Part shown: one piece after another, positions 1 to 64,000 of the stretch
Layout of the letters: every line of letters begins with the position of its first letter
Numbering within the stretch: position 1 is the first letter of the stretch
IMG/VR virus record: IMGVR_UViG_3300033121_001642
Location: 1-64,000 of that record
Reading direction: 5' to 3' (one strand)
Origin: a virus
Lineage: Duplodnaviria; Heunggongvirae; Uroviricota; Caudoviricetes
DNA length: 64,000 nucleotides
Notes under the pieces: model-generated
Databases searched by the model: none
What the model was told of the DNA's origin: nothing
Seen by the model: the letters and a program-made list of their open reading frames with translations, nothing else
Program-made: the position numbers and the translations under genes

Positions 1-252
1 TTAGCTTCAAAAAGGGTTTTTAGGGTAGACGAAGAGTTTGACCCTAACAAGTTTGTACAACACTTTGTGGATAGGTACGGCGGAAGGTGGACTTTTGAAG
101 AAGCAAAGAAAGCTTTGATAAGAGGCTTTGGCAACAAGAGCATTAATATTATGAAGAACGAGCTATCTAGGCATGTATGGCCGAAGCAATTACCTGCGGC
201 TCTAAGATGGCTTGGTCGAGAATATCGAAACAAAACAAAGAATGTGGTATAA
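1..252 (+). CDS. hypothetical protein, 5'-truncated (reading frame open from nt 1 of window; stop at 250-252)
   Basis: Frame of ORF 67..252 has no stop back to position 1; C-terminal fragment only. Confidence 0.4.
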   Translation, partial: LASKRVFRVDEEFDPNKFVQHFVDRYGGRWTFEEAKKALIRGFGNKSINIMKNELSRHVWPKQLPAALRWLGREYRNKTKNVV

Positions 253-550
253 AATCGCGCAAAACAGAAATACAGGTTTTAAGGTTGTTGGCTTTGCCAA
301 TGGCAAGGCATATTCTTTAGCCAACCGCAGCCTTCAATATAGCTTGGTTATTGGCAGCATCGTTGGAGATACCTTCTTAGGAACGACAGAACAGTTCGTT
401 ATAGACTATTATAGCAACATGACGGACGGCCAAGAGCTTTTACTGACCTACTCGTATGACGTAGCTGATATAATATCAGGCGGCGATTCTGCGAATGGCG
501 GCGAGGTAAGGGTAAGCAAGGCAAGGCTTGAAAGCGTCAGACCTCTGTAG
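242..550 (+). CDS. hypothetical protein; likely true start ATG 242 giving N-terminus MWYKIAQNRN (WY-motif family)
   Basis: ORF 212..550; internal ATG at 242 reproduces the recurrent MWYK(A/I)A N-terminus seen at 1720. Confidence 0.45.
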   Translation: MWYKIAQNRNTGFKVVGFANGKAYSLANRSLQYSLVIGSIVGDTFLGTTEQFVIDYYSNMTDGQELLLTYSYDVADIISGGDSANGGEVRVSKARLESVRPL

Positions 551-1637
551 GAGCGTCGAACATAAGATTTCGCGCAACAGGAGGAATACCCTTTTGTTGG
601 TTTTGGGGAACTTGCGTTGGAGCGTTCTTAGGCGGCAACTGCAATCCAACCTCTCGAAGGTCCAAGTCCCACTCCTCAAACTCGGTAGCATTACTAAGAA
701 GGTCCATTGCTCTTCGGATCTCGCCCTTAGAGTCTTGGGTAACGTCAGTTATATAATCAAGCATATCTCCGGTTTGGTGAGCGGAGTTGATAATAATATT
801 GATTGTAGCTAGCGCCTGACCAATAGGTTGACGTTCAACGCTCTTGAGCATATTATAAGCATTCTCTATTCTTTGTCTTGTTTGGTCTATGCCTTGGGGC
901 TTCCAGAAGCCGTACCAAATAGGGAAACATAGGAACTGAGCAAACTCTATACATATTTCCTGTAGGTCATACGTTTGAGAAGCCATCTCAAGAAAAGTTG
1001 CTAGATCGCCTCCATACCAAGTATCAAAGTATTCGGAGAAAGACATTTCTTCGTAGCGTTGTTTTATTTCAGCTTCGATTTCTTCCTCGTCTCTTTGGTC
1101 GTCAGGGTTTCTATTGTTTTCATAAATAGCATTTTCGGTATCAGCTTCTATAAGTTCATACTTTGCAGCTTCAAACAATCTACTTAATACTTGAGCTTGA
1201 CCATTCTTAACAGGTTCGTCAAGTCGATGTAACTCTGGAGATATGTTAAACTTTTTTCTTTCTCTATGAATATCGCATTCGCTTGCGATCATATCAGCGA
1301 GGGATTGCGGGGAATCTCCGTCTATTTCAAACCATTCGGTAACTCTTTTGGTTGCCCAAGTTCGAGGGGTAAGGAGTGCGTGACCTGAAAGCCAGTTTTC
1401 AAAGACTGGAACGAGTATATCCACAAAGTCTGCGATAACAGTTCTTGCAGAGCCTTCTATTTGTTGAAGGATGTTTTGTAATCTTGTTGGATGGCCTTGA
1501 AAGTTATGATGTTGTAAGTATTGGTATTTATAGGTAAGCTCATAGAGGGCGTAGAGCATGCTAGATATGGAGTCTCTATTATAGTTGACGTTCCATATAG
1601 GCGTGGCTGCAAACTTTGCTCTAGAATACCAGTTCAT
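537..1637 (-). CDS. hypothetical acidic protein (366 aa), N-terminus MNWYSRAKF (WY-motif family)
   Basis: Long ORF; start codon context ATGAACTGGTAT identical to 6704, 7582 and internal 6301. Confidence 0.6.
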   Translation of the reverse strand: MNWYSRAKFAATPIWNVNYNRDSISSMLYALYELTYKYQYLQHHNFQGHPTRLQNILQQIEGSARTVIADFVDILVPVFENWLSGHALLTPRTWATKRVTEWFEIDGDSPQSLADMIASECDIHRERKKFNISPELHRLDEPVKNGQAQVLSRLFEAAKYELIEADTENAIYENNRNPDDQRDEEEIEAEIKQRYEEMSFSEYFDTWYGGDLATFLEMASQTYDLQEICIEFAQFLCFPIWYGFWKPQGIDQTRQRIENAYNMLKSVERQPIGQALATINIIINSAHQTGDMLDYITDVTQDSKGEIRRAMDLLSNATEFEEWDLDLREVGLQLPPKNAPTQVPQNQQKGIPPVARNLMFDAPTEV

Positions 1638-1705
1638 ACTACTATGTATCGAGAAACTATACTCTAATCCTTGATTGTTGAGAAAGGAAAGGCTGTTTAT
1701 ATTTC

Positions 1706-1719
1706 GATACTATAGTATC
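1706..1719. promoter_or_regulatory. Perfect 14-bp palindrome GATACTATAGTATC abutting the ATG of the 1720 gene; contains a -10-like TATAGT. Candidate operator in the divergent intergenic region.
   Basis: Read directly: gatacta|tagtatc immediately 5' of atgtggtat. Confidence 0.35.
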
Positions 1720-2199
1720 ATGTGGTATAAAGCCGCTAACGAGACTTTTGTAACCTTATATCATGGCACCAGCCGTGAGAACTATCTTTTAATGAAGAGG
1801 TCTGGAGTTTTGAGGAAATCGGACGTACCGAACCTTACGACGAGCAAAGAGTTAGCGAAGGCGTTTGGGAAGCAGTTCTTTGAGGGCGATGAAACGGTCA
1901 TACTTTCTTTTGTACTTCCGCGAAATTTAATAGAAGGGCATGTTGGTACTGTAGTAACGACGGTTAGCGACATTCCAATGAAGTATATGAAGGGTATTGA
2001 GAAGTTTGACAGTTTGGACGCTTCGATAGGGAAGCCGGCGGACATAAGGCATAGGTTAGATATTAGTCAGCAAGTTGAGGGGTGGACGGCGGAGCAAGAG
2101 CGTATGGCGGTTGAGAAGATGAGGGAGTTGGAGAGGAATCCTAAAGCTTATATACCTGCGTGGATGAGGAACGACAATCGGTTTAGAGGAAAAGTGTGA
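1720..2199 (+). CDS. hypothetical protein; probable start at ATG 1720 (MWYKAANETF...)
   Basis: ORF 1675..2199; ATG 1720 gives the WY N-terminus; no recognisable domain. Confidence 0.55.
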   Translation: MWYKAANETFVTLYHGTSRENYLLMKRSGVLRKSDVPNLTTSKELAKAFGKQFFEGDETVILSFVLPRNLIEGHVGTVVTTVSDIPMKYMKGIEKFDSLDASIGKPADIRHRLDISQQVEGWTAEQERMAVEKMRELERNPKAYIPAWMRNDNRFRGKV

Positions 2200-4583
2200 A
2201 AAAATTAAGGAATTATACCTCTGGGAAATTTTTTCGTGCGAGCATGGCGGCGTTCGACGAGAAGGGGTTTAGCGGGATGGACTGGTTGAAGAAAGCGAGC
2301 AATATGAAGAAGAAGGCGAACGGCCCATGTCCGTTATGCGGCTCTCCCATGACAAAGAGGAAGGGGCCGTTTGGCGAGTTTTTTGGATGCAATAGATATC
2401 CTCAATGCAAAGGAGTAAGGAAGCTTAATGAAGCTCCTGCCGCTCCTCAGCAGCCGCAAGCTCCCCAACCTCGTCCGCCGCAGGCTGCTATGCCGCAGCC
2501 TGAAAAACAGAGAACATGGATTCTTGCAACAATGATTGCAACTGGCGAGCCTATTGTTGCTGCCAAGGGAGCAACAGGATGGGATTATCAAACAGAAAAT
2601 GGCGACTTTGGAACAATCCCAAACGCCGAAGTTGCAAAAACTATTAAGTCGGTTGAAGAAAACGGGCAAAAAGTTTCAGGAACTAATCCTGCAATTTTAT
2701 TCAACAAATATCATCAACTCAATCCTAAAGTTCAAGAAGCTGAACAACAGGCGGAAGCTCCTGGGCGAATACCCGCTAACAGAATAAGTCCCCAACAAAA
2801 AGATATTGAGAACTCATTTCTTAATACGCCTCAAAGCATCATGATTAATGCTCTTGCTGGATCTGGTAAAACAACCATGCTGCGTCACTTGGCAAGCTTT
2901 AAGCCGCCTGGCGAAAAGTGGCTATACTTGGTGTTCAATAAGAAGAACCAAGTTGAAGCCTCTACGGGCAAGGGTAGGTTCCCAAATGGCGTTGAAGTCA
3001 AGACGAGCCATAGTTTCCTTGGACAGGTGCTGGGTCGAAGCGCTGAGCTTAATATGGTTCAGCATACGGACCTGTGGAACGACTTTGGCGAACGTATTAC
3101 TCAAATTCTTGACCACATGATGGAAAGAGACAACACGTTTCCTCAATCTGTAAAATACGTTGCAAAGCAAACGATCAAACATCTTGCCTCTTTGAGCAAG
3201 GCTTTTGCGGTTCATCCTCAATCGCAAAACGCCGCTCAGCAAATGTCTGAGATTATCAGACAGTACAATATTGATACAGACCTGTCTCCTAACAAGGACA
3301 AAAATCCAAACGCAGCAGGGGTGAACTATGCGCCTCAAATCATAGACAAAGCTCTTGACTTGTTACATTATTGTTTGCCCGGAAATGCGCCAACTCCAGA
3401 ACTTAACTCTATGAGAGACCATGACGATACGCTATGGTACTCTGCAATCAACGATGTAAAGTGGCCTCGCTTTGACGTAGTTTTGGCAGACGAAGTTCAA
3501 GACTTCAATACTTGTCAAACGATTATGTTGCAGAAACTATCTCAGGCAGGCGCAAGAGTTATTGCGGTAGGCGACCCAAATCAAGCTATCTATATGTTTA
3601 GAGGCGCTGACGCTCAAGCTTTCCAGAAAGTTCAAGGCGTTCTTGGTCAAGCTCCAAATGGCAATGTTCCTCATGAACTTCCTGTTAACTACAGAAGCGG
3701 AAGAGCGATTATCAAATATGTCAACGAGAAAACTCATGTTAAGAACTTACAAGCCGGCAAGGACTTTGACGGTCAAGTAACCGAAGGCCGCAAGGTTGAA
3801 GAAGCTATGGGCGATATTTTCAATGAGAAGAAGCAAAGGAACAGGCTTGCGGAACAAACGGCATTTATTGCGAGAACAAACTCTCCTCTTGTCAAGACCG
3901 CCCTTGAGCTTATGAAGAATAATGTTGAGTTTGTCATTATTGGTAGAGACTTCTCGAAAGAACTTGTTGACCATATTCAGAAGATAACTGGCAAGGGCAG
4001 AATGGCGAAGAAGATTTCTATACGATTCCTTGGCGAAACAATTAATAACTTCCTAAGCGAAAGAGAAACGGCATGGAAGGGCAAGATTGCAAGAGAGTCT
4101 GAACTTAAGGATATGAAGGCAACAACCGAGGCTTTGAGCAATGTTATTGAGTATCTATCTGCTTCTGGCTATAGAGACCCTCAGCTAAATATGAGAGTTG
4201 ACGACAGTACGAGCTTTATTGAGTATATTAAGAAGAAGTTCGCCGGTGTCAACATGGATGATGCGGAAGAAGCAGAAGCCTTGAAGAAGAAAGACCCTTT
4301 ATCATATGTAACCCTTACTTCTGCGCATAGATCTAAAGGCTTAGAGTTTGATAGAGTCTTTATTCTTGAACCAAATCTCTTTCCTCATCCTAAGGCAAAA
4401 ACGCCCGAGGAACTTTTGCAAGAAGAGAATGCAAAGTATGTTGCATATACAAGAGCGATGAAGAGTTTGCATGTTCTTGCTCCAAGCAAGGAAGAAAAGA
4501 AAGAAAGAAGAGAGGCCTCTTCCAAGGCTGGTTGGTATATCAAGGCAAAGAGTACCAAAAAGAAAAGGAAGAAGAAAAAGTGA
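2196..4583 (+). CDS. UvrD/PcrA-like SF1 DNA helicase with N-terminal topoisomerase-type C4 zinc ribbon and P/Q-rich linker; C-terminus GWYIKAKSTKKKRKKKK
   Basis: CPLCGS..GCNRYPQCKG Zn ribbon; Walker A ALAGSGKTT; motif II LADEVQDFN; motif III GDPNQAIYMFRGA; motif IV NYRSG; motif VI TSAHRSKGLEFDRV; GTG start overlapping upstream stop (GTGTGA). Confidence 0.85.
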   Translation: MKKLRNYTSGKFFRASMAAFDEKGFSGMDWLKKASNMKKKANGPCPLCGSPMTKRKGPFGEFFGCNRYPQCKGVRKLNEAPAAPQQPQAPQPRPPQAAMPQPEKQRTWILATMIATGEPIVAAKGATGWDYQTENGDFGTIPNAEVAKTIKSVEENGQKVSGTNPAILFNKYHQLNPKVQEAEQQAEAPGRIPANRISPQQKDIENSFLNTPQSIMINALAGSGKTTMLRHLASFKPPGEKWLYLVFNKKNQVEASTGKGRFPNGVEVKTSHSFLGQVLGRSAELNMVQHTDLWNDFGERITQILDHMMERDNTFPQSVKYVAKQTIKHLASLSKAFAVHPQSQNAAQQMSEIIRQYNIDTDLSPNKDKNPNAAGVNYAPQIIDKALDLLHYCLPGNAPTPELNSMRDHDDTLWYSAINDVKWPRFDVVLADEVQDFNTCQTIMLQKLSQAGARVIAVGDPNQAIYMFRGADAQAFQKVQGVLGQAPNGNVPHELPVNYRSGRAIIKYVNEKTHVKNLQAGKDFDGQVTEGRKVEEAMGDIFNEKKQRNRLAEQTAFIARTNSPLVKTALELMKNNVEFVIIGRDFSKELVDHIQKITGKGRMAKKISIRFLGETINNFLSERETAWKGKIARESELKDMKATTEALSNVIEYLSASGYRDPQLNMRVDDSTSFIEYIKKKFAGVNMDDAEEAEALKKKDPLSYVTLTSAHRSKGLEFDRVFILEPNLFPHPKAKTPEELLQEENAKYVAYTRAMKSLHVLAPSKEEKKERREASSKAGWYIKAKSTKKKRKKKK

Positions 4584-6700
4584 GTTGGTTTACTCGCATA
4601 GCTGACATCAACTATCAGTCCTTGGGTTTTGACCAGGCTGCTGAATCTTATTTAAGAAGCTTAGACAATTGGGACCGAGGAACCGCTGTTGAATTATCAA
4701 AACTAACCGGAGCGAAAAGGGCTAATCAACTAGAGTTCCACCTCAATAACTACAAAGGATTTTTGTCTAATATTCAGGGTAAGATACCGAATCGTTTCTT
4801 ATTTCCAGTATATGGGTGGCTAAGTCGTGGCGTAATAAGATTACCTGAAGATTTGGGTAGATTAGCAAGAGCTTTGGCTGTTTTTACGCAACAAAATAAC
4901 AAGTTTCAGCTAAAGAATATACAGCAGTATCCTTCTCTTGGAGACCTTGAAGAAGCTGTTAGTAAGGTTACTGGCGTTAATGAAGAAAGCAAGCGCCAAG
5001 TTGCCAAAAACATAAAGATGCAAGGTAGTAGAGAGATCTACCGAGACGAAGAATGGCGCGTTATTGAGATGACGACTCCCGAAGCTGTTTGCGAACTTGG
5101 CAAGGGAACAAAGTGGTGTACAAACGCTGATAATGACGGTCTTGAAAATGCTCAAATGTATTTGAAGAGCGGTCCTTTGTTCTTGTTTTTGCATAATGAG
5201 GGCGGCAAGTGGCAGAAGTACGCTCAAGCAACGAAAGACCTAGATCAAGTAATGGACATTCTTGATAAGCCCATAAATGAGCCTCCTCAGTCTTTTATTG
5301 AAGTTCTCAAAAAGCTTGTTCAGCTTGGTCATATTAAAGACGAGAATTTCTTTGGCAATTATGCTAAAAAGGTTTCTTATAAAGGCGCTGACGTTGATTT
5401 TGCAAACTATTTTGAAAAGCAACTTAAAGAAAATGACGGAGATTTTCCTTCTTATGCCTTTAGAGATATAATTGATTATGTAGAAGAGTTTGGAAGGCTG
5501 GGCGCGGTTGAAGAAAAGATTATCTTTAAGCCAATTCTTTCTGACAAAAAGATGATTAAAAACTATGGAGTGACTAACGGTTCTCGTATTGAAGAATATC
5601 TTGACAAAGTTCTTCAACGAGGTCTTCGTTGGACAGAAGAGCGTCATGAGGGTCATATTGCAAACTCAACATATGCTCACGATTACTGGAAAGACAGATA
5701 CTCAAACTATAATTTTGGAGAAGGCAAGCCCGGAAATGGAGATTATTCTGTTTGGCCTGAGTATGAGGCTGCGATGCTTAGCAACCCTCGTCGCGCCGAC
5801 GAGTTGGTTAGCTATCTTTGGAACCTAAACGGAAACAAGAGGGCAGAAAAACGATTTGAAGATTACTTACTCAAGGCCGGTCAAGAAAGTCAAGATTATG
5901 AACATGCTATAAACTACGCTAAAAACTGCAATTTTAGATGGTCTGAACTTGAAAAGGCTATTATTCAAAGCGGTAAATTGTGGGATATGTACCAGTATGC
6001 TAAAGAGACTATAAACGGTAGATGGCCTGAAGTAGAGCCTTATTTTCTCAGCGACAAATGGGGAGGACTATCTGATGCTTTGTATTACGCTAGAGACGTT
6101 CTAAAACAAAGATGGCCTGAGCTTGAACAAAAAATCATGGAACTCAAAAATGGATGGGCTGCCGGTCAGTATGCCGTTTTGATTATGAAGGCAAGGTGGC
6201 CTGAAATGGAGCCTTATATTTTGTCTGGCAAAGACAAAGCGGTTCCAATCTATTATGAAAAGAACCTTGGAATATCAACAAGCAAAAATGCCCGTTCCGA
6301 AATGAACTGGTACAAAAAAGCTCAAAGACAGAAGGTTTATGATCTAGACGATAGCTACACTAATATTGGTCATTCTGGTCTTAGCGAAGGCATATATGGA
6401 TGTAACTACATTTGGGTTTTTTACAAGAACGGCTCGTTTAAACATACAAAAGAAACAAGCCTAATAAACAGTCACGAGATATGGAAAATTAGAGGCGAGA
6501 TATCAAGCGATTATATTTACAAAGGAAGAGTTGATATTTGTAATAAAATTGCAAGTCTAACAGCTTGCGATGTATGTTTTGAATCAATTGGAGTTCCCAC
6601 GAACGCTGCGAGAGAAATGTTTTGCATCAGAATGAAAGAAGTATGTAAAAACGCTATTTATCAAGTATTTGGAAATGATATTACAATAAGAGAGTTTTAG
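4580..6700 (+). CDS. hypothetical protein with three tandem ~40-aa 'RWPE(V/L/M)E' repeats; probable GTG start at 4580 ((M)SWFTRIADI...) overlapping the UvrD stop (GTGA). Contains an internal MNWYKKAQ motif ~135 aa from the C-terminus.
   Basis: ORF 4532..6700; GTG 4580 gives a WY-family-like N-terminus SWF; repeats RWPEVEPYFL / RWPELEQKIM / RWPEMEPYIL. Confidence 0.6.
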   Translation: MSWFTRIADINYQSLGFDQAAESYLRSLDNWDRGTAVELSKLTGAKRANQLEFHLNNYKGFLSNIQGKIPNRFLFPVYGWLSRGVIRLPEDLGRLARALAVFTQQNNKFQLKNIQQYPSLGDLEEAVSKVTGVNEESKRQVAKNIKMQGSREIYRDEEWRVIEMTTPEAVCELGKGTKWCTNADNDGLENAQMYLKSGPLFLFLHNEGGKWQKYAQATKDLDQVMDILDKPINEPPQSFIEVLKKLVQLGHIKDENFFGNYAKKVSYKGADVDFANYFEKQLKENDGDFPSYAFRDIIDYVEEFGRLGAVEEKIIFKPILSDKKMIKNYGVTNGSRIEEYLDKVLQRGLRWTEERHEGHIANSTYAHDYWKDRYSNYNFGEGKPGNGDYSVWPEYEAAMLSNPRRADELVSYLWNLNGNKRAEKRFEDYLLKAGQESQDYEHAINYAKNCNFRWSELEKAIIQSGKLWDMYQYAKETINGRWPEVEPYFLSDKWGGLSDALYYARDVLKQRWPELEQKIMELKNGWAAGQYAVLIMKARWPEMEPYILSGKDKAVPIYYEKNLGISTSKNARSEMNWYKKAQRQKVYDLDDSYTNIGHSGLSEGIYGCNYIWVFYKNGSFKHTKETSLINSHEIWKIRGEISSDYIYKGRVDICNKIASLTACDVCFESIGVPTNAAREMFCIRMKEVCKNAIYQVFGNDITIREF

Positions 6701-6703
6701 AGC

Positions 6704-7585
6704 ATGAATTGGTATAAATTATCCAACGGATTTGTTATAGAAGGCCCTTTTGACGGTAGCGGGCATATGACATCTGACGATCCGTCCATTATCTTTGAAG
6801 CAAAAATAGGCAAAGAGTCTATTGGCTATATTCTTGTTGTTATGCCAAAAAACAAGAACCCTTATGTTGGTCAAGTTACTGTTAAACCAGAAAATAGGCT
6901 AAATGGAGTTGCTACGGCTTTGTATAATAGAGTTGATTATTATTTACGAGAAAACGGTATTTTGCCATTAAATCCGTCTAGAGACCTATCTCCTGGTAGT
7001 CGTAGAATTTGGGATAAGAGATTAGGCAAAGGGATTGGCAAAGAAAGCCAAAGACTTTCTCCGCAACAAATCAATTTATATCATAATTTCAAATCGCCGT
7101 CTGGCGTTAAGCTTATTGGCAGCGGGGTGAGCGCTATTTTTCAAGTTCCAGGCATAAATCAAACACTCAACGGCGCTCAGCTTATGAATCAAGTTATTGG
7201 AAGAATACAAAAAGTTCTTGTACAAAATAATGTTCACACTATAGATACAAGTCCCGTCTCCCGATCTGACGCTATCGGTTTGGCTATTAGTTCTGAACCT
7301 GGAATCATTCATGTTGATATAGCAAAAATATTTAATACGATCAAAAATCAAGCTTTACCCTCTATTACTCAGCTTGATGGCGTAGAGGTTGATAAAGATA
7401 TTCAAAATGATATAATTGATAAAATTTCAAACTATATAACAAATCAATTGGCAAACACCACGGCGCATGAATCAAAACATAATATGGATTATTTTAATAG
7501 TTTTCCAAAAGGTCGGTTTGAATCTTCTGAAAGCGGTGCAGAGGGTTTTGGTAATCAAATTTCAAATCAATATTTCAAACTATGA
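6704..7585 (+). CDS. hypothetical protein, N-terminus MNWYKLSNGF; possible GNAT-like fold (VTVKPENRLNGVATALYNRV)
   Basis: ORF; GNAT motif-A-like R-x-x-G-x-A; WY start. Confidence 0.6.
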   Translation: MNWYKLSNGFVIEGPFDGSGHMTSDDPSIIFEAKIGKESIGYILVVMPKNKNPYVGQVTVKPENRLNGVATALYNRVDYYLRENGILPLNPSRDLSPGSRRIWDKRLGKGIGKESQRLSPQQINLYHNFKSPSGVKLIGSGVSAIFQVPGINQTLNGAQLMNQVIGRIQKVLVQNNVHTIDTSPVSRSDAIGLAISSEPGIIHVDIAKIFNTIKNQALPSITQLDGVEVDKDIQNDIIDKISNYITNQLANTTAHESKHNMDYFNSFPKGRFESSESGAEGFGNQISNQYFKL

Positions 7586-10500
7586 ACTGGTATTACGATC
7601 AAATTATTAAAGAAAGCGCAATGGGAGACAATTCTGTTGAAGCTTTTCTTGCGCGAATTGGAGTTCCCGAAGAAACAATAAGTTATGTTACAACCATAAC
7701 AAACCCAGAGTTGAAGCAGCAAGTTGTTGGTTATTTGCGCAAGTTCCCTCAAACTCCTTCGGTATTGTTGATGGACAAACTTAGGCCGCAAAATCAACCT
7801 CAGCAAAACCCAAATACTCCTCAAGAAGTTCAACTTGCCAATAGGTTTCAGAACCTTGAGTTTCAGAAGTGGTTACTTGTTGCTTTGAGAAAAGCAAGAA
7901 ATGAATATCAGATCAAAAAGAAGCCTGACGGCATTGCTCTTACAGGAGACGGATATTCAATTCCAGGTCGAGGAAATGTCAACTTTACTTTGATACCAGA
8001 TATTGCTCAGAGTATATTTGACTGGTATGTAAGAGGCGTTCTTCCTGCAAGGCAAGCTTTTCAAGCTGCTCAAACACCAGAAGAGCAGGCTGTTGTTGTC
8101 AACGAATACGGTGTAACGAATGCAAATACCAACCTTGCTGGGCTAACGCTTGACCAAGCGGATCGGTTTGCAGAAAACTGGCATGATGTTATTTCTGGAG
8201 AAGGCGAAGGGCTTGAATATTACGGCGAAAAAAGAGAAGACATAGTATATGGCCCTCAATGGAGTAGACCAGAATGGGCTGGTTGGACAATTAAACAAGT
8301 TGTAACAAAGAACAACCTAAGAACTGAAGGCGGCAAGATGGGACATTGTTTTGCTGAAGGTTCTTTAATAAGAACCAAAAAAGGATTTATTCCTATTGAA
8401 GATATAGAAACAGGAGATTTTGTTCTTGTTGAAGATGGAAGTTTTCAAAAAGTAACAGAAAAATTTGAAAGAGAATATAATGGAGAAATTATAAAATTAG
8501 AAACAAGACTTGGGGTTGAACCTGTTTTTGTTACGCCAGAACACTTGTTTTTATCCTTAAAATCAAACCATAAAGGCAACAAATCTTGTAAACTTCATAC
8601 TTGCGGATCATTGTGCAGAAATAATAAACCAGAAGAAAAACACAATATTGAATGGCAACCTATTGAGTCCTTAAAAGATTCGTATATTTTATCCAGAATT
8701 CCAAAAGAGTTCGAAGATATAAATGAACTTATCATACCTAATCATTGTATTGTAAACAAATCAAAAGGCGATAAAAAATACAAATGCGATAAAGATTTAT
8801 TGTGGATTTTTGGCATATACATAGCAGAAGGATCAAATGACGGTGATAAACTCAGTTTTGCTCTTGCAAAAAAAGAAACAGACTATGCTAATAAAATAAT
8901 ATCTTTCTTCTCAAAGGCGGGATTTTCTGCTCGTATAAGAAAAGATAAAGAAAATTACGGCGGTCTTGTTGTTTTAGTAAATAGTAGAATGCTGTGCAGG
9001 TGGTTCTCTGAAATGTTTGGATGTGGTTGTAATAATAAAAAAATACCCTCAAAATTACTTAATTTACCTAATGATAAGATTTTTCATATTTGGCAAGGAA
9101 TATTTGACGGCGATGGATGTAAAAACAGAAACATATTACATCAAACCTCAAAAGAACTTGCTCTACAAATGACAGAGATATCTCTTAGGCTTGGTGGTTT
9201 GCCTTCTTTGTCAAGAAAAGATAATAGCAAAAGAAACAGAAAAACAGCATATGTTCTTGAAGGAGCAGATGCTAGAGTTGAAAGAAATTCTCGGAAAAAA
9301 CACTTTTGGATACACAAAAAAGAAGTTTTAGTAAAACCAATTTGCCATGAAAAAGTAAATTTTAAAGGCAAAGTTTACAACATAGAGGTCGAAGGTATCC
9401 ATTCTTATGTTGTTCAGCACCTTGTTGCTCATAATTGCGTCGGAAGCTATTGCGACGATGTTTTGAAAGGTAATACGAGAATTTTCTCGCTTCGAGACCC
9501 GTCTAATACTCCGTATGTAACGATGGAAGTTGACCCTAAAAGCTGGACTTTTAGACAAATTTATGGCGACGGGCCTAAAACAGGAAACGTTGAGCCAAGC
9601 GACAACTCAAAAGCGATGATTGGCGAGTGGATGAAGACTCTTAAGGGCGCTTCTATTGAGGGCATGAATGACTTTGATTACAGCGATCTTAGTTACGGAA
9701 GCATGGACGACGATCTTGAAAGAGCTATATACAAAGGAGCAGAAGGTTATGGCTTGCCCATTTCTCTTACGGGATGGGAGTATCAAGACGCATACGAAGC
9801 TGTTTACAACAAGCTCAATAATGACCGAGGATATCGCAATGACGGCGGATATCAAACGCATCATGTTTCAAAGGTTCTAGCTAGAGCCGCTGTTGACTCT
9901 GATATACAAAAACTAAACGAAGGGCTTATTGATGAAGCTCGAATGAAAAAGATAGCGCTAGATTGGGCGCATAAGACTCCAAAGCATCATGTTATGAAGA
10001 AAGAGCATTTTGACAGAATGACTCCTGAAAACAAAAGAGAGTATCTGAAGGAATATTTACCAGAAGCTGCCGCTTCAGTTAAAAGAGAAACAGATCAAGC
10101 TCTAAAAGACAAATGGCAAGGATGGGAAAGATATACGAGTCCTCAAGCTGTTGAACAAAAGACGCTTGAAAGGGCTTATTACAATATGAGTCAGGCTAAA
10201 GAGTTTGATTATTCCAAGCTAAAAAGCTTTGATCAACTAGACGAGAAGAATCAAAAAAGGTTTATGGCTCAAGTTCTTGACGCTCAATTTCAAATTGCGC
10301 AAATTTATGAAAAGCGGCAAGAAAACGACGAAAATTTCTACGATTATTATAATGATGATTATTTAGAGCTTCCAGAAGAGCCCGTGGAAGATGACTTTTC
10401 AGATCCCGAAGAATATCAAAAAGCTGTAAGCGAATGGGAAGACGAAAGGCAAAGAATTGAAGACGAAGCCGCCGACTCTCATAGGAAGGAAAACCTTCCA

Positions 10501-11457
10501 TATTGTCTTGACGACGCCGTTATAGAAGACGTTGAAAAAACTCTCATGCAAACTCAGATTAAGCTACCAAGATGGTTTAGTAAATACTTCAACAAGAAAC
10601 AAGATAATAGAAGTCATTATCCAACAATACTTTGGACTCTTGAGGGGATTGCTCGTAAAAAGAAGGAAGCGATCAAAGGGAAAAAGAAACGAAGAGCAAG
10701 CGGTTGGTATAATATTTGTAAGTTTTCAGAGTCTTTTTTAGTTAAAAAAGTGACAGATATTTATGCCATTACTTTTGACCAAGCAAAAAGAAGCGACCTA
10801 ATTGAGGACGGAAACAAGTTTAAATCTAACGGTTCTTATACTTTTGTTGATGATAGTAAAATGATTTGCAGGGACGAAGATTATAATATGTGGGTCGAAG
10901 ACGTTTCTGATTTTGATAAAAGATACAAAATTAAAGACGGCAAAAAGAAACAAATCAGGAGTCCTTTCAAGGAAGGTTTTTGGCAGAGATACGAACCAAC
11001 AGAAAATGCAAAAAATATTGTTGAAGAAGTTTCTGAAGACGAAGTTTTATTAAAAGAAGATAAAAACAACGGAGACGAATGGGAAATAACCATAGAAGAG
11101 TATGGAAAAAACTACAAGAAAGCGAATGGAGGGTTTTCGCCGGACGAGACCAAGAGCAATATAGAGATTGAAGATTCAGAGTGCATCAACAATCATCGTT
11201 GGCGATCAGACATGATCATGCGAGGTTACGACACTCAAACGAACGAGCTTGTTGGGCAACTGAGCTATAGTGTATTTGGCAACGAGTTGCATATTAGCAT
11301 GATTGAAATTGTTCCAAAATACCGAAGGCAGGGGGTTGGGACTCTTTTGATTAAAAAGATGAAAGAAGAAAATCCTGGCTTAGTAATAAAGCCGGGCCTC
11401 ATGACAAATGACGGCTACTCTTTCTTTAGAGCTTTAAAACGCAGAAGAGTCATATAA
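7582..11457 (+). CDS. large hypothetical protein (1291 aa including intein), N-terminus MNWYYDQII; LAGLIDADG intein inserted after ..EGGKMGH; C-terminal GNAT-like acetyltransferase motif (IVPKYRRQGVGTLLIKKM); highly charged central region
   Basis: ORF overlaps upstream stop as ATGA; intein blocks and GNAT motif read from translation. Confidence 0.75.
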   Translation: MNWYYDQIIKESAMGDNSVEAFLARIGVPEETISYVTTITNPELKQQVVGYLRKFPQTPSVLLMDKLRPQNQPQQNPNTPQEVQLANRFQNLEFQKWLLVALRKARNEYQIKKKPDGIALTGDGYSIPGRGNVNFTLIPDIAQSIFDWYVRGVLPARQAFQAAQTPEEQAVVVNEYGVTNANTNLAGLTLDQADRFAENWHDVISGEGEGLEYYGEKREDIVYGPQWSRPEWAGWTIKQVVTKNNLRTEGGKMGHCFAEGSLIRTKKGFIPIEDIETGDFVLVEDGSFQKVTEKFEREYNGEIIKLETRLGVEPVFVTPEHLFLSLKSNHKGNKSCKLHTCGSLCRNNKPEEKHNIEWQPIESLKDSYILSRIPKEFEDINELIIPNHCIVNKSKGDKKYKCDKDLLWIFGIYIAEGSNDGDKLSFALAKKETDYANKIISFFSKAGFSARIRKDKENYGGLVVLVNSRMLCRWFSEMFGCGCNNKKIPSKLLNLPNDKIFHIWQGIFDGDGCKNRNILHQTSKELALQMTEISLRLGGLPSLSRKDNSKRNRKTAYVLEGADARVERNSRKKHFWIHKKEVLVKPICHEKVNFKGKVYNIEVEGIHSYVVQHLVAHNCVGSYCDDVLKGNTRIFSLRDPSNTPYVTMEVDPKSWTFRQIYGDGPKTGNVEPSDNSKAMIGEWMKTLKGASIEGMNDFDYSDLSYGSMDDDLERAIYKGAEGYGLPISLTGWEYQDAYEAVYNKLNNDRGYRNDGGYQTHHVSKVLARAAVDSDIQKLNEGLIDEARMKKIALDWAHKTPKHHVMKKEHFDRMTPENKREYLKEYLPEAAASVKRETDQALKDKWQGWERYTSPQAVEQKTLERAYYNMSQAKEFDYSKLKSFDQLDEKNQKRFMAQVLDAQFQIAQIYEKRQENDENFYDYYNDDYLELPEEPVEDDFSDPEEYQKAVSEWEDERQRIEDEAADSHRKENLPYCLDDAVIEDVEKTLMQTQIKLPRWFSKYFNKKQDNRSHYPTILWTLEGIARKKKEAIKGKKKRRASGWYNICKFSESFLVKKVTDIYAITFDQAKRSDLIEDGNKFKSNGSYTFVDDSKMICRDEDYNMWVEDVSDFDKRYKIKDGKKKQIRSPFKEGFWQRYEPTENAKNIVEEVSEDEVLLKEDKNNGDEWEITIEEYGKNYKKANGGFSPDETKSNIEIEDSECINNHRWRSDMIMRGYDTQTNELVGQLSYSVFGNELHISMIEIVPKYRRQGVGTLLIKKMKEENPGLVIKPGLMTNDGYSFFRALKRRRVI
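8347..9435 (+). mobile_element. Intein with LAGLIDADG homing-endonuclease domain (363 aa) inside the 7582..11457 gene
   Basis: Starts CFAEGSLIRTKKGFIPIEDIETGDFVL (block A), LAGLIDADG-like LWIFGIYIAEGS and IWQGIFDGDGCK, ends ..VVQHLVAHN followed by +1 Cys (CVGSY). Confidence 0.8.
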
Positions 11458-11569
11458 GTTCCTATATCCAGGCTACCGAGACCTGTATGGTCTTGTAAAG
11501 AGCAGAGATGCTTTTTATACCTTACGAGAAATCGGAGAAGCGAGGAAAGAGAAACCGGCGAAAACACTC

Positions 11570-11604
11570 AACGCCCATACCTGAAAAGGTTGGGCGTTCT
11601 TTTT
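11570..11604 (+). terminator. rho-independent terminator (8-bp stem AACGCCCA/TGGGCGTT, loop 13 nt, then CTTTTT) after the 7582..11457 gene
   Basis: Read directly from sequence. Confidence 0.7.
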
Positions 11605-11631
11605 GACAGTTCTTCTGTCACCCGCTATAAA
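11603..11631 (+). promoter_or_regulatory. sigma70-type promoter TTGACA-N17-TATAAA driving the high-GC AAA+ gene; implies a ~165-nt 5' leader
   Basis: TTGACA 11603-11608, 17-nt spacer, TATAAA 11626-11631. Confidence 0.6.
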
Positions 11632-11801
11632 GCCTAGAGCGATTTCAAAGACACGAATAATCGAAAAGATTCTTTTCATTTCCACACGCAAGGTTTTCTT
11701 TGCTTTGCTTGGGGTGCTATTCTTCTGTCAGTTGGGTCGAAGAGTTTCGGCCCCAAAACTTTCTAATCCGCGATTGCGGAGAAAAATGAGGTAAGAAACG
11801 T

Positions 11802-13418
11802 ATGGCTATCACTCCAAAGGCAAAGAAGACGGAACTTCAGGAGAATCCTTTTCAGGACGTTCAGGTTGAGCGTTCTGGCAAGCTGATTACTCTTCCCAGC
11901 GATCCTCGCGACATGGAGATTCAGGAGGCGATTGAAGCTCTTCGCGGCGTTCAGGCCGACGAAGAGGCCGAAACGTCAATCAATCACGAGATTGAGTGCT
12001 TCCCTCTCGACGGTCTTGTGAACTTCAATCGAGCCTGTCTTGAGGAGTTTGGCATCGCTATCGGTACTCCAACTCCCGGCTTCTGGGGTCCGACTCCTCC
12101 AACCATGATGACGGTTCCGATTGGCTATAACACCAAAACGCAGGTTCCCTGGGGAAGCATCAGTTTTCCTCAGTTGAAGGATAGTCGTCTTGAGACGATT
12201 GTTCCTGGCAAGGGTAACACCAAGCCCAAGTTCATCATTGGCGGCGAAGTTCTGAAGAAGTATCAAAAGCAGGTTCAATCCATTGCGGCTCGTACCGAGA
12301 AAAATCTTCGCGAGAAGAGCATTTACAAGGGCAAGGCCATCAAGGTTTCGTTTGCTTGGATGCGAGAGAGTCGCGACTTCCATCCAACGAACGACGCCCC
12401 AACCTTCCTGGATGTTTCCAACGCTCGCAAGGACAACCTTATTTTCGGCAAGGAAGTTGCTGATCTCATCCAGACTGGTCTGTTCTCTGCAATTGAGAAG
12501 ACGAAATCATTCCGCGAGTTTGGTATTCCTCTCAAGCGCGGCGTTCTGCTCACTGGTCCTTACGGTTGCGGTAAGACCTTGACCGCTTATACGACGGCCA
12601 AGATTTGCGAAGACAACGGCTGGACGTTCATGTATGTCTCGAACGTTGAAGACCTGCCGATTGCTCTGAAGTACGCCAAGCTGTACTCGCCCTGCGTCAT
12701 CTTCGCTGAGGACGTTGATATCGCAACCAACGGGCCTCGCAGCACTCAGTTGAACGAGTTGCTGAACACCATCGACGGCGCTGATTACAAGGATGCTGAG
12801 ATCATCACGATCTTGACGACCAATCACGCCGAGAACATCAATCGCGCCTTCCTTCGTCCTGGTCGTATCGACACGGTTATTCCTGTCGAGCCGCCTGACC
12901 GCGAAGCAACAATGCGTTTGATTAAGAATTATGGTGGCGAGTTGCTTGCTGACGGCACGGACCTGAATCCTGCCGCCGAGTTCTTGGCTGGTCAGATTCC
13001 GGCGACCATCCGAGAGTGCGTTGAGCGAAGCAAGATTTCGGCTCTCACTCGCACAAGCAACATCACTGGTCAGGTTACGAGCGAAGACCTCATCATTGCT
13101 ATGAAGGGCATGGAACCTCATATGCGACTCCTCAACGGGGCCAAGACTGGCGACGGTCCTTCGGTTATGGAGGTTGGCCTCGCCTGCTTGGGCGCTGGTA
13201 TCGGTCGCGGCATTGCTGCAACGGGCGGAGCAAACCTGCCTCCTGTTCTCAAGCAGATTGCTGACATGGCCGTTACTGAGACGCTCATGAAGTTCCTTCA
13301 GGTCGCTAACACTGACGGCTCTGGTCAGTCCTTCAAGAGCGCTGAGGATGTCAAGAAGGCGGGTCTCAACCTGAATGGTGTCAAGGCTCCTCCGATTGGC
13401 GCTGTCGCCAAGGCCTAA
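11802..13418 (+). CDS. AAA+ ATPase (classic-clade AAA domain: Walker A GPYGCGKT, Walker B VIFAEDVD, second region of homology), ~230-aa N-domain, Gly/Ala-rich C-tail; markedly GC-rich (~53%) relative to neighbours; paralog of 39374..40720
   Basis: Motifs read from translation; RBS GAGGT 9 nt upstream; flanked by own promoter and terminators. Confidence 0.8.
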   Translation: MAITPKAKKTELQENPFQDVQVERSGKLITLPSDPRDMEIQEAIEALRGVQADEEAETSINHEIECFPLDGLVNFNRACLEEFGIAIGTPTPGFWGPTPPTMMTVPIGYNTKTQVPWGSISFPQLKDSRLETIVPGKGNTKPKFIIGGEVLKKYQKQVQSIAARTEKNLREKSIYKGKAIKVSFAWMRESRDFHPTNDAPTFLDVSNARKDNLIFGKEVADLIQTGLFSAIEKTKSFREFGIPLKRGVLLTGPYGCGKTLTAYTTAKICEDNGWTFMYVSNVEDLPIALKYAKLYSPCVIFAEDVDIATNGPRSTQLNELLNTIDGADYKDAEIITILTTNHAENINRAFLRPGRIDTVIPVEPPDREATMRLIKNYGGELLADGTDLNPAAEFLAGQIPATIRECVERSKISALTRTSNITGQVTSEDLIIAMKGMEPHMRLLNGAKTGDGPSVMEVGLACLGAGIGRGIAATGGANLPPVLKQIADMAVTETLMKFLQVANTDGSGQSFKSAEDVKKAGLNLNGVKAPPIGAVAKA

Positions 13419-13468
13419 TCACCAAAACCCTTGTATAAGTTGACGGAGTAGTCCGTTCTTCTTATCTC

Positions 13469-13510
13469 AGCCGCCGGTTTGACCTTCGGGTTGGACCGGC
13501 GGTTTTTCTT
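13469..13510 (+). terminator. rho-independent terminator (imperfect stem CCGCCGGT..ACCGGCGG, then TTTTTCTTT)
   Basis: Read directly. Confidence 0.65.
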
Positions 13511-13575
13511 TGCGCGAAAATTTGCCGATTTCAAAGGTAGAGAGTCTTTTAATTCAGGAAGGATAGAAGGTTTTT

Positions 13576-13605
13576 TTGCGGAAATATAGACAGGGATACT
13601 ATAAT
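13576..13605 (+). promoter_or_regulatory. candidate promoter with consensus -10 TATAAT (13600-13605) and weak -35 TTGCGG; gives a near-leaderless transcript for the 13620 gene
   Basis: TATAAT 14 nt upstream of ATG 13620. Confidence 0.5.
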
Positions 13606-13619
13606 TTTTGGGAAAACTA

Positions 13620-16412
13620 ATGAGTTGGTATAGCATAATCAGGTCAATGATAAAGGTTGCAGGACCAAAGGAAAAGATACAGAAGTACGGAGTCACAGAC
13701 CCCGCTCTTCAGCTTCTTATTATGCGCTATGAGGGGATGATTAAGTGGAACGGCTATACCGTTGAAGGCAAAAACGAGGCCGGAGAAGATACTCAAGTCC
13801 AAAAGTCAATTGAGAACCAAAACGATATCAATGATTTTATCAAGGCTGTTTTACTACCAAAAGTCTTTGCTAAAGTAGATCAAAACAATCCAAATAACAA
13901 CTATATAAAAAAGTTTGATGTTGAAGCGGGTTATAACTTTGCTAGACAGAACAACATATTCAATCCCGAACTTGAACACGCCTATAATATGTCTAAGCAT
14001 GACAAGGAAGGCGCTGAAAAGTTTTATGTAGGCGTTATCAACAACATTAAGAAGCAAGCGTTTGACGGTTGGATAACCTACGTCAAAGACCATCCTGATT
14101 ATTCGAGTAGCCCTGCTTTCGTTTATCTTCTTTTGAATCCTGTATTTGACAGTTCAGGTCCAAAGACTATCAATCCGGCTCCGACCGCCTCTCCTCCTGT
14201 TATTGCTCAAATATTTCAAAAAGTCAAGAACGTAAAGTTCAAATACAACGGTCCAATCAAAGACGAGAATGTTTTCAAGAAGGTTTTGTCTCTTGCAAAG
14301 GAAGGCAAACCCATTGACCAGATTGCTCAGGAACTAAACCTTCCGCCAGAACAAGTTCAAGACGCTATAAGTCAAAATAACTCTCGCAACATTGATATAT
14401 TCAAAGACTATGAGAAGAATCTTATTGAACACAGTCTTTCTGTTGCCAAGCAGGGGTATAACGAAGTTGAAAAAAGCGGCTGGTTAAAACTTCCAAGTAA
14501 AGATAAAACAAAAGACGGCGTTGACAAAGACGGCAAACCAATATCCGCTGAGAAAGTTTTCGAAAACAATGTTGAAATACTTCATAACTTCTCGGTTCCG
14601 AATGCCTGGTGTACAACCAGACATAGTAACGGGCCGAGATATCTTAGCGCTGGTGATTTTTGGATATTAGTTGAAAACGGTAAAGCAAATGTTGGTATTC
14701 GTTTTAGCGGCGAAAACATTGTTGAGATTGCAGGCGATCAAAGCTATGCAGGCGGAGTAAGCCGTTCTTGTCCAACAGCTTATTGGCGAGAAATTACAGA
14801 CATTATTTACAGAGAAGGTCTTGAGCCTAAGATTACAGATTATGCTAAAACTCACTGGGACCAAATTCTTAAAGAAGCAAATCTTAATAAGAGCTTTTTC
14901 AACGACGACGGAACTCCAAATCTTGAAGAGATTGAAGAGTTTAGGAAAATGCTTCTTAATAATCCTGCTCTCTATAACAGAGTTACAGAGAACGATAAGT
15001 TTGCTCAATATCCTCAGCTTCTAGAGGGGCTTCAAACAGCATGTAAAGAAGGTTGGTTCAAAAAAGTTCAGAACCTTAGCGGAAACGACGCTCTTCAGAT
15101 GGCTGAGAATGTTGCAGCCAACGCTCAGAACATGCCTGAGTTCGTTCTTAGAGATCCGGCTTTCATGGAAAACGTTCACGGAAGACTCACGGCTCTTTAT
15201 GAAAACAGCCCTGATCGTATTAGAAATGTTCTTGAGAAGGTTCCTAATCACTGGAGAGATTATCCAAGAGGTAAAGAGGTCTTCAAACACGCTGTCCTTA
15301 GAAAGTATCAAGAAGGTCTTTATTGGAAAGCAAATGTTTTTAGCGCTAGCAGAAAAACCAAAGAGCAAAAGGGCAGGATTGCCACTGCCAAGATCGAATA
15401 TGACGCTCTTCAGCAGGTAATTGGCGACTTATTACCAGAGCTTCACGCAGATAAGGATTTTGAACAAGCTATTAATGTCGCTAAGAACCAAAGCGCTGAA
15501 GTTGCGGCCAAAGAAGGCTATATTGCTGTTGACACCCCAAGACCTGTTATTGATAGAATTTTTGCAGATCCTGCCAACGTTGAGGAAATGGCTGAAAAAT
15601 ATGCTGATAAAATAAGTAAAGCTCATTTAGAGCCTCATTCTAGACAAACAGAGACTTCGGTTCTTCTTGACTCTTACATGGACTCAGAGTTCTTAGCAAT
15701 TGCCCCTCTTTGGGTTAGAAAAACACCTGGTTTCCAGAACTTTATAAATCTTACAAAGAAAAAGGTTCTCATTAAGAGCGTTCACAACTTTCCAAGTTTT
15801 GATCCTCGCTACAAAGAAGATCCTGAACTTTATCAAATGTATAAAGATTATATTCTAGCTAATGATCCTCTTAAAAAGAAACTCGTTGGCAAAGATAAGA
15901 TTGATCCAAGACTTTTGGATGACAAAGACTATCAAGCGGCGGTTGGCAATTTCGATCAAGGCGTTGATCAGGTTCTTAAGACAATGAAGTGGAGAGCTTC
16001 TGTATATCTAACTCTTCCGCCTCAGGTTCAAGAGAATCCACAGGTTGTTGAAGCGTATATACAATCAAGGGTTTATTCCACAAACATGAACTTTCAAAAC
16101 GCTTTGGCTAAGGAGTTTCCTCAATTACCCGAGTTTTTGAAAGAAAATCCAGTTATTCAACAAAAATATCTTGAAGTTGTTAAGAGGCTTATGAGAACAG
16201 CAATGCCTGGAGATAAGGCGAACTATATAAATTGCAACGAGCTTGATATCATTGCGGCTCAAGACCATGAAATTGTCGAGATGTGTAATAAAAGAAATAC
16301 TCCCTTCAATTTTCCTGTTATTGAAGACGTTGATAACGAAGATCAAGGAATGGATTTCCCGCAAAAAAATGCCTCTAAAGGATGGTATAGGAAAGCGGCT
16401 ACAACATATTGA
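13620..16412 (+). CDS. large hypothetical protein (~930 aa), N-terminus MSWYSIIRS, C-terminus ..KGWYRKAATTY
   Basis: ORF 13608 uses a TTG start; ATG 13620 fits the promoter and the WY motif; no recognisable domain. Confidence 0.7.
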   Translation: MSWYSIIRSMIKVAGPKEKIQKYGVTDPALQLLIMRYEGMIKWNGYTVEGKNEAGEDTQVQKSIENQNDINDFIKAVLLPKVFAKVDQNNPNNNYIKKFDVEAGYNFARQNNIFNPELEHAYNMSKHDKEGAEKFYVGVINNIKKQAFDGWITYVKDHPDYSSSPAFVYLLLNPVFDSSGPKTINPAPTASPPVIAQIFQKVKNVKFKYNGPIKDENVFKKVLSLAKEGKPIDQIAQELNLPPEQVQDAISQNNSRNIDIFKDYEKNLIEHSLSVAKQGYNEVEKSGWLKLPSKDKTKDGVDKDGKPISAEKVFENNVEILHNFSVPNAWCTTRHSNGPRYLSAGDFWILVENGKANVGIRFSGENIVEIAGDQSYAGGVSRSCPTAYWREITDIIYREGLEPKITDYAKTHWDQILKEANLNKSFFNDDGTPNLEEIEEFRKMLLNNPALYNRVTENDKFAQYPQLLEGLQTACKEGWFKKVQNLSGNDALQMAENVAANAQNMPEFVLRDPAFMENVHGRLTALYENSPDRIRNVLEKVPNHWRDYPRGKEVFKHAVLRKYQEGLYWKANVFSASRKTKEQKGRIATAKIEYDALQQVIGDLLPELHADKDFEQAINVAKNQSAEVAAKEGYIAVDTPRPVIDRIFADPANVEEMAEKYADKISKAHLEPHSRQTETSVLLDSYMDSEFLAIAPLWVRKTPGFQNFINLTKKKVLIKSVHNFPSFDPRYKEDPELYQMYKDYILANDPLKKKLVGKDKIDPRLLDDKDYQAAVGNFDQGVDQVLKTMKWRASVYLTLPPQVQENPQVVEAYIQSRVYSTNMNFQNALAKEFPQLPEFLKENPVIQQKYLEVVKRLMRTAMPGDKANYINCNELDIIAAQDHEIVEMCNKRNTPFNFPVIEDVDNEDQGMDFPQKNASKGWYRKAATTY

Positions 16413-16432
16413 ATATGAATCTTGGAGACTGA

Positions 16433-19400
16433 ATGAATAACTATTTTGATATAACAAAGATTGCGCAGAACATGAACGAGCCTATAGCTCCTGCGCCACA
16501 GCCTGTTGCTCAACCGCAACCAGAACCTATAGTTCAACCAGAAGCTGCGGCACCTGTAGAGCAAAATCAGGCTCAACCACTTGCCAACCAACCTCCTGTC
16601 CAGCCTCCCGGCCAACCCCCTGTTGCTCGGCCTCAAAGAGGCGGTAATAGGCCTTTGATTTTTGTTAAAGAGGCTGCTTTTGGTAACTGGATGTCAATTG
16701 TTGTTGAAGTTCCAAGTATGACCAAAGAAGAATTTAATTCTTTACAATCTCTTGCGAAGGCCTATATTCAAAGCACAAAGAAGCCAAACGGAACATACCC
16801 AACATGGGCAACGTGGGTTAATAAAGCTAAAAAGGGTGCCTTACAAATTGCTGACTTTAAGCTGTTCTCAAAAACGAAAGACATGGAGGGTCGGTTCGTT
16901 AATATTGGAACAACAGAGGCTCCTTTCTTTACTCAAATTCTTGATAAGTTATCAGAAATGGGTTTTGATACGGCTCAGATACAAAGATATGAAAAACAGA
17001 ACGATCCAGCCGTTCTTGTCGAACAACAGCAACAACCGCCACCAGTTGAACAGAAAAACAAGGTTGAAGTTTCAAAACCTGAAGGCTGGCAAACTTTAAT
17101 TGTAAAGTTTGAAAGAAACAACGATATTAGAAACTTTATTGTCAACAACAGGATAGGAGGCCGCTGGGATCCTGCTTATATTGCTTGGAGATTTGACCTT
17201 AGGGGCGATCCTCCGATTCTTCCGTCAAGACTTGAATCTATGTCTGAGTTTATGAGGCAAAAAGACTTTGACACAACAGAACTTGACGCTGCAATCAAAG
17301 AATACAAGAACGAGCTTGAGAAAAACAAAGAAAACCTCAAAGACCCACTTAAGACGCTTGTGGTTAATGACGCAACAAGAAATACAAAGTTTCTTGTTTC
17401 TATCAACTTCCCAAGAACGCCGCAACTTATTCGAGAAATGGAAGACTATGTTAAGTTTTCTTTCCCAAGCAAAGGAGACCTTACCGACTTAAAGCTAGAT
17501 CCGGTCCCTGAAAATTATCATACAAAGCCCCCAAAGCAACTCCCTAATGGAAGATGGGAGCCGTCAGGTATGCGACTTGATCAACAAAACAAGTGGTATG
17601 CCTATGGTTCTTTTGATGATTTTTTCCGATTTGGAGCTTTGATCAAAAGCAGAGGCTGGGACGTTACAAATCTAAGAACAACACTAAGCGGTCTTTTGAG
17701 ATCAAAGGCTCTTGAAAGAACAAGATATTCTGGCGAGCTTGATGGCTATGAAGTTAAAGACGAGAATGGTCGTCAATTAAAAGACGCCAAAGGTAATCCT
17801 CAGTTTGATTATGAAAGATTCTACAAAGATGTAGAAGAGATAACAGGTGATAGGGCAAAGCTCTTTGATAAACAAAAGGACGGCGTAAGATGGCTCTACG
17901 AAAGAGGCAACGCAATTCTTGGCGACAAGACAGGAACTGGTAAGACTCTAACAACTCTTGTTGCTGCGGCTATGAGGCTAAAACAATCAGGTGGTAGATG
18001 TCTTATTATTACTCTCAAGACAACTCAAATACAATGGGCTAACGAAATTCAAAATAAGCTTGGAGAAGATCCCGCAAACATAAGCTTCAATCCTGGCGAT
18101 AATAAGAAATGGACAATTATCACTTATCCTAACATTTCTGCGGCCCCAGAGAAAAACAACGCAGGCGTCATTCTTCAACCCAATGGCTCTCCCGTTCTCA
18201 AGCCTCGTTGGAAATCTAAGCAACAGATTATTGACGGAATTTTCAATACGCAGTTTACTGCTCTTATTCTTGACGAAGCTCATTTAATCAAGAATGAAAC
18301 AAGCGGCGCTTCTCAAATCATGGCTTTGATTGCTCCAAAAGTTCCGTTCAAATGGGGCGCTTCTGCAACTTCGGCTGCTAATACGGCTATTGACGTTCAT
18401 AACATTCTAAGCATTGTTGGTCATACTCTTGGCGAGATTTCAACAAGAGACTTCAATAAAGAGTTTGTCGGAAGGAAGTCAACAATCAGAGATTTTGCAG
18501 ACCCAATTAAGGCTAGAGAAATTTTGGCTCTACAAGAAGAGAAGGCTTACAATCTCAGGAAGTGGCTAACCCTTTCCGGCGCTTATCTTAGCCGTTCTCA
18601 AAAGGCTATCAATCCAAACCTTCCAGAACACGTTATTGACGAGCAATACATTTCTGAAGAAGACTTTGATATAAGGGCCTTTGCTAGAGATTTTGAAAAC
18701 ATAAAAGCTCAGTATGGCGGAAACGCTGGTGCCGCTCTTGCTGTTCTTACGAAGCAAAGGGTTCTTATTGCGCAAATGAAAGTCCCTCATACTATGGCTC
18801 TTGCAAAAGAGATTCTTGATAGGGGGGAAAAGGTTCTTGTCTTCTCTAACTTCAGAACTTGCTGCCAATCGCTATATGCAGGCCTTGACGCTCATCTAAA
18901 AGCTCAAGATCCTGATTTTGAAGTTGTTCGTATCATGGGAGACGACAACGGCGCTGCAATTATGAATGCTGTTGCGCAATTCAAAGATCCTGAAAATCCT
19001 GCAAGAGCAATGGTTATTGCTGCCAAGAAGGGCGGTACGGGTGTCAGCTTGGAAAACTCTACGCAGAATGTAATTATGAATGACTTTGACTGGTCTCCAT
19101 ATATTGCAGAACAAACAGAAGGCCGGGCTTTCAGAATCACCAATGTTATGCCTGTAAATACAAAGTATATGGTCGTTAAAGGACCAGATGGAAGGCTAAG
19201 CCCTGACGAAGTTTTCTACAAATTTGTTAGAAGCAAAATTAAGATTGCTCAGATCATTCAGAACCTTGACTCTGAAGCCGAAGAGTACATTCTCAATGGT
19301 CTCAATGATGCCAAGATTCAGGCAGAGATTGCCAAGGCAAGAGCGGCTGATATGGAAGCTGACGTACAGCTTGGAAAAGACCTGAACGAAATGTTTGCAG

Positions 19401-19564
19401 AAAATGGCATTGAGTTTGGCGCAAAGGATAATGATTTCGGACAAATTGCGATTGACTTCAATGACGCTGTTATCGAAAGAGAAATTGAAGGCAATGACGA
19501 CGAAGAAAATCCTCGCCAAGCATCCACTTGGTATGATCGAATGATATTGGCAGGTTCTGTGTAA
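16433..19564 (+). CDS. SNF2-family (SF2) helicase/ATPase with N-terminal P/Q-rich low-complexity region; C-terminus ..STWYDRMILAGSV
   Basis: Motif I LGDKTGTGKT; motif II LILDEAHLIKN; C-terminal helicase lobe with KGGTGVSL and QTEGRAFR (motif VI). Confidence 0.85.
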   Translation: MNNYFDITKIAQNMNEPIAPAPQPVAQPQPEPIVQPEAAAPVEQNQAQPLANQPPVQPPGQPPVARPQRGGNRPLIFVKEAAFGNWMSIVVEVPSMTKEEFNSLQSLAKAYIQSTKKPNGTYPTWATWVNKAKKGALQIADFKLFSKTKDMEGRFVNIGTTEAPFFTQILDKLSEMGFDTAQIQRYEKQNDPAVLVEQQQQPPPVEQKNKVEVSKPEGWQTLIVKFERNNDIRNFIVNNRIGGRWDPAYIAWRFDLRGDPPILPSRLESMSEFMRQKDFDTTELDAAIKEYKNELEKNKENLKDPLKTLVVNDATRNTKFLVSINFPRTPQLIREMEDYVKFSFPSKGDLTDLKLDPVPENYHTKPPKQLPNGRWEPSGMRLDQQNKWYAYGSFDDFFRFGALIKSRGWDVTNLRTTLSGLLRSKALERTRYSGELDGYEVKDENGRQLKDAKGNPQFDYERFYKDVEEITGDRAKLFDKQKDGVRWLYERGNAILGDKTGTGKTLTTLVAAAMRLKQSGGRCLIITLKTTQIQWANEIQNKLGEDPANISFNPGDNKKWTIITYPNISAAPEKNNAGVILQPNGSPVLKPRWKSKQQIIDGIFNTQFTALILDEAHLIKNETSGASQIMALIAPKVPFKWGASATSAANTAIDVHNILSIVGHTLGEISTRDFNKEFVGRKSTIRDFADPIKAREILALQEEKAYNLRKWLTLSGAYLSRSQKAINPNLPEHVIDEQYISEEDFDIRAFARDFENIKAQYGGNAGAALAVLTKQRVLIAQMKVPHTMALAKEILDRGEKVLVFSNFRTCCQSLYAGLDAHLKAQDPDFEVVRIMGDDNGAAIMNAVAQFKDPENPARAMVIAAKKGGTGVSLENSTQNVIMNDFDWSPYIAEQTEGRAFRITNVMPVNTKYMVVKGPDGRLSPDEVFYKFVRSKIKIAQIIQNLDSEAEEYILNGLNDAKIQAEIAKARAADMEADVQLGKDLNEMFAENGIEFGAKDNDFGQIAIDFNDAVIEREIEGNDDEENPRQASTWYDRMILAGSV

Positions 19565-19625
19565 CCTTAAAAAGTGGCTAGTGGATTTCCGATGAGTTCT
19601 AGGAACTTTTTGGAGTCCTAGCCGA

Positions 19626-20423
19626 ATGTCTAATTGCAAGTTTAGCGTAACGGTCTCGCTGTCCCAAGGAGCAGAAGAATCTATGGAGCAAATGCTTCAT
19701 GGAGACGAACCCTCTTTCTGTCCTCCATTTGATAAAATAGATCAGGAAGCAAAAAAGAATAAAGGTGATTTCTATAGCTGGAACAAAACCTCTTGCGACT
19801 ACTGCTTTGAATCAAAGGAAGATGCTGAACGTTTTATGAAGAATATAAGAAGAAAATTCAAAGACAAGATAGAGGTCAAGTTTCAAGAAGACCAGGAAAG
19901 AGGTCATATGAGATCATTCAAATCTCTACCAGATAGTTTACAAGAAAGAATAAGCGAACTTACGCCAAAGACGATTAATGGCAAGAAAGTTGGTATTCAC
20001 CTTATTGATAGCGGTGTCCTTTTACTTCCTGAAAAAGAAGAGCATTCGGAACTGTTTCGTTTGACCTATGCAAATATTCGATGCAAAATCAGAGGCAAGG
20101 TTATCAGTCAACCCCTAATACTTCGCTCTGCCCCAAAAATGATAGAAAAAGTCCTAAAGAAGACCAAGAATGCTTCTTTTGAAAAAGCTAAGGCTGCTGG
20201 CTGGCAAAATAGCGACATATTCTATGATTCTATCATAAATAGCATCTTTAAGCAGGACGTTTGCGAAGAAAAGTACAACAACAAAAGTTGTCCTGAGATT
20301 GGCTTTGCAACAACTCATGTAAAAATCGTGATTGCCGATTATTTCGGCGAACAGTTTGTTGGTTGGTTTTTCTATAATGAAAATCTTGATGAACCAATGA
20401 ACTATACCAGTTATAGCTCATGA
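19626..20423 (+). CDS. hypothetical Cys-containing protein
   Basis: ORF only. Confidence 0.55.
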   Translation: MSNCKFSVTVSLSQGAEESMEQMLHGDEPSFCPPFDKIDQEAKKNKGDFYSWNKTSCDYCFESKEDAERFMKNIRRKFKDKIEVKFQEDQERGHMRSFKSLPDSLQERISELTPKTINGKKVGIHLIDSGVLLLPEKEEHSELFRLTYANIRCKIRGKVISQPLILRSAPKMIEKVLKKTKNASFEKAKAAGWQNSDIFYDSIINSIFKQDVCEEKYNNKSCPEIGFATTHVKIVIADYFGEQFVGWFFYNENLDEPMNYTSYSS

Positions 20424-20992
20424 TACTCAAATATAGATCAGATTTTGGAGACTACCTCAATAGTCTACATCTTGTTGGACAGGGAGTAGAGATTGGTGTA
20501 AAGCGAGGAGTCTTTTCAGAACTTATTCTTTCAAAATGGAAAGGACAAAAACTATTTTGTATTGATTGCTGGGAAGAACAGGAAAAAGAAGTTTACAATG
20601 ACGCTTCAAATGTTTCTCAAAAGAAACAAGAAGAACACTTGAAAGAAACGAAAAAGCGATTGAAAAAGTTTGGCGACAGGTTTTTTATTATACGAGAAAT
20701 GTCTACGATTGCGGCTTCTATCTTCGATGATGAATCTCTTGATTTTGTCTACATAGACGCAAACCACAAATATGAATATGTAAAACAAGATATCGAAACC
20801 TGGTATGGAAAGGTTCGATATGGGGGATTAATTTCTGGTCACGATTACCTGAATGGCGAAATACCTGTTCATGGAAATTTTGGGGTAAAACAAGCCGTTG
20901 ACGAGTTTGCAAAAAGAATTGGCACGAAAATCCAAACGACAAAAGAGCCTTGGCCCTCTTGGTTCTTTGTGAAAAATCGAAGCCTACTATAG
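20420..20992 (+). CDS. class I SAM-dependent methyltransferase-like protein (Methyltransf_24/TylF-like)
   Basis: G-x-G SAM motif VEIGVKRG; FVYIDANHKYEYV ... GGLISGHDY acidic/aromatic motifs. Confidence 0.6.
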   Translation: MILKYRSDFGDYLNSLHLVGQGVEIGVKRGVFSELILSKWKGQKLFCIDCWEEQEKEVYNDASNVSQKKQEEHLKETKKRLKKFGDRFFIIREMSTIAASIFDDESLDFVYIDANHKYEYVKQDIETWYGKVRYGGLISGHDYLNGEIPVHGNFGVKQAVDEFAKRIGTKIQTTKEPWPSWFFVKNRSLL

Positions 20993-21019
20993 AGGGTCAA
21001 GAGGTTAGCGAGGTAGCGT

Positions 21020-21490
21020 ATGAAAATGTTCGTTACAGAAAAAGAAGCAGCAGACCAGCTTGGATTACCTGTTTCAAAAGTTCACCAACTTGGTGAAGAC
21101 GGTGTTTTCCAGCAATTCATAGATAAAGATATAACGCTATTCAAACAAGAGCAGGTTGACTTGTACAAAGAATCAGAAGAGTACAGAAACCTCTCTGACA
21201 AAGGCGCTGTCTTTGTCCCTCAAAAAGATTACTATGGAAGCGCAACACTGATTATGTTCAGCTTTTGCGCCTTAGTTTTCCTGGTTTCTGTTTTTGCTCG
21301 CCGTCCGCAATTGCTTGAGTTTGTTGTTCCTCCATTAGCCTTGGTGGGACTTGTTTGTTTAGGCCTCAACCTTCTCAAGCATTACAAGGATAAAGAGCAA
21401 AAGAGAAAAGCCGCAGAAACAGCCGCAGAAACTGATCGAGTTCTCGATCAGATTGACAGACTGCAAAGGCAGTCGGAAAGAAAGAGATGA
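21020..21490 (+). CDS. N-terminal HTH (excisionase/MerR-like) DNA-binding domain + two TM helices + charged coiled-coil tail
   Basis: EKEAADQLGLPVSKVHQLGEDG HTH; hydrophobic segments ATLIMFSFCALVFLVSVF and VVPPLALVGLVCLGL. Confidence 0.55.
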   Translation: MKMFVTEKEAADQLGLPVSKVHQLGEDGVFQQFIDKDITLFKQEQVDLYKESEEYRNLSDKGAVFVPQKDYYGSATLIMFSFCALVFLVSVFARRPQLLEFVVPPLALVGLVCLGLNLLKHYKDKEQKRKAAETAAETDRVLDQIDRLQRQSERKR

Positions 21491-22740
21491 GTTATAGAAA
21501 TTCAGGAGCAAATTCGATGAGTCAATTCCCCGTTAAACTTGCTATTTCAGGCGTTATTGGTGTTGGTCTTCTTTTGGGTGGTGTTACCCTTTTTGACCTC
21601 GAAACCGTTGCCGGTAGCGAGGTTGGCGTCAAAGAAACCTGGAGCGGCGTTGATCCCAACCCGCTTCCTCCTGGAACCTATTCCAGAAACCGAATGACGA
21701 CCAACATCTATCGCTACGACATGACGAGCAGAGTTTTCGTCATGAACGATGCGCCTCCTACTTCTGGTGAAACTGGTAAAGGCAGAGACTATGACGCTTA
21801 TCTTGTTCAGTCGCAAGACCAGCAAGACATGCACATCAACCTCAGCGTTCGCTGGAGATTTGATCAGCCTAGCATTATCAACATCCACAAGAACTATCAC
21901 GCCCACATGGACGCTGATGACCCAAACATTATCGAAGAGCGCCTTCTTCGTAATACCGTTCAGTTGGTTGTCAAGAATCACGCAACAAAGATGAAGGCAA
22001 CCGAAGCCTACTCTGGCGAAGGTCTTGTTAGATTGCAAACAGAGATTGAGCAGGATCTCGCTTCTCCCGACAGTGAGCTTCGCAAGCAGGGCGTCATTGT
22101 TGAGAACTTCGTAATCGAGAAGATTGCTCTTGATCCTAACTATGTTGCTGAAATCAAGGCTCGTCAGATTGCTCAGCAAAAGAAACTTCGCGCTGATGAA
22201 GAAGCCAAGGCCGCTGAAGCTGAAGCGCTTAAGGTAAGAGCAGTTGCTCAGGCGGACCTCAATAAGGCGGTTGTTGAGGCTGAAAGAGACAAAGAAGTTG
22301 CCAAACTCAAGGCCGAACAGGTCGCCGCCGCAACCTTAACCGCTGCTGAAGCGCAGAAGAAGCAAACAATCTTAGCTGCTGAGGCTGAGGCCGAAAGATT
22401 GAAGATTGCATCTGAGGCTGAGAAGGCGGCTGCCGAGAACAGAGCATCTGCTGTCCTTGCTGAGGGTCGCGCCAAGGCCGAAGCTCAAAAGCTTCTCTAT
22501 GCGGCTTATGAGGGTATTGGCGGTCAAACCTTTGCTCAGATTGAGATTTCTCGAAACATGGGTTCTGCATTCCAGAACTTCAATGGCTTCCTCCCTCAGA
22601 ACATGAGCTTTACCTCTCTGTCTGGCGACTTCATGGGTGCTATCAGAACGGCTCTTGGCCAGCCTTCTGCTCGTCCTAATACTCCTACCAACGCTTCAAC
22701 AACGGCTCCTGCAACGATGCTCGTTCCTTCAGGTAAGTAA
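21487..22740 (+). CDS. SPFH/band-7 (prohibitin/HflK-like) membrane protein with long Ala/Glu/Lys coiled-coil
   Basis: N-terminal TM; SPFH core; EIKARQIAQQKKLRADEEAKAAEAEALK.. repeats. Confidence 0.75.
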   Translation: MSYRNSGANSMSQFPVKLAISGVIGVGLLLGGVTLFDLETVAGSEVGVKETWSGVDPNPLPPGTYSRNRMTTNIYRYDMTSRVFVMNDAPPTSGETGKGRDYDAYLVQSQDQQDMHINLSVRWRFDQPSIINIHKNYHAHMDADDPNIIEERLLRNTVQLVVKNHATKMKATEAYSGEGLVRLQTEIEQDLASPDSELRKQGVIVENFVIEKIALDPNYVAEIKARQIAQQKKLRADEEAKAAEAEALKVRAVAQADLNKAVVEAERDKEVAKLKAEQVAAATLTAAEAQKKQTILAAEAEAERLKIASEAEKAAAENRASAVLAEGRAKAEAQKLLYAAYEGIGGQTFAQIEISRNMGSAFQNFNGFLPQNMSFTSLSGDFMGAIRTALGQPSARPNTPTNASTTAPATMLVPSGK

Positions 22741-22779
22741 TCCAACAATCCCCTGCTCGAAAGGGCGGGGGGATTGCTT

Positions 22780-22950
22780 ATGAGTAAGAAGTTCGAAGAT
22801 TTCATGCAACCTGTTGCCGAGGAATCCGCTCGCAATAGCGTTATGCATCAAAAGCACGTTATGGGCATGGCAATCATTGCCATGATTTCATGGTTCTGTT
22901 ACAAGATTTCAGAAAAGGTCAAGAATGTCAAGCGCTTTATCTCTAAATAG
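22780..22950 (+). CDS. possible small (56 aa) single-TM protein, below the ORF-track cutoff
   Basis: ATG 22780 after a G-rich SD inside a hairpin; hydrophobic MGMAIIAMISWFCY; overlaps 22925 ORF out of frame. Confidence 0.25.
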   Translation: MSKKFEDFMQPVAEESARNSVMHQKHVMGMAIIAMISWFCYKISEKVKNVKRFISK

Positions 22951-23173
22951 AGGCCAGGTCGTAGCAACAACCAGCTTCGTCAATAAGCTTGGCGGCGGCA
23001 TGAATGTTACCTTCAAAGCCCCAAAGGGTAAAAGGTTTGCTTTCGTATTTCTCGGAGTAGAAGACGACGAGAACCCGATTGAGCCAACTGTTATCCTGAA
23101 TCAAATGGGTTGGTTCCAAAAGAAAAGCGCCGAACCAAAGGCGACTAAGAAAAAGACAAAAGCAAAGAACTAA
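22925..23173 (+). CDS. small basic hypothetical protein
   Basis: ORF only. Confidence 0.35.
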   Translation: MSSALSLNRGQVVATTSFVNKLGGGMNVTFKAPKGKRFAFVFLGVEDDENPIEPTVILNQMGWFQKKSAEPKATKKKTKAKN

Positions 23174-23192
23174 GCCATAACCTCTTCTTCAA

Positions 23193-23234
23193 CCTCCTGA
23201 CTTTGCCGATAAACGGTTAGTCAGGAGGTTTTTT
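23193..23234 (+). terminator. strong intrinsic terminator (10-bp stem CCTCCTGACT/AGTCAGGAGG + TTTTTT). Its 3' arm is the AGGAGG Shine-Dalgarno of the ATPase gene that starts at 23236.
   Basis: Read directly; ATG lies 1 nt after the T-run. Confidence 0.7.
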
Positions 23235-23235
23235 C

Positions 23236-24246
23236 ATGCTCAAAATTCGGTCACTAGAACTATCAAACTACGCAGGTTTCAATAAGCGAAGCGTTTTTAG
23301 ATTTACATATAACAACGGTTCTTATAAGCCTCTTTGCGTATTCTTTGGACCAAATGGTTGCGGAAAGAGTACAGGTCTTAATGCTATCGCTGTCCTTTCT
23401 AGAGCCAAAGCGTATTCAAAAAGAAAGAAAGACGAGGAAAACCTGCTTCTAAGGAAGATGCAATTTCATCCAGATTACGATCCAAACTATGCTGGTTTTA
23501 CAAAGTACAAAGAAGATATGGAAATGATTGCTATATTTGAAAACCAGGTTGGCGAAGAGCTTATTGTTCATATCAAAGACGACGATGTTATAAGAAACGA
23601 TCTTGCAAGTCTTGGCTCTGAAAACGTTGTTTTCATTGACGCAGACCATCCTATAAACAATAACAAGTTTCAAATACCGTCCGAGAGAATTGAACTTTTT
23701 CTTGAACTTGCAGAGGCGATATACGGATATAAATGCTTTGTTGAAAAACCTGTCTCGGCTACAGGTGTTGAAGCAGGTAGCGACTCTCTCAAAGAAATCA
23801 TAAGCGTTTATGCGAATAACTATGAAGCTATTACTTCTTCTGAATCCAAACCTACGGTTTCAAAAGAAGAGATTTACTCTCATCTTTCCGACCATAAAAA
23901 GGCCGAACTTTCATTCTACCAGGATTTTGTAATTCAAAAGGGAGAAGTTAAGGTTCATTATAAGTCAATGAGCGCAGGCGAGAAGAAAATCGCAACACTT
24001 CTTAGAAATCTTTGCGACCCTGCTGTTATTGACAAAAGCGACATTGTTCTGGTTGATAATATAGAGATGCATGTATATTTCAAGAGGCATGTAAAAATGC
24101 TAGAGAAGATACTGGAAAAGTTTCCAACTAAACAGTTTATTGTGACAACTCATAGTAGTCTTATGATTGATCACGTGAAAAGTAAGTTTGGAGATAGCTG
24201 TCTATTCGATATACCAATCATCAAGGGTCAGCCTCTTGTTGATTGA
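23236..24246 (+). CDS. ABC-type (AAA_21/SMC-like) ATPase
   Basis: Walker A GPNGCGKST; signature-like SAGEKK; Walker B IVLVDNIEMH; H-loop TTHS. Confidence 0.8.
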   Translation: MLKIRSLELSNYAGFNKRSVFRFTYNNGSYKPLCVFFGPNGCGKSTGLNAIAVLSRAKAYSKRKKDEENLLLRKMQFHPDYDPNYAGFTKYKEDMEMIAIFENQVGEELIVHIKDDDVIRNDLASLGSENVVFIDADHPINNNKFQIPSERIELFLELAEAIYGYKCFVEKPVSATGVEAGSDSLKEIISVYANNYEAITSSESKPTVSKEEIYSHLSDHKKAELSFYQDFVIQKGEVKVHYKSMSAGEKKIATLLRNLCDPAVIDKSDIVLVDNIEMHVYFKRHVKMLEKILEKFPTKQFIVTTHSSLMIDHVKSKFGDSCLFDIPIIKGQPLVD

Positions 24247-24821
24247 GTATTCACATGGAAGAAAACAAGTCAAGATTCGACATTCTCTCCCAGAAGCTAA
24301 GCGAGTTTTGTTTTGCTTGTAAAGATATTTTCTTAAGCAGAAACAAGATTTCATTAGAAACTTCACGAAAAAACATGGTTACAAAAGTCTTTACTCCCAA
24401 AGAAGGCTCTTGTAAACCTTTTGTTTTCTTAGTTGCAAGTTCTTACTTTGACACAAAGAGAATGATTGAAGTTGTCGCCGCTTGTTTGAAAGTTGCAGGC
24501 AAAGAAGTCGAAACTCCAATGAATATTTCTAAGGAGTTTGTTGATAGACTTGCTGAACATATCTCGCAAAACGACCATTTAATTGTTCGGCTTTTGGAGA
24601 ACTCAATTGTTCTTGTTTCTAATAGACTTGAGTTTCAAGTTTTTGACGTTACAGGAGTTGACCGCCCTTCAAAAGAAACACTTACCCGTTCGTTCTGTTT
24701 GAACCTGGCATTTTGCGGTAAGATTGTTACTAACAATCTTGATAGCTACATAGTTAATGATTACGGAATAGTCAATATCGAAACGCTGGCAAACGCAGAC
24801 AAGGTTATCAATGGCAAATGA
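24243..24821 (+). CDS. hypothetical protein, translationally coupled to the ATPase (4-nt overlap)
   Basis: ORF only. Confidence 0.55.
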   Translation: MSIHMEENKSRFDILSQKLSEFCFACKDIFLSRNKISLETSRKNMVTKVFTPKEGSCKPFVFLVASSYFDTKRMIEVVAACLKVAGKEVETPMNISKEFVDRLAEHISQNDHLIVRLLENSIVLVSNRLEFQVFDVTGVDRPSKETLTRSFCLNLAFCGKIVTNNLDSYIVNDYGIVNIETLANADKVINGK

Positions 24822-25734
24822 ACCTCTAAACGGATGGGGCAAGAACTGTTTGCCTCAATACATAACCGAAGGCAATGTTCGTTATGAACTTGCCTTTAAT
24901 GATGTTGACAACATTGAAGACGGGTATCGGAAGCTACCTCTTGGCTTTGATGTTTCTTGTTTTGGCATTGCCCTTCATAAGGACAATATTTCTACGCATA
25001 TCAATAAAGACTGCAATACCGGATGTTTCTTTGTTCCGTATATTGAAATACAGACCAAAGAGGAACTTGCTCGTTGCGTCAGCAGGCTTGCGGCTCGTCT
25101 TGGCGATGAAGTTTCTAAAATCGAAAAGACTGATAGCCCAACATTGAAGATCATTGTTTCAAAATATGTTGACGAAAAAGGTAATCGCAATTTCGCTATT
25201 GGCGGAACAAATCTCAAACCCAAAAATGAACTAATTCACAAACTAAATGTACAGACCATGCTTTGCGAGCCAATCAAAGTTCAAGATGACGAGTCTTGGT
25301 TTGCTGTTATTGCTGATATGGAAGATCCATATGAAACTCAAACCTTGAGAGTTCATAGAGAATCTATTTTAGATTTTGAAAAACGCAAACTAACAATCGA
25401 CAACAAAAACAAGCATGTATTGAGTTTGCTGCCTAAAGATTCAACCTTTTTTGGCAAGCATCTTGTTGGAGGCTCTTCTCAGAACTTCTATAATCCAAAG
25501 AAGCAAGTGGAAGGTTGTATTTATGGCCTATCTGTAATGAGAGCGTCTTCTGAAAATGAAGTAAACACGATACTTCGCCAGCTTGTTGAGTCTTTCAGGA
25601 ACCTGACGGGTTGCTGCTTTGCTGAGGCTATTGTTCTCTCCCAGGAACATTCTGGGGAAATTTGCGATATCAGCATGGCCGTCTATCAATCAGATATTCC
25701 ATACCTAAGAGAAGACGAAGAGGTTGATTTTTGA
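24811..25734 (+). CDS. hypothetical protein, third gene of the ATPase cassette (overlapping start)
   Basis: ORF only. Confidence 0.55.
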   Translation: MANEPLNGWGKNCLPQYITEGNVRYELAFNDVDNIEDGYRKLPLGFDVSCFGIALHKDNISTHINKDCNTGCFFVPYIEIQTKEELARCVSRLAARLGDEVSKIEKTDSPTLKIIVSKYVDEKGNRNFAIGGTNLKPKNELIHKLNVQTMLCEPIKVQDDESWFAVIADMEDPYETQTLRVHRESILDFEKRKLTIDNKNKHVLSLLPKDSTFFGKHLVGGSSQNFYNPKKQVEGCIYGLSVMRASSENEVNTILRQLVESFRNLTGCCFAEAIVLSQEHSGEICDISMAVYQSDIPYLREDEEVDF

Positions 25735-25764
25735 TTTGTGCTTTTTTAGCACCTACAATTGGTC

Positions 25765-26271
25765 ATGAGACCCAAAGCAATCTATGCGGCAAGCCTTGAC
25801 CCTATTACTGCGGGTCATCTCTGGCTAATCAATCAGGGAACTCAACTTTTTGAAGAGCTTGTTGTTTGCATTGCGGTAAACCCCAACAAAGTTGGCAGGT
25901 ATCTCTTTTCTGTTGAAGAGAGAATCGAAATGACCAGGATTTGTGTTCCTCCGACTGTCAAAGTAATGGCAATTGGTCCGAACTACCTGGTTGATTTCGT
26001 GAAACAAGAAAAAGCAACTCACCTCTTGAGAGGCGTTCGAAATGCCGAAGATTTCTCCGTTGAGTCAACAATGGCTGAAATCAACCGTAGAATGGCTTTA
26101 GATAGAGGCGTTGCCGTCGAAACAGTTATATTGCAGCCGCCGCATGATCTCTCAATCGTTTCGAGCAGTTTTGTGAAAAGCTTGATTGGCTACGACGGAT
26201 GGCAGAAAGAGATAAGGAAATATGTTCCTGAGCATGTTGCGATTGCTCTTGAGGGGAAGGTGAAGAAATGA
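25765..26271 (+). CDS. coaD: phosphopantetheine adenylyltransferase (CoaD/PPAT) homolog
   Basis: KAIYAASLDPITAGHLWLI (T/HxGH nucleotidyltransferase motif); LLRGVRNAEDFSVESTMAEINR matches CoaD RGLRxxxDFEYExQxAxxNR; SIVSSSFVKSL matches ISSSLVKEV. Confidence 0.7.
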   Translation: MRPKAIYAASLDPITAGHLWLINQGTQLFEELVVCIAVNPNKVGRYLFSVEERIEMTRICVPPTVKVMAIGPNYLVDFVKQEKATHLLRGVRNAEDFSVESTMAEINRRMALDRGVAVETVILQPPHDLSIVSSSFVKSLIGYDGWQKEIRKYVPEHVAIALEGKVKK

Positions 26272-27014
26272 GAGATTTCACAAAGATGGCAGATAAGAGA
26301 TTAACTCCCGATATTGGGATGGATTATCTCTTTTACATCTATGACAGAGCAATCAACGCAAGATCAAGTCTTTCTGCTCTTGTTCAAACCAGGGCAAACT
26401 TTGATACTCTTGTTGCGAAATACGCAACTCCAGTTTCTGAGGAGCCTCATGTTGCTCGTCAATATCACGACTTCAACCATGTCATTGAGGGTGTAAAAGA
26501 TATACTCTCAATTGAAAGCGATTGCGATTGTTCTGAGGGATCAATCGACGACGTTTTGTTGGCCTGGTTCTATCATGATTCAATCTATCGCTTAAATCCA
26601 AAGACAACAACCAATGAATCCGAAAGCGCCTGGTACGCTCTTGAGGATCTCGTTGGCATGGGTTTCTCTGCGGAAAGAGCAGGAAGAGTTCACGATCTTG
26701 TTATGTGGACAAAACATGACAAGAACCCTCCTGAAGCGGATTATGAAGCGAACTTAATTGTTGATATAGACTTATTAAGAATCGCTTCAACGCCTGTTGA
26801 AACTTTCTTTGGACGAACCGCAATGGTTCGCAAAGAGTTTTCCTTTATTGACAATAAGACCTGGACCGAAGGTAGAATAGCCTTCTGGAAGGGTTTTTTG
26901 CAGAGGAAAAACGGCAGGGTTTTCAGAACAAGCCATTTTGAACACTTGAACAATATTGCAATCAGCAATATTGAGAAAGAAGTCTTTAGCCTGGAAAGGG
27001 GCATGTTCCTATAA
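26268..27014 (+). CDS. hypothetical protein, possibly HD-type phosphohydrolase-like; coupled to the coaD homolog (ATGA overlap)
   Basis: H..HD-like spacing (YHDFNH; FYHDSIY; DIDLLRIA) - weak. Confidence 0.5.
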   Translation: MRDFTKMADKRLTPDIGMDYLFYIYDRAINARSSLSALVQTRANFDTLVAKYATPVSEEPHVARQYHDFNHVIEGVKDILSIESDCDCSEGSIDDVLLAWFYHDSIYRLNPKTTTNESESAWYALEDLVGMGFSAERAGRVHDLVMWTKHDKNPPEADYEANLIVDIDLLRIASTPVETFFGRTAMVRKEFSFIDNKTWTEGRIAFWKGFLQRKNGRVFRTSHFEHLNNIAISNIEKEVFSLERGMFL

Positions 27015-27025
27015 GGAGATAAGAA

Positions 27026-27229
27026 ATGGGACGAGAAAAGGAATTTGAAGACATCGAGGACTCGTTTGAAACAGAAGAAGACGACGACCTTGATCTTGAC
27101 GATGATGAGGACGAGGACGAAATCGACGACGACGAAGAAGATGAAGAGTTTGACGACGATGAAGAGTACGAAGAAGATTACGAAGACGACGACGATTTCG
27201 ACCTTGACGACGACGATGACGAGTTCTAA
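27026..27229 (+). CDS. hyper-acidic small protein (67 aa, ~75% Asp/Glu)
   Basis: MGREKEFEDIEDSFETEEDDDLDLDDDEDEDEIDDDEEDEEFDDDEEYEEDYEDDDDFDLDDDDDEF. Confidence 0.6.
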   Translation: MGREKEFEDIEDSFETEEDDDLDLDDDEDEDEIDDDEEDEEFDDDEEYEEDYEDDDDFDLDDDDDEF

Positions 27230-27233
27230 ATTG

Positions 27234-27260
27234 AACCCCGCTGCTTGGCGGGGTTTTCTT
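27234..27260 (+). terminator. rho-independent terminator (CCCCGC/GCGGGG stem, TTTTCTTTGG)
   Basis: Read directly. Confidence 0.75.
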
Positions 27261-27262
27261 TG

Positions 27263-27879
27263 GTGAAAAACTGGCCGAGTTCGTTTGTATATTCCGAAAG
27301 AGTGAATTGAACGATAAGCAGCCTTCTGTAGTCGGAACGCAGAAGGCGAATGAACAAGAGTATTCGAGACTCTTCTTTCTTCTCGAATAGGTTTCCCCTC
27401 TTTGGCCTCTGTTGTAAAGGGGGTTACGCTCTAAAAGAGCGGTCTTTGCTGAGAATTCCGACTTCTACAGCATTGTCTTGGAATCCCGCAAGGGATAGCT
27501 GCCTAACAGGCTTTGCCTTTTCACCTGTTGGCGTAGGCGAAAACAAGACGGTCTGACTGAATGAGAACTAAGTCTTAACGCCGACCTTAAAAGATCAACT
27601 TAGTAACCGTTTCGGCGGATTCAGTCGCTTTCGCTTTCCTTTTAGGGATGCGTTGGCGGCTGAAAAGGTTGTTGCGCAGCGCAATTAAGTTGTTATAGCG
27701 CATTATAAACAACTCTTCTATATACTGATACGGATTTGCGAAGCAAAGACGTATCACCGAGCGTAGCGAGGAAAAAGCTGATAACGTTCCAAACTCCCCC
27801 AGCCCAATGAAAAGGTACAGTTTTAGAGTGCCGAAACCTGCTTCCAAAATTGAAATTTTCTAACTAAGGATTTGATAGA
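27263..27879. other. 617-bp non-coding, relatively GC-rich region with several short hairpins; candidate structured RNA or regulatory hub
   Basis: No convincing ORF; hairpin TTCGAGA..TCTCGAA near 27362-27386; composition differs from flanks. Confidence 0.4.
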
Positions 27880-28323
27880 TTGAATATTGAAGACGTACAA
27901 CTCATGCAAATACCTTCAGAAATACTTCGACAGAAGTGTGTTGAAATTGAGTATTCCGAAGATCTAAAACCATTTGCTGACAAGATGTTGTCTATCATGC
28001 TTGCTAATAAAGGTGTTGGATTAGCAGCGAATCAGGCAAATATTCCCTGGAGAATGTTTGTAATGAAAACAGAGAAGATGAAGAAGCCAAAAACCTTCAT
28101 CAATCCAGTTATTCTTTACGAGTGCGTGCCTTACAAAGATACCGAAGGCTGCCTATCCTGTCCTGATGTCAAAAAAGAAATTATTCGAAACAGGTATGTC
28201 CTCATTGAGTATATTAACTATGAGGGTAAAAAAGTAAAAGAGCATCTAAGAGATTTAGAAGCTCGTTGCGCTCAACATGAAATTGATCACTTAAACGGTG
28301 TTCTTATCGTAGATAAGACTTAA
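27880..28323 (+). CDS. def: peptide deformylase
   Basis: Motif 1 GVGLAANQ, motif 2 EGCLS, motif 3 QHEIDHLNG; TTG start with TAAGGA RBS (alternative ATG 27907). Confidence 0.85.
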   Translation: MNIEDVQLMQIPSEILRQKCVEIEYSEDLKPFADKMLSIMLANKGVGLAANQANIPWRMFVMKTEKMKKPKTFINPVILYECVPYKDTEGCLSCPDVKKEIIRNRYVLIEYINYEGKKVKEHLRDLEARCAQHEIDHLNGVLIVDKT

Positions 28324-28829
28324 ACAATATTGATTGGCATAACGTCAACAATCAATCCATTTTGGTCTGTTGTTATGATTCCAAGCTTTTTGTTGTTAAC
28401 TTCAACATCCCTTGCTATTGTAAGCAACCAAACTCCTCTTGCAAGAGCGTCTGGTTGAGTTACCTCAAAGAATCTACAAAGATTATTGAGGTGATTGATT
28501 GCTGTTTCGTTGCATTCAAGAGTAATTTTGAAATTTTCAATCTTTGGAGCGTCAATGGGTATTTCTGTTGACGTTTGTTGGTTTTTAGAACTAATAGGGC
28601 ATTCTAAAGGGTTATTCGACTGTACCGTGTTAGGTTGAAATAATAGTTTTTCTTTTGTTATAACTGGAATATTAGCTTCTGCATTTTCTTCGTCGGTTTT
28701 GACGGTTATGGTAATCGCTTGTTCATTTTGAGAGTCTACGGTTGGTGTTTTGACGGTTTTTTTGGAACGAAACTTCCCAAGAATTGCTCCAAAAATTTCG
28801 CAGGTTGCATCTAAGATAGATTTGATCAT
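28320..28829 (-). CDS. hypothetical protein
   Basis: ORF only. Confidence 0.5.
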   Translation of the reverse strand: MIKSILDATCEIFGAILGKFRSKKTVKTPTVDSQNEQAITITVKTDEENAEANIPVITKEKLLFQPNTVQSNNPLECPISSKNQQTSTEIPIDAPKIENFKITLECNETAINHLNNLCRFFEVTQPDALARGVWLLTIARDVEVNNKKLGIITTDQNGLIVDVMPINIV

Positions 28830-28921
28830 TATCTGCTTTCCTTTTGTGTAAGATCGTCTTTTCTATTTACATTGCAAAGAAAAACACTTCCTCTGCTCGA
28901 TATACCTGTAAAGGAGATTTT

Positions 28922-29269
28922 ATGATCAAGAATCGAGAGGAGTGGCAAAAAACATTCATTACGAGTTTGATCTCAATAAGAGACTATTTTATAGAACAGG
29001 ATCCCTTAGAAATTATCGGCAAACAACACAGCGTCTCTATCTCTAATATTTTGATTGGATATTTCTGCGAAAGAAGAATTAGAGTTCCGATCAAAGAACC
29101 GTCGCCTTATATGACTTGCGAAGATATAGCAATCTATATCAATGACGAAGTTTTGTCTTATATTTATGACGAGTATCCAGATTTTATAGATATAGATTGG
29201 CGACAAATGTACGTTCTCAAGGAAGATATTGACAGACTTCTTTCTAGCGGCGACGAGGAAGAATGGTAA
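28922..29269 (+). CDS. hypothetical protein (start ATG 28922 with AAGGAG RBS)
   Basis: ORF 28844..29269 trimmed to the RBS-supported ATG. Confidence 0.5.
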   Translation: MIKNREEWQKTFITSLISIRDYFIEQDPLEIIGKQHSVSISNILIGYFCERRIRVPIKEPSPYMTCEDIAIYINDEVLSYIYDEYPDFIDIDWRQMYVLKEDIDRLLSSGDEEEW

Positions 29270-29624
29270 ACGTAGCTGTTTTATCTTCTATTTGAAGATC
29301 AAAATCAACGCCAAGATTTGACAGGAACTTTCTCAAGCTTTTCTCTGAAAAATAGTGACAGAGATGATTGTCGAAGCTTCCGTAACAAAGCTGTACTTGA
29401 AACTGTTCATTACGAAGTTTTTTAACTATGTTTGAGTACGGACAAAAACTATACTCAAGAGAGTCTTTTTTGGTAAACTTTTTTAGGCTTTTCTCTTCAA
29501 TCAAGGCGTAGGCGTGTTCGCAGTTTTTACAATCTATGAGATAGAAAATATGCTTATTTATTTTAGATACGTCTTTTGAGCCGCAAATAGCGCAAACTGG
29601 ATTTTTCAAGAAGATATCGTTCAT
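29244..29624 (-). CDS. hypothetical Zn-ribbon protein (two CxxC pairs)
   Basis: CAICGS...CKNCEH. Confidence 0.5.
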   Translation of the reverse strand: MNDIFLKNPVCAICGSKDVSKINKHIFYLIDCKNCEHAYALIEEKSLKKFTKKDSLEYSFCPYSNIVKKLRNEQFQVQLCYGSFDNHLCHYFSEKSLRKFLSNLGVDFDLQIEDKTATFTILPRRR

Positions 29625-30280
29625 AAAATCTTGATGGCTTTTTCAAATATCTTATCTACATTGTTTTGCGAAGAATACCATCCCTGAGGGCAGCCGCTTG
29701 AGAAATCCTGAAGATATTTCTCATACGCCTCATGCCATTTTTTTCGGTCATTTTCAGAAGCAATAAGAACTTCTTTGTTTTTGAAGCCCGTTAGAATTTC
29801 AGCCTTATTTTCGGCTTCTTTTCTAACCTGTTTCCATTCTTCGATTGTTTCTGTTATTGGCCCCCAGTGTAACAACTTCTTATCCTTTGAGACTGCCCAA
29901 AAGTCAATGGAAGGCATTTTGTGGCTTAGTATTGATTTCGTAAAGAGAACCGCTGCCGGATTGAATCCTAAGTCTTCTAGCTCCTCAGAAGACATTTTTA
30001 GAGCGCCATTGAAGCTGTTATCAATAGCGAGTAAATCACCAGAATCAAAACTGCATTCAATAAGAATATCTACGTCTTTGATTCTGTGATCTTTCTTGTT
30101 GAAGTTTTCAGCAAGAGAGCCCCAGGCGTATATGCTCTTAACTTGTTTGAAATTAGAAATACTCTTCGAAGCCTCTTTTAGATAAGGTTGAATGTCTCGT
30201 ATTCTTGGGATTGCTTTTTCGTACCATTTCATATGTAGGCTTTCAATATAGGCTTTCAATATAGTATTCTCCTTACACAT
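29621..30280 (-). CDS. hypothetical protein
   Basis: ORF only. Confidence 0.55.
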   Translation of the reverse strand: MCKENTILKAYIESLHMKWYEKAIPRIRDIQPYLKEASKSISNFKQVKSIYAWGSLAENFNKKDHRIKDVDILIECSFDSGDLLAIDNSFNGALKMSSEELEDLGFNPAAVLFTKSILSHKMPSIDFWAVSKDKKLLHWGPITETIEEWKQVRKEAENKAEILTGFKNKEVLIASENDRKKWHEAYEKYLQDFSSGCPQGWYSSQNNVDKIFEKAIKIL

Positions 30281-30378
30281 TATTTTCGGTATTCCACTTC
30301 TTTTTCCTCTTTACTTGGGTGTATCTCTTCTCTTGTGCAATAGAAATGCCGAATGATGGAATAAACGAAGAGGTTTAT

Positions 30379-31278
30379 ATGAATAACGAAAACATACTGT
30401 ATCCAGAGCAAGAAAAACCGCATAAAGCCTTCGAAGTTCACAAGGTTTTAGACGCTGGTTTTATTCGTCTTGTTGATTCGATGCCTAGTCCAACAGACCC
30501 ATACAGTATTCCTGCCGACGCTGCCATTGTTCAGGCTGCGAGGGTCTCTTATGGAAAAGGCACGAAGGCCGTTAATGAAGATAAGGGTCTTATTAGCTAT
30601 CTCATGAGGCATCGTCATACAACTCCGTTTGAGATGGTTGAGTTCAAGTTTCACGCAAGAATGCCTATGTTTGTTGCTCGACAATGGATTCGTCATCGAA
30701 CAGCCAATGTCAATGAGTATTCGGCTCGCTACTCTGAAGTTCCTGATCTTTGTTATATACCTGAACCCGAAAGAATAATGGGACAGAGTAAGACAAACAA
30801 GCAAGCCTCTGACGGAACCTTATCTCAAGACACTAAAGATTCTTTTATTGGCAGACTACAAACCGTTGCTTCTGAAACATATAGCGATTATCAGGAGTTT
30901 TTAGCTCAGGGCGTTTCGAGAGAAACAGCCAGGATGTTTCTGCCGGTTGCGTATTACACAGAATGGTATTGGAAGATCGATCTTCATAATCTATATCACT
31001 TTATTGCATTAAGATATGACGCTCACGCTCAGTACGAAATCAGAGTATATGCTGAGGCTATGTATAATATTTGCAAAGAACTCGCCCCTATAGCTACAGA
31101 GGCTTTTGAGATTCATAGAATGAAATCTGTGCATATTTCTCATGACGAAGTTGATATTTACAAGTCTCTAATGAGCGTAGAGAACCTAAACGATAAACTC
31201 AATGTTGCTTTTGACGCAAAAGGATGGAGTCCTCGAAGAAGAAAAGAGTTTATGGATAATCTGTCGAAGATTATGTAA
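30379..31278 (+). CDS. thyX: flavin-dependent thymidylate synthase ThyX
   Basis: RHRHTTPFEMVEF ... RHRTANVNEYSARYS (ThyX RHR..S.RY signature); GAAGAGG RBS before ATG 30379. Confidence 0.85.
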   Translation: MNNENILYPEQEKPHKAFEVHKVLDAGFIRLVDSMPSPTDPYSIPADAAIVQAARVSYGKGTKAVNEDKGLISYLMRHRHTTPFEMVEFKFHARMPMFVARQWIRHRTANVNEYSARYSEVPDLCYIPEPERIMGQSKTNKQASDGTLSQDTKDSFIGRLQTVASETYSDYQEFLAQGVSRETARMFLPVAYYTEWYWKIDLHNLYHFIALRYDAHAQYEIRVYAEAMYNICKELAPIATEAFEIHRMKSVHISHDEVDIYKSLMSVENLNDKLNVAFDAKGWSPRRRKEFMDNLSKIM

Positions 31279-31279
31279 T

Positions 31280-31843
31280 ATGAATTTTATTGTAGATCTA
31301 GAAGCAACTTGTTGGGAAAATCCAAGAATTCCTGATCTTAATGAAATTATAGATATTGGTATAATTGTTTGCGATGATAGGTATGAGAGAATTGATTCAT
31401 GGGAAAGTCTTGTTAAACCCAAGTTCAACACTAGATTGTCTGTCTTTTGTAAGAGACTAACTTCTATAAAGCAATCAGACGTTGATTCTGCTGAACATAT
31501 TGAACAGGTTTTTGCTAGGTTTTGCAAGTGGTGTAAAGAAAACGGTTACGATCCAACTAATCATGTGTGGTATACATGGGGTAGTTGGGATCTAGGCTGT
31601 CTAATTAGCGATTGCGAGAGAAATAAAATCTCTTTCCCTTTTGGGGAACATCGAGATCTAAAAACAATATATATGCAAAGAAGAAACTTATCTTCTCGCG
31701 AAAAATGCAATGTTAAGGACGTTATAATTAGGGAGAATCTTGGAGACGGTTTAGGCCTTCATAGGGCCATAACAGACGCTACTGCTGCTGCGAAGATTGC
31801 AAAGTTGGTGTTTGAACTTGATTCTTCGCAAGATCTTTCATGA
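31280..31843 (+). CDS. DnaQ-like DEDDh 3'-5' exonuclease
   Basis: Exo I VDLEAT; Exo II WGSWDLGCL; Exo III HRAITDATAAAKI. Confidence 0.75.
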   Translation: MNFIVDLEATCWENPRIPDLNEIIDIGIIVCDDRYERIDSWESLVKPKFNTRLSVFCKRLTSIKQSDVDSAEHIEQVFARFCKWCKENGYDPTNHVWYTWGSWDLGCLISDCERNKISFPFGEHRDLKTIYMQRRNLSSREKCNVKDVIIRENLGDGLGLHRAITDATAAAKIAKLVFELDSSQDLS

Positions 31844-32588
31844 CTTTAACATGATGTTTTGATCTATTTCCAACCTGTCCATACCAGACGCTTTTTTCCA
31901 TAAGGTTTGCAGCTTTTGCGTATTCTTTATTAACTATAGCTTTGCCTGTATTTATAAATTTTGATATAGTTGGACCGCCCATATTAAAAGACATATCAAC
32001 GCAAATAAGTTGAATTTCTTTTGGTTGACCGCTTAGGTTTGGAATCCATTTTTGAGCGTCAGAAATAGCAGTTTTCAGATTAACTCTGAACAGCTTGGAC
32101 ATTTGATCTTGACTAAGCGTTTCTTTTCCGGATATTAGACCTTCTTTGGTTGCTCCAATACTCTTAAGAATGGAATCTGCGTCTGGCCTTTCTAAATTGA
32201 ATCCGCAACCAACGGTCCATATTCCTTTACTATCTTTATAAGCCCTAGCTATGAACCCGCCTTCAAAAGGCGCAATAAATGATTCAAGCTCGTTTTCGGA
32301 AACCAAACCTTGAGACGCTTGTTGTGTCTGTTGTTGAAGTTGAGGGGCTTGTTCGGTTTTTACTGGTTCAAGTTTAGTTTGAAACTGTTGATTTTGAACC
32401 TCTTTTATAGGGGCTTGCTGTTTATTTTCAGGAACAGAAGGCTGGCCCATTAGGCTAAAACTAAGAGGTAAAGCTCCGAGGGCTCCTCCCATACCAAGTC
32501 CCTTACGAACGTCTTTCCAGTTTACGTCCGCTTCCTTGTGAAGGGTTAGATTCTTAGCTTTGATGTACCATCCGCTTTCTTGTTGCAT
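31779..32588 (-). CDS. GH24 (T4-type) lysozyme with N-terminal extension: MQQESGWYIKAKN.. followed by a Gly/Ala-rich weakly hydrophobic SAR-like segment and a Q-rich linker; possibly virion-associated lysin or SAR endolysin
   Basis: FEGGFIARAYKDSKGIWTVGCGFN catalytic region; ORF 32660 start is TTG; ATG 32588 preferred; alternative ATG (MGGALGALPL) with AAGGGA RBS. Confidence 0.8.
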   Translation of the reverse strand: MQQESGWYIKAKNLTLHKEADVNWKDVRKGLGMGGALGALPLSFSLMGQPSVPENKQQAPIKEVQNQQFQTKLEPVKTEQAPQLQQQTQQASQGLVSENELESFIAPFEGGFIARAYKDSKGIWTVGCGFNLERPDADSILKSIGATKEGLISGKETLSQDQMSKLFRVNLKTAISDAQKWIPNLSGQPKEIQLICVDMSFNMGGPTISKFINTGKAIVNKEYAKAANLMEKSVWYGQVGNRSKHHVKVMKDLAKNQVQTPTLQSSQQQ

Positions 32589-32661
32589 ATTTCTATATAC
32601 TTCGGCTTTATTACTTTCCCTTGATTGACGATACACTTTAGATTGGCATGGAGATTCCAAA

Positions 32662-33000
32662 ATGGAAAAAGTGATGAGTTTTAAAATACAAACAGTTGAA
32701 AAGGCGGTAGAGGCTTACGAGCAAATTAGGGAAGCTTTTTCCAGACCGGACAAAGCCGTTGTTGGCGAGGCCTTGATTCTATATACAGAACTTTCTGATT
32801 GGGGTTTTTTTGAAAAGTATAGCATTTTTGCGCCAGAAAATAAATGGCTATATGTCACAGTCATGGCTATGAGTCTAACTTCAAAAGCGAAGAGTCCTCT
32901 ATCGTTTAGCAAGAACGAGATTGGCAAAAGTAAATGGGAAATAATTCAAACAGCATTACAAAGGTCCGAGAAGTTTGGAAATAGTAAAAAGAAGGCATGA
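32662..33000 (+). CDS. hypothetical protein
   Basis: ORF only. Confidence 0.4.
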   Translation: MEKVMSFKIQTVEKAVEAYEQIREAFSRPDKAVVGEALILYTELSDWGFFEKYSIFAPENKWLYVTVMAMSLTSKAKSPLSFSKNEIGKSKWEIIQTALQRSEKFGNSKKKA

Positions 33001-33236
33001 GAGAATATGAATCTTTCTTCTATGGCGACTGTTCAAGAAGTGGTTATAAAATAAGCTATTTGTTGCTTAGTAGAAAGATAGGACATACATTTGTTTATGC
33101 GGACGATAAATTTGTTTTTTCTATTAAGACGGCTCGATTATTTAGAGAATTTGTAGGGTTCGACGATATCTTTTCTTACATAAATTGTTATGGATATATA
33201 TTTGATTTTCCGGAGATAAATAGTTGGAACTCATAG
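32997..33236 (+). CDS. small hypothetical protein
   Basis: ORF only, overlapping starts. Confidence 0.3.
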   Translation: MREYESFFYGDCSRSGYKISYLLLSRKIGHTFVYADDKFVFSIKTARLFREFVGFDDIFSYINCYGYIFDFPEINSWNS

Positions 33237-33559
33237 TTCACTGCATACTCTCTGTGTTTTTTGGTTATTCACTAGCCATTCTTCTTGTTGAAAAAGGAGA
33301 CGATTGGCCTGTTATTATACTAACTAAGCCATTGAAATTTCTATTTGGCAAAATTTATAGTAAACTGACTGGGCTTTTGGAGTGTACGGTTTGTTGTTCT
33401 TTTTGGGCAACTCTTATTGGTGAAATTGTGTTAAAGTTTTGGATTACTGATTTATTTTTATGGCCTTTTACGGGCATTATTGCTTTGGGCTTTACTTGGT
33501 CAGTTATAGAGTTTTTGAATACTCTAGATAAATCCAAACACAATGACGCAACCAATTAA
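33224..33559 (+). CDS. small membrane protein with CxxC (DUF1360-like)
   Basis: Three hydrophobic helices; LECTVCCSFW. Confidence 0.5.
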   Translation: MELIVHCILSVFFGYSLAILLVEKGDDWPVIILTKPLKFLFGKIYSKLTGLLECTVCCSFWATLIGEIVLKFWITDLFLWPFTGIIALGFTWSVIEFLNTLDKSKHNDATN

Positions 33560-33749
33560 AATAACCGGAATAGGCTGTTCATGGACTAGCGAAGAGGCTC
33601 TATTTAGCAAAAATAGGCTTTGCGAAGTAGGATTTTATGCCAAACTTTTATATATAAAAGAACATTACTATGTTCTGTATTCCTATAGAGACTTTACAAA
33701 CGAAGAAGCTATCGAACTTTTGAATAAGACTTTTGGAGGAAAAATATGA
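33543..33749 (+). CDS. small hypothetical protein
   Basis: ORF only. Confidence 0.3.
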   Translation: MTQPIKITGIGCSWTSEEALFSKNRLCEVGFYAKLLYIKEHYYVLYSYRDFTNEEAIELLNKTFGGKI

Positions 33750-34810
33750 AAAAACAATTTGTGTTTGGCCCTATTCTTTTTTTGGGCCTATTAGGATGGG
33801 CTTTTGTTTTGTCGTCATGCTCTCTTTTTCAAAAAGAAGAAGTCAGGCCCAACACGCCTCCAGCATTACCAACTGTTGATAAAGAAAAAGAGAACGTGGG
33901 CGAGGCGGCTAAAACAGTCGGTGAAACATCAAAGAGCGTTTCGGACCATGCCGACAAAATAGATACGCATACGACCTCGATTGAAAGCAAAACTCCACTT
34001 GAAATCAAAGAAGCTGTAAAACCAGAAATCTCAGGAATTAGAGAAGAAACCAAAGGTCTTCGTCAAGATTCGGCAACACTTTCTGCGGTAGAACAAAAGC
34101 TTAAAGACACAGAAAGTAAACTCGCCGATCAGCAAGTAGCGATTATTAAATATACAGAGTTTGCGAAAACGGCAGAAACAGAAAGAGCGAAGTTACAAAA
34201 TAAGATCAAAGATCTAGAAAGTTCGCAAAAGAAAATGCTTAATACACTTTTAGCTTGGATAACAGTGGCTTGCGTCGTTGGTATCGGCGCTTCTCTTGTT
34301 ATTGGATTCTTCTTTAAGACGCCTGCTGCATTCATGATTGCGGCGGGTTGTGTTGCAACTTTAGGCGTTTCTGTGGCGGTTAGTCTGTATCTTACACAAA
34401 TAGCATGGGTTGCTCTTGCTTTGCTTGGCGCAGGCTTTATTGCGGCGATTGTATACGTTGCACGGCAGATTAAGAATAGAGATAAAGCCGTTGGCGAACT
34501 TGTTCATACAGGTGAAATTGCTAAGACTTATTTACCTCTTTCAGCAAGAGAGAAGATCTTTGGCAATGCGGTCGAGCCAGGCGTTGCTCATAATGTTCAG
34601 TCTGAAACTACAATGAAACTTGTTAGAAACGTAAGGAATCTAAACAAAGACAAGAGAGGTTACGGCCTAGCTCCTGAGCTTCCTAAGTTTTGGAAGCCAA
34701 CATTAGGAGATTCTGTACAGCCAGAAACAATAGTCGCGTTTCAAGATCCTTATTCGCTAGCGGGCGCTCAATCGTTTACAACAAGCACATCAAAGACAAT
34801 TTTAGGATAA
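33746..34810 (+). CDS. putative lipoprotein / membrane protein: lipobox LSSC, long coiled-coil, two C-terminal TM helices
   Basis: Signal MKKQFVFGPILFLGLLGWAFVLSSC; coiled-coil heptads; TM segments 34240-34440. Confidence 0.6.
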   Translation: MKKQFVFGPILFLGLLGWAFVLSSCSLFQKEEVRPNTPPALPTVDKEKENVGEAAKTVGETSKSVSDHADKIDTHTTSIESKTPLEIKEAVKPEISGIREETKGLRQDSATLSAVEQKLKDTESKLADQQVAIIKYTEFAKTAETERAKLQNKIKDLESSQKKMLNTLLAWITVACVVGIGASLVIGFFFKTPAAFMIAAGCVATLGVSVAVSLYLTQIAWVALALLGAGFIAAIVYVARQIKNRDKAVGELVHTGEIAKTYLPLSAREKIFGNAVEPGVAHNVQSETTMKLVRNVRNLNKDKRGYGLAPELPKFWKPTLGDSVQPETIVAFQDPYSLAGAQSFTTSTSKTILG

Positions 34811-34907
34811 ATCAGCCTAAATATAACGGACTGCTTTCGAATACAAAGATAGTGCTTTTGTAGTCTTGTATACTTGATTGTAGTTGACACAAAGAAGGAG
34901 TCAATTG

Positions 34908-35717
34908 ATGATTAGTGAAGAATCAGTTAGAGATAAGTGGGAAGAGTTTGTTATAATTCGCAAGAACAAACAAGATCCACATTATATAAAAGCAAGAAAT
35001 TCCTTACTTGAGATTTATTATCCACTCGTAACAAAAGTGGCAGAGAGAATGCACAAGAAGATAAGAGAAGTCGATATCGACGACCTTGTTGCTTGGGGCA
35101 CGGACGGTTTGTTTCATGCTGTTGAAAGGTTTGACCCGTCTCTCAAGAATAAGTTCGAAACCTTTGCAATACATCGCATAAAAGGTTCTATTCTTGACAA
35201 TATTCGTCAGGTTGATTGGGTTCCACGTCTTGTTAGACAGCGATATTCTAAAATACAAAAAGCGAAACAAGTTCTTGAATCAGAACTTGGACGAACTCCA
35301 ATCCACGAAGAGGTTGCCGAGTATATGGGTATATCGCTAGATGAGTATATAGAGATTAGCTCAAAAGCTACTCCGGTAAGCTGTATTAGCATGAATGCTG
35401 GTCGTTCTGAAGATTCTGATTCAGGGGAAGAAATACAAATAGAAAGCATAATAATCAATTCAGAAAAACCAGACAACAACGTTCTTCGTGAAGAGATGTT
35501 CAAGAAACTCATGGGTAAGAATTTTATTCCTCTTGAGAGAAAAATCATTCACATGCACTACTACAACAATATGACGATGAAAGAAATTGCAAAAGAGACT
35601 GGTTACAGCGAATCCAGGATTAGCCAGATGCATTCAAAAATTCTTGAACGATTGCAAAGAAAAGTAAAGCTCAACCCCAACTACATGAAGGGTCTTGAGG
35701 CTATACTTCAGTCTTGA
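34908..35717 (+). CDS. sigma-70 family sigma factor (group 3/4-like; regions 2, 3 and 4 present)
   Basis: Region 2 LVAWGTDGLFHAVERFDP..FETFAIHRIKGSILD; region 4 HTH MTMKEIAKETGYSESRISQMHSKILERL; AAGGAG RBS. Confidence 0.85.
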   Translation: MISEESVRDKWEEFVIIRKNKQDPHYIKARNSLLEIYYPLVTKVAERMHKKIREVDIDDLVAWGTDGLFHAVERFDPSLKNKFETFAIHRIKGSILDNIRQVDWVPRLVRQRYSKIQKAKQVLESELGRTPIHEEVAEYMGISLDEYIEISSKATPVSCISMNAGRSEDSDSGEEIQIESIIINSEKPDNNVLREEMFKKLMGKNFIPLERKIIHMHYYNNMTMKEIAKETGYSESRISQMHSKILERLQRKVKLNPNYMKGLEAILQS

Positions 35718-35728
35718 AGGAGCGAACC

Positions 35729-36268
35729 ATGAGGGTTTACGTTGGCGACATCACTAAGGTCGAGGGTATAGACGTTATCGTGAACGCCGCAAACGGCATT
35801 GGAGTCATGGGAGCGGGAGTGGCGGGCGCTATTGCTCGTTCAGCAGGTACAAGTACCGAACAGAATGGCGTCAATATCAGAACAATTGTGGCTGATGTTG
35901 TCGAAAAAGAGGGTCCATTTGATGTTGGGGACGTTTACGTCTCTGACGCAGGACTTTTGAAACGAAGAGGAGTGAAAAAAATCTACCATGCGGTCACAAT
36001 GAAGTACCCTGGTGGACAAACTTCTTTAGGCACGATACCCTCTCTTTTGACGAGGGTTTTTGAAACAGCAATCGCAAATGGTGAAAACTCGATAGCTTTT
36101 GGAGGCCTAGGATGCGGTATCGGAGGTCTCAGTAAATCTGACGTTGCCAGAGAAATGGCGCATGTTGCTGAAGCCTATAACGGAAGAATCAAAATCGAAG
36201 TTGTAGACATGAATCAAGAGTTCGTAGACGAATTCAAAAAGAACCTGAGCATTCCGATCGAGACGTAG
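35729..36268 (+). CDS. Macro domain (ADP-ribose binding/processing) protein
   Basis: VIVNAANGIGVMGAGVAGAI ... GGLGCGIGG. Confidence 0.75.
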   Translation: MRVYVGDITKVEGIDVIVNAANGIGVMGAGVAGAIARSAGTSTEQNGVNIRTIVADVVEKEGPFDVGDVYVSDAGLLKRRGVKKIYHAVTMKYPGGQTSLGTIPSLLTRVFETAIANGENSIAFGGLGCGIGGLSKSDVAREMAHVAEAYNGRIKIEVVDMNQEFVDEFKKNLSIPIET

Positions 36269-36272
36269 CAAC

Positions 36273-36896
36273 ATGGTAACTCAATCTTCAATCACAATGC
36301 CGACTCTCGTTTTGAACAAGAGTTGGACTCCTGTTTCAATTTGCACTGCAAAGAAAGCAATTGCCAAGACAATGCTTGGTCTTGCTCAAATTCTTGATCC
36401 TGAGAGTTACATATTGTACAATTTTGAGGATTGGATGACTTTACCAGTCCGAGAAGGAGAAAGAATTATCAGGACTTCTAGAACTGAAATTCGAGTACCT
36501 GAAATTGTTGTGCTTTCAGAATACGAGAGACTTCCACAAAGAGAAGTCAAACTAACTCGTCGAAATCTTCTGGTTAGAGATAACTACACCTGTCAATACA
36601 CAGGCAGAAGAATCTCAATGGATACCGGAACTATTGACCATGTTATTCCAAGATCAAGAGGAGGCCTAAGCACGTGGGATAACCTGGTTATGTGTTGCTT
36701 GGAAGTTAATGCTAAAAAAGCCGATAGGACTCCAGACGAGGCAGGTCTCAAGCTTTTAAAGAAGCCTGAGAGGCCAAAGTGGAGTCCTGTTTACTCTCGT
36801 TTTGCAAGACTTGCTTCGTCAAACGTTCCGTCATCCTGGGCTCAGTTCGTCAAGGTTGAAGGAAATCCGTTTGGGGCAATAGATGCAGCGACGTAG
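36273..36896 (+). CDS. HNH endonuclease
   Basis: CQYTGRR..DHVIPRSRGGLSTWDNLVMCC. Confidence 0.8.
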   Translation: MVTQSSITMPTLVLNKSWTPVSICTAKKAIAKTMLGLAQILDPESYILYNFEDWMTLPVREGERIIRTSRTEIRVPEIVVLSEYERLPQREVKLTRRNLLVRDNYTCQYTGRRISMDTGTIDHVIPRSRGGLSTWDNLVMCCLEVNAKKADRTPDEAGLKLLKKPERPKWSPVYSRFARLASSNVPSSWAQFVKVEGNPFGAIDAAT

Positions 36897-37566
36897 AATC
36901 AGGTATTCGTCAGTCAAACAAAGGGGTGATGCTCGTAAGTGGTTGGGAAAGTTCCCTGATTGTCCAGTTTTTATACTGGGCAACGGGCCTTCTCTCAACG
37001 ACGAAGACATCACCCCTTTATCTAATTATTTGACCATAGGCATTAACAGATCTTTTTATAAACTTGATTCAACAATTCTTATGTGGCAGGACTCTAGCCT
37101 TTGGTATACAGAGCGAAAGAAGCTATCAGAAATAAAAGCTATCAAGTATTGTACCGCTCACGCAGATCCAGAAAATCGTTTCTATCATTTTAAGATTAGT
37201 CCTGGTGGTTTCGGACTACCAGAGACGGTATCAAATCTAAAAGGCAGCGGATCAACGTCGCCCTTGGCTGTTCAGCTTGCTTATTTAATGAGTTGTAATC
37301 CGATAATTCTACTTGGCTGCGATTGTAAACCAAGAGACGGCGAAAGCGATTTCTATGGTAATAATAAGTTTCACAATCAAAAAACAATGTCTCAGTGTTA
37401 TGTAGGTCTTTCTTGGATTAAGAATTTGCACGAAAGCGGCAAGAGAACAATTATTAGTTGCTCTGATAATGATTTGTTTCCCAGGCAATCTCTTTCTTCG
37501 ATTTTGTCTTCTATAGATACAAAGCATAAACAAAACAGAGAGTATTGGAATCAATTCTTGTTATGA
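36883..37566 (+). CDS. GNGPS-motif protein (PF01973 MptE-like/DUF115 or GT42-like fold), tandem paralog 1
   Basis: FILGNGPSLND ... ILLGCDC. Confidence 0.6.
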   Translation: MQRRRIRYSSVKQRGDARKWLGKFPDCPVFILGNGPSLNDEDITPLSNYLTIGINRSFYKLDSTILMWQDSSLWYTERKKLSEIKAIKYCTAHADPENRFYHFKISPGGFGLPETVSNLKGSGSTSPLAVQLAYLMSCNPIILLGCDCKPRDGESDFYGNNKFHNQKTMSQCYVGLSWIKNLHESGKRTIISCSDNDLFPRQSLSSILSSIDTKHKQNREYWNQFLL

Positions 37567-38216
37567 TTTTTAGGTCGAGATATAAGTTTCCTATAAAGCT
37601 TTGGAAGAAAAAGTTCGTCGGCGAGACAGCTTTTATACTAGGCAACGGTCCTTCTCTTCTTGAAAACGATCTTGGCCTGCTCAAGAACTATTTCACGATA
37701 GGAACAAATCGGGCATACAAAATCGTTTCTCCCTGCATACTTATGTGGCAGGACGAATCTTTGTATGAAGATTGTTTTCGTGACTTAGTTACTCTTGCTT
37801 GCGCGAAATTAACAAGAAAAGAAATAGACAAAGAAGACCTGTTTACTCACTTTAGAATAGAACGGGGCGGTTTTTCTTTTGGAGAAGATCCGGAAGTTTT
37901 ACATGGCGGAGGCTCGACAGCGTGTCTTGCTATACAGCTTGCGGTCTCGATGGGTTTTTCTAAAATCGTTCTTCTTGGTTGTGATTGTTCTTACCGAGGA
38001 GAACAAACCGATTTTTATGGAAAGAACAAAAACCATAGTACGAATACTTTGGCTAATTTTTCTGCCGCAATGGAATGGGTTAGCCGTGAATCACCGATTC
38101 CTATAAGGAATTGTGGCGATGCACCATACTGGTCCAAGATTTCTTTACAGGCAGCTATTGACGATTTTGAACCCAATAAACTTTCTAGACTAGAGTGGCT
38201 GAATAGGTTGACGTAA
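37545..38216 (+). CDS. GNGPS-motif protein, tandem paralog 2
   Basis: FILGNGPSLLEND ... VLLGCDC; ~35% identity to the upstream gene by eye. Confidence 0.6.
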   Translation: MESILVMIFRSRYKFPIKLWKKKFVGETAFILGNGPSLLENDLGLLKNYFTIGTNRAYKIVSPCILMWQDESLYEDCFRDLVTLACAKLTRKEIDKEDLFTHFRIERGGFSFGEDPEVLHGGGSTACLAIQLAVSMGFSKIVLLGCDCSYRGEQTDFYGKNKNHSTNTLANFSAAMEWVSRESPIPIRNCGDAPYWSKISLQAAIDDFEPNKLSRLEWLNRLT

Positions 38217-38217
38217 A

Positions 38218-39372
38218 ATGAACGAACAACAAACAGAAAGTAACAGATTCATTATTGACACTAAAGCTGTCGAGAAGTTTTTGTCTATTCTCGATAAAAA
38301 TGATGATATTTCAATTATTTGCCACGACCAACCAGATCCCGATTGTCTTGCTTCGGCTTTTGCTATTCAGGCTCTTGCTCAATCAAGAGGTAAAAATGCT
38401 GTCATTTATTATGGCGGAGAAATTCCATATACTCAAAACAGCGTCATGATGAATGTTCTTAACATTTCAGCGATTAAGCTAGAGGTTGACGAGGATAATG
38501 AAGAGGAAGAATTAACTCAACAAATAAAAGACAATATTAAGAAAAGCTCCATTATCGTCGTTGATACGAGCGCTGGTTTTGGAAAAGAAAATAATACCGG
38601 GATCTTTGGCTTTCTTGAAAAAGATAGGAAGCCAGACGCCATTATAGATCATCACACAACAAGTCCTTATGTAGACTGTCCTGTGTATATAAACAAGCAG
38701 TACGGCGCTTGTTCGACCATATTGCTTGAAATATTGACGGTATTGGATATTCCAATAAATAAAGGTCTTGCAACGGCTCTCTATCTTGGTATTTCGACCG
38801 ATACTGCGGATCTTAAATCAGAAGGAACCATGCAGAATGATATTGACGCAATGGACTTTCTCAGATCCATCATGGATGTTGAGCTTCTTAGAAAAATTTA
38901 TGACTATCCAAAACCCCTTGCGTTGCTTGAGCTTAGAAGAAAAGCATATTCAAATTTTTGTATTAGCGGCAACAATTTGACCATATCAAACGTTGGTATT
39001 GTTAATCCTCAACAAAGAGCTTTGCTTGCGAAACTTTGCGAAGAAATGCTTGAGGTTGAATCAATAGATAGTGCCCTTGTTATGGGGCTTGTTGACGAAG
39101 GATTTGATAAGCCTAAGTTTTTGATAGCGTCTTTCAGAACAGGGGTTCTTGGTATCAATGTTTCTCAGTTCATTCAAAAGATATTTGGTAAAAAATATGG
39201 CGGCGGACGGCGTGGAGCCGGCGCAGCAAAAGTTCCTCTTGACGATAAGATATCTTCAGTGATTGATTTTGCAAAAAGGCAGGAAAACGGAGTTGCTCGT
39301 ATTGAGCAACTTGTTGCTCCCTTTTTTGAATATTACGCCGACAAGGCGAGAACAGAAAAGAGTAACATATAA
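38218..39372 (+). CDS. DHH/DHHA1 phosphoesterase (NrnA-like)
   Basis: Motif I CHDQPDPDCLAS; DTS; IDHH; DHHA1 GGGRRGAGAA. Confidence 0.75.
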   Translation: MNEQQTESNRFIIDTKAVEKFLSILDKNDDISIICHDQPDPDCLASAFAIQALAQSRGKNAVIYYGGEIPYTQNSVMMNVLNISAIKLEVDEDNEEEELTQQIKDNIKKSSIIVVDTSAGFGKENNTGIFGFLEKDRKPDAIIDHHTTSPYVDCPVYINKQYGACSTILLEILTVLDIPINKGLATALYLGISTDTADLKSEGTMQNDIDAMDFLRSIMDVELLRKIYDYPKPLALLELRRKAYSNFCISGNNLTISNVGIVNPQQRALLAKLCEEMLEVESIDSALVMGLVDEGFDKPKFLIASFRTGVLGINVSQFIQKIFGKKYGGGRRGAGAAKVPLDDKISSVIDFAKRQENGVARIEQLVAPFFEYYADKARTEKSNI

Positions 39373-39373
39373 T

Positions 39374-40720
39374 ATGGATATATCTAAGATCCCCCTTAAG
39401 GACTCAACGTTATTAGAGTTTGCCCATGCATTAATGGCCGCTGAAGGAGACTCCTTTAGAGATAACTACATTAACAATTTTTTCGGAGATACCAAAAAAA
39501 GAACCTCCATTAATTCTGAGGCGATTTCGCCTTATGAACATAGAAAAATACAGGCTATTTGGCAGGAATTCTTCAATAAAGAAGAATGGACGCTAACTGA
39601 ACAGTGCGATTTTTCTTATACAGCAAAAACGCCTGTTGTGAAGTTTGATATAGAAACATCTCCTGACGAATACATTAAAGGCTACAGAGAGGGTTGCCTT
39701 TTTTATAAGAAAGGAAGAAGCAAGCTTTGTGTTCAAATCGTGAGAAATCCCGGAAGAGAAGAATACTCTTATATTATAACAACTTCTGAGACAGATAGTA
39801 AACTGTTGCAAGATCTTAAAAAATATGCTTCTGAGAATAACCTCTATAAGGGTAAGAAGATTGACTGTAGAGGTAATTTTTTAAAGCTCGATAATGTTTC
39901 TTGGGAAGATATTATTCTTCCAGAAAAAACAAAACAAGTTGTTAGGTCTAATATAGAAGAGAATTTCGCCTTAAGAGAGACATTCAAGAAATACGGACTC
40001 TCAGTTAAGAGAGGCATTATTCTTCATGGGGTTCCCGGAACTGGTAAGACAAAGATTTGCAAATGTCTCGCAAGAGAGTCGGGATATAGCGTTCTGTACG
40101 CCTTGCCCTCTGATTTCCCTAATCCAAATTCTATTTCTAGAGTTTGTGAAATAGCAAAAGACCTTGCCCCTTGTCTTCTTATAATTGAAGATATTGATTG
40201 GATTGCTTCTGATAGAGCGAAGGGTGGTTCCGCATTCGTTATGGAGCTTATGAATAAGCTTGACGGTCTTGAATCTTTTGGTGATATTATAACGCTCGGA
40301 ACCACAAATGCTCTTGGAGAGCTTGAGAATGCTATTAAGAATCGACCGGGAAGATTTGATAGAATTATAAGCGTTGATAAGCCCGACGAAGAATGTCGAG
40401 CAAAAATGCTTCTTAAGTTTACAGATAAGTTTGTTGTATCTAAAGCTGTTGATTTTAAAAAACTCGCGTCAGTAACTAGAGGTCTAACTGGCGCTCATAT
40501 GAATGATCTCTGTTTAACTGCTGCCATATTTGCGGTCAAAGATTCTTCTTTTGAAGGAGAAAAACTCCTTCTTGAAAAGAAGCATTTTGATAAAGCAATT
40601 AAGGAAACAAAAGATAAAGATTATTCTACCTATATGGAACAACAAAGCAAGAATAAGGCCATTGGTTTTGCGCAAATGCAGAACCCCCTGTTTGGTGATT
40701 TTTTAGATGATGATTTCTAA
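39374..40720 (+). CDS. AAA+ ATPase, low-GC paralog of 11802..13418
   Basis: ILHGVPGTGKT; LLIIEDIDW; second region of homology NRPGRFDRI; N-domain alignable to the other AAA gene (YKGK..I / KRGxxLxGxxGxGKT). Confidence 0.8.
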   Translation: MDISKIPLKDSTLLEFAHALMAAEGDSFRDNYINNFFGDTKKRTSINSEAISPYEHRKIQAIWQEFFNKEEWTLTEQCDFSYTAKTPVVKFDIETSPDEYIKGYREGCLFYKKGRSKLCVQIVRNPGREEYSYIITTSETDSKLLQDLKKYASENNLYKGKKIDCRGNFLKLDNVSWEDIILPEKTKQVVRSNIEENFALRETFKKYGLSVKRGIILHGVPGTGKTKICKCLARESGYSVLYALPSDFPNPNSISRVCEIAKDLAPCLLIIEDIDWIASDRAKGGSAFVMELMNKLDGLESFGDIITLGTTNALGELENAIKNRPGRFDRIISVDKPDEECRAKMLLKFTDKFVVSKAVDFKKLASVTRGLTGAHMNDLCLTAAIFAVKDSSFEGEKLLLEKKHFDKAIKETKDKDYSTYMEQQSKNKAIGFAQMQNPLFGDFLDDDF

Positions 40721-40773
40721 ATTCTAACAGAAGGAAGACGATTACTATTATTAGAAGTTCTCTTTACGCCGAG

Positions 40774-43700
40774 TTGAATATGGAGAAGAAAATGATTATG
40801 ATGGATACTGATGTTAGCTTAGACGAAGGATCAATTAAGAAGATATATTCGAATCAAGAAGCGCTGGACAAATCGCTTGAATATTTTGGAGGAGACAACT
40901 TAGCTGCGAGCGTGTTTGTTAGCAAGTATGCCCTTAGAGATAATGAAGGTAGAATTCTAGAATCGAATCCAGATCAAATGCATCGTAGGCTCGCCAGAGA
41001 GTTTGCAAGAATAGAGAAGAAATATCCTAATCCTCTTTCAGAACAAGAAATATACGATTATTTTAGGCATTTCAAGTATATTGTACCTCAAGGCTCTCCG
41101 ATGAGCGCAATTGGGAATCCATATCAAGTTCAGTCTTGTTCTAACTGTTTTGTTATACCGTCTCCAGAAGATAGTTATGGCGGTATTTTGAAGACAGATC
41201 AAGAGCAAGCTCAAATTATGAAGCGTCGTGGGGGTGTTGGCTTTGATATTAGCTATATTCGTCCCCGTGGTCTTCAAACAAACAACGCAGCTAGAACAAC
41301 AGACGGTATTGGCGTTTTCATGGAGCGATTCTCTAACACTTGTAGAGAAGTTGCTCAAAATGGCCGTCGAGGCGCTTTGATGTTGACAATCTCGTGTCAT
41401 CATCCTGAGATTAGAACTTTCATAAACATCAAGAAGGACTTGTCTAAGGTCACTGGCGCAAACATTTCTATTCGTTTAACCGACGAGTTTATGAATGCAG
41501 TTAAGAATAAGACGCAAGTTGAGTTGCGTTGGCCTGTTAATTCTAACGAACCAAAGATTAGAGAAATGGTTGATGCTGAATCTCTGTGGAAAGAAATTAT
41601 TGACGCTGCTTGGCAGTCTGCGGAACCTGGTCTTCTTTTCTGGGATACTGCTCAGAAGTTTACTCCTGCTGATATCTATAAAGACTTTGGCTATGAGTCT
41701 CTTTCAACTAATCCATGTGTAACATCTGATACTTGGGTATTAACTTCTGAAGGACCAAGAAGGGTTTGTGATCTTGTTGGACTTCCATTTGACGCTATTG
41801 TTGATGGAATTCGTTATCCTTCTGATATTAGAGGGTTTTGGAAAACCGGAAACAAAAAAACACTTGTAATAACAACAAAAGAAGGATTTAGATTAGAGTG
41901 TACTCCTGAACACAAAGTATTGGTTGCAAGATTTGAAAACAGGAAAAAAATAACAGAATGGAAAGAAGCAAAAGATATTAAGACAGGAGATTTGTTGAAC
42001 CTTGATAATCATTCCCAAATCGCTGAGTGGGATGGTAATGGTATTTTTGAAGAAGGGTATTTGCTTGGATCTCTTATTGGAGACGGATGCATTTGTGGAG
42101 ATACCGCATATCTTTCTTGGTGGGGCGGTACTAAATCTATAATGATGAAGTATGCAGCAGATTTGGCAAATAAAGCCCTAAAGTGTCGTTCTGATTTAGG
42201 GTCAGGATCTTTTGAATCTTCTAGCGCAGAGAAGCATGACAGAACAGGATTTAACTGTAAGGCATTAAAAGAATTGGCAGAAGAGTTTGGTTTAGATAAT
42301 AAGAAAAATATTAGTGACGAGATAGAAAAAGGAAGTTATCAGTTTTACAAAGGCATCCTAATGGGATGGTTTGATGCTGACGGTACTGTTAACTTCAACA
42401 AAGAAAAACAAAGAAATGATGTTAGACTTTGTTCTTCTAATCTTGAAAATCTTTACGCCGCTCAAAGAATGCTTTCTAGAATGGGAATTGTTTCTAAAGT
42501 TTATTGCAATAGAAAAGAAGCAGGAAATAGGCTAATGCCAGACGGCAAGGGAGGAACAAAAGAATATTATTGCCAATCAACTCATGAGCTTGTTATAACA
42601 AAAAATAACATCAAGCTTTTTGCTGACAAAATTGGGTTTGCAGATCCTGACAAAAGCAATAAACTCAATAAAGTTCTTTCTTCTTATGTTAATAGAGGAT
42701 TGTATACAGAAAAATATGTCGCAGAAGTCGTATGCATAAACGAGGGGCAACAGAAAGATGTTTATGATTGTCATATTCCTTCTGTTCATCGTTTCGACGC
42801 AAACGGTATAACAGTTCATAATTGTGGTGAAATTGTCTTGAGCGCATATGATTCTTGTAGATTAATTTGTATCAACTTGCTATCTTTTGTTGGTAACAAG
42901 TTTACAGAAAACTCGTTCCTTGATATAAAAGAATTGGAACGAGTTGCTGAAGTTGCTCAGCGTCTTATGGACGACATGATTGATATTGAGATTGAGCAAA
43001 TTGATAAGATTCTTGCTAAAATTGACTCAGATCCAGAGTCTGACGACGCAAAGTTTGTTGAAAGAAATTTGTGGACAAGGATTAAGCAGGCATGCGTAAA
43101 TGGTCGCAGGACTGGACTTGGGATCACAGCACTTGGCGATGCTCTTGCAGCGCTTGGCGTTCGTTATGGCTCTAAGGAATCTGTTGTTCTTACAGAGAAA
43201 ATGTATCAGGCGCTTGCTATTGGCTCATATAGGGCGTCTTGTGTTATGGCTAAGGAACGAGGAGCCTTTCCTGTCTTTGATCATAAGCTTGAAAAGGACC
43301 ATCCATTCCTTAGCCGTATCTGGGAAGCCGCTCCTGATGTTTATGCTATTTACAAGAAGTATGGTCGCAGGAATATAGCTAATACAACAACCGCTCCTAC
43401 TGGCTCTGTTTCTACGTTGACTCAAACGACTTCTGGCATTGAGCCTGCATATAGCTTGCTGTACAAGCGCCGCAAGAAGATTAATCCTGGCGACGGAACC
43501 AATATTCGCGTTGATTTTGTAGATCAGAAGGGTGATAAGTGGCAAGAGTTTTTTGTTTTCCATCATCAATTCAAAGAATGGATGGATGTTAATGGCTATA
43601 AGATTGATGAAGGCGAAAAAGCGTCAATTAATTCTCATGAAGATTTAAGCTTTTTCAAGAAATCTCCTTATTATAAGGCGACATCAAACGACGTAGACTG

Positions 43701-44421
43701 GTCTGCTAGTGTAGACATTCAGTCTGTTGCTCAGAAATGGATTGATCACGCTATTAGCAAGACCTGTAATCTTCCTAACGATGTTACAAAAGAGCTTGTT
43801 GCTAATGTTTACATGAAGGCCTGGGAAGCTGGTTGTAAGGGTTTTACGGTCTATAGAGACGGCTGTAGAACAGGTGTTCTTGTTTCTGCTTCCGAAAAGA
43901 AGAAAGAGAATATTCAAAAGACAAATGCCCCAAAGAGGCCTCAATCTCTTGATTGCGACATTCATCATACAAAATCTAGAGGCGAAGATTTCTTCGTTCT
44001 TGTTGGGATGTTTGAAGGTCATCCTTATGAAGTTTTTGCCGGAAAGAATGGTTGTATTACATCCCTCAAAAAGGGAACTCTTGTTAAGAAAAAGAGAGGC
44101 GAATATTCTCTTAATGCAGAGGACGGCTCGGTTGTTCAAAATGTTTGTGATCTTTTAACAGACGAGCAGGCTGTTATTACTAGAATGATTAGTTTATCTC
44201 TTCGTCACGGTTCAGACATAACATATGTTGTTGATCAGTTAGAAAAATCTCCTGGTGATATGACAAACTTTGGCAAAGCTATGGCGAGAGTGTTGAAGAA
44301 ATACATTCCTGACGGAACAAAAGCTTCTGGAGCGACATGCCCTAGCTGTTCAAGCTCTAATGTTGTCCGTCTTGAAGGCTGTTTGACTTGCAAAGATTGC
44401 GGACATAGTAAGTGTAGTTAA
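40774..44421 (+). CDS. nrdJ: class II (B12-dependent, monomeric) ribonucleotide reductase NrdJ interrupted by an intein
   Basis: RNR N-terminal ATP-cone-like region; catalytic loop NP|CGEI split by the intein; C-terminal Zn-ribbon CPSCSS..CLTCKDCGHSKC. Confidence 0.9.
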   Translation: MNMEKKMIMMDTDVSLDEGSIKKIYSNQEALDKSLEYFGGDNLAASVFVSKYALRDNEGRILESNPDQMHRRLAREFARIEKKYPNPLSEQEIYDYFRHFKYIVPQGSPMSAIGNPYQVQSCSNCFVIPSPEDSYGGILKTDQEQAQIMKRRGGVGFDISYIRPRGLQTNNAARTTDGIGVFMERFSNTCREVAQNGRRGALMLTISCHHPEIRTFINIKKDLSKVTGANISIRLTDEFMNAVKNKTQVELRWPVNSNEPKIREMVDAESLWKEIIDAAWQSAEPGLLFWDTAQKFTPADIYKDFGYESLSTNPCVTSDTWVLTSEGPRRVCDLVGLPFDAIVDGIRYPSDIRGFWKTGNKKTLVITTKEGFRLECTPEHKVLVARFENRKKITEWKEAKDIKTGDLLNLDNHSQIAEWDGNGIFEEGYLLGSLIGDGCICGDTAYLSWWGGTKSIMMKYAADLANKALKCRSDLGSGSFESSSAEKHDRTGFNCKALKELAEEFGLDNKKNISDEIEKGSYQFYKGILMGWFDADGTVNFNKEKQRNDVRLCSSNLENLYAAQRMLSRMGIVSKVYCNRKEAGNRLMPDGKGGTKEYYCQSTHELVITKNNIKLFADKIGFADPDKSNKLNKVLSSYVNRGLYTEKYVAEVVCINEGQQKDVYDCHIPSVHRFDANGITVHNCGEIVLSAYDSCRLICINLLSFVGNKFTENSFLDIKELERVAEVAQRLMDDMIDIEIEQIDKILAKIDSDPESDDAKFVERNLWTRIKQACVNGRRTGLGITALGDALAALGVRYGSKESVVLTEKMYQALAIGSYRASCVMAKERGAFPVFDHKLEKDHPFLSRIWEAAPDVYAIYKKYGRRNIANTTTAPTGSVSTLTQTTSGIEPAYSLLYKRRKKINPGDGTNIRVDFVDQKGDKWQEFFVFHHQFKEWMDVNGYKIDEGEKASINSHEDLSFFKKSPYYKATSNDVDWSASVDIQSVAQKWIDHAISKTCNLPNDVTKELVANVYMKAWEAGCKGFTVYRDGCRTGVLVSASEKKKENIQKTNAPKRPQSLDCDIHHTKSRGEDFFVLVGMFEGHPYEVFAGKNGCITSLKKGTLVKKKRGEYSLNAEDGSVVQNVCDLLTDEQAVITRMISLSLRHGSDITYVVDQLEKSPGDMTNFGKAMARVLKKYIPDGTKASGATCPSCSSSNVVRLEGCLTCKDCGHSKCS
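41716..42822 (+). mobile_element. Intein (369 aa) with LAGLIDADG homing endonuclease inserted at the RNR catalytic cysteine
   Basis: Begins CVTSDTWVLTSEG, LAGLIDADG LLGSLIGDGC and ILMGWFDADGT, ends ITVHN + C(GEIVL). Confidence 0.85.
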
Positions 44422-44438
44422 AAACAGAAGGATCAATT

Positions 44439-44915
44439 ATGAAGACACAAATTAAGTTTAGAAAGTTAGTTCCTGAGGCTCAAATACCAACAAAAGCTAA
44501 AAATGGAGACGCAGGATTTGATTTAGTAGCAATCGACGATGGCATTGTTGATTCGGAAGGTTTTATACAATATAGAACAGGACTGGCAGTTGAGCCCCTT
44601 CAAGGTGTTCATACGGAAATATGGCCTAGATCTAGCATTAGCAAGTATGACATGGCCTTAGCTAACAGCATCGGTCTTGTAGATAACGGTTATAGAGGAG
44701 AACTTCTTGTTAGATTTAAGCCAACTCTTCGATATAGCCAAATGCCAGACGGAGAGGTTTACGTTACTTTGCCCAAGCCATTTAAGAAATATAAAAAGGG
44801 CGATAAAATCGCTCAACTTGTTGTTTCCATAACCGTGGACGCTTCTTTTATTGAAGTACAAGAGCTTGTTGAGACAACAAGGGGCTCTGGTGGGTTTGGT
44901 TCCTCAGGTAGCTAA
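44439..44915 (+). CDS. dut: dUTPase
   Basis: Motifs AGFDL, RSS, GLVDNGYRGEL, TTRGSGGFGSSG. Confidence 0.9.
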   Translation: MKTQIKFRKLVPEAQIPTKAKNGDAGFDLVAIDDGIVDSEGFIQYRTGLAVEPLQGVHTEIWPRSSISKYDMALANSIGLVDNGYRGELLVRFKPTLRYSQMPDGEVYVTLPKPFKKYKKGDKIAQLVVSITVDASFIEVQELVETTRGSGGFGSSGS

Positions 44916-44953
44916 GGCTTTTTGATCTAGAAAGGGTTTTGAATAGTTTTTTA

Positions 44954-44982
44954 GAACACAGAGAATATCTCTGTGTTCTTAT
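44954..44982 (+). terminator. perfect 10-bp hairpin GAACACAGAG-AATAT-CTCTGTGTTC followed by a T-rich tract; terminator after dut and before the giant gene
   Basis: Read directly. Confidence 0.55.
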
Positions 44983-45042
44983 TGCATTATATTTAGCTTT
45001 AGCGCTACCCGATAATAGTATAGGAACTTTTGGGGGATACGA

Positions 45043-48000
45043 ATGCCATTTAAGTTTTTTGCTAGTTTTGAGTTTACTGGATCGCCAACATCTGAGCAGT
45101 TTAGGTTTGCTTATGGCATGGGCGTTATGAAAAACGTTCAAAGTCCCATATCCAATTATCAAACTCTAACAATTAATAACGACGCAATTAATCAGCATAT
45201 TGATAACGCTATTGCTCAAGGATATGAAGCTATTTGTTGGGACGAGAAAAACCCGAGATTTTATCTTTGGAATTCATCAATGACAGAGGCGGAAAAAGAC
45301 GCCGCTCTTGATTGTTTGGTTGAAATATATACAAAATCTAAGGCAAGAGCTATTCAGCAAGGGAGGCCCGATCTCAAAATTGGTTGGTGCGACATTCCGG
45401 GAGGTCATCCAAATAGCTATAACGCACCGTTGCAGTATACTCAAAGTCCAAGCAATCCTACATATCAGTCCAATTATCAATCATGGATTTCTTGGATGAG
45501 TAGGCTTTCACAGAGATACGTTAATGGGCAATATATCTCTTCTCCATTTTCAAATTGTTGTGATTTTGTTGCTCCAAGTTTGTATATATTTTATGGCAAT
45601 AGTCAATCTCTTATTGATGATTGGAAGATTTTTGCAGGTGTAACCCTTGATCAAATGAGGCTTAGGATAGCCAATGGGAAGCCTATTTATTCTTTTTGTT
45701 CATTTTCGTTTCATCCATCTTTTGTATATGTTGGAACAATGGCAAGCTATAATAATATGTCTCAAATGATTGCTTTATCTAAGCAAAAAGCTGACGGCAT
45801 AATTATGTACGGCGGGGCCAATGCAAGTTATAGATATGACAATTGGTTTTGGAGACCGTCTGGAGCGAACGAGGCAGCAGACTTAACTACTTGGAGAACC
45901 GTAACGAATGGTTCGTTTTCTATAACCATTGCCAATGTAAAACTAAAAATACAAAACATTAACACTTCGTCGGCGGTGTCAATGTCTCAGGTTGCCTCAG
46001 TTTTACAATCTGCAATACAGTCAAAAATTAGTTCTAGACCAAATCCTGCATATGACGGATATTATCCATTTCCTTTAGGGACCGTTACCGTAACATGGTC
46101 TTCTTCCCAAAAAGGCTTCTTGTTCAATATGACAACAAATGGATCTTCTACCCCAATGCCTCCAAACTTCCACAGAGGCTTGTTTACTATTGAGTCAAAA
46201 AATGCTTGGGGAGGGAATATAAGCGGAACGGATTTGGCAATTAGCCAGTTTATAGGAGTTCCAACAACAAATACCGCGGGGTTGCCTGGTAACACACAGT
46301 GGTTATATGGCGGAACTCAAAATAATATGGAATGGAGAGATTATGCTGAAGATCAAGACTGGTGGCAGTCTTATAGCGAAGCGTCTCTGGAAAATTCAGA
46401 GCTAAAAGATTTCAAATATTTTATATCTTCCGCCTATGCGGGTCAGCCTTCTTTTACTAGCTTTGAAACTTATGGAATTAATTTTATAAAAACAGGAGGA
46501 ATAACTCCGTTTGTTGAGAGTTACTCTCAAGCCGCAACAACACTTCTTACAAGTCCTTTAACTATTAGCGACAGCAACATTAATGCTGGAATTCTAGCGT
46601 ATCTTGATCCGTCTCTTGGTAGTAACCAATCATTTTATTATGCATATGATTTAGAGCAGTTTCAATCATATATTGATCCAACATCAAATTCTGATACTGT
46701 TATAGATAACATGCTAGAGTCGTTTAATAGAGCTTATACAAGAACAAAAGAACTTCTTGCGGTTCGTGGTATTAGCGATGTAAAGATAGGTTTTTATTTC
46801 AATCCAAACTTCAAAAGCTATTACGATCCTGTTCTTTACTGGTATACAAAAGGTAATAGTTTAGATTACACAACAAACTATAATACTTGGGTTTCTAAGT
46901 TTAGAAGAGTTAATCTTAGAAAATCAGGCGCAACTTATTATACAAAGAAGTTTTCAGATTATACCGATTTTATAACTTGTGAAGTTTGTCCTTTTTACGG
47001 AGAGCAAGACCCTCTTGATGATATTTACTATAAAGAGAACATTATCCAAGCAGCAAGATATACCGCAGCAAATAAGCCTCTATATGTTTTTTTGAATCCT
47101 TCTTTTCATTTTTCCACTCCTTGGTGTTCAAAGCTCGTAAGCGGAAATTACATGATCAAGATGCTTTCTTGGTGCAAAAGAATTGCTGACGGAGCTATTG
47201 TTCGGTCTGTTTATAGACCAAGCTATAGAAGGGCAAGAATGCGTCATTTTATGACAGCCTCAGGAGGCCCTCCTGCCGTTCCTTCTAAAACTCTTGCTGA
47301 TTGGCAGTCTATCACAAATGGTTGTTTTAATTATTTCGCGCAAGGATATACTAGATCGATTACAGACATTAATTTTTCAATAGCAACGAGCATTGGAGGG
47401 TTGGAATCAACGAGTGTTGCAAACATTATTGAATCAGCAATTAATGCTGATTTGTACTATATAAACAATTTCTTTCCAACCACAACCGCATATCCAAGCT
47501 TGTCATATTCAAGACCATATGAAGTCGGAAGCGTTGTTGTTTCTTATCAATCAAGCGTTTCCAACAACACCCCATTATCTTCAACTCAGGTTCCGTGTTT
47601 TGAGTTTACTTACACAACCCCTTCTATTCAGTCCCCTCCCGATCATAGCTCGTCTGAGGGGCGAGAATTTTTATATTGCTATGGTTATTCAGGATCTTTG
47701 CCTATTGGAGGAACAGATATAGGTTCCGCTCTTTGGATAGGAACATATTATAATACAGATCAAGAATATGATAGCAATGTTTATGCTGGTCAAGATTTTG
47801 ATTCAAATGAATGGTCTAATGGGTGGGTCGTTGGAAATGATTGGTGGCACGCTTTCTCCTCAATGGCAACTTCAGATAAATACACAAGAGATAGATCTAT
47901 AGCTGTTATGGAGAATTTTGGTTCTACAACATCCAATGGCATTATTAGGAGTTTTTCTGGCATGCCAACTGTTCCTCAATTAAAAGCTCAATACAATATT

Positions 48001-51000
48001 ATTAGAGCATATACCGCTTATACTTCCGATACGTCTTGGTCTCAATATACAGATCCATTTATTGACGCAAAGCTTGATGCTTTTATTGCTGAAAAAGCAG
48101 ATATATTTGTTTGGGATATCGAAGGCTCTTATTGCAATGTAACAGTAAATAGCCCAGATTGGGTTTACGGAGTCTCAGAATCTGAAGTTGACGCTAACCT
48201 TGAGCAATTCAAAAGTCTGTATACAAGAACGAAAATTAGAGCCGGATTGAAGGGCATATCAAATATTAAGGTTGGTTTTTATGGAACACCATTTACAGCC
48301 AATAGTTATTATGGAGCTTATTATTGGGGAAGCGGCGGCCTGGCCCACTCTGTTCCTGGTTCTGTTTTTGACGCAAGTATGAGAAGAATTAATCAGAGAT
48401 ACCAAAATGGGGTATATGTTACAACTCCTTTTGAAGATTATAATGACTTTTTTGCGCCTTCATTATATCCGCTATACCAGGGCTGGACAGCGGCAGAGAC
48501 AAATGAGATTTATGTTGTAAAAGGCTATATTGAAAAGATTATAGAAGTATTTGGAAAATCTAGACCCATATATCCATTTGTTCTTCCAACGTTTTCTGAA
48601 CAAGAAGGAGTAAATGCATTTTTGGGCATGGCTCAAAACTCAACTCTTTCTCAAGGAATGTATACTCAAATATTAGATTCAGGTGCTGACGGACTTATTA
48701 TGTGGTATTCAAAACAACCAAGCTTGTATACAAGTAATCATATATTTATTCCAAGCGTAAATAAAACTCTTTCTGATTGGCAATCTATCACGAATGGTTG
48801 TTTTATTATTGCTGTTGACGGTTATCCCGTTAAGGTTGAAGGTATAAATTTTTCAACAGCGGCAAGCATGACCGATGTTGCTCAAAAAATACAAGACGGA
48901 TTAAACAACAAAATAGCCACAATAACAATAGTTACAGCGTCAGACGGCTCTACATGGAATTCTGGATCTCCAACATCTCCTAGAAACATAGGAAATGTTA
49001 CAGTTGCTTGGGACTCGTTAAATCTTAGGTTTGTAATGAACACCACGAGAGGAACCTTGAAATCACCTAGCGGAATGGTGTTCCCGCCAGATTTTGACAA
49101 AGGATATTTTGTTATTAAGTCATGGACAGCCTGGACCGGAGGTTCTTCTCCTGGTTTTGATATAGGAGTTGACGAGTGGATAGGTCGTCACGACGTTTGG
49201 ACCGATTTGACAAGCACAAGAACAGACGCGGTTGGTGAGTTCGGAAAATGGATCGAGGACTCTCGTTGGTGGAATTCTTATAAGTCAATAGCTCTTGGAT
49301 CTTATGGAACAAATATATCCAACAGAATACTCCCCTTTATAAACGTTGTAACACCCTCTTCTGGAGATGCTCCTTTCACCGTTCATGTTGATGCCATTAA
49401 TTCTTATTTCAATGGAGTTGATATACAAGACTGCACATTCGAATGGGATTTTGGAGACAGCAATCCTCCTGTTTCTGTTATTTCAAGAACCATGATTTCA
49501 GATCCAAGAGTTGATTTTGATTTCAATTCTGACGGGATCGCTCATAGAAAAACGTCGCTATCTAGTAAACAAAGAGGCATTAATGCCGCTTATACTTATT
49601 ATCACGACAATGGCGGTAGTCCGTTTACAATAACTTTAAAGATATGGCACAATGGCGCTGTTAGCTCCACCGTTTCTACAACCGTTGTTGTTTCAAGCCC
49701 AACAGTGGACTCTTATCCGACTAACAATCCTAATAATTGGGTTTTATTGAAGGTCGTTCCAGAGCAGATTTCTCCTCCTGCGAATACCTTTCAAACAATA
49801 GACGCCGCTATTTCTTGGATTAATTCAAATAGAACTAACGGCAAGGCAATTATTGAACTCTTGCCAGGATATAGCGGTTCTGGTAATTTGAATTTTCCTA
49901 TTAATGGAAAAATTACAATAAGTAAACCAAATATCTTGATTAGAGCCTCAACAGTATATTCAACACAGAAGCCAAGAATCGTTGCCAAAAATGGCTCTTT
50001 TACTAGAAGTTCTCCAACGGCTTTGTTTGAGCTAGCGGCAACTGCGTATAATGTTATTTTCCAAGACATTCAATTTGGAGCGTCTGCTAATGTTGCAGGA
50101 GATCCTGGTGGTTTTGAACAGGGAAGCGATAATACTTCTAACCTTATAGGATGTGTTGTAAAATCTCCGGCTTCTGCCACCACAAACACAAGTAATATAA
50201 CGTTTTCGAACTGTACGTTTAGAAATCTTTATCAAGCCGTTACGACATCGCACTTTGTAACTGGTGTATATTTTAATCAATGTCATACGTCAACAACAAA
50301 GATCAAGAGCTACGACTTTATAGGTTGTAATTTTGTTATCAACAAAGGAGTCCATGCAACCTTGAGTGGTTTTGAGGCTGGTGGCTCATTGGCTCTTGCT
50401 GTAAGAACACCGGCTGACTCTCCAATTAACTTTGGAGCAGATAGCAGTCTTGCAGAAAAACTTTCTATGAATTTTTGTAGAATAGATCACTTTGCAACAT
50501 TTCATGGATCTTTAATATCTTCTTCAGGCCCTGTCAATTTATACAACGCAAGATACGTCACTGTTTATGGTTCTATTTTACAAGATGGTTCGAACAATTT
50601 AAACGATGTTTTTTCAGTTAGGTTTGATTCAAATGAAATGTTAGCTGGTGGAACTAAAAGCTTGTTTGTTGTAACAGCACCTTCTTCGGATATAACTATA
50701 GTTAATAATATTTTAAGGCCAAACTCGTATACGGCCGGTTCCAGAATAAACTCTGGTTTATTTGAGTTTGGCGGATCTTATGGTCTTATAAATAATCTTA
50801 AAATAGGAAACAACACAGCAATAGCTGATGTGAATACAAGCTATCAAAAAGCCTTCTGGAATTTTACCACAGCAACAGGCGTTGGTTTGAGTAATATTGA
50901 ATTTGTAAATAATCTCAATACAGAGCATGGTGGTTATTGTATATCTAGATGGATTTCTGTTGGAAATAATGTAGGCCAGTTTGGCAAATTTAGTAATAAT

Positions 51001-54000
51001 ATATGGCCGCAGAGATTTGGTTTTATGGATTTTGCTTTTATTAATGGAACTATAAAAACATGGGATCAATGGGTGTCTGCTGGATACGAAGACAGTCCGT
51101 CTCAGTTTGAGGTTATAACGGTAAGTTTGCAGTCAGTTTACAAATATAAGCTTGATTCTGCAACCAACACTCCTTTGGCGACGACATCTATTTTATATCC
51201 TGCGGCTTGTAAGGATTTTAATGACGAGTTTAGAGGGTCGTTTAATTGCGGTGTTGGAGCAACAAAACCATATGCTCTTTCTTATTCAACGGCTGCGTTC
51301 ACGGTTTCGCCAAATGTTACAACAAGAACAAGAACAACAGAGCCAGGATGGACACCTCCGTCAGGTTGCCAAAATGCCTTTGTTGCCATTACAGATCCTG
51401 TTACAAACACAATTGATAATAATTTTGCAATAACTCAGAAGCCGGTAATCAAAAAGCTTTCAGCTAATGTTTTAGAAATGGTTGATTTTATTCCAGTTGG
51501 TTATTCTTCTTCAAGAGCTTATAGAGTAAAGTTTGACCCAAGCGGTAACGCAAATATAATAGATGCGTTCTTTGGAATGCTATGGGAAGGAGGAGTCAAG
51601 AAACTTGGAGCTATTTTTATTAGAAATGATTATGTTGCTTTTTCTATAACAAACATACCTATTGGATCTTATACAACTATTACTGATCTTTTCAATGCGG
51701 TTTCTTCGGCTATAAACACTTTATTTGTTAATAATAACCTTGGCAATCCGTCTGTTATTATAGATCTTTTTGGATGCGGATATCTTTCTCCGTCTTTATT
51801 GGCATTTCCTTCGAGCAGCGTAACGAGCATATACACAACAGGTTCGAGGTGCTACAATGTTTGGACTTTTGCTTCTTTTTCAAACATCACTCTTGGCAAT
51901 TATATTAAAACAACAATATCAGTGACCCCAACCACTGACGGATATGATGCATTAATAACTTACACAAACGACGGCCCGTCTGGAGCGAACGACAGCGTAA
52001 CGGGTGATATAAGACAAAGAATAGGAGTTATTAGGGTTGAAGGTATTCTTTCTGGATACAAAGGTAAACTCTTGCTGACCAATGACGGAACGAGACTTTC
52101 TAATTATGATACTTCATTTATGAACTATTTTGGATCTGGTATTTTGTATCCATTTGATAAGTTTTCTCCTGTTACGGTTGCGATAGGAGAAACATACGCT
52201 GTTGGCGTTTCTCTTTTGTATAATTTTGCAACAAGTCATTTGTATAATCAAGAGTTTATTGGGCAATACGGAGGAGGTATTGTCAATAGACTATCTTGGT
52301 TGACAAATCTCGATAGCGATAATCTTTCTGCCGTTAATGCTGACTGTTTGGCTCGCGGCCAATCTATGCAGGTAACCGTTTCTGTTAGAGTTACTAGAAA
52401 TATTAGAGACTGGGTTAAAACTCTTGCTCCATATAAAGCTTATTTTGCAGCTACATACGGGTCTGTCAATTATATTAAAGACCCTCGCCCTATTCGCCCC
52501 ATAACACCTGCCGCCACCCACAGCGGTCAGCCATTGTATTTTCATGGGCACGAAGATCAAAATAATCAAAACCCAGCCCGTTGGGGTTGGGCTTGGTATG
52601 CTAATAAGATAAAATATCTATATAATACTCTTGGGTACGAAAGATTTTTTATGTGGTGTCCTGCTGGGTTGTACTATAATGGAAACGGAGCGAATTACCC
52701 GTCCATTGTTTTAACGCCATTTTTTGATACAATAGGAAAATTCCCGCACTCTTCTAGCGCAGCAATATCAGATAGTTGTTATACTTTACTTAATAACGTT
52801 TGTGTTCCTGGAACGTTTACTATAAATTCAGATTTGTTTAAGGGAACAATATATATGCTGAGAGACGCAATACAGGAAGTTCCCATGTTTGGTTTCTATC
52901 AAGGATATGGTACTATTGTTCATAAAAAATGGAATCCAGCACGCAGCGATATTGTTGGATTCAAGGACATATCTTCTGCTGAAATTATGAATTATGCAAA
53001 TAATGAATTACACTTAATGTCTTATTATGCAAAAACAAACATGATAGGCCTTGACGCATATGCCTCAGGTACGCAAGACGGGCTTATACAAAACAAAAGA
53101 GCGCTTGATTTTATAGGATACAAATATGACGGGTTGAAACTTCTTGCTGAAAAATCTCTAGAAGACGTAACAAGCATTAATTGTATAAACTATTTGTTCT
53201 CTCCAGAACTTCAATCAGGACCAAATGTTGTTGCAGATTATATTGTTCCTGGACACGAAAGCCTTGCTATGCTTTATCCAAATCTTTCTTGGTCTGATTT
53301 TCCAGCAGGAACATATAATGAAGGTCAAATAAAGAACATGCTTGCGGCTTTTGCAAGATGGGGTTATGTTGTTGGAAGCGTAGATAACGAAATACATTCT
53401 TCTCCAAAATCGTCTCTTGTTGATGCTTCAGTTTTTAACTCTGCTGACATGCGATTTGTTTATGATCAAAAACCTGCAAGCGTTTTGTCTCTTGCAGCCC
53501 CTTCTGGTTTGCAACACAAGATTATTGATGCGGTTGTTAATAATGATTATCCAGACGTTCATCAACAATCAATTATTTTATCATGGAACGCTAATACCGA
53601 AACCGATTTTAGCCATTATGTTGTTTCTAGACCTAGAATAATAAATGGAGAACCAGATTTTGATCTTCCATATCAAGAAAAGCTATATACGAAAAATACC
53701 ATCTTTGTTGATTATCAAGTTTTTCCTGCGAAAACATATTATTATAAAATTGTTGCATATGACGTAGACGGCAATGCTTCTTCTCCAACTTTTTATGAAG
53801 TAACCCATATAGCTGACGATCCAATACTTAATCCACCAAAGAATGTTTCTTCAACAGCTAATATTGGAGATGGCAATATTGTTGTTACATGGGACGCTCC
53901 TTCGTCCGAGTTTGAACCCTCTTCTACCAATAGAGTACCTCCAAAGTTTATTATACAAGGAAGCAGTAGAGCGGCTGATCTTGATAATGAGCTTTTTGAT

Positions 54001-55281
54001 TTGTCAAATACCTACATACTTGTTAGCGCTCCAATATCGACAGGCGATTCTGACGCAAGAACGATGGATCAGCGCGCTCAGTTTGCTAGAGATCTTATTG
54101 TTGAAATAAGAAATAAGTGGGCTTCTGTAAGGCCTGGTCAGCCATTTAGATGGGCTTTTTGTCCGCAAGGGTTCGGCTTGTATAATTGGGGAAGCTCTAA
54201 CACTTCTCTGTTTAGACACTCTGGCGACTTCTTGCTTGGTGGTACTTGCTTGTGGACAGCTAGCGGTATAGCAGAGGCAAGGTCTAGAATGCTAACATAT
54301 TTTGGGTTGTTAGCCAATTATTTATCTCAAAATGGCATTCCTGCGCCTTTGTATATTGATCCAATGTTTGAAGGAGATAGCGGGGCTTCTTTGGCTGGCG
54401 GCAATTGGAACAATAGACTACTTTGGCACGGCAACCTTATGGCAGATAGCCGTTCTACAAATGAGTTGTTTGATGGAACTATAACATATGCAGAGTATAT
54501 AGGTTCTTTGAAAGATTTGGATAATATTTCCATTCCAACTTCAGAGTTGTATCCTTATATATACGACACTTCTTTTACTTCTTCAAAGAGAGTTCACGTT
54601 TATAGCAGTATTGAGTCTAGAAGAACTGATTGGGCTCTTTATAAATCGCTGTTTGAGCCAGCAAAATCTGTATGGCCTAATGTTATATGCGGTAATTATT
54701 CTTTGTTCGGTTCTACTAGACAATATCTTGGAAGCGTAAGAAGATTCAGAGAAAGCCCTGTTGATTTTGGTCAATATATGAAATCCGATGTTCAAGTTTT
54801 GCCAAATTATAAATGGCAGGTTATTGACGGAAAGAGCCTTCCTTCAGGATATGGTTATAATACATATATTGAGAATTCTTTGAAATATAACATAGACCTT
54901 AATAAAACCAAAAATTCTAATGAAATAGTAAAAGCCATGAGAATAGGGTCTCTTGATTATGCGCTGAAAGGTTGCGAAGGAGCTAACCCTAACAAACCAG
55001 TGGCTACTTGGTTGCAGTATAATAATATACCAGTTATATATAACGATCTTTACGAAGGCTCCAGTCCAAAATATCCAGCAAATTTTAGAGCATGCATTAT
55101 TGATGATAGAGATCACATGATGGGGCTGTTTAGGGTTCTAAACAAGAGAAACATATCTATAGTTGGATGGTACTGCGGTCAAACTCTTGGTTCTAGCAAT
55201 ACGCAAGAGGATACTTCGGATACTTATAGCAAGATATATGAGGTTATCAGTAATCTTAATGAAGCTGGTTATGTTGTTTGA
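45043..55281 (+). CDS. giant (3412 aa) tail-fibre/depolymerase-like protein: three tandem ~700-aa repeats (TIM-barrel glycoside-hydrolase-like module + 'L(T/S)xW(Q/R)(S/T)(I/V)TNG(C/S)F' module), PKD-like domain (WDFGDS), right-handed beta-helix repeats, FN3 domain, long C-terminal region
   Basis: Internal repeats ..ADGIIMYGGANAS / ..DGAIVRSVYRPS / ..DGLIMWYSKQPS; PKD FEWDFGDSNPP; FN3 LSWNANTETDFSHYVV..TYYYKIVAYDVDGNASSP; NxTFxNC beta-helix rungs. Confidence 0.8.
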   Translation: MPFKFFASFEFTGSPTSEQFRFAYGMGVMKNVQSPISNYQTLTINNDAINQHIDNAIAQGYEAICWDEKNPRFYLWNSSMTEAEKDAALDCLVEIYTKSKARAIQQGRPDLKIGWCDIPGGHPNSYNAPLQYTQSPSNPTYQSNYQSWISWMSRLSQRYVNGQYISSPFSNCCDFVAPSLYIFYGNSQSLIDDWKIFAGVTLDQMRLRIANGKPIYSFCSFSFHPSFVYVGTMASYNNMSQMIALSKQKADGIIMYGGANASYRYDNWFWRPSGANEAADLTTWRTVTNGSFSITIANVKLKIQNINTSSAVSMSQVASVLQSAIQSKISSRPNPAYDGYYPFPLGTVTVTWSSSQKGFLFNMTTNGSSTPMPPNFHRGLFTIESKNAWGGNISGTDLAISQFIGVPTTNTAGLPGNTQWLYGGTQNNMEWRDYAEDQDWWQSYSEASLENSELKDFKYFISSAYAGQPSFTSFETYGINFIKTGGITPFVESYSQAATTLLTSPLTISDSNINAGILAYLDPSLGSNQSFYYAYDLEQFQSYIDPTSNSDTVIDNMLESFNRAYTRTKELLAVRGISDVKIGFYFNPNFKSYYDPVLYWYTKGNSLDYTTNYNTWVSKFRRVNLRKSGATYYTKKFSDYTDFITCEVCPFYGEQDPLDDIYYKENIIQAARYTAANKPLYVFLNPSFHFSTPWCSKLVSGNYMIKMLSWCKRIADGAIVRSVYRPSYRRARMRHFMTASGGPPAVPSKTLADWQSITNGCFNYFAQGYTRSITDINFSIATSIGGLESTSVANIIESAINADLYYINNFFPTTTAYPSLSYSRPYEVGSVVVSYQSSVSNNTPLSSTQVPCFEFTYTTPSIQSPPDHSSSEGREFLYCYGYSGSLPIGGTDIGSALWIGTYYNTDQEYDSNVYAGQDFDSNEWSNGWVVGNDWWHAFSSMATSDKYTRDRSIAVMENFGSTTSNGIIRSFSGMPTVPQLKAQYNIIRAYTAYTSDTSWSQYTDPFIDAKLDAFIAEKADIFVWDIEGSYCNVTVNSPDWVYGVSESEVDANLEQFKSLYTRTKIRAGLKGISNIKVGFYGTPFTANSYYGAYYWGSGGLAHSVPGSVFDASMRRINQRYQNGVYVTTPFEDYNDFFAPSLYPLYQGWTAAETNEIYVVKGYIEKIIEVFGKSRPIYPFVLPTFSEQEGVNAFLGMAQNSTLSQGMYTQILDSGADGLIMWYSKQPSLYTSNHIFIPSVNKTLSDWQSITNGCFIIAVDGYPVKVEGINFSTAASMTDVAQKIQDGLNNKIATITIVTASDGSTWNSGSPTSPRNIGNVTVAWDSLNLRFVMNTTRGTLKSPSGMVFPPDFDKGYFVIKSWTAWTGGSSPGFDIGVDEWIGRHDVWTDLTSTRTDAVGEFGKWIEDSRWWNSYKSIALGSYGTNISNRILPFINVVTPSSGDAPFTVHVDAINSYFNGVDIQDCTFEWDFGDSNPPVSVISRTMISDPRVDFDFNSDGIAHRKTSLSSKQRGINAAYTYYHDNGGSPFTITLKIWHNGAVSSTVSTTVVVSSPTVDSYPTNNPNNWVLLKVVPEQISPPANTFQTIDAAISWINSNRTNGKAIIELLPGYSGSGNLNFPINGKITISKPNILIRASTVYSTQKPRIVAKNGSFTRSSPTALFELAATAYNVIFQDIQFGASANVAGDPGGFEQGSDNTSNLIGCVVKSPASATTNTSNITFSNCTFRNLYQAVTTSHFVTGVYFNQCHTSTTKIKSYDFIGCNFVINKGVHATLSGFEAGGSLALAVRTPADSPINFGADSSLAEKLSMNFCRIDHFATFHGSLISSSGPVNLYNARYVTVYGSILQDGSNNLNDVFSVRFDSNEMLAGGTKSLFVVTAPSSDITIVNNILRPNSYTAGSRINSGLFEFGGSYGLINNLKIGNNTAIADVNTSYQKAFWNFTTATGVGLSNIEFVNNLNTEHGGYCISRWISVGNNVGQFGKFSNNIWPQRFGFMDFAFINGTIKTWDQWVSAGYEDSPSQFEVITVSLQSVYKYKLDSATNTPLATTSILYPAACKDFNDEFRGSFNCGVGATKPYALSYSTAAFTVSPNVTTRTRTTEPGWTPPSGCQNAFVAITDPVTNTIDNNFAITQKPVIKKLSANVLEMVDFIPVGYSSSRAYRVKFDPSGNANIIDAFFGMLWEGGVKKLGAIFIRNDYVAFSITNIPIGSYTTITDLFNAVSSAINTLFVNNNLGNPSVIIDLFGCGYLSPSLLAFPSSSVTSIYTTGSRCYNVWTFASFSNITLGNYIKTTISVTPTTDGYDALITYTNDGPSGANDSVTGDIRQRIGVIRVEGILSGYKGKLLLTNDGTRLSNYDTSFMNYFGSGILYPFDKFSPVTVAIGETYAVGVSLLYNFATSHLYNQEFIGQYGGGIVNRLSWLTNLDSDNLSAVNADCLARGQSMQVTVSVRVTRNIRDWVKTLAPYKAYFAATYGSVNYIKDPRPIRPITPAATHSGQPLYFHGHEDQNNQNPARWGWAWYANKIKYLYNTLGYERFFMWCPAGLYYNGNGANYPSIVLTPFFDTIGKFPHSSSAAISDSCYTLLNNVCVPGTFTINSDLFKGTIYMLRDAIQEVPMFGFYQGYGTIVHKKWNPARSDIVGFKDISSAEIMNYANNELHLMSYYAKTNMIGLDAYASGTQDGLIQNKRALDFIGYKYDGLKLLAEKSLEDVTSINCINYLFSPELQSGPNVVADYIVPGHESLAMLYPNLSWSDFPAGTYNEGQIKNMLAAFARWGYVVGSVDNEIHSSPKSSLVDASVFNSADMRFVYDQKPASVLSLAAPSGLQHKIIDAVVNNDYPDVHQQSIILSWNANTETDFSHYVVSRPRIINGEPDFDLPYQEKLYTKNTIFVDYQVFPAKTYYYKIVAYDVDGNASSPTFYEVTHIADDPILNPPKNVSSTANIGDGNIVVTWDAPSSEFEPSSTNRVPPKFIIQGSSRAADLDNELFDLSNTYILVSAPISTGDSDARTMDQRAQFARDLIVEIRNKWASVRPGQPFRWAFCPQGFGLYNWGSSNTSLFRHSGDFLLGGTCLWTASGIAEARSRMLTYFGLLANYLSQNGIPAPLYIDPMFEGDSGASLAGGNWNNRLLWHGNLMADSRSTNELFDGTITYAEYIGSLKDLDNISIPTSELYPYIYDTSFTSSKRVHVYSSIESRRTDWALYKSLFEPAKSVWPNVICGNYSLFGSTRQYLGSVRRFRESPVDFGQYMKSDVQVLPNYKWQVIDGKSLPSGYGYNTYIENSLKYNIDLNKTKNSNEIVKAMRIGSLDYALKGCEGANPNKPVATWLQYNNIPVIYNDLYEGSSPKYPANFRACIIDDRDHMMGLFRVLNKRNISIVGWYCGQTLGSSNTQEDTSDTYSKIYEVISNLNEAGYVV

Positions 55282-55293
55282 TAAGGGGTATTT

Positions 55294-57318
55294 ATGATTT
55301 TGCCTATAGATTTTGCATACTATGAAATTTATCGATCAAATCAATCTGATGGTGTTTTCTCTTTAATAGGGACTTCTACAACAGAGGATTTTGTTGATTC
55401 GACTGCTGCTCTTGGAAATACATATTGCTATAAGGTTGTTGCTGTTGATATTTATGGTAACAGATCAGAATCAAGCACGGTCACTTGTGTTTTTTTTTCG
55501 ATTCAGGGACCAACCCCGGACGGGGGCCAGCAAACAATTGTCAATCCTACCGCAATACTTTCAAAGGACAACGTTGTTTGCGTTTATCGAGAAGGGGACG
55601 CAGACAGCCTGTCGTCCGCATTGCGATATAAAGAGATTCATGGCCTTGAAGATAACCAATTGATAGCTATAGCATGTTCTAATAGAGAAGTATTATCAGA
55701 TTATATAGAGTTTCAAGAAGAAGTAGAAGACCCTATAAGATCTGCTATAACAAGCTATCCAGTTTCTGATCGAAGTGTTTATGCAATTGTTTTGATGCCA
55801 TATGTTCCTGGTGGGTTTAGAGACGGTTCTGATGTTGTGTCTTCAACATCGAGGCTTTCTAGAATATTTTACCCATTTGAAAAGAATGCTGTTAATCCGG
55901 TTTATAATAGGCAAGTATTTAATAGGTTTGACGGTTTTGATGCTTTGCAATCTTTGATTTGCACAAGAATTGATGGACCAAACATTATTACAGCCTCTTG
56001 GTTTGATAATATTGAAACAGCAAAAGGAAGATCTCAGGTTGGGGGTAAGTTTTATTTTGATCCATATTCATCTTATTCATTTGAAGGAGCTTCTGATTAC
56101 TCGTTAGAGCTTCTTGATTTTAGAGACAATTATATAGGAAGGCTTGGTTTAGCAATCGAGACAACCTCTCAATCTTTTCCTTCTATAGATCCTTTTTTCT
56201 CTCAAATTGAAGGAGATTCGTTTTTCTGGGGATGGGGCGCTGACAGAGGTTCTTTGGGTTATTTCCAGGCAACGGCGGAAACGAGAGCTTTCTTTTACAA
56301 CGCTGATTTTGACGGCGGATTTTCTATAAGAGACTTGGACGCTCGCTCTTGGCCTATACTTGCCATAAGGCAAGGGTATACCGCTGCGGCAGGATCTATG
56401 TCTGGAGCAAATGCGCGTGCCTTTTTGAGGCCTGTTCCTTTTATGGACGCTCTTTTTAGAGGAGCAACAATGGGCGAGGCCATGTTCTTTTCCCAACCTC
56501 TTTTAAATTCTACAATAGCTTGCTTTGGTGATCCGTTGGCTTTCTATTCTTTTCCTGTTTCGTTTGCAGAAAGAATTCTTTTGTCTCCCCCAAAGGCGTG
56601 GGATAATATGGAAAATTGCTTGGCCGAAGCTGTCGCCTGTATATACAGAAAAGCAAAAGTTCTTGACAATCTTCGAACGTATGTAGCAAGCGGATCGGAC
56701 GAGTTTATTCAAGAAGAATTGATATATCCATTCGATCAGTTGTCCGCAGAGTTTGATGATTTATCGTGGAGAAATGATTTTGTTCAATTAACAGGAAAGC
56801 TTGTTAATTTCGTTGTTGATAAGAATGCGACCGCTTATGATTTTGCATATCCTAATCTTAATCAGTATTTGACATATACTGGTACCAGGGTCTCTGGTAT
56901 TGTTTTAGAAACTCTTCAAAATCAGAGCCTAATAGGCTCGATTGTTCCGACGAACATAGAAACCGTTGGGTCTTGGAATTTTGAAACTACTCTTCAACAC
57001 TATCCTGGTGATTTTAGGTTCTACCATTTTGAATTACAGATCGCTAGAGAATATGACGATTTTGATAAAGGCAACATATTGATATCAAAAGATACTTTTG
57101 TTGATACAACTAACTGGTATTTTGAAGATTATAATGGAAATTTTCAACCCTTTTCTAGTAACGGCATAACCAGTAATTATGAAGATAAGAAGATAAGATA
57201 TGTAAATCAATCTTCTGAACTTTTGATTCGAGGAGAGTTTTATTGGTTTAGAGTTAGGCAGAAAGATGAATTGCAAGAGTTTGATTGGAGATTTTCTAGA
57301 GAGATTATTTATCTATAA
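55294..57318 (+). CDS. hypothetical structural protein beginning with the C-terminal half of an FN3 domain (DFAYYEIYRS..NTYCYKVVAVDIYGNRSESS)
   Basis: Same frame as upstream giant gene after a TGA TAA double stop; FN3 strands C-G only. Confidence 0.7.
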   Translation: MILPIDFAYYEIYRSNQSDGVFSLIGTSTTEDFVDSTAALGNTYCYKVVAVDIYGNRSESSTVTCVFFSIQGPTPDGGQQTIVNPTAILSKDNVVCVYREGDADSLSSALRYKEIHGLEDNQLIAIACSNREVLSDYIEFQEEVEDPIRSAITSYPVSDRSVYAIVLMPYVPGGFRDGSDVVSSTSRLSRIFYPFEKNAVNPVYNRQVFNRFDGFDALQSLICTRIDGPNIITASWFDNIETAKGRSQVGGKFYFDPYSSYSFEGASDYSLELLDFRDNYIGRLGLAIETTSQSFPSIDPFFSQIEGDSFFWGWGADRGSLGYFQATAETRAFFYNADFDGGFSIRDLDARSWPILAIRQGYTAAAGSMSGANARAFLRPVPFMDALFRGATMGEAMFFSQPLLNSTIACFGDPLAFYSFPVSFAERILLSPPKAWDNMENCLAEAVACIYRKAKVLDNLRTYVASGSDEFIQEELIYPFDQLSAEFDDLSWRNDFVQLTGKLVNFVVDKNATAYDFAYPNLNQYLTYTGTRVSGIVLETLQNQSLIGSIVPTNIETVGSWNFETTLQHYPGDFRFYHFELQIAREYDDFDKGNILISKDTFVDTTNWYFEDYNGNFQPFSSNGITSNYEDKKIRYVNQSSELLIRGEFYWFRVRQKDELQEFDWRFSREIIYL

Positions 57319-57329
57319 ATGAGGAATAA

Positions 57330-60300
57330 ATGGCCTGGAATGCTAACATATCAATAAATTCAGACTCCTTCGGTTATGCGCCGTTTACTGTTTTTGTATC
57401 AGCAAGCGGCAGCAGCTTTGATGTTTACACCTCTCAGGATGTTGAGTATCTTTGGGATTTTGGAGATCCCTCGCCTCCTTTGAACGGAAATCAAGATAAT
57501 GAAAGGTATTATTCAAATCCTTCAGGGTATCAAGATCTAGACTTAATAAACGTAACAACCAATCAACCTGTTACTGGAAATTTTAAGAACAAAACTAAAT
57601 TTCCTATCCCAACAATTGATTCAGACGTAGATAATACAGGACACTCAAAGTGTAGCGGCTATTCAAACACAATGCAAAGAGGATCAACTGCTGCTTATAC
57701 TTATTATCACGATAATGAAGGTAATCCGTTTACGATAACTTTGAGAATTTTTTATGGAGGCGTAGAGGTTGCAAGCAGTAGTCTTGAGGTATCCGTATCG
57801 CCGTCTACAGTTTACAATTCGTGGACAAATGCAGAAATTACCAATCCTGTTGATACTATAAATCAAGACGGTTCGTATGTTAGTTTGAAAATAAATCCAT
57901 ATTACACCAATCCTGGGCAAGACGACGATAGCGACTCAGAGTGTAACGAGTTTGCAACGCTAGCAAAAGCTATTTCTTGGGCAAACAACTGGCACCCAAA
58001 CTTTGTTAGATATGTTCTTACTAATGATAGCGATGTTTATGATTTTAGTATTTCTGCTCCAATATACATTGAGGGAAGCGATCAAATTATAACGGTTTCT
58101 GACTATCAATACTCGAATCGTTTTTCACTGGTGTCTGACTACAATCCTGGCGCTGAAGAAAATTTGATAACACTTAAGGGGCATAGAGTATATATAGAGA
58201 ACATAACTATAAAAGGCTATGGTCCAACTTCAAGCTCTGAGCTTGTTGGTGTTTTTATTGACGCCTCTCAAGAAGAGGCTTGTTTTCATAATTGTTCTTT
58301 TTCTGGATTAAAAATTGGTATTTCAATAAACGGATTAAAATGCTATTTAAATAGAATTCTTTGTTCTGTTAGCGGATCTGATTATCTTTTTAAGGAGAAC
58401 TTCATAAAAGGATCTGAAACAGAGAATCTTGTTATGACAAATTTAGAAGTATCTAGTTTTTCTGATACAACAAGAACGCTGTATGAAAAACAAGGCAAAA
58501 TGATTGATATTGCTCGTTCCAGTTATATTGTTTTACAGTGGTCGTATTTTGACAACGCTCTAACTCTTGAAAATGGATACGCCTCGCCTGGTGGAGATTC
58601 TTTGGCGTATGGCTTTTTGTATGATACATTTGACGAACTATCGGCAGGTGCGTTTAGGTTTTATATAAATACAAATTTTGATATTTGTTCTAATTGCTTT
58701 ATAAGAGGATGTTCGGAAATTGATGATTGTTTTTATGCGAGACTGGCAGGCAATTATTTTTCTGGCGCAGGCGGAGGACAGAAATCAGATCCAAGCACAG
58801 TTGTTCAAAAAAGAGCTTGTTTATATCTAAACAATCAGCAAAACAAAATTAGTATTGTTAGTAATATCTTTGAGCTAAAATACAATAACATGCTTTGTTC
58901 TGCTATTTTGTTTGAACCAACATCCTCTAAGCATCAAGTTTCAATTTTGAATAATATGTTTTTACTATGGTCAAATGTCTCAAAATATTCTGCTGTTTGT
59001 GATTTTGCCGCAGACGCTTCCGCTCTCGAAGATTTTGTTTTTAGTCAAAATATATTTGTTGAAAACAAAATTAATTGTATGTCAAACTACATTTCTTATA
59101 ACACAGATCAAATCAATGGCAAGATATATGATAACATTTATCCAAAATCATCGAGTCTCGAAAACGTTAGAGCGGCGCTGATCGACGGTGTTCAAGTTGA
59201 TTGTAAGACATTTTTTGAATTATACGAATCAAAGTTTTTTGTCATAGAAATAGAAGACTGTTTGCCAGAAAGATCTTTTGCTTTAGATTTGTTAAAGTAC
59301 GAAGCTTTTGCGGAAGTTTCCCCCATTGGTTCTGTTGTTAGAAACTATTCGCTAGAACTGCTTGATTCGTCCATATCTCAAAGGTTTTGTGCCTCCTCTT
59401 TCGTTAATTTTTCAAACGATTCTTCTCAGTTTAGCGTTTCGTCTTCGCTGTCATATAGAAGCCGACCAACAAATATAAACGCCGTTGCAAATGATTCTCA
59501 TAATCTTATATTTGAGATAAGAGATCCTTCTTTTATTGAACAAGACAATGACGGAGTTACTTCCGCAAAAATAATTATTGGGCAATCGTATGGGTTGTCG
59601 GAATCCGAAGCTGCTGAAAATCCATATATTTCTCTTTTGAATGGAGTTGGAGACTATATAAAGACAACAATTTCTACTTCCGTTAAATCAGACGGAATAG
59701 ATATTACTGTTGTTTATACCAATGACGGTCCATTATCTCAGGTTCTTGGGTCTGCTGCTCAAAAAATGGGAACCATAGATATTGACGGAGTATTTTGCGG
59801 AAGAAATCTTTCGTTGCTAACAGATTTGAATGGAATGAGTTTTAATAGCTATATGTTTCACGCAAAACAAGAGCTTGATACAAGCAATGACGATAGGAGA
59901 TATCCATACAAATTTGCTCCTATTAGTTGTTATCTTTTGAAAAACCATGCAGTTGTTGTTTCGTGGACCGCTGATTATGTAAACTCTGATAAAATGTTTC
60001 AAGAAATAACTTCGTCCAGATCAGAATCTGAAGGGGTTGTTTATTCTAGAGGTAAAACTCAGATAGAGTGGTTGGCAAATACAGGAAGTTCTGTTTCTTA
60101 TTATAATGATTGTTTGCAAAAAGGAGATTCTTTTTCCATAACCATATCTGTTAGGATTACAAGAGATCCGTCTAAATGGGTTTTGAAAGCTCAGCCTTGG
60201 AAAGATTATTTACAATCCAATCATGAAATGGTTCACACCAGAGACCCAAGACCTGTCTTTTTAGAAATTATGACAACGAATCCAGGCTCGACTCCATTGT

Positions 60301-61562
60301 TACTTAATGCTTCTTACAATATACCTTCAACAGGATATTCGTCTTACATAGATAACGTTATTTCAAACGTTGTTAATAAGAATTATCAAAGGTATATGGT
60401 TTGGGAGATTCTTGGTAACAATGAAAATGGATTAAACTATTATCCTCAGATTTTGACTCCAATATACAGAAGTCAGTATCCCTGGACTGGATATCCAAAT
60501 ATGCTTTCTTCAATATCTGGTTTGCAAAGACTTGGCGAAGAGATCTCTCAGTTTGGTTTTTATCAAGGTTACGGAGATTTGACTGCAACAAGCTCAACTA
60601 TATATGGACCGTCTGTTGAGTATGAAACTATTGATTTTACAGATACCGCACGAATGCAGAAATTCTATGACGAGCTAGATCTTGCTTCTGATTTATTTTG
60701 GGCAAATTCTCTGGGCTTGGATTCCTTTGGAACTATTTTTAACCAAAACCAAATGAAGAACGCATTGGATCTTATGGATGTGTATAAGGAGCGATATCCA
60801 AATATGTCTTTGTTGGTAGAGAAAGCAAAGCAAGACGTTTTTTGTTTTAGGGGTGCTTCGTGTTTGTTTTCTTATGACGGGGTGTACGGACCTCATCATC
60901 TTGCAAACTTTTTAGTTCCAGGAAACGAACATTGGTGTATCGATTATGGCATTGAAGGATCGGATTTGAGCCTTGTTGAAGCAGAGGTCTTGTATAGACT
61001 TGAGGCAATAGCGTCTTATGGCTATGTGGTTGGCGGTTATGATTTGAGCGCTTATTCCAATCTCAACCCTTTATCTTCTAGCTTTGAGGCGATTGATAGA
61101 AGATTTGATTTTGTAGAAGTTCCTTCTAATTATACTTCGACTGTTGCTCCTTCCTCTCCGATTGGTCTTAGGTATGGTTTGTATAATAAAGAAAGAAATA
61201 CAACATACACAACCGATAGAAAATATATAAAGATATTTTGGGATGCCAGCGAAGACCCGGATTTTAGCCACTACATCGTTTATAAATGTAAGATTTCTAA
61301 TCAGGTAATAGACTCAACGACCGCAAATTTCGTTAGAAGACAATATACAAAAAATCCGTTCTTTTACGATACGGCGGTTAGAGTAAATTCGACTTATTAC
61401 TATCAAGTTTCTGCTGTCGATGTTTTTGGTAACGAATCAACCAAATCAAGCGTTCTTGTTGTTCCGTTTGTTCCTGATGATCCTGTTTTGGAGCCGCCGT
61501 CTTCTGTAATTGCAGTAGGAGATGTTGATCAAAATGCAATAACAATAAGTTGGAGTTCATAA
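57330..61562 (+). CDS. 1410-aa paralog of the C-terminal two-thirds of the 45043 gene: PKD-like (LWDFGDPSPP), beta-helix, shared C-terminal blocks (RDPRPV, FGFYQGYG), FN3 ending ..ITISWSS-stop
   Basis: Blocks alignable by eye with the giant gene (AAYTYYHDN(G/E)G(S/N)PFTITL(K/R)I). Confidence 0.75.
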   Translation: MAWNANISINSDSFGYAPFTVFVSASGSSFDVYTSQDVEYLWDFGDPSPPLNGNQDNERYYSNPSGYQDLDLINVTTNQPVTGNFKNKTKFPIPTIDSDVDNTGHSKCSGYSNTMQRGSTAAYTYYHDNEGNPFTITLRIFYGGVEVASSSLEVSVSPSTVYNSWTNAEITNPVDTINQDGSYVSLKINPYYTNPGQDDDSDSECNEFATLAKAISWANNWHPNFVRYVLTNDSDVYDFSISAPIYIEGSDQIITVSDYQYSNRFSLVSDYNPGAEENLITLKGHRVYIENITIKGYGPTSSSELVGVFIDASQEEACFHNCSFSGLKIGISINGLKCYLNRILCSVSGSDYLFKENFIKGSETENLVMTNLEVSSFSDTTRTLYEKQGKMIDIARSSYIVLQWSYFDNALTLENGYASPGGDSLAYGFLYDTFDELSAGAFRFYINTNFDICSNCFIRGCSEIDDCFYARLAGNYFSGAGGGQKSDPSTVVQKRACLYLNNQQNKISIVSNIFELKYNNMLCSAILFEPTSSKHQVSILNNMFLLWSNVSKYSAVCDFAADASALEDFVFSQNIFVENKINCMSNYISYNTDQINGKIYDNIYPKSSSLENVRAALIDGVQVDCKTFFELYESKFFVIEIEDCLPERSFALDLLKYEAFAEVSPIGSVVRNYSLELLDSSISQRFCASSFVNFSNDSSQFSVSSSLSYRSRPTNINAVANDSHNLIFEIRDPSFIEQDNDGVTSAKIIIGQSYGLSESEAAENPYISLLNGVGDYIKTTISTSVKSDGIDITVVYTNDGPLSQVLGSAAQKMGTIDIDGVFCGRNLSLLTDLNGMSFNSYMFHAKQELDTSNDDRRYPYKFAPISCYLLKNHAVVVSWTADYVNSDKMFQEITSSRSESEGVVYSRGKTQIEWLANTGSSVSYYNDCLQKGDSFSITISVRITRDPSKWVLKAQPWKDYLQSNHEMVHTRDPRPVFLEIMTTNPGSTPLLLNASYNIPSTGYSSYIDNVISNVVNKNYQRYMVWEILGNNENGLNYYPQILTPIYRSQYPWTGYPNMLSSISGLQRLGEEISQFGFYQGYGDLTATSSTIYGPSVEYETIDFTDTARMQKFYDELDLASDLFWANSLGLDSFGTIFNQNQMKNALDLMDVYKERYPNMSLLVEKAKQDVFCFRGASCLFSYDGVYGPHHLANFLVPGNEHWCIDYGIEGSDLSLVEAEVLYRLEAIASYGYVVGGYDLSAYSNLNPLSSSFEAIDRRFDFVEVPSNYTSTVAPSSPIGLRYGLYNKERNTTYTTDRKYIKIFWDASEDPDFSHYIVYKCKISNQVIDSTTANFVRRQYTKNPFFYDTAVRVNSTYYYQVSAVDVFGNESTKSSVLVVPFVPDDPVLEPPSSVIAVGDVDQNAITISWSS

Positions 61563-61563
61563 T

Positions 61564-62346
61564 TTGCCAGGTGATTTCTCTCATTACAATATTTATCGCT
61601 CTGATACCGGAACGCCAGGTACTTTTGTATTTATTGGCACGGCAACAAGCATGTCATTTGTTGATACTGACGTTGTTTTGGGTAACACCTATTATTACGT
61701 TGTTACAGTTGTAACGTATTATCTTATAGACGATCTCATTACTTATGAGGAGTCGCTTTCTAGTTCTGTTTTTTCTATAACGTTTGAGGCCCCACCGTCC
61801 CCGCCTCCTCCTCCTCCTCCTCCTCCTCCGGTTGCTCCTCCTGTTGTTCCTCCAAGAGGGCCTGTTCCGGACGCCGGGCATAGAATAGGAACATATGATT
61901 ACAGAGTAATAACGGACGCCATAGCCGAATCTTATGATCTTGGTAAAAAGTGTCTCGATCCTCTTGTTTGTATGTATAATAATTTACAAAACTGCGATGT
62001 AAATGTTCGCCAAAGACATAGGATGGAGCTTGAGAGCTTCTTAAGAAAAACATATGCTTACATAATTTACAAACATCTTGATAGTCAACAAACTATGTAT
62101 AACGCAGTCCGAGCATTGAATGTCCATGTAATGAGAGAATATGGAGAAGCGTATGGGTATGACAGCATGGACGAGTTTCTCATAGATCAGTTTTTAGAGG
62201 TTCCGTTGACCTATGCGATTCTTTCAGAACAGGTCGGATATTCGATAACTGTGATAGGAGATGCTAGAGCCAGATGGTCTGACATGCATCTTCTTTGGAA
62301 GGATATAACCCTTCCAATGAACAAGATAGGATGGGAGAACCTTTAG
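61564..62346 (+). CDS. protein starting (TTG) with second half of FN3 (PGDFSHYNIYRS..NTYYYVVTVV), poly-Pro linker, C-terminal domain; may be a +1 continuation of 57330..61562
   Basis: FN3 strands A-B end the upstream ORF and strands C-G start this one, 1 nt out of frame. Confidence 0.55.
   Translation: MPGDFSHYNIYRSDTGTPGTFVFIGTATSMSFVDTDVVLGNTYYYVVTVVTYYLIDDLITYEESLSSSVFSITFEAPPSPPPPPPPPPPVAPPVVPPRGPVPDAGHRIGTYDYRVITDAIAESYDLGKKCLDPLVCMYNNLQNCDVNVRQRHRMELESFLRKTYAYIIYKHLDSQQTMYNAVRALNVHVMREYGEAYGYDSMDEFLIDQFLEVPLTYAILSEQVGYSITVIGDARARWSDMHLLWKDITLPMNKIGWENL
61804..61827 (+). repeat. (CCT)8 trinucleotide microsatellite encoding a poly-proline linker
   Basis: Read directly; in frame. Confidence 0.9.
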
Positions 62347-62360
62347 TTTGAGGAATTTTC

Positions 62361-62891
62361 ATGAGTTCGTCTCTAAGCGACAAAACCCCTGCCCAATCGT
62401 GTAATGACCTTCTGTATCTCAATAATGACAATATAGGAGTCACAAGCGATCTAGTAACCGTTTATGGCGGTAACGGCATTCCTACGCCGTTAAAGCTGTC
62501 CACAGAAAAAATGGAGGCCTCGTTCAATAAGGGGGCTTTGGTAAAACCCGTTATTGATTCGTACCATCTAAAGTACAACGACATAGGAGAAGTTGGAGCT
62601 ACTTATCAAATTAGCACAACTGCTGGCAACGTTCAAAAACTCACGCTTACCGAGAATCTATCGCTAACATTTTTGCATAATTTAGACGAAGGTTCTGCAT
62701 TTGAACTGACCTTGCTTGTTGAGCAGTCAACAGGCGGTCATACCGTTTCGTTTCCGTCTTCGTTTAGAAAACCTGGACAAACAAATATAACCTTATCTTC
62801 GACAGCTAATGCGATAGACGTATTGAAGCTTCTAACATATAATGGTGGAGAAGATTGGTTGGTTTATAAAGAAGCTTCAGATTTGAGGTAA
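62361..62891 (+). CDS. hypothetical protein (176 aa), likely structural
   Basis: ORF with GAGGA RBS. Confidence 0.5.
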   Translation: MSSSLSDKTPAQSCNDLLYLNNDNIGVTSDLVTVYGGNGIPTPLKLSTEKMEASFNKGALVKPVIDSYHLKYNDIGEVGATYQISTTAGNVQKLTLTENLSLTFLHNLDEGSAFELTLLVEQSTGGHTVSFPSSFRKPGQTNITLSSTANAIDVLKLLTYNGGEDWLVYKEASDLR

Positions 62892-62893
62892 AA

Positions 62894-64000
62894 ATGGCAA
62901 AAGAAAAGAAGCAATCACAGAAACCTCAACAGGGTGGCTCTCTTGGCTTGTTGAACGAGTTAAGAGAGAAGATGAAAAAAGAAGTAGCCGGCTTAGCCAA
63001 AATTCCTAGTATTATAGAGTTTGTTGAAAGTCCAAAGTTTCTTGGACTGCCCTACGCCAATCCCCCTGTTACCCTTTACGACATACAGAAACTCGTACTT
63101 AAGTGTTTTTATAGAGGTAGCGACGGAAATGAAAGTTTAGAATTAACTCCTGAAGATTTTGATATAATCAACAAAAATGGATTAAACGACCCTCTCAATG
63201 GCGCTTTGCTAGATAAATGGAATTCAGGTAGTCAGTTTAGAGAACTTGTTCTTGTTTGGGGTCGGCGATGTCTTTCTGAGAATAGCGAAATTCTTGATGT
63301 CAAAACAGGAAAGAATTGGACATGCGGCGAGCTTTGGAATTATGGAAAAACAAGGTTAGAATCTTGGACGCTTGACGAACGTTCTAAGAAGATGGTTTCA
63401 ATAGATAACTGTAATCTAATATTCCAAGGAGTTAGGGATGTTTATAAGATTCAGACAATTTCTGGGCACGAAATAGAAGCAACAGATAATCATCCGTTTT
63501 TAACAGAAACGGGCTGGGTCCACGTTAAAGACCTAAAACCGAAGAGCAAAGTGGCGTTAGCGTCTCATCAGCCTTTCTTTGGTAATTCTACGGAGTTATC
63601 CGAAGACGAAGCTGTTATTCTTGGCTATCTCAGTAGCGGTTCTTGCGATTCGATTGGGGCCTATCTTGCTACGTCGCTTGATAATGGAGATGTTTTTGAC
63701 GACTTCAAGCAGAGAATAACAAGATATTGTGCTGATTCTAAAATAGAGCCAGCAAGTAATCATAATATAAAACTTGAAGATGATCGCAAATATACTTATG
63801 TTTACTCTCAAAAAGTAACAAAGTCGCAACAAAATAACGCTATTACTCTTTTGGATCAAAACGGACTGAAGAACAAGACAAGCCCGCAGAAGTTTGTTCC
63901 ATCAAGAATCTTTTCTTCGCCAAAGAATATTGTTGCAGCTTATTTGAGATCTATTTTTAGTTGTGACGGAGAAGTTTCTTGCACAAAGACCTCTCGTTTC
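62894..64000 (+). CDS. probable terminase large subunit (ATPase N-terminus), 3'-truncated at window edge, interrupted by an intein within the P-loop (..LVLVWGRR|C..)
   Basis: Open frame from ATG 62894 to window end; GRR immediately before intein Cys is consistent with a Walker A G-R-R-x-G-K-S/T split; position after the tail genes. Confidence 0.55.
   Translation, partial: MAKEKKQSQKPQQGGSLGLLNELREKMKKEVAGLAKIPSIIEFVESPKFLGLPYANPPVTLYDIQKLVLKCFYRGSDGNESLELTPEDFDIINKNGLNDPLNGALLDKWNSGSQFRELVLVWGRRCLSENSEILDVKTGKNWTCGELWNYGKTRLESWTLDERSKKMVSIDNCNLIFQGVRDVYKIQTISGHEIEATDNHPFLTETGWVHVKDLKPKSKVALASHQPFFGNSTELSEDEAVILGYLSSGSCDSIGAYLATSLDNGDVFDDFKQRITRYCADSKIEPASNHNIKLEDDRKYTYVYSQKVTKSQQNNAITLLDQNGLKNKTSPQKFVPSRIFSSPKNIVAAYLRSIFSCDGEVSCTKTSRF
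63269..64000 (+). mobile_element. Intein (partial; continues past window end) with LAGLIDADG-like segment
   Basis: Block A CLSENSEILDV, block B GHEIEATDNHPFLT, LGYLSSGSCDS / SIFSCDGEV. Confidence 0.7.

What the first reader, a model, noticed from the sequence alone, without database searches (positions are those of the whole stretch)
242..32588. Recurrent terminal W-Y peptide motif on at least ten proteins: a candidate shared targeting or docking tag
A short aromatic motif recurs at the extreme N- or C-termini of many otherwise unrelated proteins.
- N-termini: 242 MWYKIAQ; 1637(-) MNWYSRAKF; 1720 MWYKAAN; 4580 (GTG)SWFTRIA; 6704 MNWYKLSN; 7582 MNWYYDQI; 13620 MSWYSIIRS; lysozyme 32588(-) MQQESGWYIKAKN.
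- C-termini: UvrD-like ..AGWYIKAKSTKKKRKKKK*; 13620 gene ..KGWYRKAATTY*; SNF2 ..STWYDRMILAGSV*; giant fibre ..IVGWYCGQ (45 aa from end).
- Internal: MNWYKKAQ at 6301 and RASGWYNICKF at ~10700.
GWYIKAK is identical in the helicase C-tail and the lysozyme N-tail but encoded by different synonymous codons (tgg tat atc aag gca aag versus tgg tac atc aaa gct aag). That argues for selection on the peptide, not the DNA.
The carriers are helicases, a lysin and large unknown proteins. This suggests a short linear motif for co-packaging into the virion or ejection, or docking to a common hub such as portal, scaffold, the SPFH protein or one of the two AAA+ ATPases.
Inferred: the targeting function is inference only.
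Weakest link: I cannot run the enrichment test.
Basis: seen in the sequence. Interest (0 to 1): 0.85.

Follow-up and report, generated by a model that had tools for sequence, protein, structure and literature searches.

The report
Shared W-Y end-tag on phage proteins
A clade of uncultured giant phages related to Bacillus phage G puts the same six-residue peptide (W-Y-K-K-A-Q and variants) on the very start, the very end or the module joints of dozens of unrelated enzymes, which looks like a previously undescribed protein address label whose receptor is still unknown.

Summary
The window carries 16 copies of [N/S/G/T]-W-[Y/F]-[K/R]-x-A-[Q/K].
- **Enrichment:** with objective first-ATG starts, W-Y sits at residues 2-4 in 6 of 53 proteins against 0.34 expected. 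It is the top outlier of all dipeptides (p about 1e-7).
- **Conservation:** the tag is kept at the same termini in relatives only 37-65% identical, with changed residues and codons.
- **Peptide level:** it occurs in frame 73 times against 5 out of frame.
- **Carriers:** 94 tagged proteins fall into 53 unrelated families.
- **Spread:** some contigs hold arrays of 4-7 consecutive genes that all begin MNWYKKA.
- **Clade:** every tagged contig checked for it (about a dozen) shares a roughly 290-residue HK97 capsid protein. Its nearest cultured relative is phage G gp27 (55% identical).
- **Controls:** phage G (first 250 kb), two other huge phages and distant UvrD-bearing phages have none.
- **Literature:** no paper in the library contains the motif.

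Carriers are soluble helicases, GNAT and ADP-ribosyl transferases, kinases, 2H/Acb1-like enzymes, DnaJ, and membrane-anchored lysins. This repertoire resembles injected 'polyvalent' effectors.

I read the tag as a portable docking peptide for one common receptor, most likely for loading into the head. That function is inferred. The SPFH protein and the tested AAA+ protein (11802-13418) are not supported as hubs.

The parts
242..262 (+). N-terminal tag MWYKIAQ of a 102-aa protein (242-550)
   Evidence: Orthologues in L001 and L002 start MWYKFAQ.
1614..1637 (-). N-terminal tag MNWYSRAK of a 366-aa protein with a weak, below-cut-off Cdc6 lid match (537-1637)
   Evidence: Orthologues start MNWFRLAK (L002), MRWFELAK (L004) and MNWYQILK (L016).
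1720..1740 (+). N-terminal tag MWYKAAN of a 159-aa protein (1720-2199)
   Evidence: Five database homologues start MWYK[ATL]AN or MNWYYLAN.
4530..4550 (+). C-terminal tag GWYIKAK plus a poly-Lys tail on the UvrD-like helicase (2196-4583)
   Evidence: The Pfam domain ends at residue 760 and the tag is at residue 783. Orthologues have KGWYIKAK (L002) and NGWYVKAK (L004). L002 and L004 also carry an N-terminal tag.
4580..4603 (+). N-terminal tag (GTG)SWFTRIA of a 706-aa protein (4580-6700)
   Evidence: Orthologues have NWFVRIAD (L002) and MRWFTKLS (L004).
6302..6325 (+). Internal tag MNWYKKAQ at the start of the last ~130-aa module of the 4580-6700 protein
   Evidence: this module is a stand-alone tagged gene in L018 (7827-8270). 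The tag is kept as NWYKKAQ (L001), GWYKRAD (L002) and TWYKRCQ (L004).
6704..6727 (+). N-terminal tag MNWYKLSN of a GNAT + HExxH-module protein (6704-7585)
   Evidence: A stop codon lies two codons upstream, so the start is unambiguous.
7582..7605 (+). N-terminal tag MNWYYDQI of the 1291-aa protein with intein, PcfJ-like and GNAT parts (7582-11457)
   Evidence: There is no earlier start codon in the ORF. L001 has MNWYYGQI.
10702..10722 (+). Internal tag GWYNICK after a basic linker, about 160 residues upstream of the C-terminal GNAT domain of the same protein
   Evidence: Kept as SGWYDLCK (L001), SGWYARIN (L002) and NGWYSVAG (L004).
13620..13643 (+). N-terminal tag MSWYSIIR of the 930-aa protein (13620-16412)
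   Evidence: Orthologues have MNWYVAAR (L002) and MGWFSTAK (L004).
15051..15071 (+). Internal copy GWFKKVQ in the same 930-aa protein
   Evidence: Kept as GWFKRVE (L002) and AWFKKIH (L004). It may lie inside a folded region, so its status as a tag is the least certain.
16380..16400 (+). C-terminal tag GWYRKAA (..TTY*) of the 930-aa protein
   Evidence: Orthologues have SSWYRKLGVFG* (L002), LGWYRKSSIIY* (L004) and YNWYRKRISA* (L023).
19526..19546 (+). C-terminal tag TWYDRMI (..LAGSV*) of the SNF2 helicase (16433-19564)
   Evidence: The 59%-identical orthologue in L116 ends ..SSWYDKASIYG*.
23108..23128 (+). Near-C-terminal copy GWFQKKS plus a basic tail on an 82-aa protein (22925-23173)
   Evidence: It is seen only in the window and the 93-94% relative, so support is weak.
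30209..30232 (-). Probable N-terminal tag MKWYEKAI of the 29621-30280 protein (an internal Met is used as start)
   Evidence: L116 has ..MKWYERAIPKIGD. The L018 homologue has SSWYEKCMPKIKD without a Met, so this may be part of the fold instead.
32553..32573 (-). Tag GWYIKAK six residues from the start of the lysozyme (31779-32588). A Gly/Ala-rich membrane segment and a Gln-rich linker follow it.
   Evidence: L023 has the same layout with a different catalytic domain: MNWYKKAQ, then a membrane helix, a Gln-rich linker and an SLT domain.

Best explanation
The motif is a portable docking peptide. Its core is W-[Y/F]-[K/R]-x-A-[Q/K], and the residue before W is N, S, G or T.

A clade of phage-G-like huge phages attaches it in three places: directly after the initiator Met, 8-20 residues from the C-terminus, or at the joint between fused modules. 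The carriers are dozens of unrelated, almost all soluble, enzymes.

I propose that every copy binds one common receptor. My preferred receptor is the assembling head, meaning the scaffold/protease core or the inner face of the conserved HK97 capsid protein. Tagged counter-defence and nucleic-acid enzymes would then be loaded into the procapsid and delivered with the DNA. On this reading the tag does in trans what fusion into 'polyvalent proteins' does in cis. It would work like the T4 capsid-targeting sequence or an encapsulin targeting peptide.

- **Shown:** the motif exists, it is enriched, it is selected at the peptide level, it is modular, and it is restricted to one clade.
- **Inferred:** that it binds a protein, that it forms a short helix, and that the destination is the head.
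For: **Peptide-level, autonomous module.**
- 103 distinct N-terminal instances give the logo M-N-W-Y-K-K-A-Q. Information content falls to about zero after position +5.
- Codons and upstream DNA vary.
- The coding pattern occurs 73 times in frame and 5 times out of frame, which equals the composition control.
- 94 tagged proteins fall into 53 BLAST families once the tag is removed.
- In every case compared, the tag lies outside the Pfam domain boundaries. The AAA_33 domain starts at residue 13, the DnaJ domain at 22, the UvrD domain ends at 760 with the tag at 783, and the SNF2 Helicase_C domain ends at 902 with the tag at 1033.
- The position moves but the tag is kept. The UvrD helicase has a C-terminal tag in the window, tags at both ends in L002 and L004, and an N-terminal tag in L003.
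- Internal copies head fused modules that are stand-alone tagged genes elsewhere.

**A specific receptor rather than generic stickiness.**
- A small residue is strongly preferred at +4 (Ala 55-62%) and Q/K at +5.
- The residue before W is N, S, G or T. These are the classical helix N-cap residues (established knowledge).

**Clade restriction.**
- Every tagged contig that appears in the capsid scan (about a dozen) shares an MCP at least 65% identical to the query copy.
- There are no tags in 250 kb of phage G, in two other huge phages, or in distant UvrD-bearing phages.
- Bacterial genomes give a chance-level number of pattern hits: 3 in 596 Gb.

**Head loading specifically.**
- Carriers include ART-PolyVal, GNAT, 2H/Acb1-like, an HExxH module, SNF2 and UvrD helicases, lysozyme/SLT and PolyA_pol. 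This repertoire overlaps the phage polyvalent-protein set, which is proposed to be packaged and injected (PMC5512222).
- In T4, a packaged ADP-ribosyltransferase (Alt) and internal proteins are targeted by 10-19-residue N-terminal peptides (PMC9026906).
- Encapsulin targeting peptides work at either the C- or the N-terminus of cargo for an HK97-fold shell (PMC8346489).
- In about 12 of 80 capsid loci, tagged genes lie 0.1-7 kb downstream of the capsid gene, often in the same orientation.
- The clade has a 1600-2500-residue protease-scaffold fusion with long acidic tracts. That could receive a basic tag. Phage G has no such gene at that position.
Against: - No receptor was identified and no binding was tested.
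- No member of the clade is cultured, so there is no virion proteome.
- In the window's own lineage the tagged cluster is not near the capsid gene. By the contig coordinates it lies roughly 75-95 kb away.
- A strong terminator follows the capsid gene in L048, so co-transcription with head genes is unproven.
- The two tagged lysins carry a membrane segment and, in the window, sit beside lysis-like genes. A membrane-anchored endolysin is an odd head cargo.
- Carriers such as DnaJ, Toprim and the protein with the weak Cdc6-lid match are not typical injected proteins.
- No conserved cleavage motif follows the tag, unlike the T4 capsid-targeting sequence.
- No structural head protein within 10 kb of the capsid gene is tagged. 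This result neither supports nor undermines head loading.
- The one structure prediction failed (mean pLDDT 36), so the helical state of the tag is not shown.
Confidence: 0.35

Rival explanations
1. The tag is a docking peptide, but for a hub that is not part of the virion. It would gather tagged enzymes at a replication or takeover 'factory', a membrane microdomain, or a condensate formed with nucleic acid during infection.
For: - Many carriers act on DNA or RNA inside the cell: UvrD, SNF2, Toprim, GcrA-like HTH-repeat proteins, kinases and a CCA/poly(A) polymerase-like enzyme.
- Nucleotide-metabolism enzymes in the window are untagged: RNR, ThyX, dUTPase and peptide deformylase.
- Several proteins carry two or three tags, and the tags are flanked by basic low-complexity linkers. 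This suits multivalent assembly.
- The tag on the lysins is on the cytoplasmic side, next to the membrane helix.
Against: - No compartment or hub protein is known for phage-G-like phages.
- The SPFH protein of the window is not conserved in synteny among tagged relatives.
- Carriers such as ART-PolyVal, 2H/Acb1-like enzymes, GNAT and DnaJ have no obvious need to co-localise with DNA.
Confidence: 0.25
2. The tag is a degradation or unfolding signal. It would be read by an AAA+ machine (phage or host ClpX-like, FtsH or Lon). Tagged proteins would then be removed or remodelled at a set time in infection.
For: - The tag is placed at the extreme N- or C-terminus, as known ClpX recognition signals are (my recollection of Flynn et al. 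2003, not checked here).
- The aromatic-aromatic-basic pattern resembles the 'polar-hydrophobic-hydrophobic-basic-hydrophobic' N-terminal class from that work.
- The window encodes two classic AAA proteins.
- Phage G encodes ClpP-like and ClpX-like proteins.
- FtsH can start on cytoplasmic tails of membrane proteins, which would fit the lysins (established knowledge).
Against: - Internal copies are conserved across relatives, and a terminal degron would not need them.
- Ala at +4 and Q/K at +5 are conserved. This is unlike known ClpX or Lon tags.
- Phage G has ClpXP-like genes but no tags in 250 kb.
- The AAA family of 11802-13418 occurs in tag-free phages.
- N-terminal tags abut folded domains with only 3-4 linker residues.
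Confidence: 0.15
3. There is no protein receptor. The aromatic pair plus lysines binds anionic membrane or nucleic acid directly, in the manner of basic-aromatic membrane-targeting sequences.
For: - Trp and Tyr favour the membrane interface (established knowledge).
- The tag is basic and is sometimes followed by poly-Lys, for example ..WYIKAKSTKKKRKKKK*.
- In both lysins it lies beside the membrane helix.
Against: - A six-residue unit is too short for stable binding by itself.
- Conservation of a small residue at +4, of Q/K at +5 and of the residue before W is hard to explain by lipid or DNA affinity.
- Most N-terminal tags have no further basic tract.
Confidence: 0.1
4. The signal is in the nucleic acid, not the peptide. 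It would be a translation-initiation enhancer, a regulator-binding site across the start codon, or an extended -10-like TGGTATAAT element.
For: - Many copies read TGGTATAAA or TGGTATAAT.
- Tagged genes mostly lack a Shine-Dalgarno sequence.
Against: - Synonymous codons vary at every degenerate position and upstream DNA is not conserved.
- The pattern is 73 in frame against 5 out of frame.
- C-terminal and internal copies cannot act in initiation.
- W-F variants (TGGTTY) break the -10-like sequence.
Confidence: 0.03

Closest known systems
T4 capsid-targeting sequence (CTS) of internal proteins IPI-III and Alt
   Same: A very short peptide at the N-terminus of unrelated proteins. It is sufficient to route them to one destination, the scaffolding core, and cargo includes an ADP-ribosyltransferase and an anti-restriction protein (PMC9026906). 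Residues 4 and 7 are the key positions. In the sequence MKTYQEFIAE as I recall it, those residues are aromatic.
   Different: The CTS is N-terminal only, is cut off by the prohead protease at a defined site, and has a different sequence. The W-Y tag also works at C-termini and module joints, shows no conserved cleavage motif, and marks roughly 3-11% of the proteins in the regions sampled rather than about four proteins.
Encapsulin targeting / cargo-loading peptides (Family 1)
   Same: A short terminal peptide. It is usually C-terminal but is N-terminal on some cargo. It binds the inner face of an HK97-fold shell, and cargo genes often lie next to the shell gene (PMC8346489).
   Different: The consensus is SDGSLGIGSLKRS with a G-S-L core, not W-Y-K-K-A-Q. 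Encapsulins have one or a few cargo types. Here the shell protein is the true capsid protein of a tailed phage: its only PDB match is phage G gp27, 6WKK, and it sits in a head gene module with a prohead protease.
Polyvalent proteins of phages and conjugative elements (Iyer et al. 2017)
   Same: The domain repertoire overlaps: ART-PolyVal, zincin-like HExxH peptidase, SNF2 helicase, 2H phosphoesterase, lysozyme and pol-beta-type nucleotidyltransferase. Several window proteins are multi-module.
   Different: Polyvalent proteins achieve co-delivery by fusing domains into one chain. Here most effectors are separate genes that share a peptide. That paper does not use the phrase 'N-terminal motif'.
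P22-type scaffolding protein C-terminal coat-binding helix
   Same: A short basic amphipathic helix that docks on the inner capsid surface. It has been used to load foreign cargo (my own knowledge).
   Different: It is a helix-turn-helix of about 30 residues on a single protein, and it leaves the head before DNA packaging.
Hub-binding replication motifs (beta-clamp QL[SD]LF, PCNA PIP box)
   Same: Five-to-eight-residue motifs at N-termini, C-termini or internal linkers of many different proteins that all bind one hub (established knowledge).
   Different: The sequence differs. The carriers here include lysins, DnaJ, ADP-ribosyl and acetyl transferases and 2H enzymes, which have no business at a clamp.

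Membership tests
T4-type capsid-targeting sequence | Located only at the N-terminus as a 10-19-residue propeptide | tested here: not met
   Conserved C-terminal and internal copies exist. The core is 6 residues.
T4-type capsid-targeting sequence | Removed by the prohead protease at a conserved site just after the tag | tested here: not met
   No residue conservation beyond +5 (information about 0.1-0.4 bits). The tag runs straight into folded domains, e.g. a P-loop strand. Actual cleavage cannot be tested here.
T4-type capsid-targeting sequence | Carriers are found inside the virion | not testable with these tools
   No cultured member. INPHARED has no relative of the tagged 930-aa or 366-aa proteins.
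Encapsulin Family 1 targeting peptide | Consensus with G-S-L core (SDGSLGIGSLKRS) | tested here: not met
   The logo is [N/S/G]-W-Y-K-K-A-Q. The consensus is from PMC8346489.
Encapsulin Family 1 targeting peptide | Short peptide at the C- or N-terminus of cargo | tested here: met
Encapsulin Family 1 targeting peptide | Cargo genes adjacent to the HK97-fold shell gene | tested here: inconclusive
   Tagged genes lie within 7 kb downstream of the capsid gene in about 12 of 80 loci. This is not so in the window's lineage (L096, L104, L112).
Encapsulin Family 1 targeting peptide | Shell is a cellular nanocompartment, not a virus capsid | tested here: not met
   The shell gene sits in a head module with a prohead protease. 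Its only PDB match is phage G gp27.
Beta-clamp / PCNA-binding motif | Consensus QL[SD]LF or QxxLxxFF | tested here: not met
   Logo. N-terminal copies have only Met-Asn before W, so no upstream residues are required.
Beta-clamp / PCNA-binding motif | Carriers are DNA replication or repair proteins | tested here: not met
   Carriers include lysozyme/SLT, DnaJ, ART-PolyVal, GNAT and 2H/Acb1-like enzymes.
ClpX-type terminal degron | Must be at a free N- or C-terminus | tested here: inconclusive
   Most copies are terminal. Internal copies are conserved in three lineages.
ClpX-type terminal degron | Co-occurs with the cognate unfoldase | tested here: not met
   Phage G has ClpX/ClpP-like genes but no tags in 250 kb. 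The AAA family of 11802-13418 occurs in tag-free phages.
Polyvalent-protein effector set | Characteristic domains (ART-PolyVal, MPTase, SNF2, 2H, lysozyme, pol-beta NTase) | tested here: met
   Pfam hits. The HExxH module was read directly from the sequence. Domain list from PMC5512222.
Polyvalent-protein effector set | Two to fifteen effector domains fused in one polypeptide | tested here: inconclusive
   True for some carriers (7582-11457, 4580-6700, L020, L026). Most tagged proteins have a single domain.

The most novel reading that the evidence does not exclude
Phage-G-like megaphages use a universal peptide 'zip code' that works at either protein end. It would load a large and changeable set of counter-defence and nucleic-acid enzymes into their giant heads for co-injection. 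This would be an encapsulin-like cargo-loading system operating in a real virus capsid. The roughly 8-residue tag could then be transplanted to package arbitrary proteins.
Probability: 0.3. Interest if true: 0.9.

Novelty: new variant of a known kind. Interest (0 to 1): 0.78.

Why it matters
- **A handle on unknown proteins.** Most huge-phage proteins have no known role. A six-residue label shared by roughly 3-11% of the proteins in the regions sampled sorts them into 'addressed' and 'not addressed' from sequence alone.
- **A testable model for head loading.** If the destination is the head, the tag explains how giant capsids are stocked with first-wave effectors without fusing them into polyvalent proteins. 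It would also give a minimal transplantable tag for packaging and delivering proteins.
- **Alternative destinations are also informative.** If the destination is a factory, a membrane site or a protease, the tag reveals an organising principle of megaphage infection that no one has described.
- **Practical use.** The motif is a cheap marker for recognising contigs of this clade. The receptor hunt is directly testable.

Tried and rejected
1. **DNA- or RNA-level signal.** Rejected on codon variation, non-conserved upstream DNA and frame specificity. A candidate promoter word, GATACTATART, is not enriched.
2. **Shared ancestry of an N-terminal domain.** Rejected. Similarity ends at +5, and the 94 carriers fall into 53 families.
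3. **AAA+ protein 11802-13418 as receptor.** Rejected. The family is in N4-like phages and in LR756511 and LR756500, which have no tags. It is also not syntenic in tagged relatives.
4. **SPFH protein as receptor.** Not supported. It was found only in the 93% relative.
5. **Replisome hub (clamp, SSB or a Rad51-type FxxA site).** Dropped because the carriers include lysins, DnaJ, ART, GNAT and 2H enzymes. The FxxA resemblance was only a recollection.
6. **Encapsulin-like extra shell.** Rejected. The 290-residue HK97 protein next to some tag arrays is the true capsid protein.
7. **Structure prediction of the tagged 159-aa protein.** The aim was to see whether the tag is free. It failed (5-sequence alignment, mean pLDDT 36), and I draw nothing from it.
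8. **Cultured relative with tags.** None found. Phage G shows none in its first 250 kb; its second half was not read. The 930-aa and 366-aa tagged proteins have no INPHARED relatives.
9. **Literature.** No paper contains WYKKA, WYKIAQ, WYRKA or WYKRA as a peptide. The phage G multi-omics paper never uses the term 'N-terminal', and its four uses of 'motif' concern DNA sites.
10. **Extending the window.** Exact-protein look-ups to reach beyond the window ends gave nothing useful.
11. **Co-transcription with head genes.** A terminator follows the capsid gene in L048, so this stays open.

Full report
**1. What the window is.** It is a stretch of a huge tailed phage.
- It encodes a sigma-70-type factor, a ribonucleotide reductase with an intein, ThyX, dUTPase, peptide deformylase, a macro domain and two classic AAA proteins. 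It also encodes an SPFH protein, an SMC/ABC-like ATPase, a 3412-residue protein and a tail-fibre-like gene.
- It has no nucleotide match in GenBank phages.
- IMG/VR holds relatives on contigs of 124-494 kb. The UvrD helicase is 93% identical in L001, 65% in L002, 59% in L004/L005, 54% in L003, 45% in L006 and 37% in L007.

**2.
- I add three copies: 15051, 23108 and 30232(-).
- I discount the giant-fibre 'IVGWYCGQ', which does not fit the consensus.
- With starts fixed mechanically at the first ATG, W-Y at residues 2-4 occurs 6 times against 0.22 expected. This is the strongest outlier of all 400 dipeptides (p = 1.4e-7).
- The same procedure gives 17 of 194 proteins (1.2 expected) in relatives fetched without reference to the tag. 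It gives 41 of 1214 (3.1 expected) around capsid genes.
- Three control sets give 1 of 157, 0 of 131 and 1 of 154, which is what chance predicts.

**3. It is a peptide, not a nucleic-acid signal.**
- 103 distinct N-terminal instances give the following logo, after which there is essentially no information.

| Position | Main residues |
|---|---|
| -2 | Met 89% |
| -1 | Asn 72%, Ser 11% |
| 0 | Trp 100% |
| +1 | Tyr 89%, Phe 11% |
| +2 | Lys 62% |
| +3 | Lys/Arg/Ile/Leu |
| +4 | Ala 55% |
| +5 | Gln 35%, Lys 20% |

- C-terminal and internal copies have Gly, Ser, Asn or Thr before the Trp and the same core.
- Synonymous codons differ at every degenerate site and the DNA upstream of the ATG is not conserved.
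- The DNA pattern encoding W-Y-[K/R]-x-A is in frame with a long ORF 73 times and out of frame 5 times. A composition control also gives 5.

**4. It is a portable module.**
- After the first 12 residues are removed, 94 tagged proteins fall into 53 BLAST families, of which 34 are singletons.
- In every case compared, the tag lies outside the Pfam domain boundaries.
- The tag's position moves within one orthologous family. The UvrD helicase has it at the C-terminus in the window, at both ends in L002 and L004, and at the N-terminus in L003.
- The SNF2 C-terminal copy is kept in a 59%-identical orthologue.
- The 930-residue protein keeps N-terminal, internal and C-terminal copies in three lineages.
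- Internal copies head fused modules. The last 130 residues of the 4580-6700 protein, which start MNWYKKAQ, form a separate tagged gene in L018. The copy at 10702 follows a basic linker about 160 residues upstream of the C-terminal GNAT domain, and the neighbouring gene at 6704 is a tagged GNAT protein.

**5. It is a clade-wide system.**
- A degenerate DNA pattern for MNWYKKA[Q/K] finds 17 matches on 11 IMG/VR contigs (13 loci). I estimate well under one match by chance.
- The same pattern finds 3 matches in 596 Gb of bacterial genomes, which is about chance. One of those is a phage-like array on a contig binned with a Halanaerobium MAG.
- Some contigs carry runs of 4-7 consecutive genes that all start with the tag.
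- Every tagged contig that appears in the capsid scan shares a roughly 290-residue HK97 major capsid protein. It is at least 65% identical to the query copy, and IMG/VR has 114 relatives.
- The only PDB match of that protein, and its nearest cultured relative, is Bacillus phage G gp27 (55% identity).
- Phage G has no tag in its first 250 kb. Two other huge phages also have none.
- No paper in the library contains the peptide. The phage G multi-omics paper never uses the term 'N-terminal', and its four uses of 'motif' concern DNA sites.

**6. Who carries it.**
- In the window: a UvrD helicase, an SNF2 helicase, a GNAT protein, a large protein with intein, PcfJ-like and GNAT parts, a lysozyme, and several proteins with no significant family match. 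One of those, the 366-residue protein, has only a weak Cdc6-lid hit below Pfam's cut-off.
- A C-terminal HExxH module in the GNAT protein was read directly from the sequence.
- In relatives: an AAA_33 kinase, ART-PolyVal, GNAT, 2H/Acb1-like, a PolyA_pol head domain, SLT, DnaJ, Toprim and GcrA-like HTH-repeat proteins.
- Of about 100 genuine carriers, only the two lysins have a membrane segment. In both the order is tag, membrane helix, Gln-rich linker and catalytic domain, and the catalytic domains differ.
- Nucleotide-metabolism enzymes and the structural genes around the capsid gene are untagged.

**7. How it most likely works.**
- *What points to a protein receptor.* The tag is strictly local. 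It tolerates either terminus and linkers. It requires Trp-Tyr/Phe, prefers a small residue at +4, and is preceded by N, S, G or T. All of this fits a short docking peptide that binds a protein groove. That it forms a capped helical turn is my inference.
- *What kind of receptor.* The carriers span unrelated activities, so the receptor should serve localisation, packaging or turnover rather than one enzymatic pathway.
- *Why I favour the head (confidence about 0.35).* The carrier set overlaps the effector domains that other phages fuse into polyvalent proteins thought to be injected (PMC5512222). T4 and encapsulins show that 10-residue terminal peptides can load HK97-type shells. In about a dozen lineages tagged genes follow the capsid gene. 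The clade also has an unusual 1600-2500-residue protease-scaffold fusion with long acidic tracts that could take a basic tag.
- *What counts against it.* No receptor was identified. The window's own tagged cluster is far from the head genes. A terminator follows the capsid gene in L048. Membrane-anchored lysins, DnaJ and Toprim are odd cargo.
- *Rivals.* A non-virion hub or factory (0.25), an AAA+ degron (0.15), direct membrane or nucleic-acid binding (0.10) and a nucleic-acid-level signal (0.03).

**8.
- The AAA protein at 11802-13418 belongs to a family present in N4-like phages and in tag-free huge phages.
- That protein and the SPFH protein are missing from the syntenic regions of tagged relatives.
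- Neither is supported as the hub. The second AAA protein (39263-40720) could not be assessed, because the relatives' loci do not cover that region.
- Portal or scaffold remain possible.

**9. Comparison with known systems.**
- The tag works most like the T4 capsid-targeting sequence and encapsulin targeting peptides, but it is a member of neither. The sequence differs, it is not confined to the N-terminus, no cleavage motif follows it, and it marks a far larger share of the proteome.
- It is not a clamp- or PCNA-binding motif.
- I class it as a new variant of a known kind, namely terminal protein-targeting peptides. Its function is still open.

**10. Limits.**
- Only fragments of the clade's genomes were available.
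- Gene calls are mechanical.
- The single structure prediction failed.
- The second half of phage G was not read.
- Nothing here tests binding.

Noticed in passing
window 7582-11457 and 40774-44421; L004 9992-13585: Inteins (Hint + LAGLIDADG) interrupt a PcfJ-like domain in the 1291-aa tagged protein and the ribonucleotide reductase. The UvrD helicase of relative L004 carries an intein that the window copy lacks.
   Followed up: partly
window 6704-7585; L004 13589-15784: The GNAT protein has a C-terminal module with an HExxH motif (..AHESKHN..). The same module forms the C-terminus of a different protein in L004, behind an internal tag. It may be a zincin-like peptidase of the polyvalent-protein type.
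   Followed up: partly
window 31779-34810: A lysis-like cluster. It holds the tagged lysozyme with a Gly/Ala-rich (SAR-like) membrane segment, a 111-aa multi-pass membrane protein (33224-33559), and a 354-aa protein with a lipobox and further membrane helices (33746-34810). The last two have homologues next to a tag array in L018.
   Followed up: partly
L096 3220-9234 and the equivalent gene in most of L033-L112: The head module of the clade has a 1600-2500-residue protein. It consists of an N-terminal prohead protease, long acidic/Gly-rich low-complexity tracts, Zn-ribbon-like parts, and a conserved C-terminal stretch of about 50 residues (..SLF[ST]L..[KR]N..A...LRK.). Phage G has no such giant gene at that position.
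   Followed up: partly
window 23236-24246: The untagged SMC/ABC-like ATPase is 69% and 60% identical in relatives whose neighbouring genes are only 43-59% identical. This is unusually strong conservation for this region.
   Followed up: no
L024 999-1600: Two capsid-protein fragments each sit behind a twin-arginine-like hydrophobic N-terminus (M.RRSF[LF]K..). Unexplained.
   Followed up: no
window, upstream of tagged starts (e.g. 1720, 7582, 1637-, 32588-): Tagged genes mostly lack a Shine-Dalgarno sequence, whereas several untagged genes (23236, 33746, 57330, 62361) have GGAGG-like sites.
   Followed up: no
L028 3770-8000 (Solobacterium MAG): The string WYKKAQATKKEL is repeated inside two adjacent large ORFs of a bacterial contig. 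It is probably an unrelated repeat.
   Followed up: no
window 45043-55281, 55294-57318, 57330-61562: Three very large ORFs (3412, 674 and 1410 aa) have no PHROG match. The small gene after them (62361-62891) resembles tail-fibre proteins.
   Followed up: no
L048, L056, L057, L060 downstream of the capsid gene: A family of tagged proteins is built from repeated GcrA-like helix-turn-helix units. Members end in a conserved ..YNKYM.IINNHTYPDEVQQ.
   Followed up: no

Follow-up and report, generated by a model that had tools for sequence, protein, structure and literature searches.

Canonical class-1 inteins with a LAGLIDADG homing endonuclease, such as PI-SceI in yeast VMA1 and the inteins of archaeal polymerases or RNR, are the closest described counterparts of the element analysed here. 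Inteins settle in residues that the protein cannot change. A 64,000-nucleotide stretch of phage DNA (the window) was found to carry, at nt 8347–9435, what is very probably a canonical class-1 intein, LAGLIDADG homing endonuclease included, lying in frame within a jumbo-phage gene for a protein with a PcfJ domain and a GNAT domain. It shares with the canonical elements Cys1, the TxxH motif, two LAGLIDADG motifs, block F, the His-Asn pair and the +1 Cys; like them, it occupies a highly conserved motif of its host without disturbing the reading frame, and its site coexists in empty and filled form. Unlike them, it is divergent in sequence, has an extra Cys/His-rich segment after block B and resides in a host that is not a replication or nucleotide-metabolism enzyme.

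The precursor is encoded by an ORF of 1291 aa (nt 7582–11457, on the plus strand, as are all features of this gene described below), the translation of which comprises an N-extein, the intein and a C-extein. Its ATG overlaps the stop codon of an upstream GNAT ORF (nt 6704–7585). The intein is 363 aa long (aa 256–618 of the ORF) and is situated between GKMGH and CVGSYCDD; ORF translation and homologue alignment showed that the coordinates and the GKMGH|C site given in the original prediction were exact. Block A (CFAEGSLIRTKKG; nt 8347–8385) supplies Cys1, the first nucleophile, and block B contains T63-P-E-H66 (nt 8533–8544). Between the N-terminal Hint half and the endonuclease lies the Cys/His-rich insert (HKGNKSCKLHTCGSLCRNNKPEEKH; intein aa 75–99, nt 8569–8643), which the closest PcfJ-site inteins (P0002, P0010 and P0116) share in identical or near-identical form; P0118 and P0119 have a degraded version, and P0120 lacks it. 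This insert may serve to bind metal or to recognise DNA. LAGLIDADG motif 1 (LLWIFGIYIAEGS; intein aa 151–163, nt 8797–8835) reads ...IYIAEGS and keeps the acidic Glu, and motif 2 (IWQGIFDGDGC; intein aa 248–258, nt 9088–9120), reading ...IFDGDGC, keeps the acidic Asp. Blocks F and G (VYNIEVEGIHSYVVQHLVAHN; intein aa 343–363, nt 9373–9435) include the penultimate His and the terminal Asn, the C-terminal junction being ...LVAHN followed by C. Cys1, TPEH, both LAGLIDADG motifs, HN and the +1 Cys were thus all present, in keeping with the intact block A, LAGLIDADG and HN/+1 Cys claimed in the original prediction. In block F, Asn replaces the usual Asp (VYNIEV), a residue with a catalytic role in some inteins. 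Alignment of seven PcfJ-site inteins displayed Cys1 and the block B His in 7/7 and the block B Thr in 6/7, P0120 having TGNH; the terminal HN followed by a +1 Cys, Ser or Thr was also seen in related inteins, except for P0119, which ends in KN.

When the insert alone was searched against Pfam, Hint_2 (39.8 bits, cut-off 28.4, E 7.7e-10) and LAGLIDADG_3 (40.2 bits, cut-off 22.5, E 4.1e-10) were detected above their cut-offs, and Intein_splicing scored 31.4 bits, under its cut-off of 35.8. The NCBIfam models intein_Nterm (TIGR01445; 19.5 versus a cut-off of 24.5) and intein_Cterm (TIGR01443; 14.5 versus 15.6) both aligned end to end. Since the curated intein models score just under their cut-offs, the intein is regarded as divergent. 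No PDB chain matched the intein sequence at E ≤ 0.01. Weak Pfam matches to PT-HINT and Hint, both under cut-offs, would suit a different Hint module, either a bacterial intein-like domain or a pretoxin-HINT cassette. This identity has a next to negligible probability, given that the insert lies inside a conserved domain, ends in HN followed by a +1 Cys and contains a nested LAGLIDADG domain, that its exact removal restores the host, and that its nearest relatives by phmmer are all insertions in other proteins flanked by C...HN|C/S/T.

The N-extein (255 aa; nt 7582–8346) begins with MNWYYDQIIKE and ends with ...NNLRTEGGKMGH; the Pfam PcfJ match has its first half in the last approximately 20 aa (nt 8287–8346), where the invariant E-G and, at position −1, the near-invariant His are located. 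The C-extein (673 aa; nt 9436–11454) starts with the +1 Cys codon TGC (nt 9436–9438), which specifies the second splicing nucleophile and, at the same time, the invariant Cys of the PcfJ HCVG motif. The second half of the PcfJ match (CVGSYCDDV...RIFSLRD...PYVTMEV...FRQIYG) extends over nt 9436–9570, and the C-extein further contains the rest of the PcfJ core, a long helical region, an internal boundary motif (...RRASGWYNICKF...), an extra module missing from homologues of about 800 aa, and a C-terminal GNAT acetyltransferase domain (nt 11194–11367; Acetyltransf_1, 26.1–26.7 bits versus a cut-off of 20.7). No record of the window's own 1291-aa protein was found in the assembly index, and a megablast search of 50,697 phage records with the gene gave no match; tblastn returned only short PcfJ or GNAT matches.

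Removal of the intein in silico gave a spliced host protein of 928 aa, which was collinear with the intein-free P0001 at 100% coverage and 83% identity; in-silico excision, which had been proposed with the original prediction, thereby recovered conserved intein-free homologues. As exact excision leaves a protein that is homologous to intein-free ones along 100% of its length, identification of the insert as an intein stands far above chance. The Pfam PcfJ score rose from 32.4 bits for the precursor to 42.5 bits for the spliced protein, and the match then crossed the junction. Intein-free homologues, including P0001, P0003–P0009 and P0011, have a contiguous ...GHCVG..., with EGGKMGH-CVGSYCDD running without a break in homologues such as P0001, and two close relatives, P0002 and P0010, have a 363-aa intein at the same site. 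Among the gene loci compared, L001 and L004 are empty alleles, and the window, L002 and L003 are filled. At the empty site, the DNA of L001 and L004 is almost the same as that flanking the intein in the filled alleles, with the junction ...GGCGGCAAAATGGGTCAT|TGCGTCGGAAGCTATTGCGAC... (from L004 or L001), and empty and filled alleles coexist among genes that are 82–89% identical in nucleotide sequence.

The name PcfJ comes from PcfJ of the Enterococcus plasmid pCF10, and to our knowledge no catalytic activity is known for it. It had been thought that nothing in the extein except a C-terminal GNAT-like motif had a recognisable fold. This proved wrong, as the intein splits a PcfJ-like domain (Pfam PF14284), for which the spliced score is well above the cut-off of 25. 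The match to PF14284 therefore names the host family, which is widespread on phages and plasmids; proteins with the match are annotated as PcfJ-like or "PcfJ domain-containing protein". Compared with this family, the window extein aligns only to profile positions 67–133 of 147, and the host is much larger, ends in a GNAT domain and has its PcfJ domain interrupted by the intein. All of the cropped homologues (26/26) matched PcfJ in Pfam, and the family motif EGxxMxHCVGxYCxDVxxGxxRIFSLRD..PxVTxE was present in the spliced extein.

The intein is inserted exactly between the near-invariant His and the invariant Cys of the PcfJ domain. In an alignment of 65 PcfJ sequences, C257 (the +1 Cys) was invariant and H256 (position −1) was at least 90% conserved, and E250, G251, Y261, S274, L275, R276, T285 and Q297 were also invariant; the insertion site, predicted to be conserved, thus falls in the motif that the host family conserves most strongly. 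The consensus GHCVGxYCxDV...PHVT contains a His, a Cys, a second Cys at +5 and a later His that could bind zinc, and the H|C motif might accordingly be structural or metal-binding instead of catalytic, with the intein marking conservation only. This is possible, albeit doubtful: the second Cys and the later His vary, the window protein having PYVT and some members SYAADV or SYRDDL, and the invariant residues resemble a polar pocket more than a zinc knuckle. The H|C motif may be the active site of an enzyme, or it could be structural or ligand-binding.

An exhaustive phmmer search with the intein showed that five PcfJ proteins with an intein at H|C were among the six best of 7030 matches, with 82, 55, 50, 47, and 42% identity to the window intein; the other one of the six, P0117, has a different extein and two tandem inteins. 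Inteins occupied the same H|C site in at least 5 protein clusters (50% identity) and in 4 of 50 IMG/VR PcfJ loci. A word-indexed search returned only two archaeal IscU inteins; because it missed the near-identical inteins of P0002 and P0010, it was not used for counting and was replaced by the phmmer search. Related phage-borne inteins in other exteins and the IscU/NifU inteins of DPANN archaea (P0114 and P0115) are 30–40% identical to the window intein over the whole 363 aa, share its architecture and begin similarly, with CF(x)PGTLVRT, but they reside in unrelated hosts and at unrelated sites. Among the related inteins, the H|C site is used only by the five PcfJ representatives (four besides the window's cluster, P0010), which are also the most similar (42–82%). 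The RNR intein of the same window was considered as the seed of this element, or vice versa, and was excluded, the two inteins being unrelated. Literature searches for PcfJ with intein and for PcfJ function gave nothing relevant, PcfJ appearing as an annotation label only, and an earlier report of an intein in a PcfJ-family extein was not found in the literature searched. A possible link to the "Jug" gut jumbo phages was considered but not established, the paper on these phages treating inteins in general terms only.

The GC content of the intein was 31.2%, compared with 39–42% for the exteins, or about 9 points under the host gene. The dN/dS ratio was 0.10–0.14 for the whole intein and 0.11–0.17 for the LAGLIDADG region in all three pairs, and no sub-domain exceeded 0.24; by these ratios, every sub-domain, including the endonuclease, is under purifying selection. 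In the extein tree, the empty P0001 and the filled P0010 formed a group (82% bootstrap), adjacent to the window and P0002, a pair in which both are filled. With an empty allele grouped among filled ones, the distribution of the intein is therefore patchy. Purifying selection on all sub-domains, together with the coexistence of empty and filled alleles, indicates that the intein is probably active, in agreement with the original prediction. It is probably an ordinary homing element, competent in splicing, and probably still mobile.

A different history, in which the intein splices but its endonuclease no longer homes, would make it a passenger, inherited vertically and at a late stage of the homing cycle. 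Such a passenger would be consistent with the three close intein copies being all exactly 363 aa, and with the parallel divergence of the window and L002, which have 90% nucleotide identity in the intein and 89% in the extein. Sliding-window comparison of empty and filled alleles revealed general mosaicism only, and a co-conversion tract was not visible in it, which also fits. Loss of homing is nevertheless considered unlikely in view of the low dN/dS of the LAGLIDADG region in all three pairs, the retention of both acidic motif residues in the window copy and in most of the distant PcfJ-site inteins, the nesting of an empty allele among filled ones and the low GC content of the intein relative to its host gene.

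For an active homing intein, the following course of events is proposed, in which we infer the splicing steps from the chemistry that has been established for class-1 inteins. The precursor of 1291 aa would be made with its PcfJ core broken between the predicted helices alpha1 and alpha2. Cys1 would undergo an N-S acyl shift, the +1 Cys would then attack the thioester, and cyclisation of Asn363 would release the intein; an S-N shift would finally yield the protein of 928 aa, in which ...EGGKMGH-CVGSYCDD... has its native form. Once released, the intein would act as a LAGLIDADG endonuclease and cut intein-less alleles of this gene in co-infecting phages across ...GGNAARATGGGTCAT|TGYGTNGG..., and recombinational repair would copy the intein into the cut allele.

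Splicing could also have been co-opted as a conditional switch, so that PcfJ activation would wait for a cue, either redox acting via Cys1 and Cys+1 or conditions met after delivery. Other inteins, such as that of RadA (PMC4513877), are documented to splice conditionally, and this precedent favours a switch. Both nucleophiles here are Cys and flank a functional motif, the extra Cys/His-rich insert is present at aa 75–99, and the site is filled in many distant PcfJ proteins. Even so, a switch appears very unlikely: most PcfJ proteins, including orthologues with 83–87% identity, have no intein, which is therefore dispensable, and the element keeps a complete endonuclease, as is typical of selfish elements.

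In the predicted structure of the host, approximately 670 aa were confidently modelled, with residues from about 80 to 670 mostly having pLDDT above 90. In a Foldseek search with the full-length P0001 model, all matches were GNAT structures (best E 0.012, probability 1.0), aligned to the C-terminal domain. Because this domain swamped the full-length search, a cropped model lacking the C-terminal GNAT domain was built, and the PcfJ core matched GNAT structures at E 0.17 or worse. A PDB search with the PcfJ profile gave no matches, and full-length P0001 gave only weak ones, to the C-terminal GNAT domain and to a protease. Comparison of the PcfJ core with a GNAT alignment by hhalign gave a probability of 0.14% and hence no sequence support, and no GNAT match was returned when the cropped cores were scanned with Pfam at E ≤ 10. 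Relative to the GNAT fold, the QxxGxG string is present in the PcfJ core, but the loop that follows is longer than in GNATs, and the conserved His-Cys has no counterpart in typical GNATs. Judging from the models, the PcfJ core may adopt a divergent GNAT-like fold in which the loop between alpha1 and alpha2 bears the His-Cys motif. A further-reaching combination, in which the PcfJ domain would be a highly divergent GNAT-fold enzyme using the Cys and adjacent His for acyl transfer or hydrolysis on a host target, and the recurrent H|C intein a redox- or context-dependent switch holding this effector inactive, is quite improbable.

The closest IMG/VR relative was located on a viral contig of 333,623 bp. 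Genes neighbouring the intein-containing gene encode a UvrD-like helicase, a GNAT protein, an AAA ATPase, a SNF2 helicase and a methyltransferase. Some PcfJ homologues have an ART-PolyVal domain, either fused or encoded in a neighbouring gene, and other fusions involve ankyrin or pentapeptide repeats or a kinase-like domain. These features resemble the polyvalent proteins described by Iyer et al. in 2017 (PMC5512222), in which several effector domains are combined in one phage polypeptide, as PcfJ and GNAT are in the present host, and the SNF2 and UvrD helicases and the methyltransferase of the window neighbourhood add to the resemblance; unlike in polyvalent proteins, the window locus is split into separate genes. 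That paper mentions neither PcfJ nor inteins. By analogy to these proteins, the host probably has an accessory role, as a protein of the "conflict" or early-delivered type.

With these results, the known range of phage intein hosts, made up of enzymes of replication, nucleotide metabolism and packaging, widens to include a probable accessory or "conflict" protein, and a family of divergent Cys1/Cys+1 inteins is added that narrowly escapes the standard annotation models. Phages and conjugative plasmids commonly carry PcfJ-like proteins, and an assignment of their function was not found in the literature searched. The predicted GNAT-like fold offers a testable lead, namely acyl-CoA binding and possibly Cys-dependent acyl transfer. 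Since the intein sits in the most conserved PcfJ motif, this motif is the place to test the function of the family; the His-Cys dipeptide at which the intein recurs, and with it the surrounding invariant residues E, Y, S-L-R, T and Q, would be the ones to mutate first. The window intein is thus a useful pointer to the functional centre of PcfJ.

The precursor ORF (7582..11457, + strand) encodes 1291 aa, and its intein (nt 8347-9435, +) occupies aa 256-618, a 363-aa segment lying between ...EGGKMGH and CVGSYCDD...; the coordinates in the original prediction agreed exactly with this segment. As had also been predicted for a LAGLIDADG intein, the blocks were intact: Cys1 in CFAEGSLIRTKKG (block A), T63-P-E-H66 (block B), the two LAGLIDADG motifs LLWIFGIYIAEGS and IWQGIFDGDGC, blocks F and G in VYNIEVEGIHSYVVQHLVAHN, and a +1 Cys directly after the intein were all read off the sequence. 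Mechanistically, this intein is ordinary. A Cys/His-rich stretch (intein aa 75-99) after block B was common to the nearest relatives at the same site, P0002, P0010, and P0116, degraded in P0118 and P0119, and missing from P0120. With the insert alone, Pfam scores were 39.8 bits for Hint_2 (cut-off 28.4), 40.2 bits for LAGLIDADG_3 (cut-off 22.5), and 31.4 bits for Intein_splicing, under its cut-off of 35.8. NCBIfam intein N- and C-terminal models aligned end to end, with scores slightly under their cut-offs, and a PDB sequence search with the intein gave no matching chain. The intein is thus genuine but divergent.

The extein had been described as having no recognisable fold besides a GNAT-like C-terminus; instead, the precursor matched Pfam PcfJ (PF14284) with 32.4 bits on the C-extein side. 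In-silico excision of the intein raised the match to 42.5 bits (cut-off 25), spanning the junction (profile positions 67-133), and PHROG families 8470 and 3169 behaved in the same way. The C-terminal GNAT domain was upheld by Pfam and by Foldseek on a model of the intein-free homologue P0001. Conserved homologues of the spliced extein were found, the search returning 113 proteins, almost all annotated PF14284. The protein is a member of the known but uncharacterised PcfJ family. P0001 (932 aa) shows 83% identity to the spliced protein over 100% of the length; it, P0003-P0009, P0011, and more distant members have an uninterrupted, insert-free ...EGGKMGHCVGSYCDDV..., and a 363-aa intein sits at the same position in P0002 (1157 aa) and P0010 (1051 aa). 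In an alignment of 65 sequences, E250, G251, C257, Y261, S274, L275, R276, T285, and Q297 were invariant and H256 was kept in at least 90%. The intein thus separates a near-invariant His from an invariant Cys that also serves as the +1 splicing nucleophile, in line with the expectation that the insertion marks an important conserved site. Elsewhere in the family, PcfJ is found fused to ART-PolyVal, to repeats of the ankyrin or pentapeptide type, or to a kinase-like domain; matching plasmid genes are annotated 'PcfJ domain-containing protein' (on plasmid PcfJ, see also PMC8594834).

Recurrence of the H|C site was evident from an exhaustive phmmer search, with the intein as query and 1.84 billion cluster representatives as target, which gave 7030 matches at E <= 1e-3 (107 of them at E <= 1e-30). 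Among the best 150 of the 7030, whose flanks were inspected, five of the top six (P0010, P0116, P0118, P0119, and P0120, with 82, 55, 50, 47, and 42% identity, respectively) were PcfJ proteins in which the intein sits after ...EGxxMxH and before CVGxYC...; that of P0119 ends in KN instead of HN. The third by score, P0117, has a non-PcfJ extein. In this phage protein of 1543 aa, two tandem inteins (~370 aa each), belonging to the same clade as the window intein, are separated by just a few extein residues (...VVHN|CGSEWNGMVCTN|CFGPDT...). All remaining matches among the best 150 had exteins other than PcfJ, including phage proteins whose junction reads CxxC|...HN|CFGTGFxGGY, proteins whose N-terminus reads ...ISSRVNxNxDxWP..., and a ...HDVLGH|C... 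family. In IMG/VR, 4 of the 50 retrieved PcfJ loci carried an intein at H|C: L025, L027 (46% identity to the window intein), L056 (39%), and L052 (IMGVR_UViG_3300015607_000582; 346-aa intein, 24%). The site has thus either stayed occupied for very long or seen more than one invasion; the L052 intein in particular points to very old occupancy or independent invasion.

Besides the window, DNA of two empty alleles (L001 and L004) and two filled ones (L002 and L003) was compared. The empty site reads ...GGNAARATGGGTCAT|TGCGTNGG..., differing from the filled-allele flanks at wobble positions only. The GC content was 31.2% in the intein, 41.8% in the N-extein, and 39.1% in the C-extein, and all three close copies were exactly 363 codons long. 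Whole-intein dN/dS (Nei-Gojobori) was 0.10-0.14; by part, it was 0.10-0.24 in the N-terminal Hint half, 0.02-0.10 in the Cys/His insert, 0.11-0.17 in the LAGLIDADG region, and <=0.12 in the C-terminal Hint half. In an extein neighbour-joining tree, the window paired with P0002 (100% bootstrap) and the empty P0001 with the filled P0010 (82%), so intein presence is patchy within a clade of 82-89% nucleotide identity. Alleles were mosaic, L003 and L004 being 96% identical immediately upstream of the site and 84% across it, indicating frequent recombination among these phages; a co-conversion tract could not be delineated between empty and filled alleles. With low dN/dS in every sub-domain and a patchy distribution, this intact LAGLIDADG intein, located where conservation is critical, is probably active, as originally proposed.

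The window is phage DNA. The PcfJ-GNAT gene (7582-11457, +) is the fourth member of a co-directional block comprising, in order, a UvrD-like helicase with a Top1-type Zn ribbon (2196-4583), a 722-aa protein without a Pfam match (4532-6700), a GNAT protein (6704-7585), the PcfJ-GNAT gene itself, an AAA ATPase (11802-13418), a 934-aa protein (13608-16412), a SNF2 helicase (16433-19564), a methyltransferase (20420-20992), an SPFH protein, and an ABC/SMC-like ATPase. The AAA ATPase matched phrog_10440 (E 2e-110), its best phage relative being 43% identical and located in a 595-kb uncultured phage; with a second one (39263-40720) it forms a paralogous pair of the phrog_10440/3757/7485 group. In IMG/VR, the closest relative to the PcfJ gene is carried by a viral contig of 333,623 bp, so the lineage is probably that of a jumbo phage. 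ORFs 45043-55281 (3412 aa), 57330-61562 (1410 aa), and 13608-16412 had no PHROG match at E <= 1e-5, and a large part of the window is phage sequence that is still uncharted. The PcfJ gene of L003 is directly preceded by an ART-PolyVal gene. The domains in and around PcfJ proteins are those described for polyvalent proteins, which occur in phages and conjugative elements (PMC5512222, where PcfJ is not named). By this analogy, we infer that the PcfJ protein may be an accessory, host-directed factor, not a core replication enzyme.

A second LAGLIDADG intein (approximately 41716-42822) was observed in the ribonucleotide reductase large subunit gene (40774-44421), at the classical NP|C...HN|CGE site (aa 315-683), without significant similarity to the PcfJ intein. 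The UvrD-like helicase has 795 aa in the window, 763-769 aa in L001 and L004, and 1060 aa in L002 (3828-7010), there with an Intein_splicing match; this gene appears to hold the third intein site that is polymorphic in this phage lineage.

Several neighbouring ORFs, namely 1637..537 (-) and those starting at 6704, 7582, and ~13620, share a start peptide (MNWYSRAKF, MNWYKLSNG, MNWYYDQII, MSWYSIIRS). The motif also follows basic stretches within ORF 4532-6700 (at 6305, ...SEMNWYKKAQRQ...) and the PcfJ protein (~nt 10730, ...KRRASGWYNICKFS...), and occurs at module boundaries of P0018 (KLAMNWYKSAAE) and P0119 (ASNWYNLIKLADKRSF and FTNWYGILKLANKRSF); P0118 ends in ...RWYK. The peptide resembles a tag shared by N-termini and module boundaries; it could signal targeting or packaging, be cut by a protease, or be left over from gene fusion or fission. 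Besides a ...ELGKGTKWCTNADNDG... module, the 722-aa ORF has ~35-aa repeats in tandem, with RWPE(V/L/M)E at their ends. In P0119, similar CRDTEWC(V/I)KDPKY modules and KDRWPEGE repeats are fused to PcfJ, suggesting that both gene products may work together.

The AlphaFold2 model of P0001, made with 65 homologues, was confident (mean pLDDT 81; residues 80-670 mostly >90); Foldseek with the full model matched the C-terminal GNAT only. The core is predicted to run beta(237-241), alpha(244-254), alpha(262-266), beta(271-276), beta(282-288), beta(294-299), alpha(312-323), an order corresponding to beta1-alpha1-alpha2-beta2-beta3-beta4-alpha3 of GNAT, with Q297-I-Y-G-D-G at the place of the GNAT Q/RxxGxG/A pyrophosphate-binding motif. 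Against this stand a longer loop after the QxxG string than in GNAT and an hhalign probability of 0.14% for the core versus GNAT; cropped cores had no GNAT match in Pfam, nor did the PcfJ profile match the PDB. These sequence-level comparisons are unsupportive; we rate a GNAT-like core as only slightly more likely than not. On that reading, H256|C257 would lie on the alpha1-alpha2 loop, which in GNAT lines the acceptor site. An enzymatic role for the His-Cys motif is plausible but unproven, and metal binding is a live alternative.

In the literature searched, no paper connected PcfJ with inteins. Besides a possible GNAT-like fold of PcfJ, hinted at by structure, what is new here is PcfJ as an extein family and an H|C allele that recurs across distant phage PcfJ proteins.

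Follow-up and report, generated by a model that had tools for sequence, protein, structure and literature searches.

A gene-sized island of high GC content in an AT-rich phage genome raises the question of whether the gene came from a GC-richer source or was made GC-rich in place by selection on its codons. The window studied here, a 64-kb stretch of DNA from a Caudoviricetes virus, carries such an island at 11802..13418 on the plus strand, a coding sequence of 538 amino acids for an AAA+ ATPase of the family phrog_10440, and the original prediction had named both causes without choosing between them. The island itself proved real on computation: the GC content of the gene is 53.4%, compared with 39.7% for the window, the highest value of all 1617-nt sliding windows in the 64 kb, and it lies far from that of the 40 other ORFs (z = +4.2), so that a uniform GC content can be set aside. 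The adjacent leader and intergenic DNA, at approximately 43–44% GC, is near the flanking genes and well under the gene, and the step in GC is sharp, coinciding with a self-contained unit bracketed by terminators. When 25 kb of the window was compared with GenBank phages by megablast, nothing matched, so that the phage itself is not among the deposited isolates. The 'Jug' huge gut phages (PMC12880540) were rejected as its source, having a GC content of 27–30% and an 'ATPase' that is a P-type Ca pump.

Approximately two-thirds of the GC excess of the gene is held by third codon positions. Its GC3 is 0.614, against an ORF mean of 0.354 (z = +4.7), and its A3 is 0.072, against a mean of 0.283 (z = −4.6), while T3 is unchanged (z = −1.0), all relative to the same 40 ORFs. 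GC1 (0.56) and GC2 (0.43) are likewise higher than usual for the window, and the protein is rich in Ala, Gly, Pro and Thr. The collapse of A3 with T3 retained argues against a donor's composition as the source of the island, because a donor of 53% GC would not yield such a pattern.

The codons themselves show how far the gene departs from its surroundings. It contains no ATA, AGA, AGG, CTA, TTA or GTA codons, while elsewhere in the window ATA accounts for 34% of Ile codons and AGA plus AGG for 73% of Arg codons; the rare-codon set makes up seven of every 1000 codons in the AAA gene, compared with 114 for the remainder of the window and 113 for the window's second, paralogous AAA gene. Preference is for AAG (92%), CAG (88%) and CGC plus CGT (78%), and T-ending codons are kept (GTT 72%, GCT 47%, CCT 53%). 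The effective codon number, Nc, is 14.7 under the value expected from GC3 alone. A second codon-optimized gene, encoding an SPFH/Band 7 protein (21487..22740, plus strand), lies outside the transcription unit and uses the same genome-specific set of preferred codons, with a GC content of 0.495, a GC3 of 0.476 and the largest Nc departure in the window (−19). The codon deviations of this unrelated gene correlate with those of the AAA gene (r = 0.75, p = 2e-11), compared with r = −0.09 for the paralogous AAA gene. The two AAA genes were rejected as recent paralogues, given their 24% identity, different PHROG best hits and different codon usage, and an FtsH–HflK/C-like pairing of the AAA and SPFH proteins was set aside because the AAA protein has no transmembrane anchor or protease domain and the SPFH gene is missing from the syntenic region of one relative, L004. 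The neighbouring putative early genes of the window show no codon shift.

In order to judge how the gene has been inherited, its relatives were compared. The closest homologues all occur in related huge phages, with none in GC-rich genomes, and because these relatives lie on contigs of 333–502 kb we take the present phage to be a huge phage as well. The same syntenic slot is occupied, in the same orientation, in L001, L002, L004, L011 and L012. The identity of the AAA protein tracks that of the flanks, at approximately 88% against 85–90% in L001 and at 66–73% against 37–68% in L002 and L004. A mobile element with clear boundaries, for which the original prediction had left room, was looked for at the borders of the island and did not appear: no integrase, tRNA or mobile-element boundary is present there, and a boundary-repeat search returned only short chance repeats. 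Relatives at 94–58% identity share the composition shift, scaled to the GC content of their own genomes; in those at 87, 72, 66 and 58% identity, with backgrounds of 35–48% GC, GC3 of the gene exceeds that of its flanks by 0.15 to 0.3 and A3 is 0.07–0.15. As judged from these sequence comparisons, the AAA gene is vertically inherited. The L005 homologue is a lone plus-strand gene amid minus-strand genes in a different context, which indicates that, over long timescales, the cassette has changed its place at least once. The neighbourhood of the gene comprises PcfJ-like, GNAT, SNF2 helicase and PtuA-like ATPase genes, to which relatives add ART-PolyVal and ParE-like genes. The window also encodes its own sigma factor.

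The same bias is found well beyond the huge phages. Among 60 diverse phage loci, GC3 of the homologue was above the median of its neighbours in 58 (97%), A3 was lower than in the neighbours in 95% and Nc was lower in 90%; the homologue ranked first for Nc in 22 of the 60 (5.0 expected) and was among the top two in 43. Little bias was seen in the LR756511 homologue, and none at two of the 60 loci. With the E. coli w-table (Sharp & Li 1987), gp37 of Escherichia phage Pollock has the highest E. coli codon adaptation index (CAI) of the 47 genes scored, 0.546; the major head protein reaches 0.475 and SSB 0.455, and the median lies near 0.26. Most of the total-GC excess of the Pollock gene is at codon positions 1 and 2, and the gene sits among N4-type middle (replication) genes rather than in the early region. 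By analogy with Pollock in E. coli, the codon bias of the gene in the window would be directed to host-optimal codons. The bias of the AAA gene goes beyond composition, is conserved in orthologues and, in the Pollock orthologue, points to host-optimal codons, the marks of a translationally selected gene.

The island appears to form a monocistronic unit, consisting of a terminator, a promoter region, a leader of approximately 70–165 nt, the gene and a second terminator, all read on the plus strand. Both of the bracketing terminators that had been proposed are real. The upstream one (11570..11604), an intrinsic terminator of the transcript of the upstream PcfJ/GNAT gene, has a bulged stem at 11570–11598 followed by CUUUUU and folds at −18.3 kcal/mol (z = −3.66, for 11570–11598 with the U-tract); it is kept in L001, L011 and L013, and in two of these, L001 and L011, an A-U pair of its stem has become G-C through a double change. 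The downstream one (13469..13510), a strong intrinsic terminator also matched by the scanner, has a 16-bp stem, a UUCG-type loop and a U-tract and folds at −28.1 kcal/mol (z = −4.9, for 13469–13504 with the U-tract); its position is kept in L001, L002 and L004 (87%, 72% and 66% identity), and the arms of its stem co-vary. The strong near-consensus promoter of the original prediction survives in part. TTGACA-N17-TATAAA at 11603..11631 is indeed the sole exact match in the 64 kb (0.04 expected by chance), but the sigma-70 scanner rejects the site because its −10 element ends in A rather than the conserved T, and its −35 element is not conserved, reading TTAGCG or TTGGCG in relatives at 94% identity and TTGGTG at 87%; the sigma-70-like match is thus specific to the lineage of the window.

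Between this site and the gene, a structured leader of approximately 165 nt had been expected, and here the expectation failed: the minimum free energy of the leader is not unusual against shuffles (z = −0.99), an Rfam scan of 11300–13800 at E ≤ 1 gave no match, and the consensus fold of four relatives has 13 pairs with no compensatory changes. The low z-score and the lack of compensatory pairs lead us to make no claim of a riboswitch or structured leader. What is conserved, far above the level of synonymous sites (98% against 68%), is a 44-nt non-coding block, two small hairpins and the Shine–Dalgarno (SD) region. The block (11693..11736; GTTTTCTT..TTGG..GCTATTnTTCT..GTCAGTTGGG) matches L001 at approximately 98% of its positions, as against 68% for synonymous sites, and recurs in each of the four close relatives, even in L012 with its otherwise unrelated upstream sequence. 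It holds an extended −10-like TGcTATTCT at 11715–11723 and could be a core promoter or a leader element; when it was sought in the window as a promoter motif that the phage might use repeatedly, it occurred only once. Both hairpins come from the RNAalifold consensus of the four relatives. In hairpin 1 (11734..11753), every change that keeps the pairing is one-sided (wobble) and none is a compensatory double change; in hairpin 2 (11767..11780), directly 5′ of the ribosome-binding site, the stem CCGC/GCGG is retained and the loop varies in length. The translation-initiation region (11786..11804; TGAGGTAAGAA), with the SD sequence GAGG at 11788–11791 and the ATG at 11802, is invariant in close relatives and still recognizable at 62% identity.

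The explanations for the island can now be weighed against one another. Under recent horizontal acquisition, the gene would have arrived together with its promoter and terminators as one cassette, the donor being a phage or bacterium of approximately 53% GC, and the composition of the cassette would not yet have drifted towards that of the recipient. The coincidence of the sharp GC step with the terminator-bracketed unit, the isolated homologue in another context in L005 and the confinement of the consensus promoter to this lineage all point that way, but acquisition is largely refuted, and we hold it to be very improbable: the gene has the same locus and orientation in five relatives, its divergence is congruent with that of the flanks, its borders are free of repeats, integrase and tRNA, T3 stays unchanged, as do the T-ending preferences of the genome itself, the shift scales with the background GC of each relative, the unrelated SPFH gene has the same preferred-codon set and the nearest homologues are in related huge phages rather than GC-rich genomes. 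Of the two causes first proposed, it is therefore codon tuning that stands, favoured by the relatives, the 60 loci and the Pollock CAI. A GC excess produced without codon selection, either by an Ala/Gly/Pro-rich protein or by a mutational or recombinational bias acting locally, for example GC-biased gene conversion, would fit the raised GC1 and GC2, the enrichment in Ala, Gly, Pro and Thr, and the positions 1 and 2 that hold most of the Pollock excess. It is likewise hardly credible, because the larger part of the excess here is at third positions, Nc is far under the GC3-only expectation, a fall in A3 with no fall in T3 is an asymmetry of strand and base predicted by neither gene conversion nor amino-acid content, the leader and intergenic DNA do not share the GC content of the gene, and the direction is that of host-optimal codons where the host is known (Pollock).

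A third possibility accepts selection for the codon shift but seeks its target elsewhere than in bulk abundance. The gene might have to be translated right after entry from host tRNAs, before phage tRNAs (for ATA, AGA and others) become available, or else its GC-rich sequence, as DNA or mRNA, might escape AT-targeted silencing or RNases; it would then be an early counter-defence or takeover gene, comparable to the codon-adapted anti-defence genes of plasmid leading regions. The complete avoidance of codons used heavily elsewhere in the phage would suit this proposal, as would the conflict or 'polyvalent' modules nearby, both in the window and in relatives, and the plasmid precedent of high CAI in early-entering anti-defence genes (10.1101/2025.04.03.647016); the window's own sigma factor implies temporal promoter classes, and an exact sigma-70 match of the host type occurs only at the AAA gene. 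However, that match is not kept in close relatives, the neighbouring putative early genes lack the codon shift, the Pollock gene lies among middle genes, no tRNA genes were found in a scan of the 64-kb window, and no match to PADLOC or anti-defence families passes threshold. We therefore consider this explanation unlikely, though not negligible.

The reading that we prefer, with a probability of roughly three in four, is that the GC island was caused by long-standing synonymous-codon selection for rapid or abundant translation, acting in a vertically inherited huge-phage gene. Such selection would have replaced A-ending and rare codons (ATA, AGA, AGG, CTA, TTA, GTA, GGA, AAA, CAA and GAA) by C-, G- and T-ending ones, and the high GC content would be a by-product, with a lesser share contributed by Ala/Gly/Pro-rich amino-acid usage. 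In an AT-rich phage, selection of this kind would show as a GC island, and in GC-rich relatives as the lowest Nc and highest GC3 nearby. The codon bias suggests that the AAA protein is probably very abundant, at a level comparable to or above that of the capsid protein, a comparison that comes from Pollock only, no capsid gene having been identified in the window.

What the selected product might do was considered from its sequence and model. Its identity as an AAA+ ATPase, as originally proposed, is supported by a PF00004 (AAA) match of 58.2 bits at residues 248–362 (cut-off 21.2), and the phrog_10440 profile matches over its full length, including the N-domain (E = 2.3e-110, 370 bits; residues 19–448 on profile positions 14–439 of 483), with family homologues at 37–40% identity over approximately 80% of the length. 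A family-specific N-terminal alpha+beta domain (residues 1–212; 11802..12437) is followed by a single classical-clade AAA module and lid (residues ~217–445; 12450..13136), with Walker A and B, sensor-1 and RPGRxD motifs, and by a Gly/Ala-rich, helical C-terminal tail of low confidence (residues 446–538; 13137..13415; AF2 pLDDT 36–67), which the alignment shows to be kept only in the huge-phage clade. In Walker A (GPYGCGKT, 252–259), G252, G255, G257, K258 and T259 are invariant across 41 sequences, as are sensor-1 N341 and the arginine fingers R352 and R355 (RPGRID) in the family. With these motifs intact, the protein is expected to bind ATP and oligomerize. Walker B (VIFAEDVD) departs from hhhhDE, E303 aligning to the Walker B Asp of AFG2 and D304 to the catalytic Glu, and this 'ED' form is invariant across the family and in the paralogous AAA protein of the window. 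Pore loop 1, between beta2 and alpha2, is a 10-residue gap relative to AFG2; in the model, beta2 (275–279) is separated by two residues from helix 282–294, and the loop is deleted in all aligned homologues too. Given this deletion and the 'ED' Walker B, the protein is more likely to be a stoichiometric, nucleotide-switched remodeller or scaffold, its target held by the unique N-domain, than a processive threading unfoldase or protease.

Several assignments to known families were rejected. The label 'FtsH/ATP-dependent zinc metalloprotease' of several GenBank homologues is wrong, because the match spans the AAA module only; Pfam gave no Peptidase_M41 match, the FtsH models are sub-threshold (TIGR01241, 60 bits against 600; PRK10733, 35 against 1008) and all curated NCBIfam models reach 35–64 bits against cut-offs of 500–1008. 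Cdc48/p97/VAT is out for want of tandem D1–D2 modules and a double-psi-barrel N-domain, PAN because only sub-threshold AAA-module matches were seen (NCBIfam/PADLOC), and the IetA/TRIP13 defence ATPases because their PADLOC matches are partial, to the AAA module only, at approximately 24–49 bits; the NCBIfam IteA model scored 41 bits against a cut-off of 510. Across 65 loci, no partner gene recurred in more than six, so that there is no conserved neighbour in the manner of the IetS protease or HORMA partners of those defence systems, and a literature search found nothing specific on the expression or function of the family.

More speculatively, and as a proposal that we rate as rather improbable, phrog_10440 could be a widespread, very abundant, non-threading class of AAA+ proteins, made near-stoichiometrically by phages ranging from 63–76-kb podoviruses (including N4-like Schitoviridae) to 500-kb huge phages, that would sequester or remodel a host factor or build an early intracellular scaffold; in the huge-phage clade, it would form an autonomous cassette, read by the host RNA polymerase and tuned to host tRNAs, in a counter-defence neighbourhood. 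The family is in any case a very widespread and uncharacterized one with atypical catalytic and pore motifs, whose public records often carry the names FtsH, metalloprotease or cell-division protein, and codon evidence ranks its gene as one of the most heavily translated that these phages have, ahead of the capsid gene in the case of Pollock. Because it has cultivable members (Pollock in E. coli, KPP25 and Littlefix in Pseudomonas, Pylas in Klebsiella), function is directly testable. For annotation, the locus offers a clean case of a sharp phage GC island that does not stem from horizontal transfer, and island callers that rely on composition would label it wrongly; what separates selection from transfer is the asymmetry with which A3 is lost, together with the conserved synteny and the recurrence of the shift in orthologues.

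The protein shares its N-domain, 'ED' Walker B and pore-loop deletion with other members of phrog_10440, such as Pollock gp37, Pseudomonas phage KPP25 ORF048, Littlefix, Klebsiella phage Pylas and Erwinia phage phiEaP8, and like them its gene tends to be the most codon-biased of its neighbourhood. The huge-phage clade differs from them in adding a Gly/Ala-rich C-terminal tail of approximately 90 residues, and in a terminator-bracketed monocistronic unit set amid conflict-type rather than N4-type replication genes. Compared with the classical-clade proteins Cdc48/p97/VAT D2, AFG2, FtsH, PAN/Mpa, ATAD1/Msp1 and B. subtilis YjoB, it has a single AAA module with no M41 protease, transmembrane anchor, or double-psi-barrel or OB N-domain, lacks pore loop 1 and has ED in place of DE in its Walker B motif. 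With acquired genomic islands the locus has in common an abrupt change in GC over the length of one gene, accompanied by regulatory signals of its own, but it differs from them in its lack of boundaries and mobility genes, its conserved synteny, its congruent divergence and a shift that is asymmetric, as under selection, rather than symmetric, as under mutation. That strongly expressed phage genes, such as those for the major capsid protein and SSB, acquire a codon bias through translational selection is established, both as a phenomenon and in its interpretation (PMC5683454), and codon-adapted leading-region anti-defence genes of high CAI are described for conjugative plasmids in the preprint cited above. 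The AAA gene resembles both in its local departure in codon usage, which in Pollock is towards host-optimal codons; here, however, the strongest signal falls on a non-structural, uncharacterized enzyme instead of the capsid, and phage groups that differ widely from one another share it.

Sliding-window composition across the 64 kb bore out the high-GC island of the original prediction: a plateau at 50-59% GC, spanning approximately 11.75-13.5 kb in a window of 39.7% GC overall, coincides with a plus-strand ORF of 538 aa (11802..13418) encoding an AAA+ ATPase, here called the AAA gene, whose GC content of 53.4% is the maximum among all gene-sized windows. Relative to the 40 other ORFs, the gene is shifted in GC (z = +4.2) and at third codon positions, with a GC3 of 0.614 against a mean of 0.354 (z = +4.7), an A3 of 0.072 against 0.283 (z = −4.6) and a T3 of 0.314 against 0.363 (z = −1.0). 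The codons ATA, AGA, AGG, CTA, TTA and GTA do not occur in it, the codons AAA, CAA and GGA take 8, 12 and 4% of their synonymous sets, and the rare-codon set makes up 7 codons in 1000, as opposed to 114 in the rest of the window; the genome's T-ending preferences are kept (GTT 72%, GCT 47%, CCT 53%). The effective-codon-number measure, Nc, lies 14.7 under the prediction from GC3 only, and the one larger departure in the window (−19) belongs to the SPFH/Band 7 gene at 21487-22740, which gives a second, weaker GC peak at 21-23 kb. The two sequences are unrelated, yet their codon deviations from the genome run in the same direction (r = 0.75, p = 2e-11). L004, a relative at 66% protein identity, has no SPFH-sized gene at the syntenic place, between the SNF2 helicase and an SMC-like ATPase. 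The other AAA gene of the window (39263..40720) is 24% identical to the first, and the codon deviations of the two are uncorrelated (r = −0.09); with its entirely ordinary codon usage it serves as a useful internal control. Its Walker B is also ED, and its best PHROG matches are phrog_30773 and phrog_3757.

Two causes had been proposed for the shift, acquisition from a higher-GC source and codon tuning of a very highly expressed gene, and five lines of evidence point to selection on codons rather than transfer. Transfer from a 53% GC donor would have reduced T3 along with A3, so that the asymmetric change argues for selection, and the preferred-codon set common to the AAA gene and the SPFH gene points to a trait of the translation system. 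Comparison with its relatives shows the gene to be inherited vertically: the same slot holds it in relatives at 94, 87, 72 and 66% identity, between large, mostly PcfJ-like proteins upstream and an SNF2 helicase downstream, and its identity to each relative parallels that of the flanking genes, among which it is one of the most conserved of the block. No repeats, tRNA or mobility genes were found at its borders. The codon shift is old, and its size follows the GC of the background: the homologues with 87, 72, 66 and 58% identity have a GC3 approximately 0.15-0.3 above their neighbours and an A3 of 0.07-0.15. Synonymous sites are only 68% identical to those of the 87% relative (L001), despite the protein identity, which makes a transfer relic that has not drifted implausible. 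Acquisition from a higher-GC source is therefore rejected.

The most distant of these relatives, L005 (58% identical, on a 477-kb contig), places the gene differently. There it lies at 10001-11587 as the sole plus-strand gene among approximately 30 minus-strand genes, near PARP, SpoU methylase and two-component genes, and is still strongly GC3-shifted (0.72). The autonomous cassette has thus moved at least once.

Codon tuning, by comparison, was not only supported in the window but could be generalized. A scan of IMG/VR gave 80 homologue loci, of which the 60 with at least five other long ORFs were used for codon comparison. The homologue exceeded the median GC3 of its neighbours in 58 of the 60, and had a lower A3 than they did in 95% and a lower Nc in 90%. 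It ranked first for bias in 22 loci, compared with 5.0 expected by chance, and first or second in 43; in 22 loci, including almost every one below 46% GC, it had the highest GC of the ORFs. Across 65 loci, no neighbouring gene family was conserved with the homologue. Among cultured phages, ORF048 of KPP25 has an Nc of 30.3 and a GC3 of 0.84, and gp37 of Pollock has an Nc of 33.8. By the Sharp & Li E. coli weights, the codon adaptation index of gp37 is 0.546, the top value among the 47 Pollock genes scored (major head protein, 0.475; SSB, 0.455; median near 0.26); because the host of Pollock is known to be E. coli, the bias is evidently aimed at host-optimal codons. In an AT-rich genome, a codon optimization common to the whole family shows up as the GC island of the window. 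Neither translational selection nor the protein superfamily is new; what emerges is a widespread, uncharacterized phage AAA+ family that consistently carries the strongest codon optimization in its neighbourhood.

The intrinsic terminators said to bracket the gene were confirmed by folding. The downstream one (13469-13504, followed by a U-tract) is a scanner hit with a folding energy of −28.1 kcal/mol (z = −4.9); its position is kept in the three relatives whose proteins are 87, 72 and 66% identical, where the stems differ yet remain self-complementary. The upstream one (11570-11598, followed by CUUUUU) is a bulged stem of −18.3 kcal/mol (z = −3.7), in which an A-U to G-C double substitution is seen in L001 and in another close relative, L011. 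With a terminator on either side of the gene, some promoter has to lie within 11605-11790. The strong promoter originally predicted there stands as a motif: TTGACA-N17-TATAAA occurs at 11603-11631 and nowhere else in the window as an exact match, where chance would give 0.04. However, its −10 lacks the terminal T, for which the promoter scanner rejected it, and the −35 is not conserved: in its place the 94% relatives have TTAGCG or TTGGCG, and the 87% relative has TTGGTG. The segment is approximately 71% identical to L001, near the value for synonymous sites, and the region is unalignable in the close relative L012 and in more distant ones.

The long structured leader fared similarly. As a whole it folds no more stably than shuffled versions do (z = −0.99), has no match in an Rfam search and shows no compensatory pairs on consensus folding of the relatives. 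Within it, however, conservation reaches approximately 98% in a block of 44 nt (11693-11736), in a pair of short hairpins (11734-11753, 11767-11780) and around the ribosome-binding site, TGAGGTAAGAA-N-ATG; these parts persist where the remaining upstream sequence is unrelated. An exact 11-nt direct repeat, TTCTTCTGTCA, occurs at 11610-11620, in the spacer of the sigma-70-like site, and 110 nt away at 11720-11730, inside the conserved block; the downstream copy alone is conserved in relatives. A three-codon mini-ORF, ATG-AGG-TAA (11786-11794), overlaps the Shine-Dalgarno sequence and is invariant in close relatives (ATGAGGTAAGAA), which may simply reflect constraint on the ribosome-binding site. 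On the 3' side, the intergenic region 13434-13633 is 94% identical to L001, whereas synonymous sites reach 68%. It includes a perfect TATAAT (13600-13605) only some 14 nt ahead of the ATG of the next gene at 13620, whose leader would accordingly be very short or missing.

The window comes from a huge phage: close homologues of the AAA gene lie on contigs of 333, 477, 488, 495, 498 and 502 kb, and among the other genes of the window are one for a sigma factor, two that bear inteins and an ORF of 3412 aa. IMGVR_UViG_3300033067_001661, a contig of 333,623 bp, shares 94% identity with the window at the AAA gene, whereas no DNA-level match to any deposited phage was obtained. The sigma factor (34884-35717; phrog_351, E = 2e-35) implies that the phage diverts host core RNA polymerase to promoters specific to the phage. 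One intein (Hint + LAGLIDADG) occupies approximately aa 252-620 of a PcfJ-like/GNAT protein (7582-11457, 1291 aa) and is absent from the orthologues in L001 (932 aa) and L011 (802 aa), indicating recent gain or loss; the other (Intein_splicing + LAGLIDADG_3) splits the ribonucleotide reductase large subunit (40774-44421). The 3412-aa ORF (45043-55281) has DUF3383, in two stretches, as its sole Pfam match, and the ORFs after it, of 674 and 1410 aa, match no family. An SMC/ABC-type ATPase (23236-24246), conserved in L004, has hits to dozens of PADLOC models for PtuA (Septu), AbiL and AriA (E 1e-22 to 1e-10) and is a defence-like ATPase encoded by the phage.

What the analysis shows is an autonomous unit, insulated by its terminators, in which the region of translation initiation is strongly conserved and the codons are purged of rare and A-ending types; its product is probably made in very large amounts or very rapidly. 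Alternatively, in a neighbourhood of counter-defence genes, the tuning might allow the gene to be translated from host tRNAs in the immediate early phase; this would resemble the leading regions of plasmids, which are codon-adapted (preprint 10.1101/2025.04.03.647016), and we regard it as unlikely.

To judge by its motifs, the product is probably an ATP-binding, ring-forming AAA+ protein acting through a unique N-domain. It matches phrog_10440, of unknown function (E = 2e-110), and shares 37-43% identity with proteins from uncultured huge phages and from phages of 63-76 kb, namely Schitoviridae such as Pollock and the Kochitakasuvirus KPP25. GenBank labels the homologues variously as 'Cell division protein FtsH', 'ATP-dependent zinc metalloprotease', 'metalloprotease', 'cell division protein', 'DNA helicase activity protein' or hypothetical. 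We rejected the FtsH, metalloprotease and cell-division names, because similarity is limited to the AAA module, whose scores of 35-64 bits fall far below the cut-offs (500-1008), and a peptidase domain is missing; nor does the domain content support the helicase label. The AF2 model (pLDDT 82) has an N-terminal alpha+beta domain, one AAA module with its lid and a low-confidence Gly/Ala-rich tail. This tail (13137-13415, aa 446-538), with its Gly/Ala-rich helix MEVGLACLGAGIGRGIAATGG, is restricted to the huge-phage clade, being absent from the Pollock and KPP25 homologues, and might serve to bind a membrane or a partner. Invariant features of the family are Walker A, sensor 1, the two SRH arginines and a Walker B that reads ED rather than DE; this Walker B and the pore motif are atypical. 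Cdc48 and AFG2 carry pore loop 1, whereas here the ten residues that bear it are absent and beta2 runs nearly straight into alpha2, so that a stoichiometric remodeller, scaffold or sequestering factor would seem likelier than a threading unfoldase.
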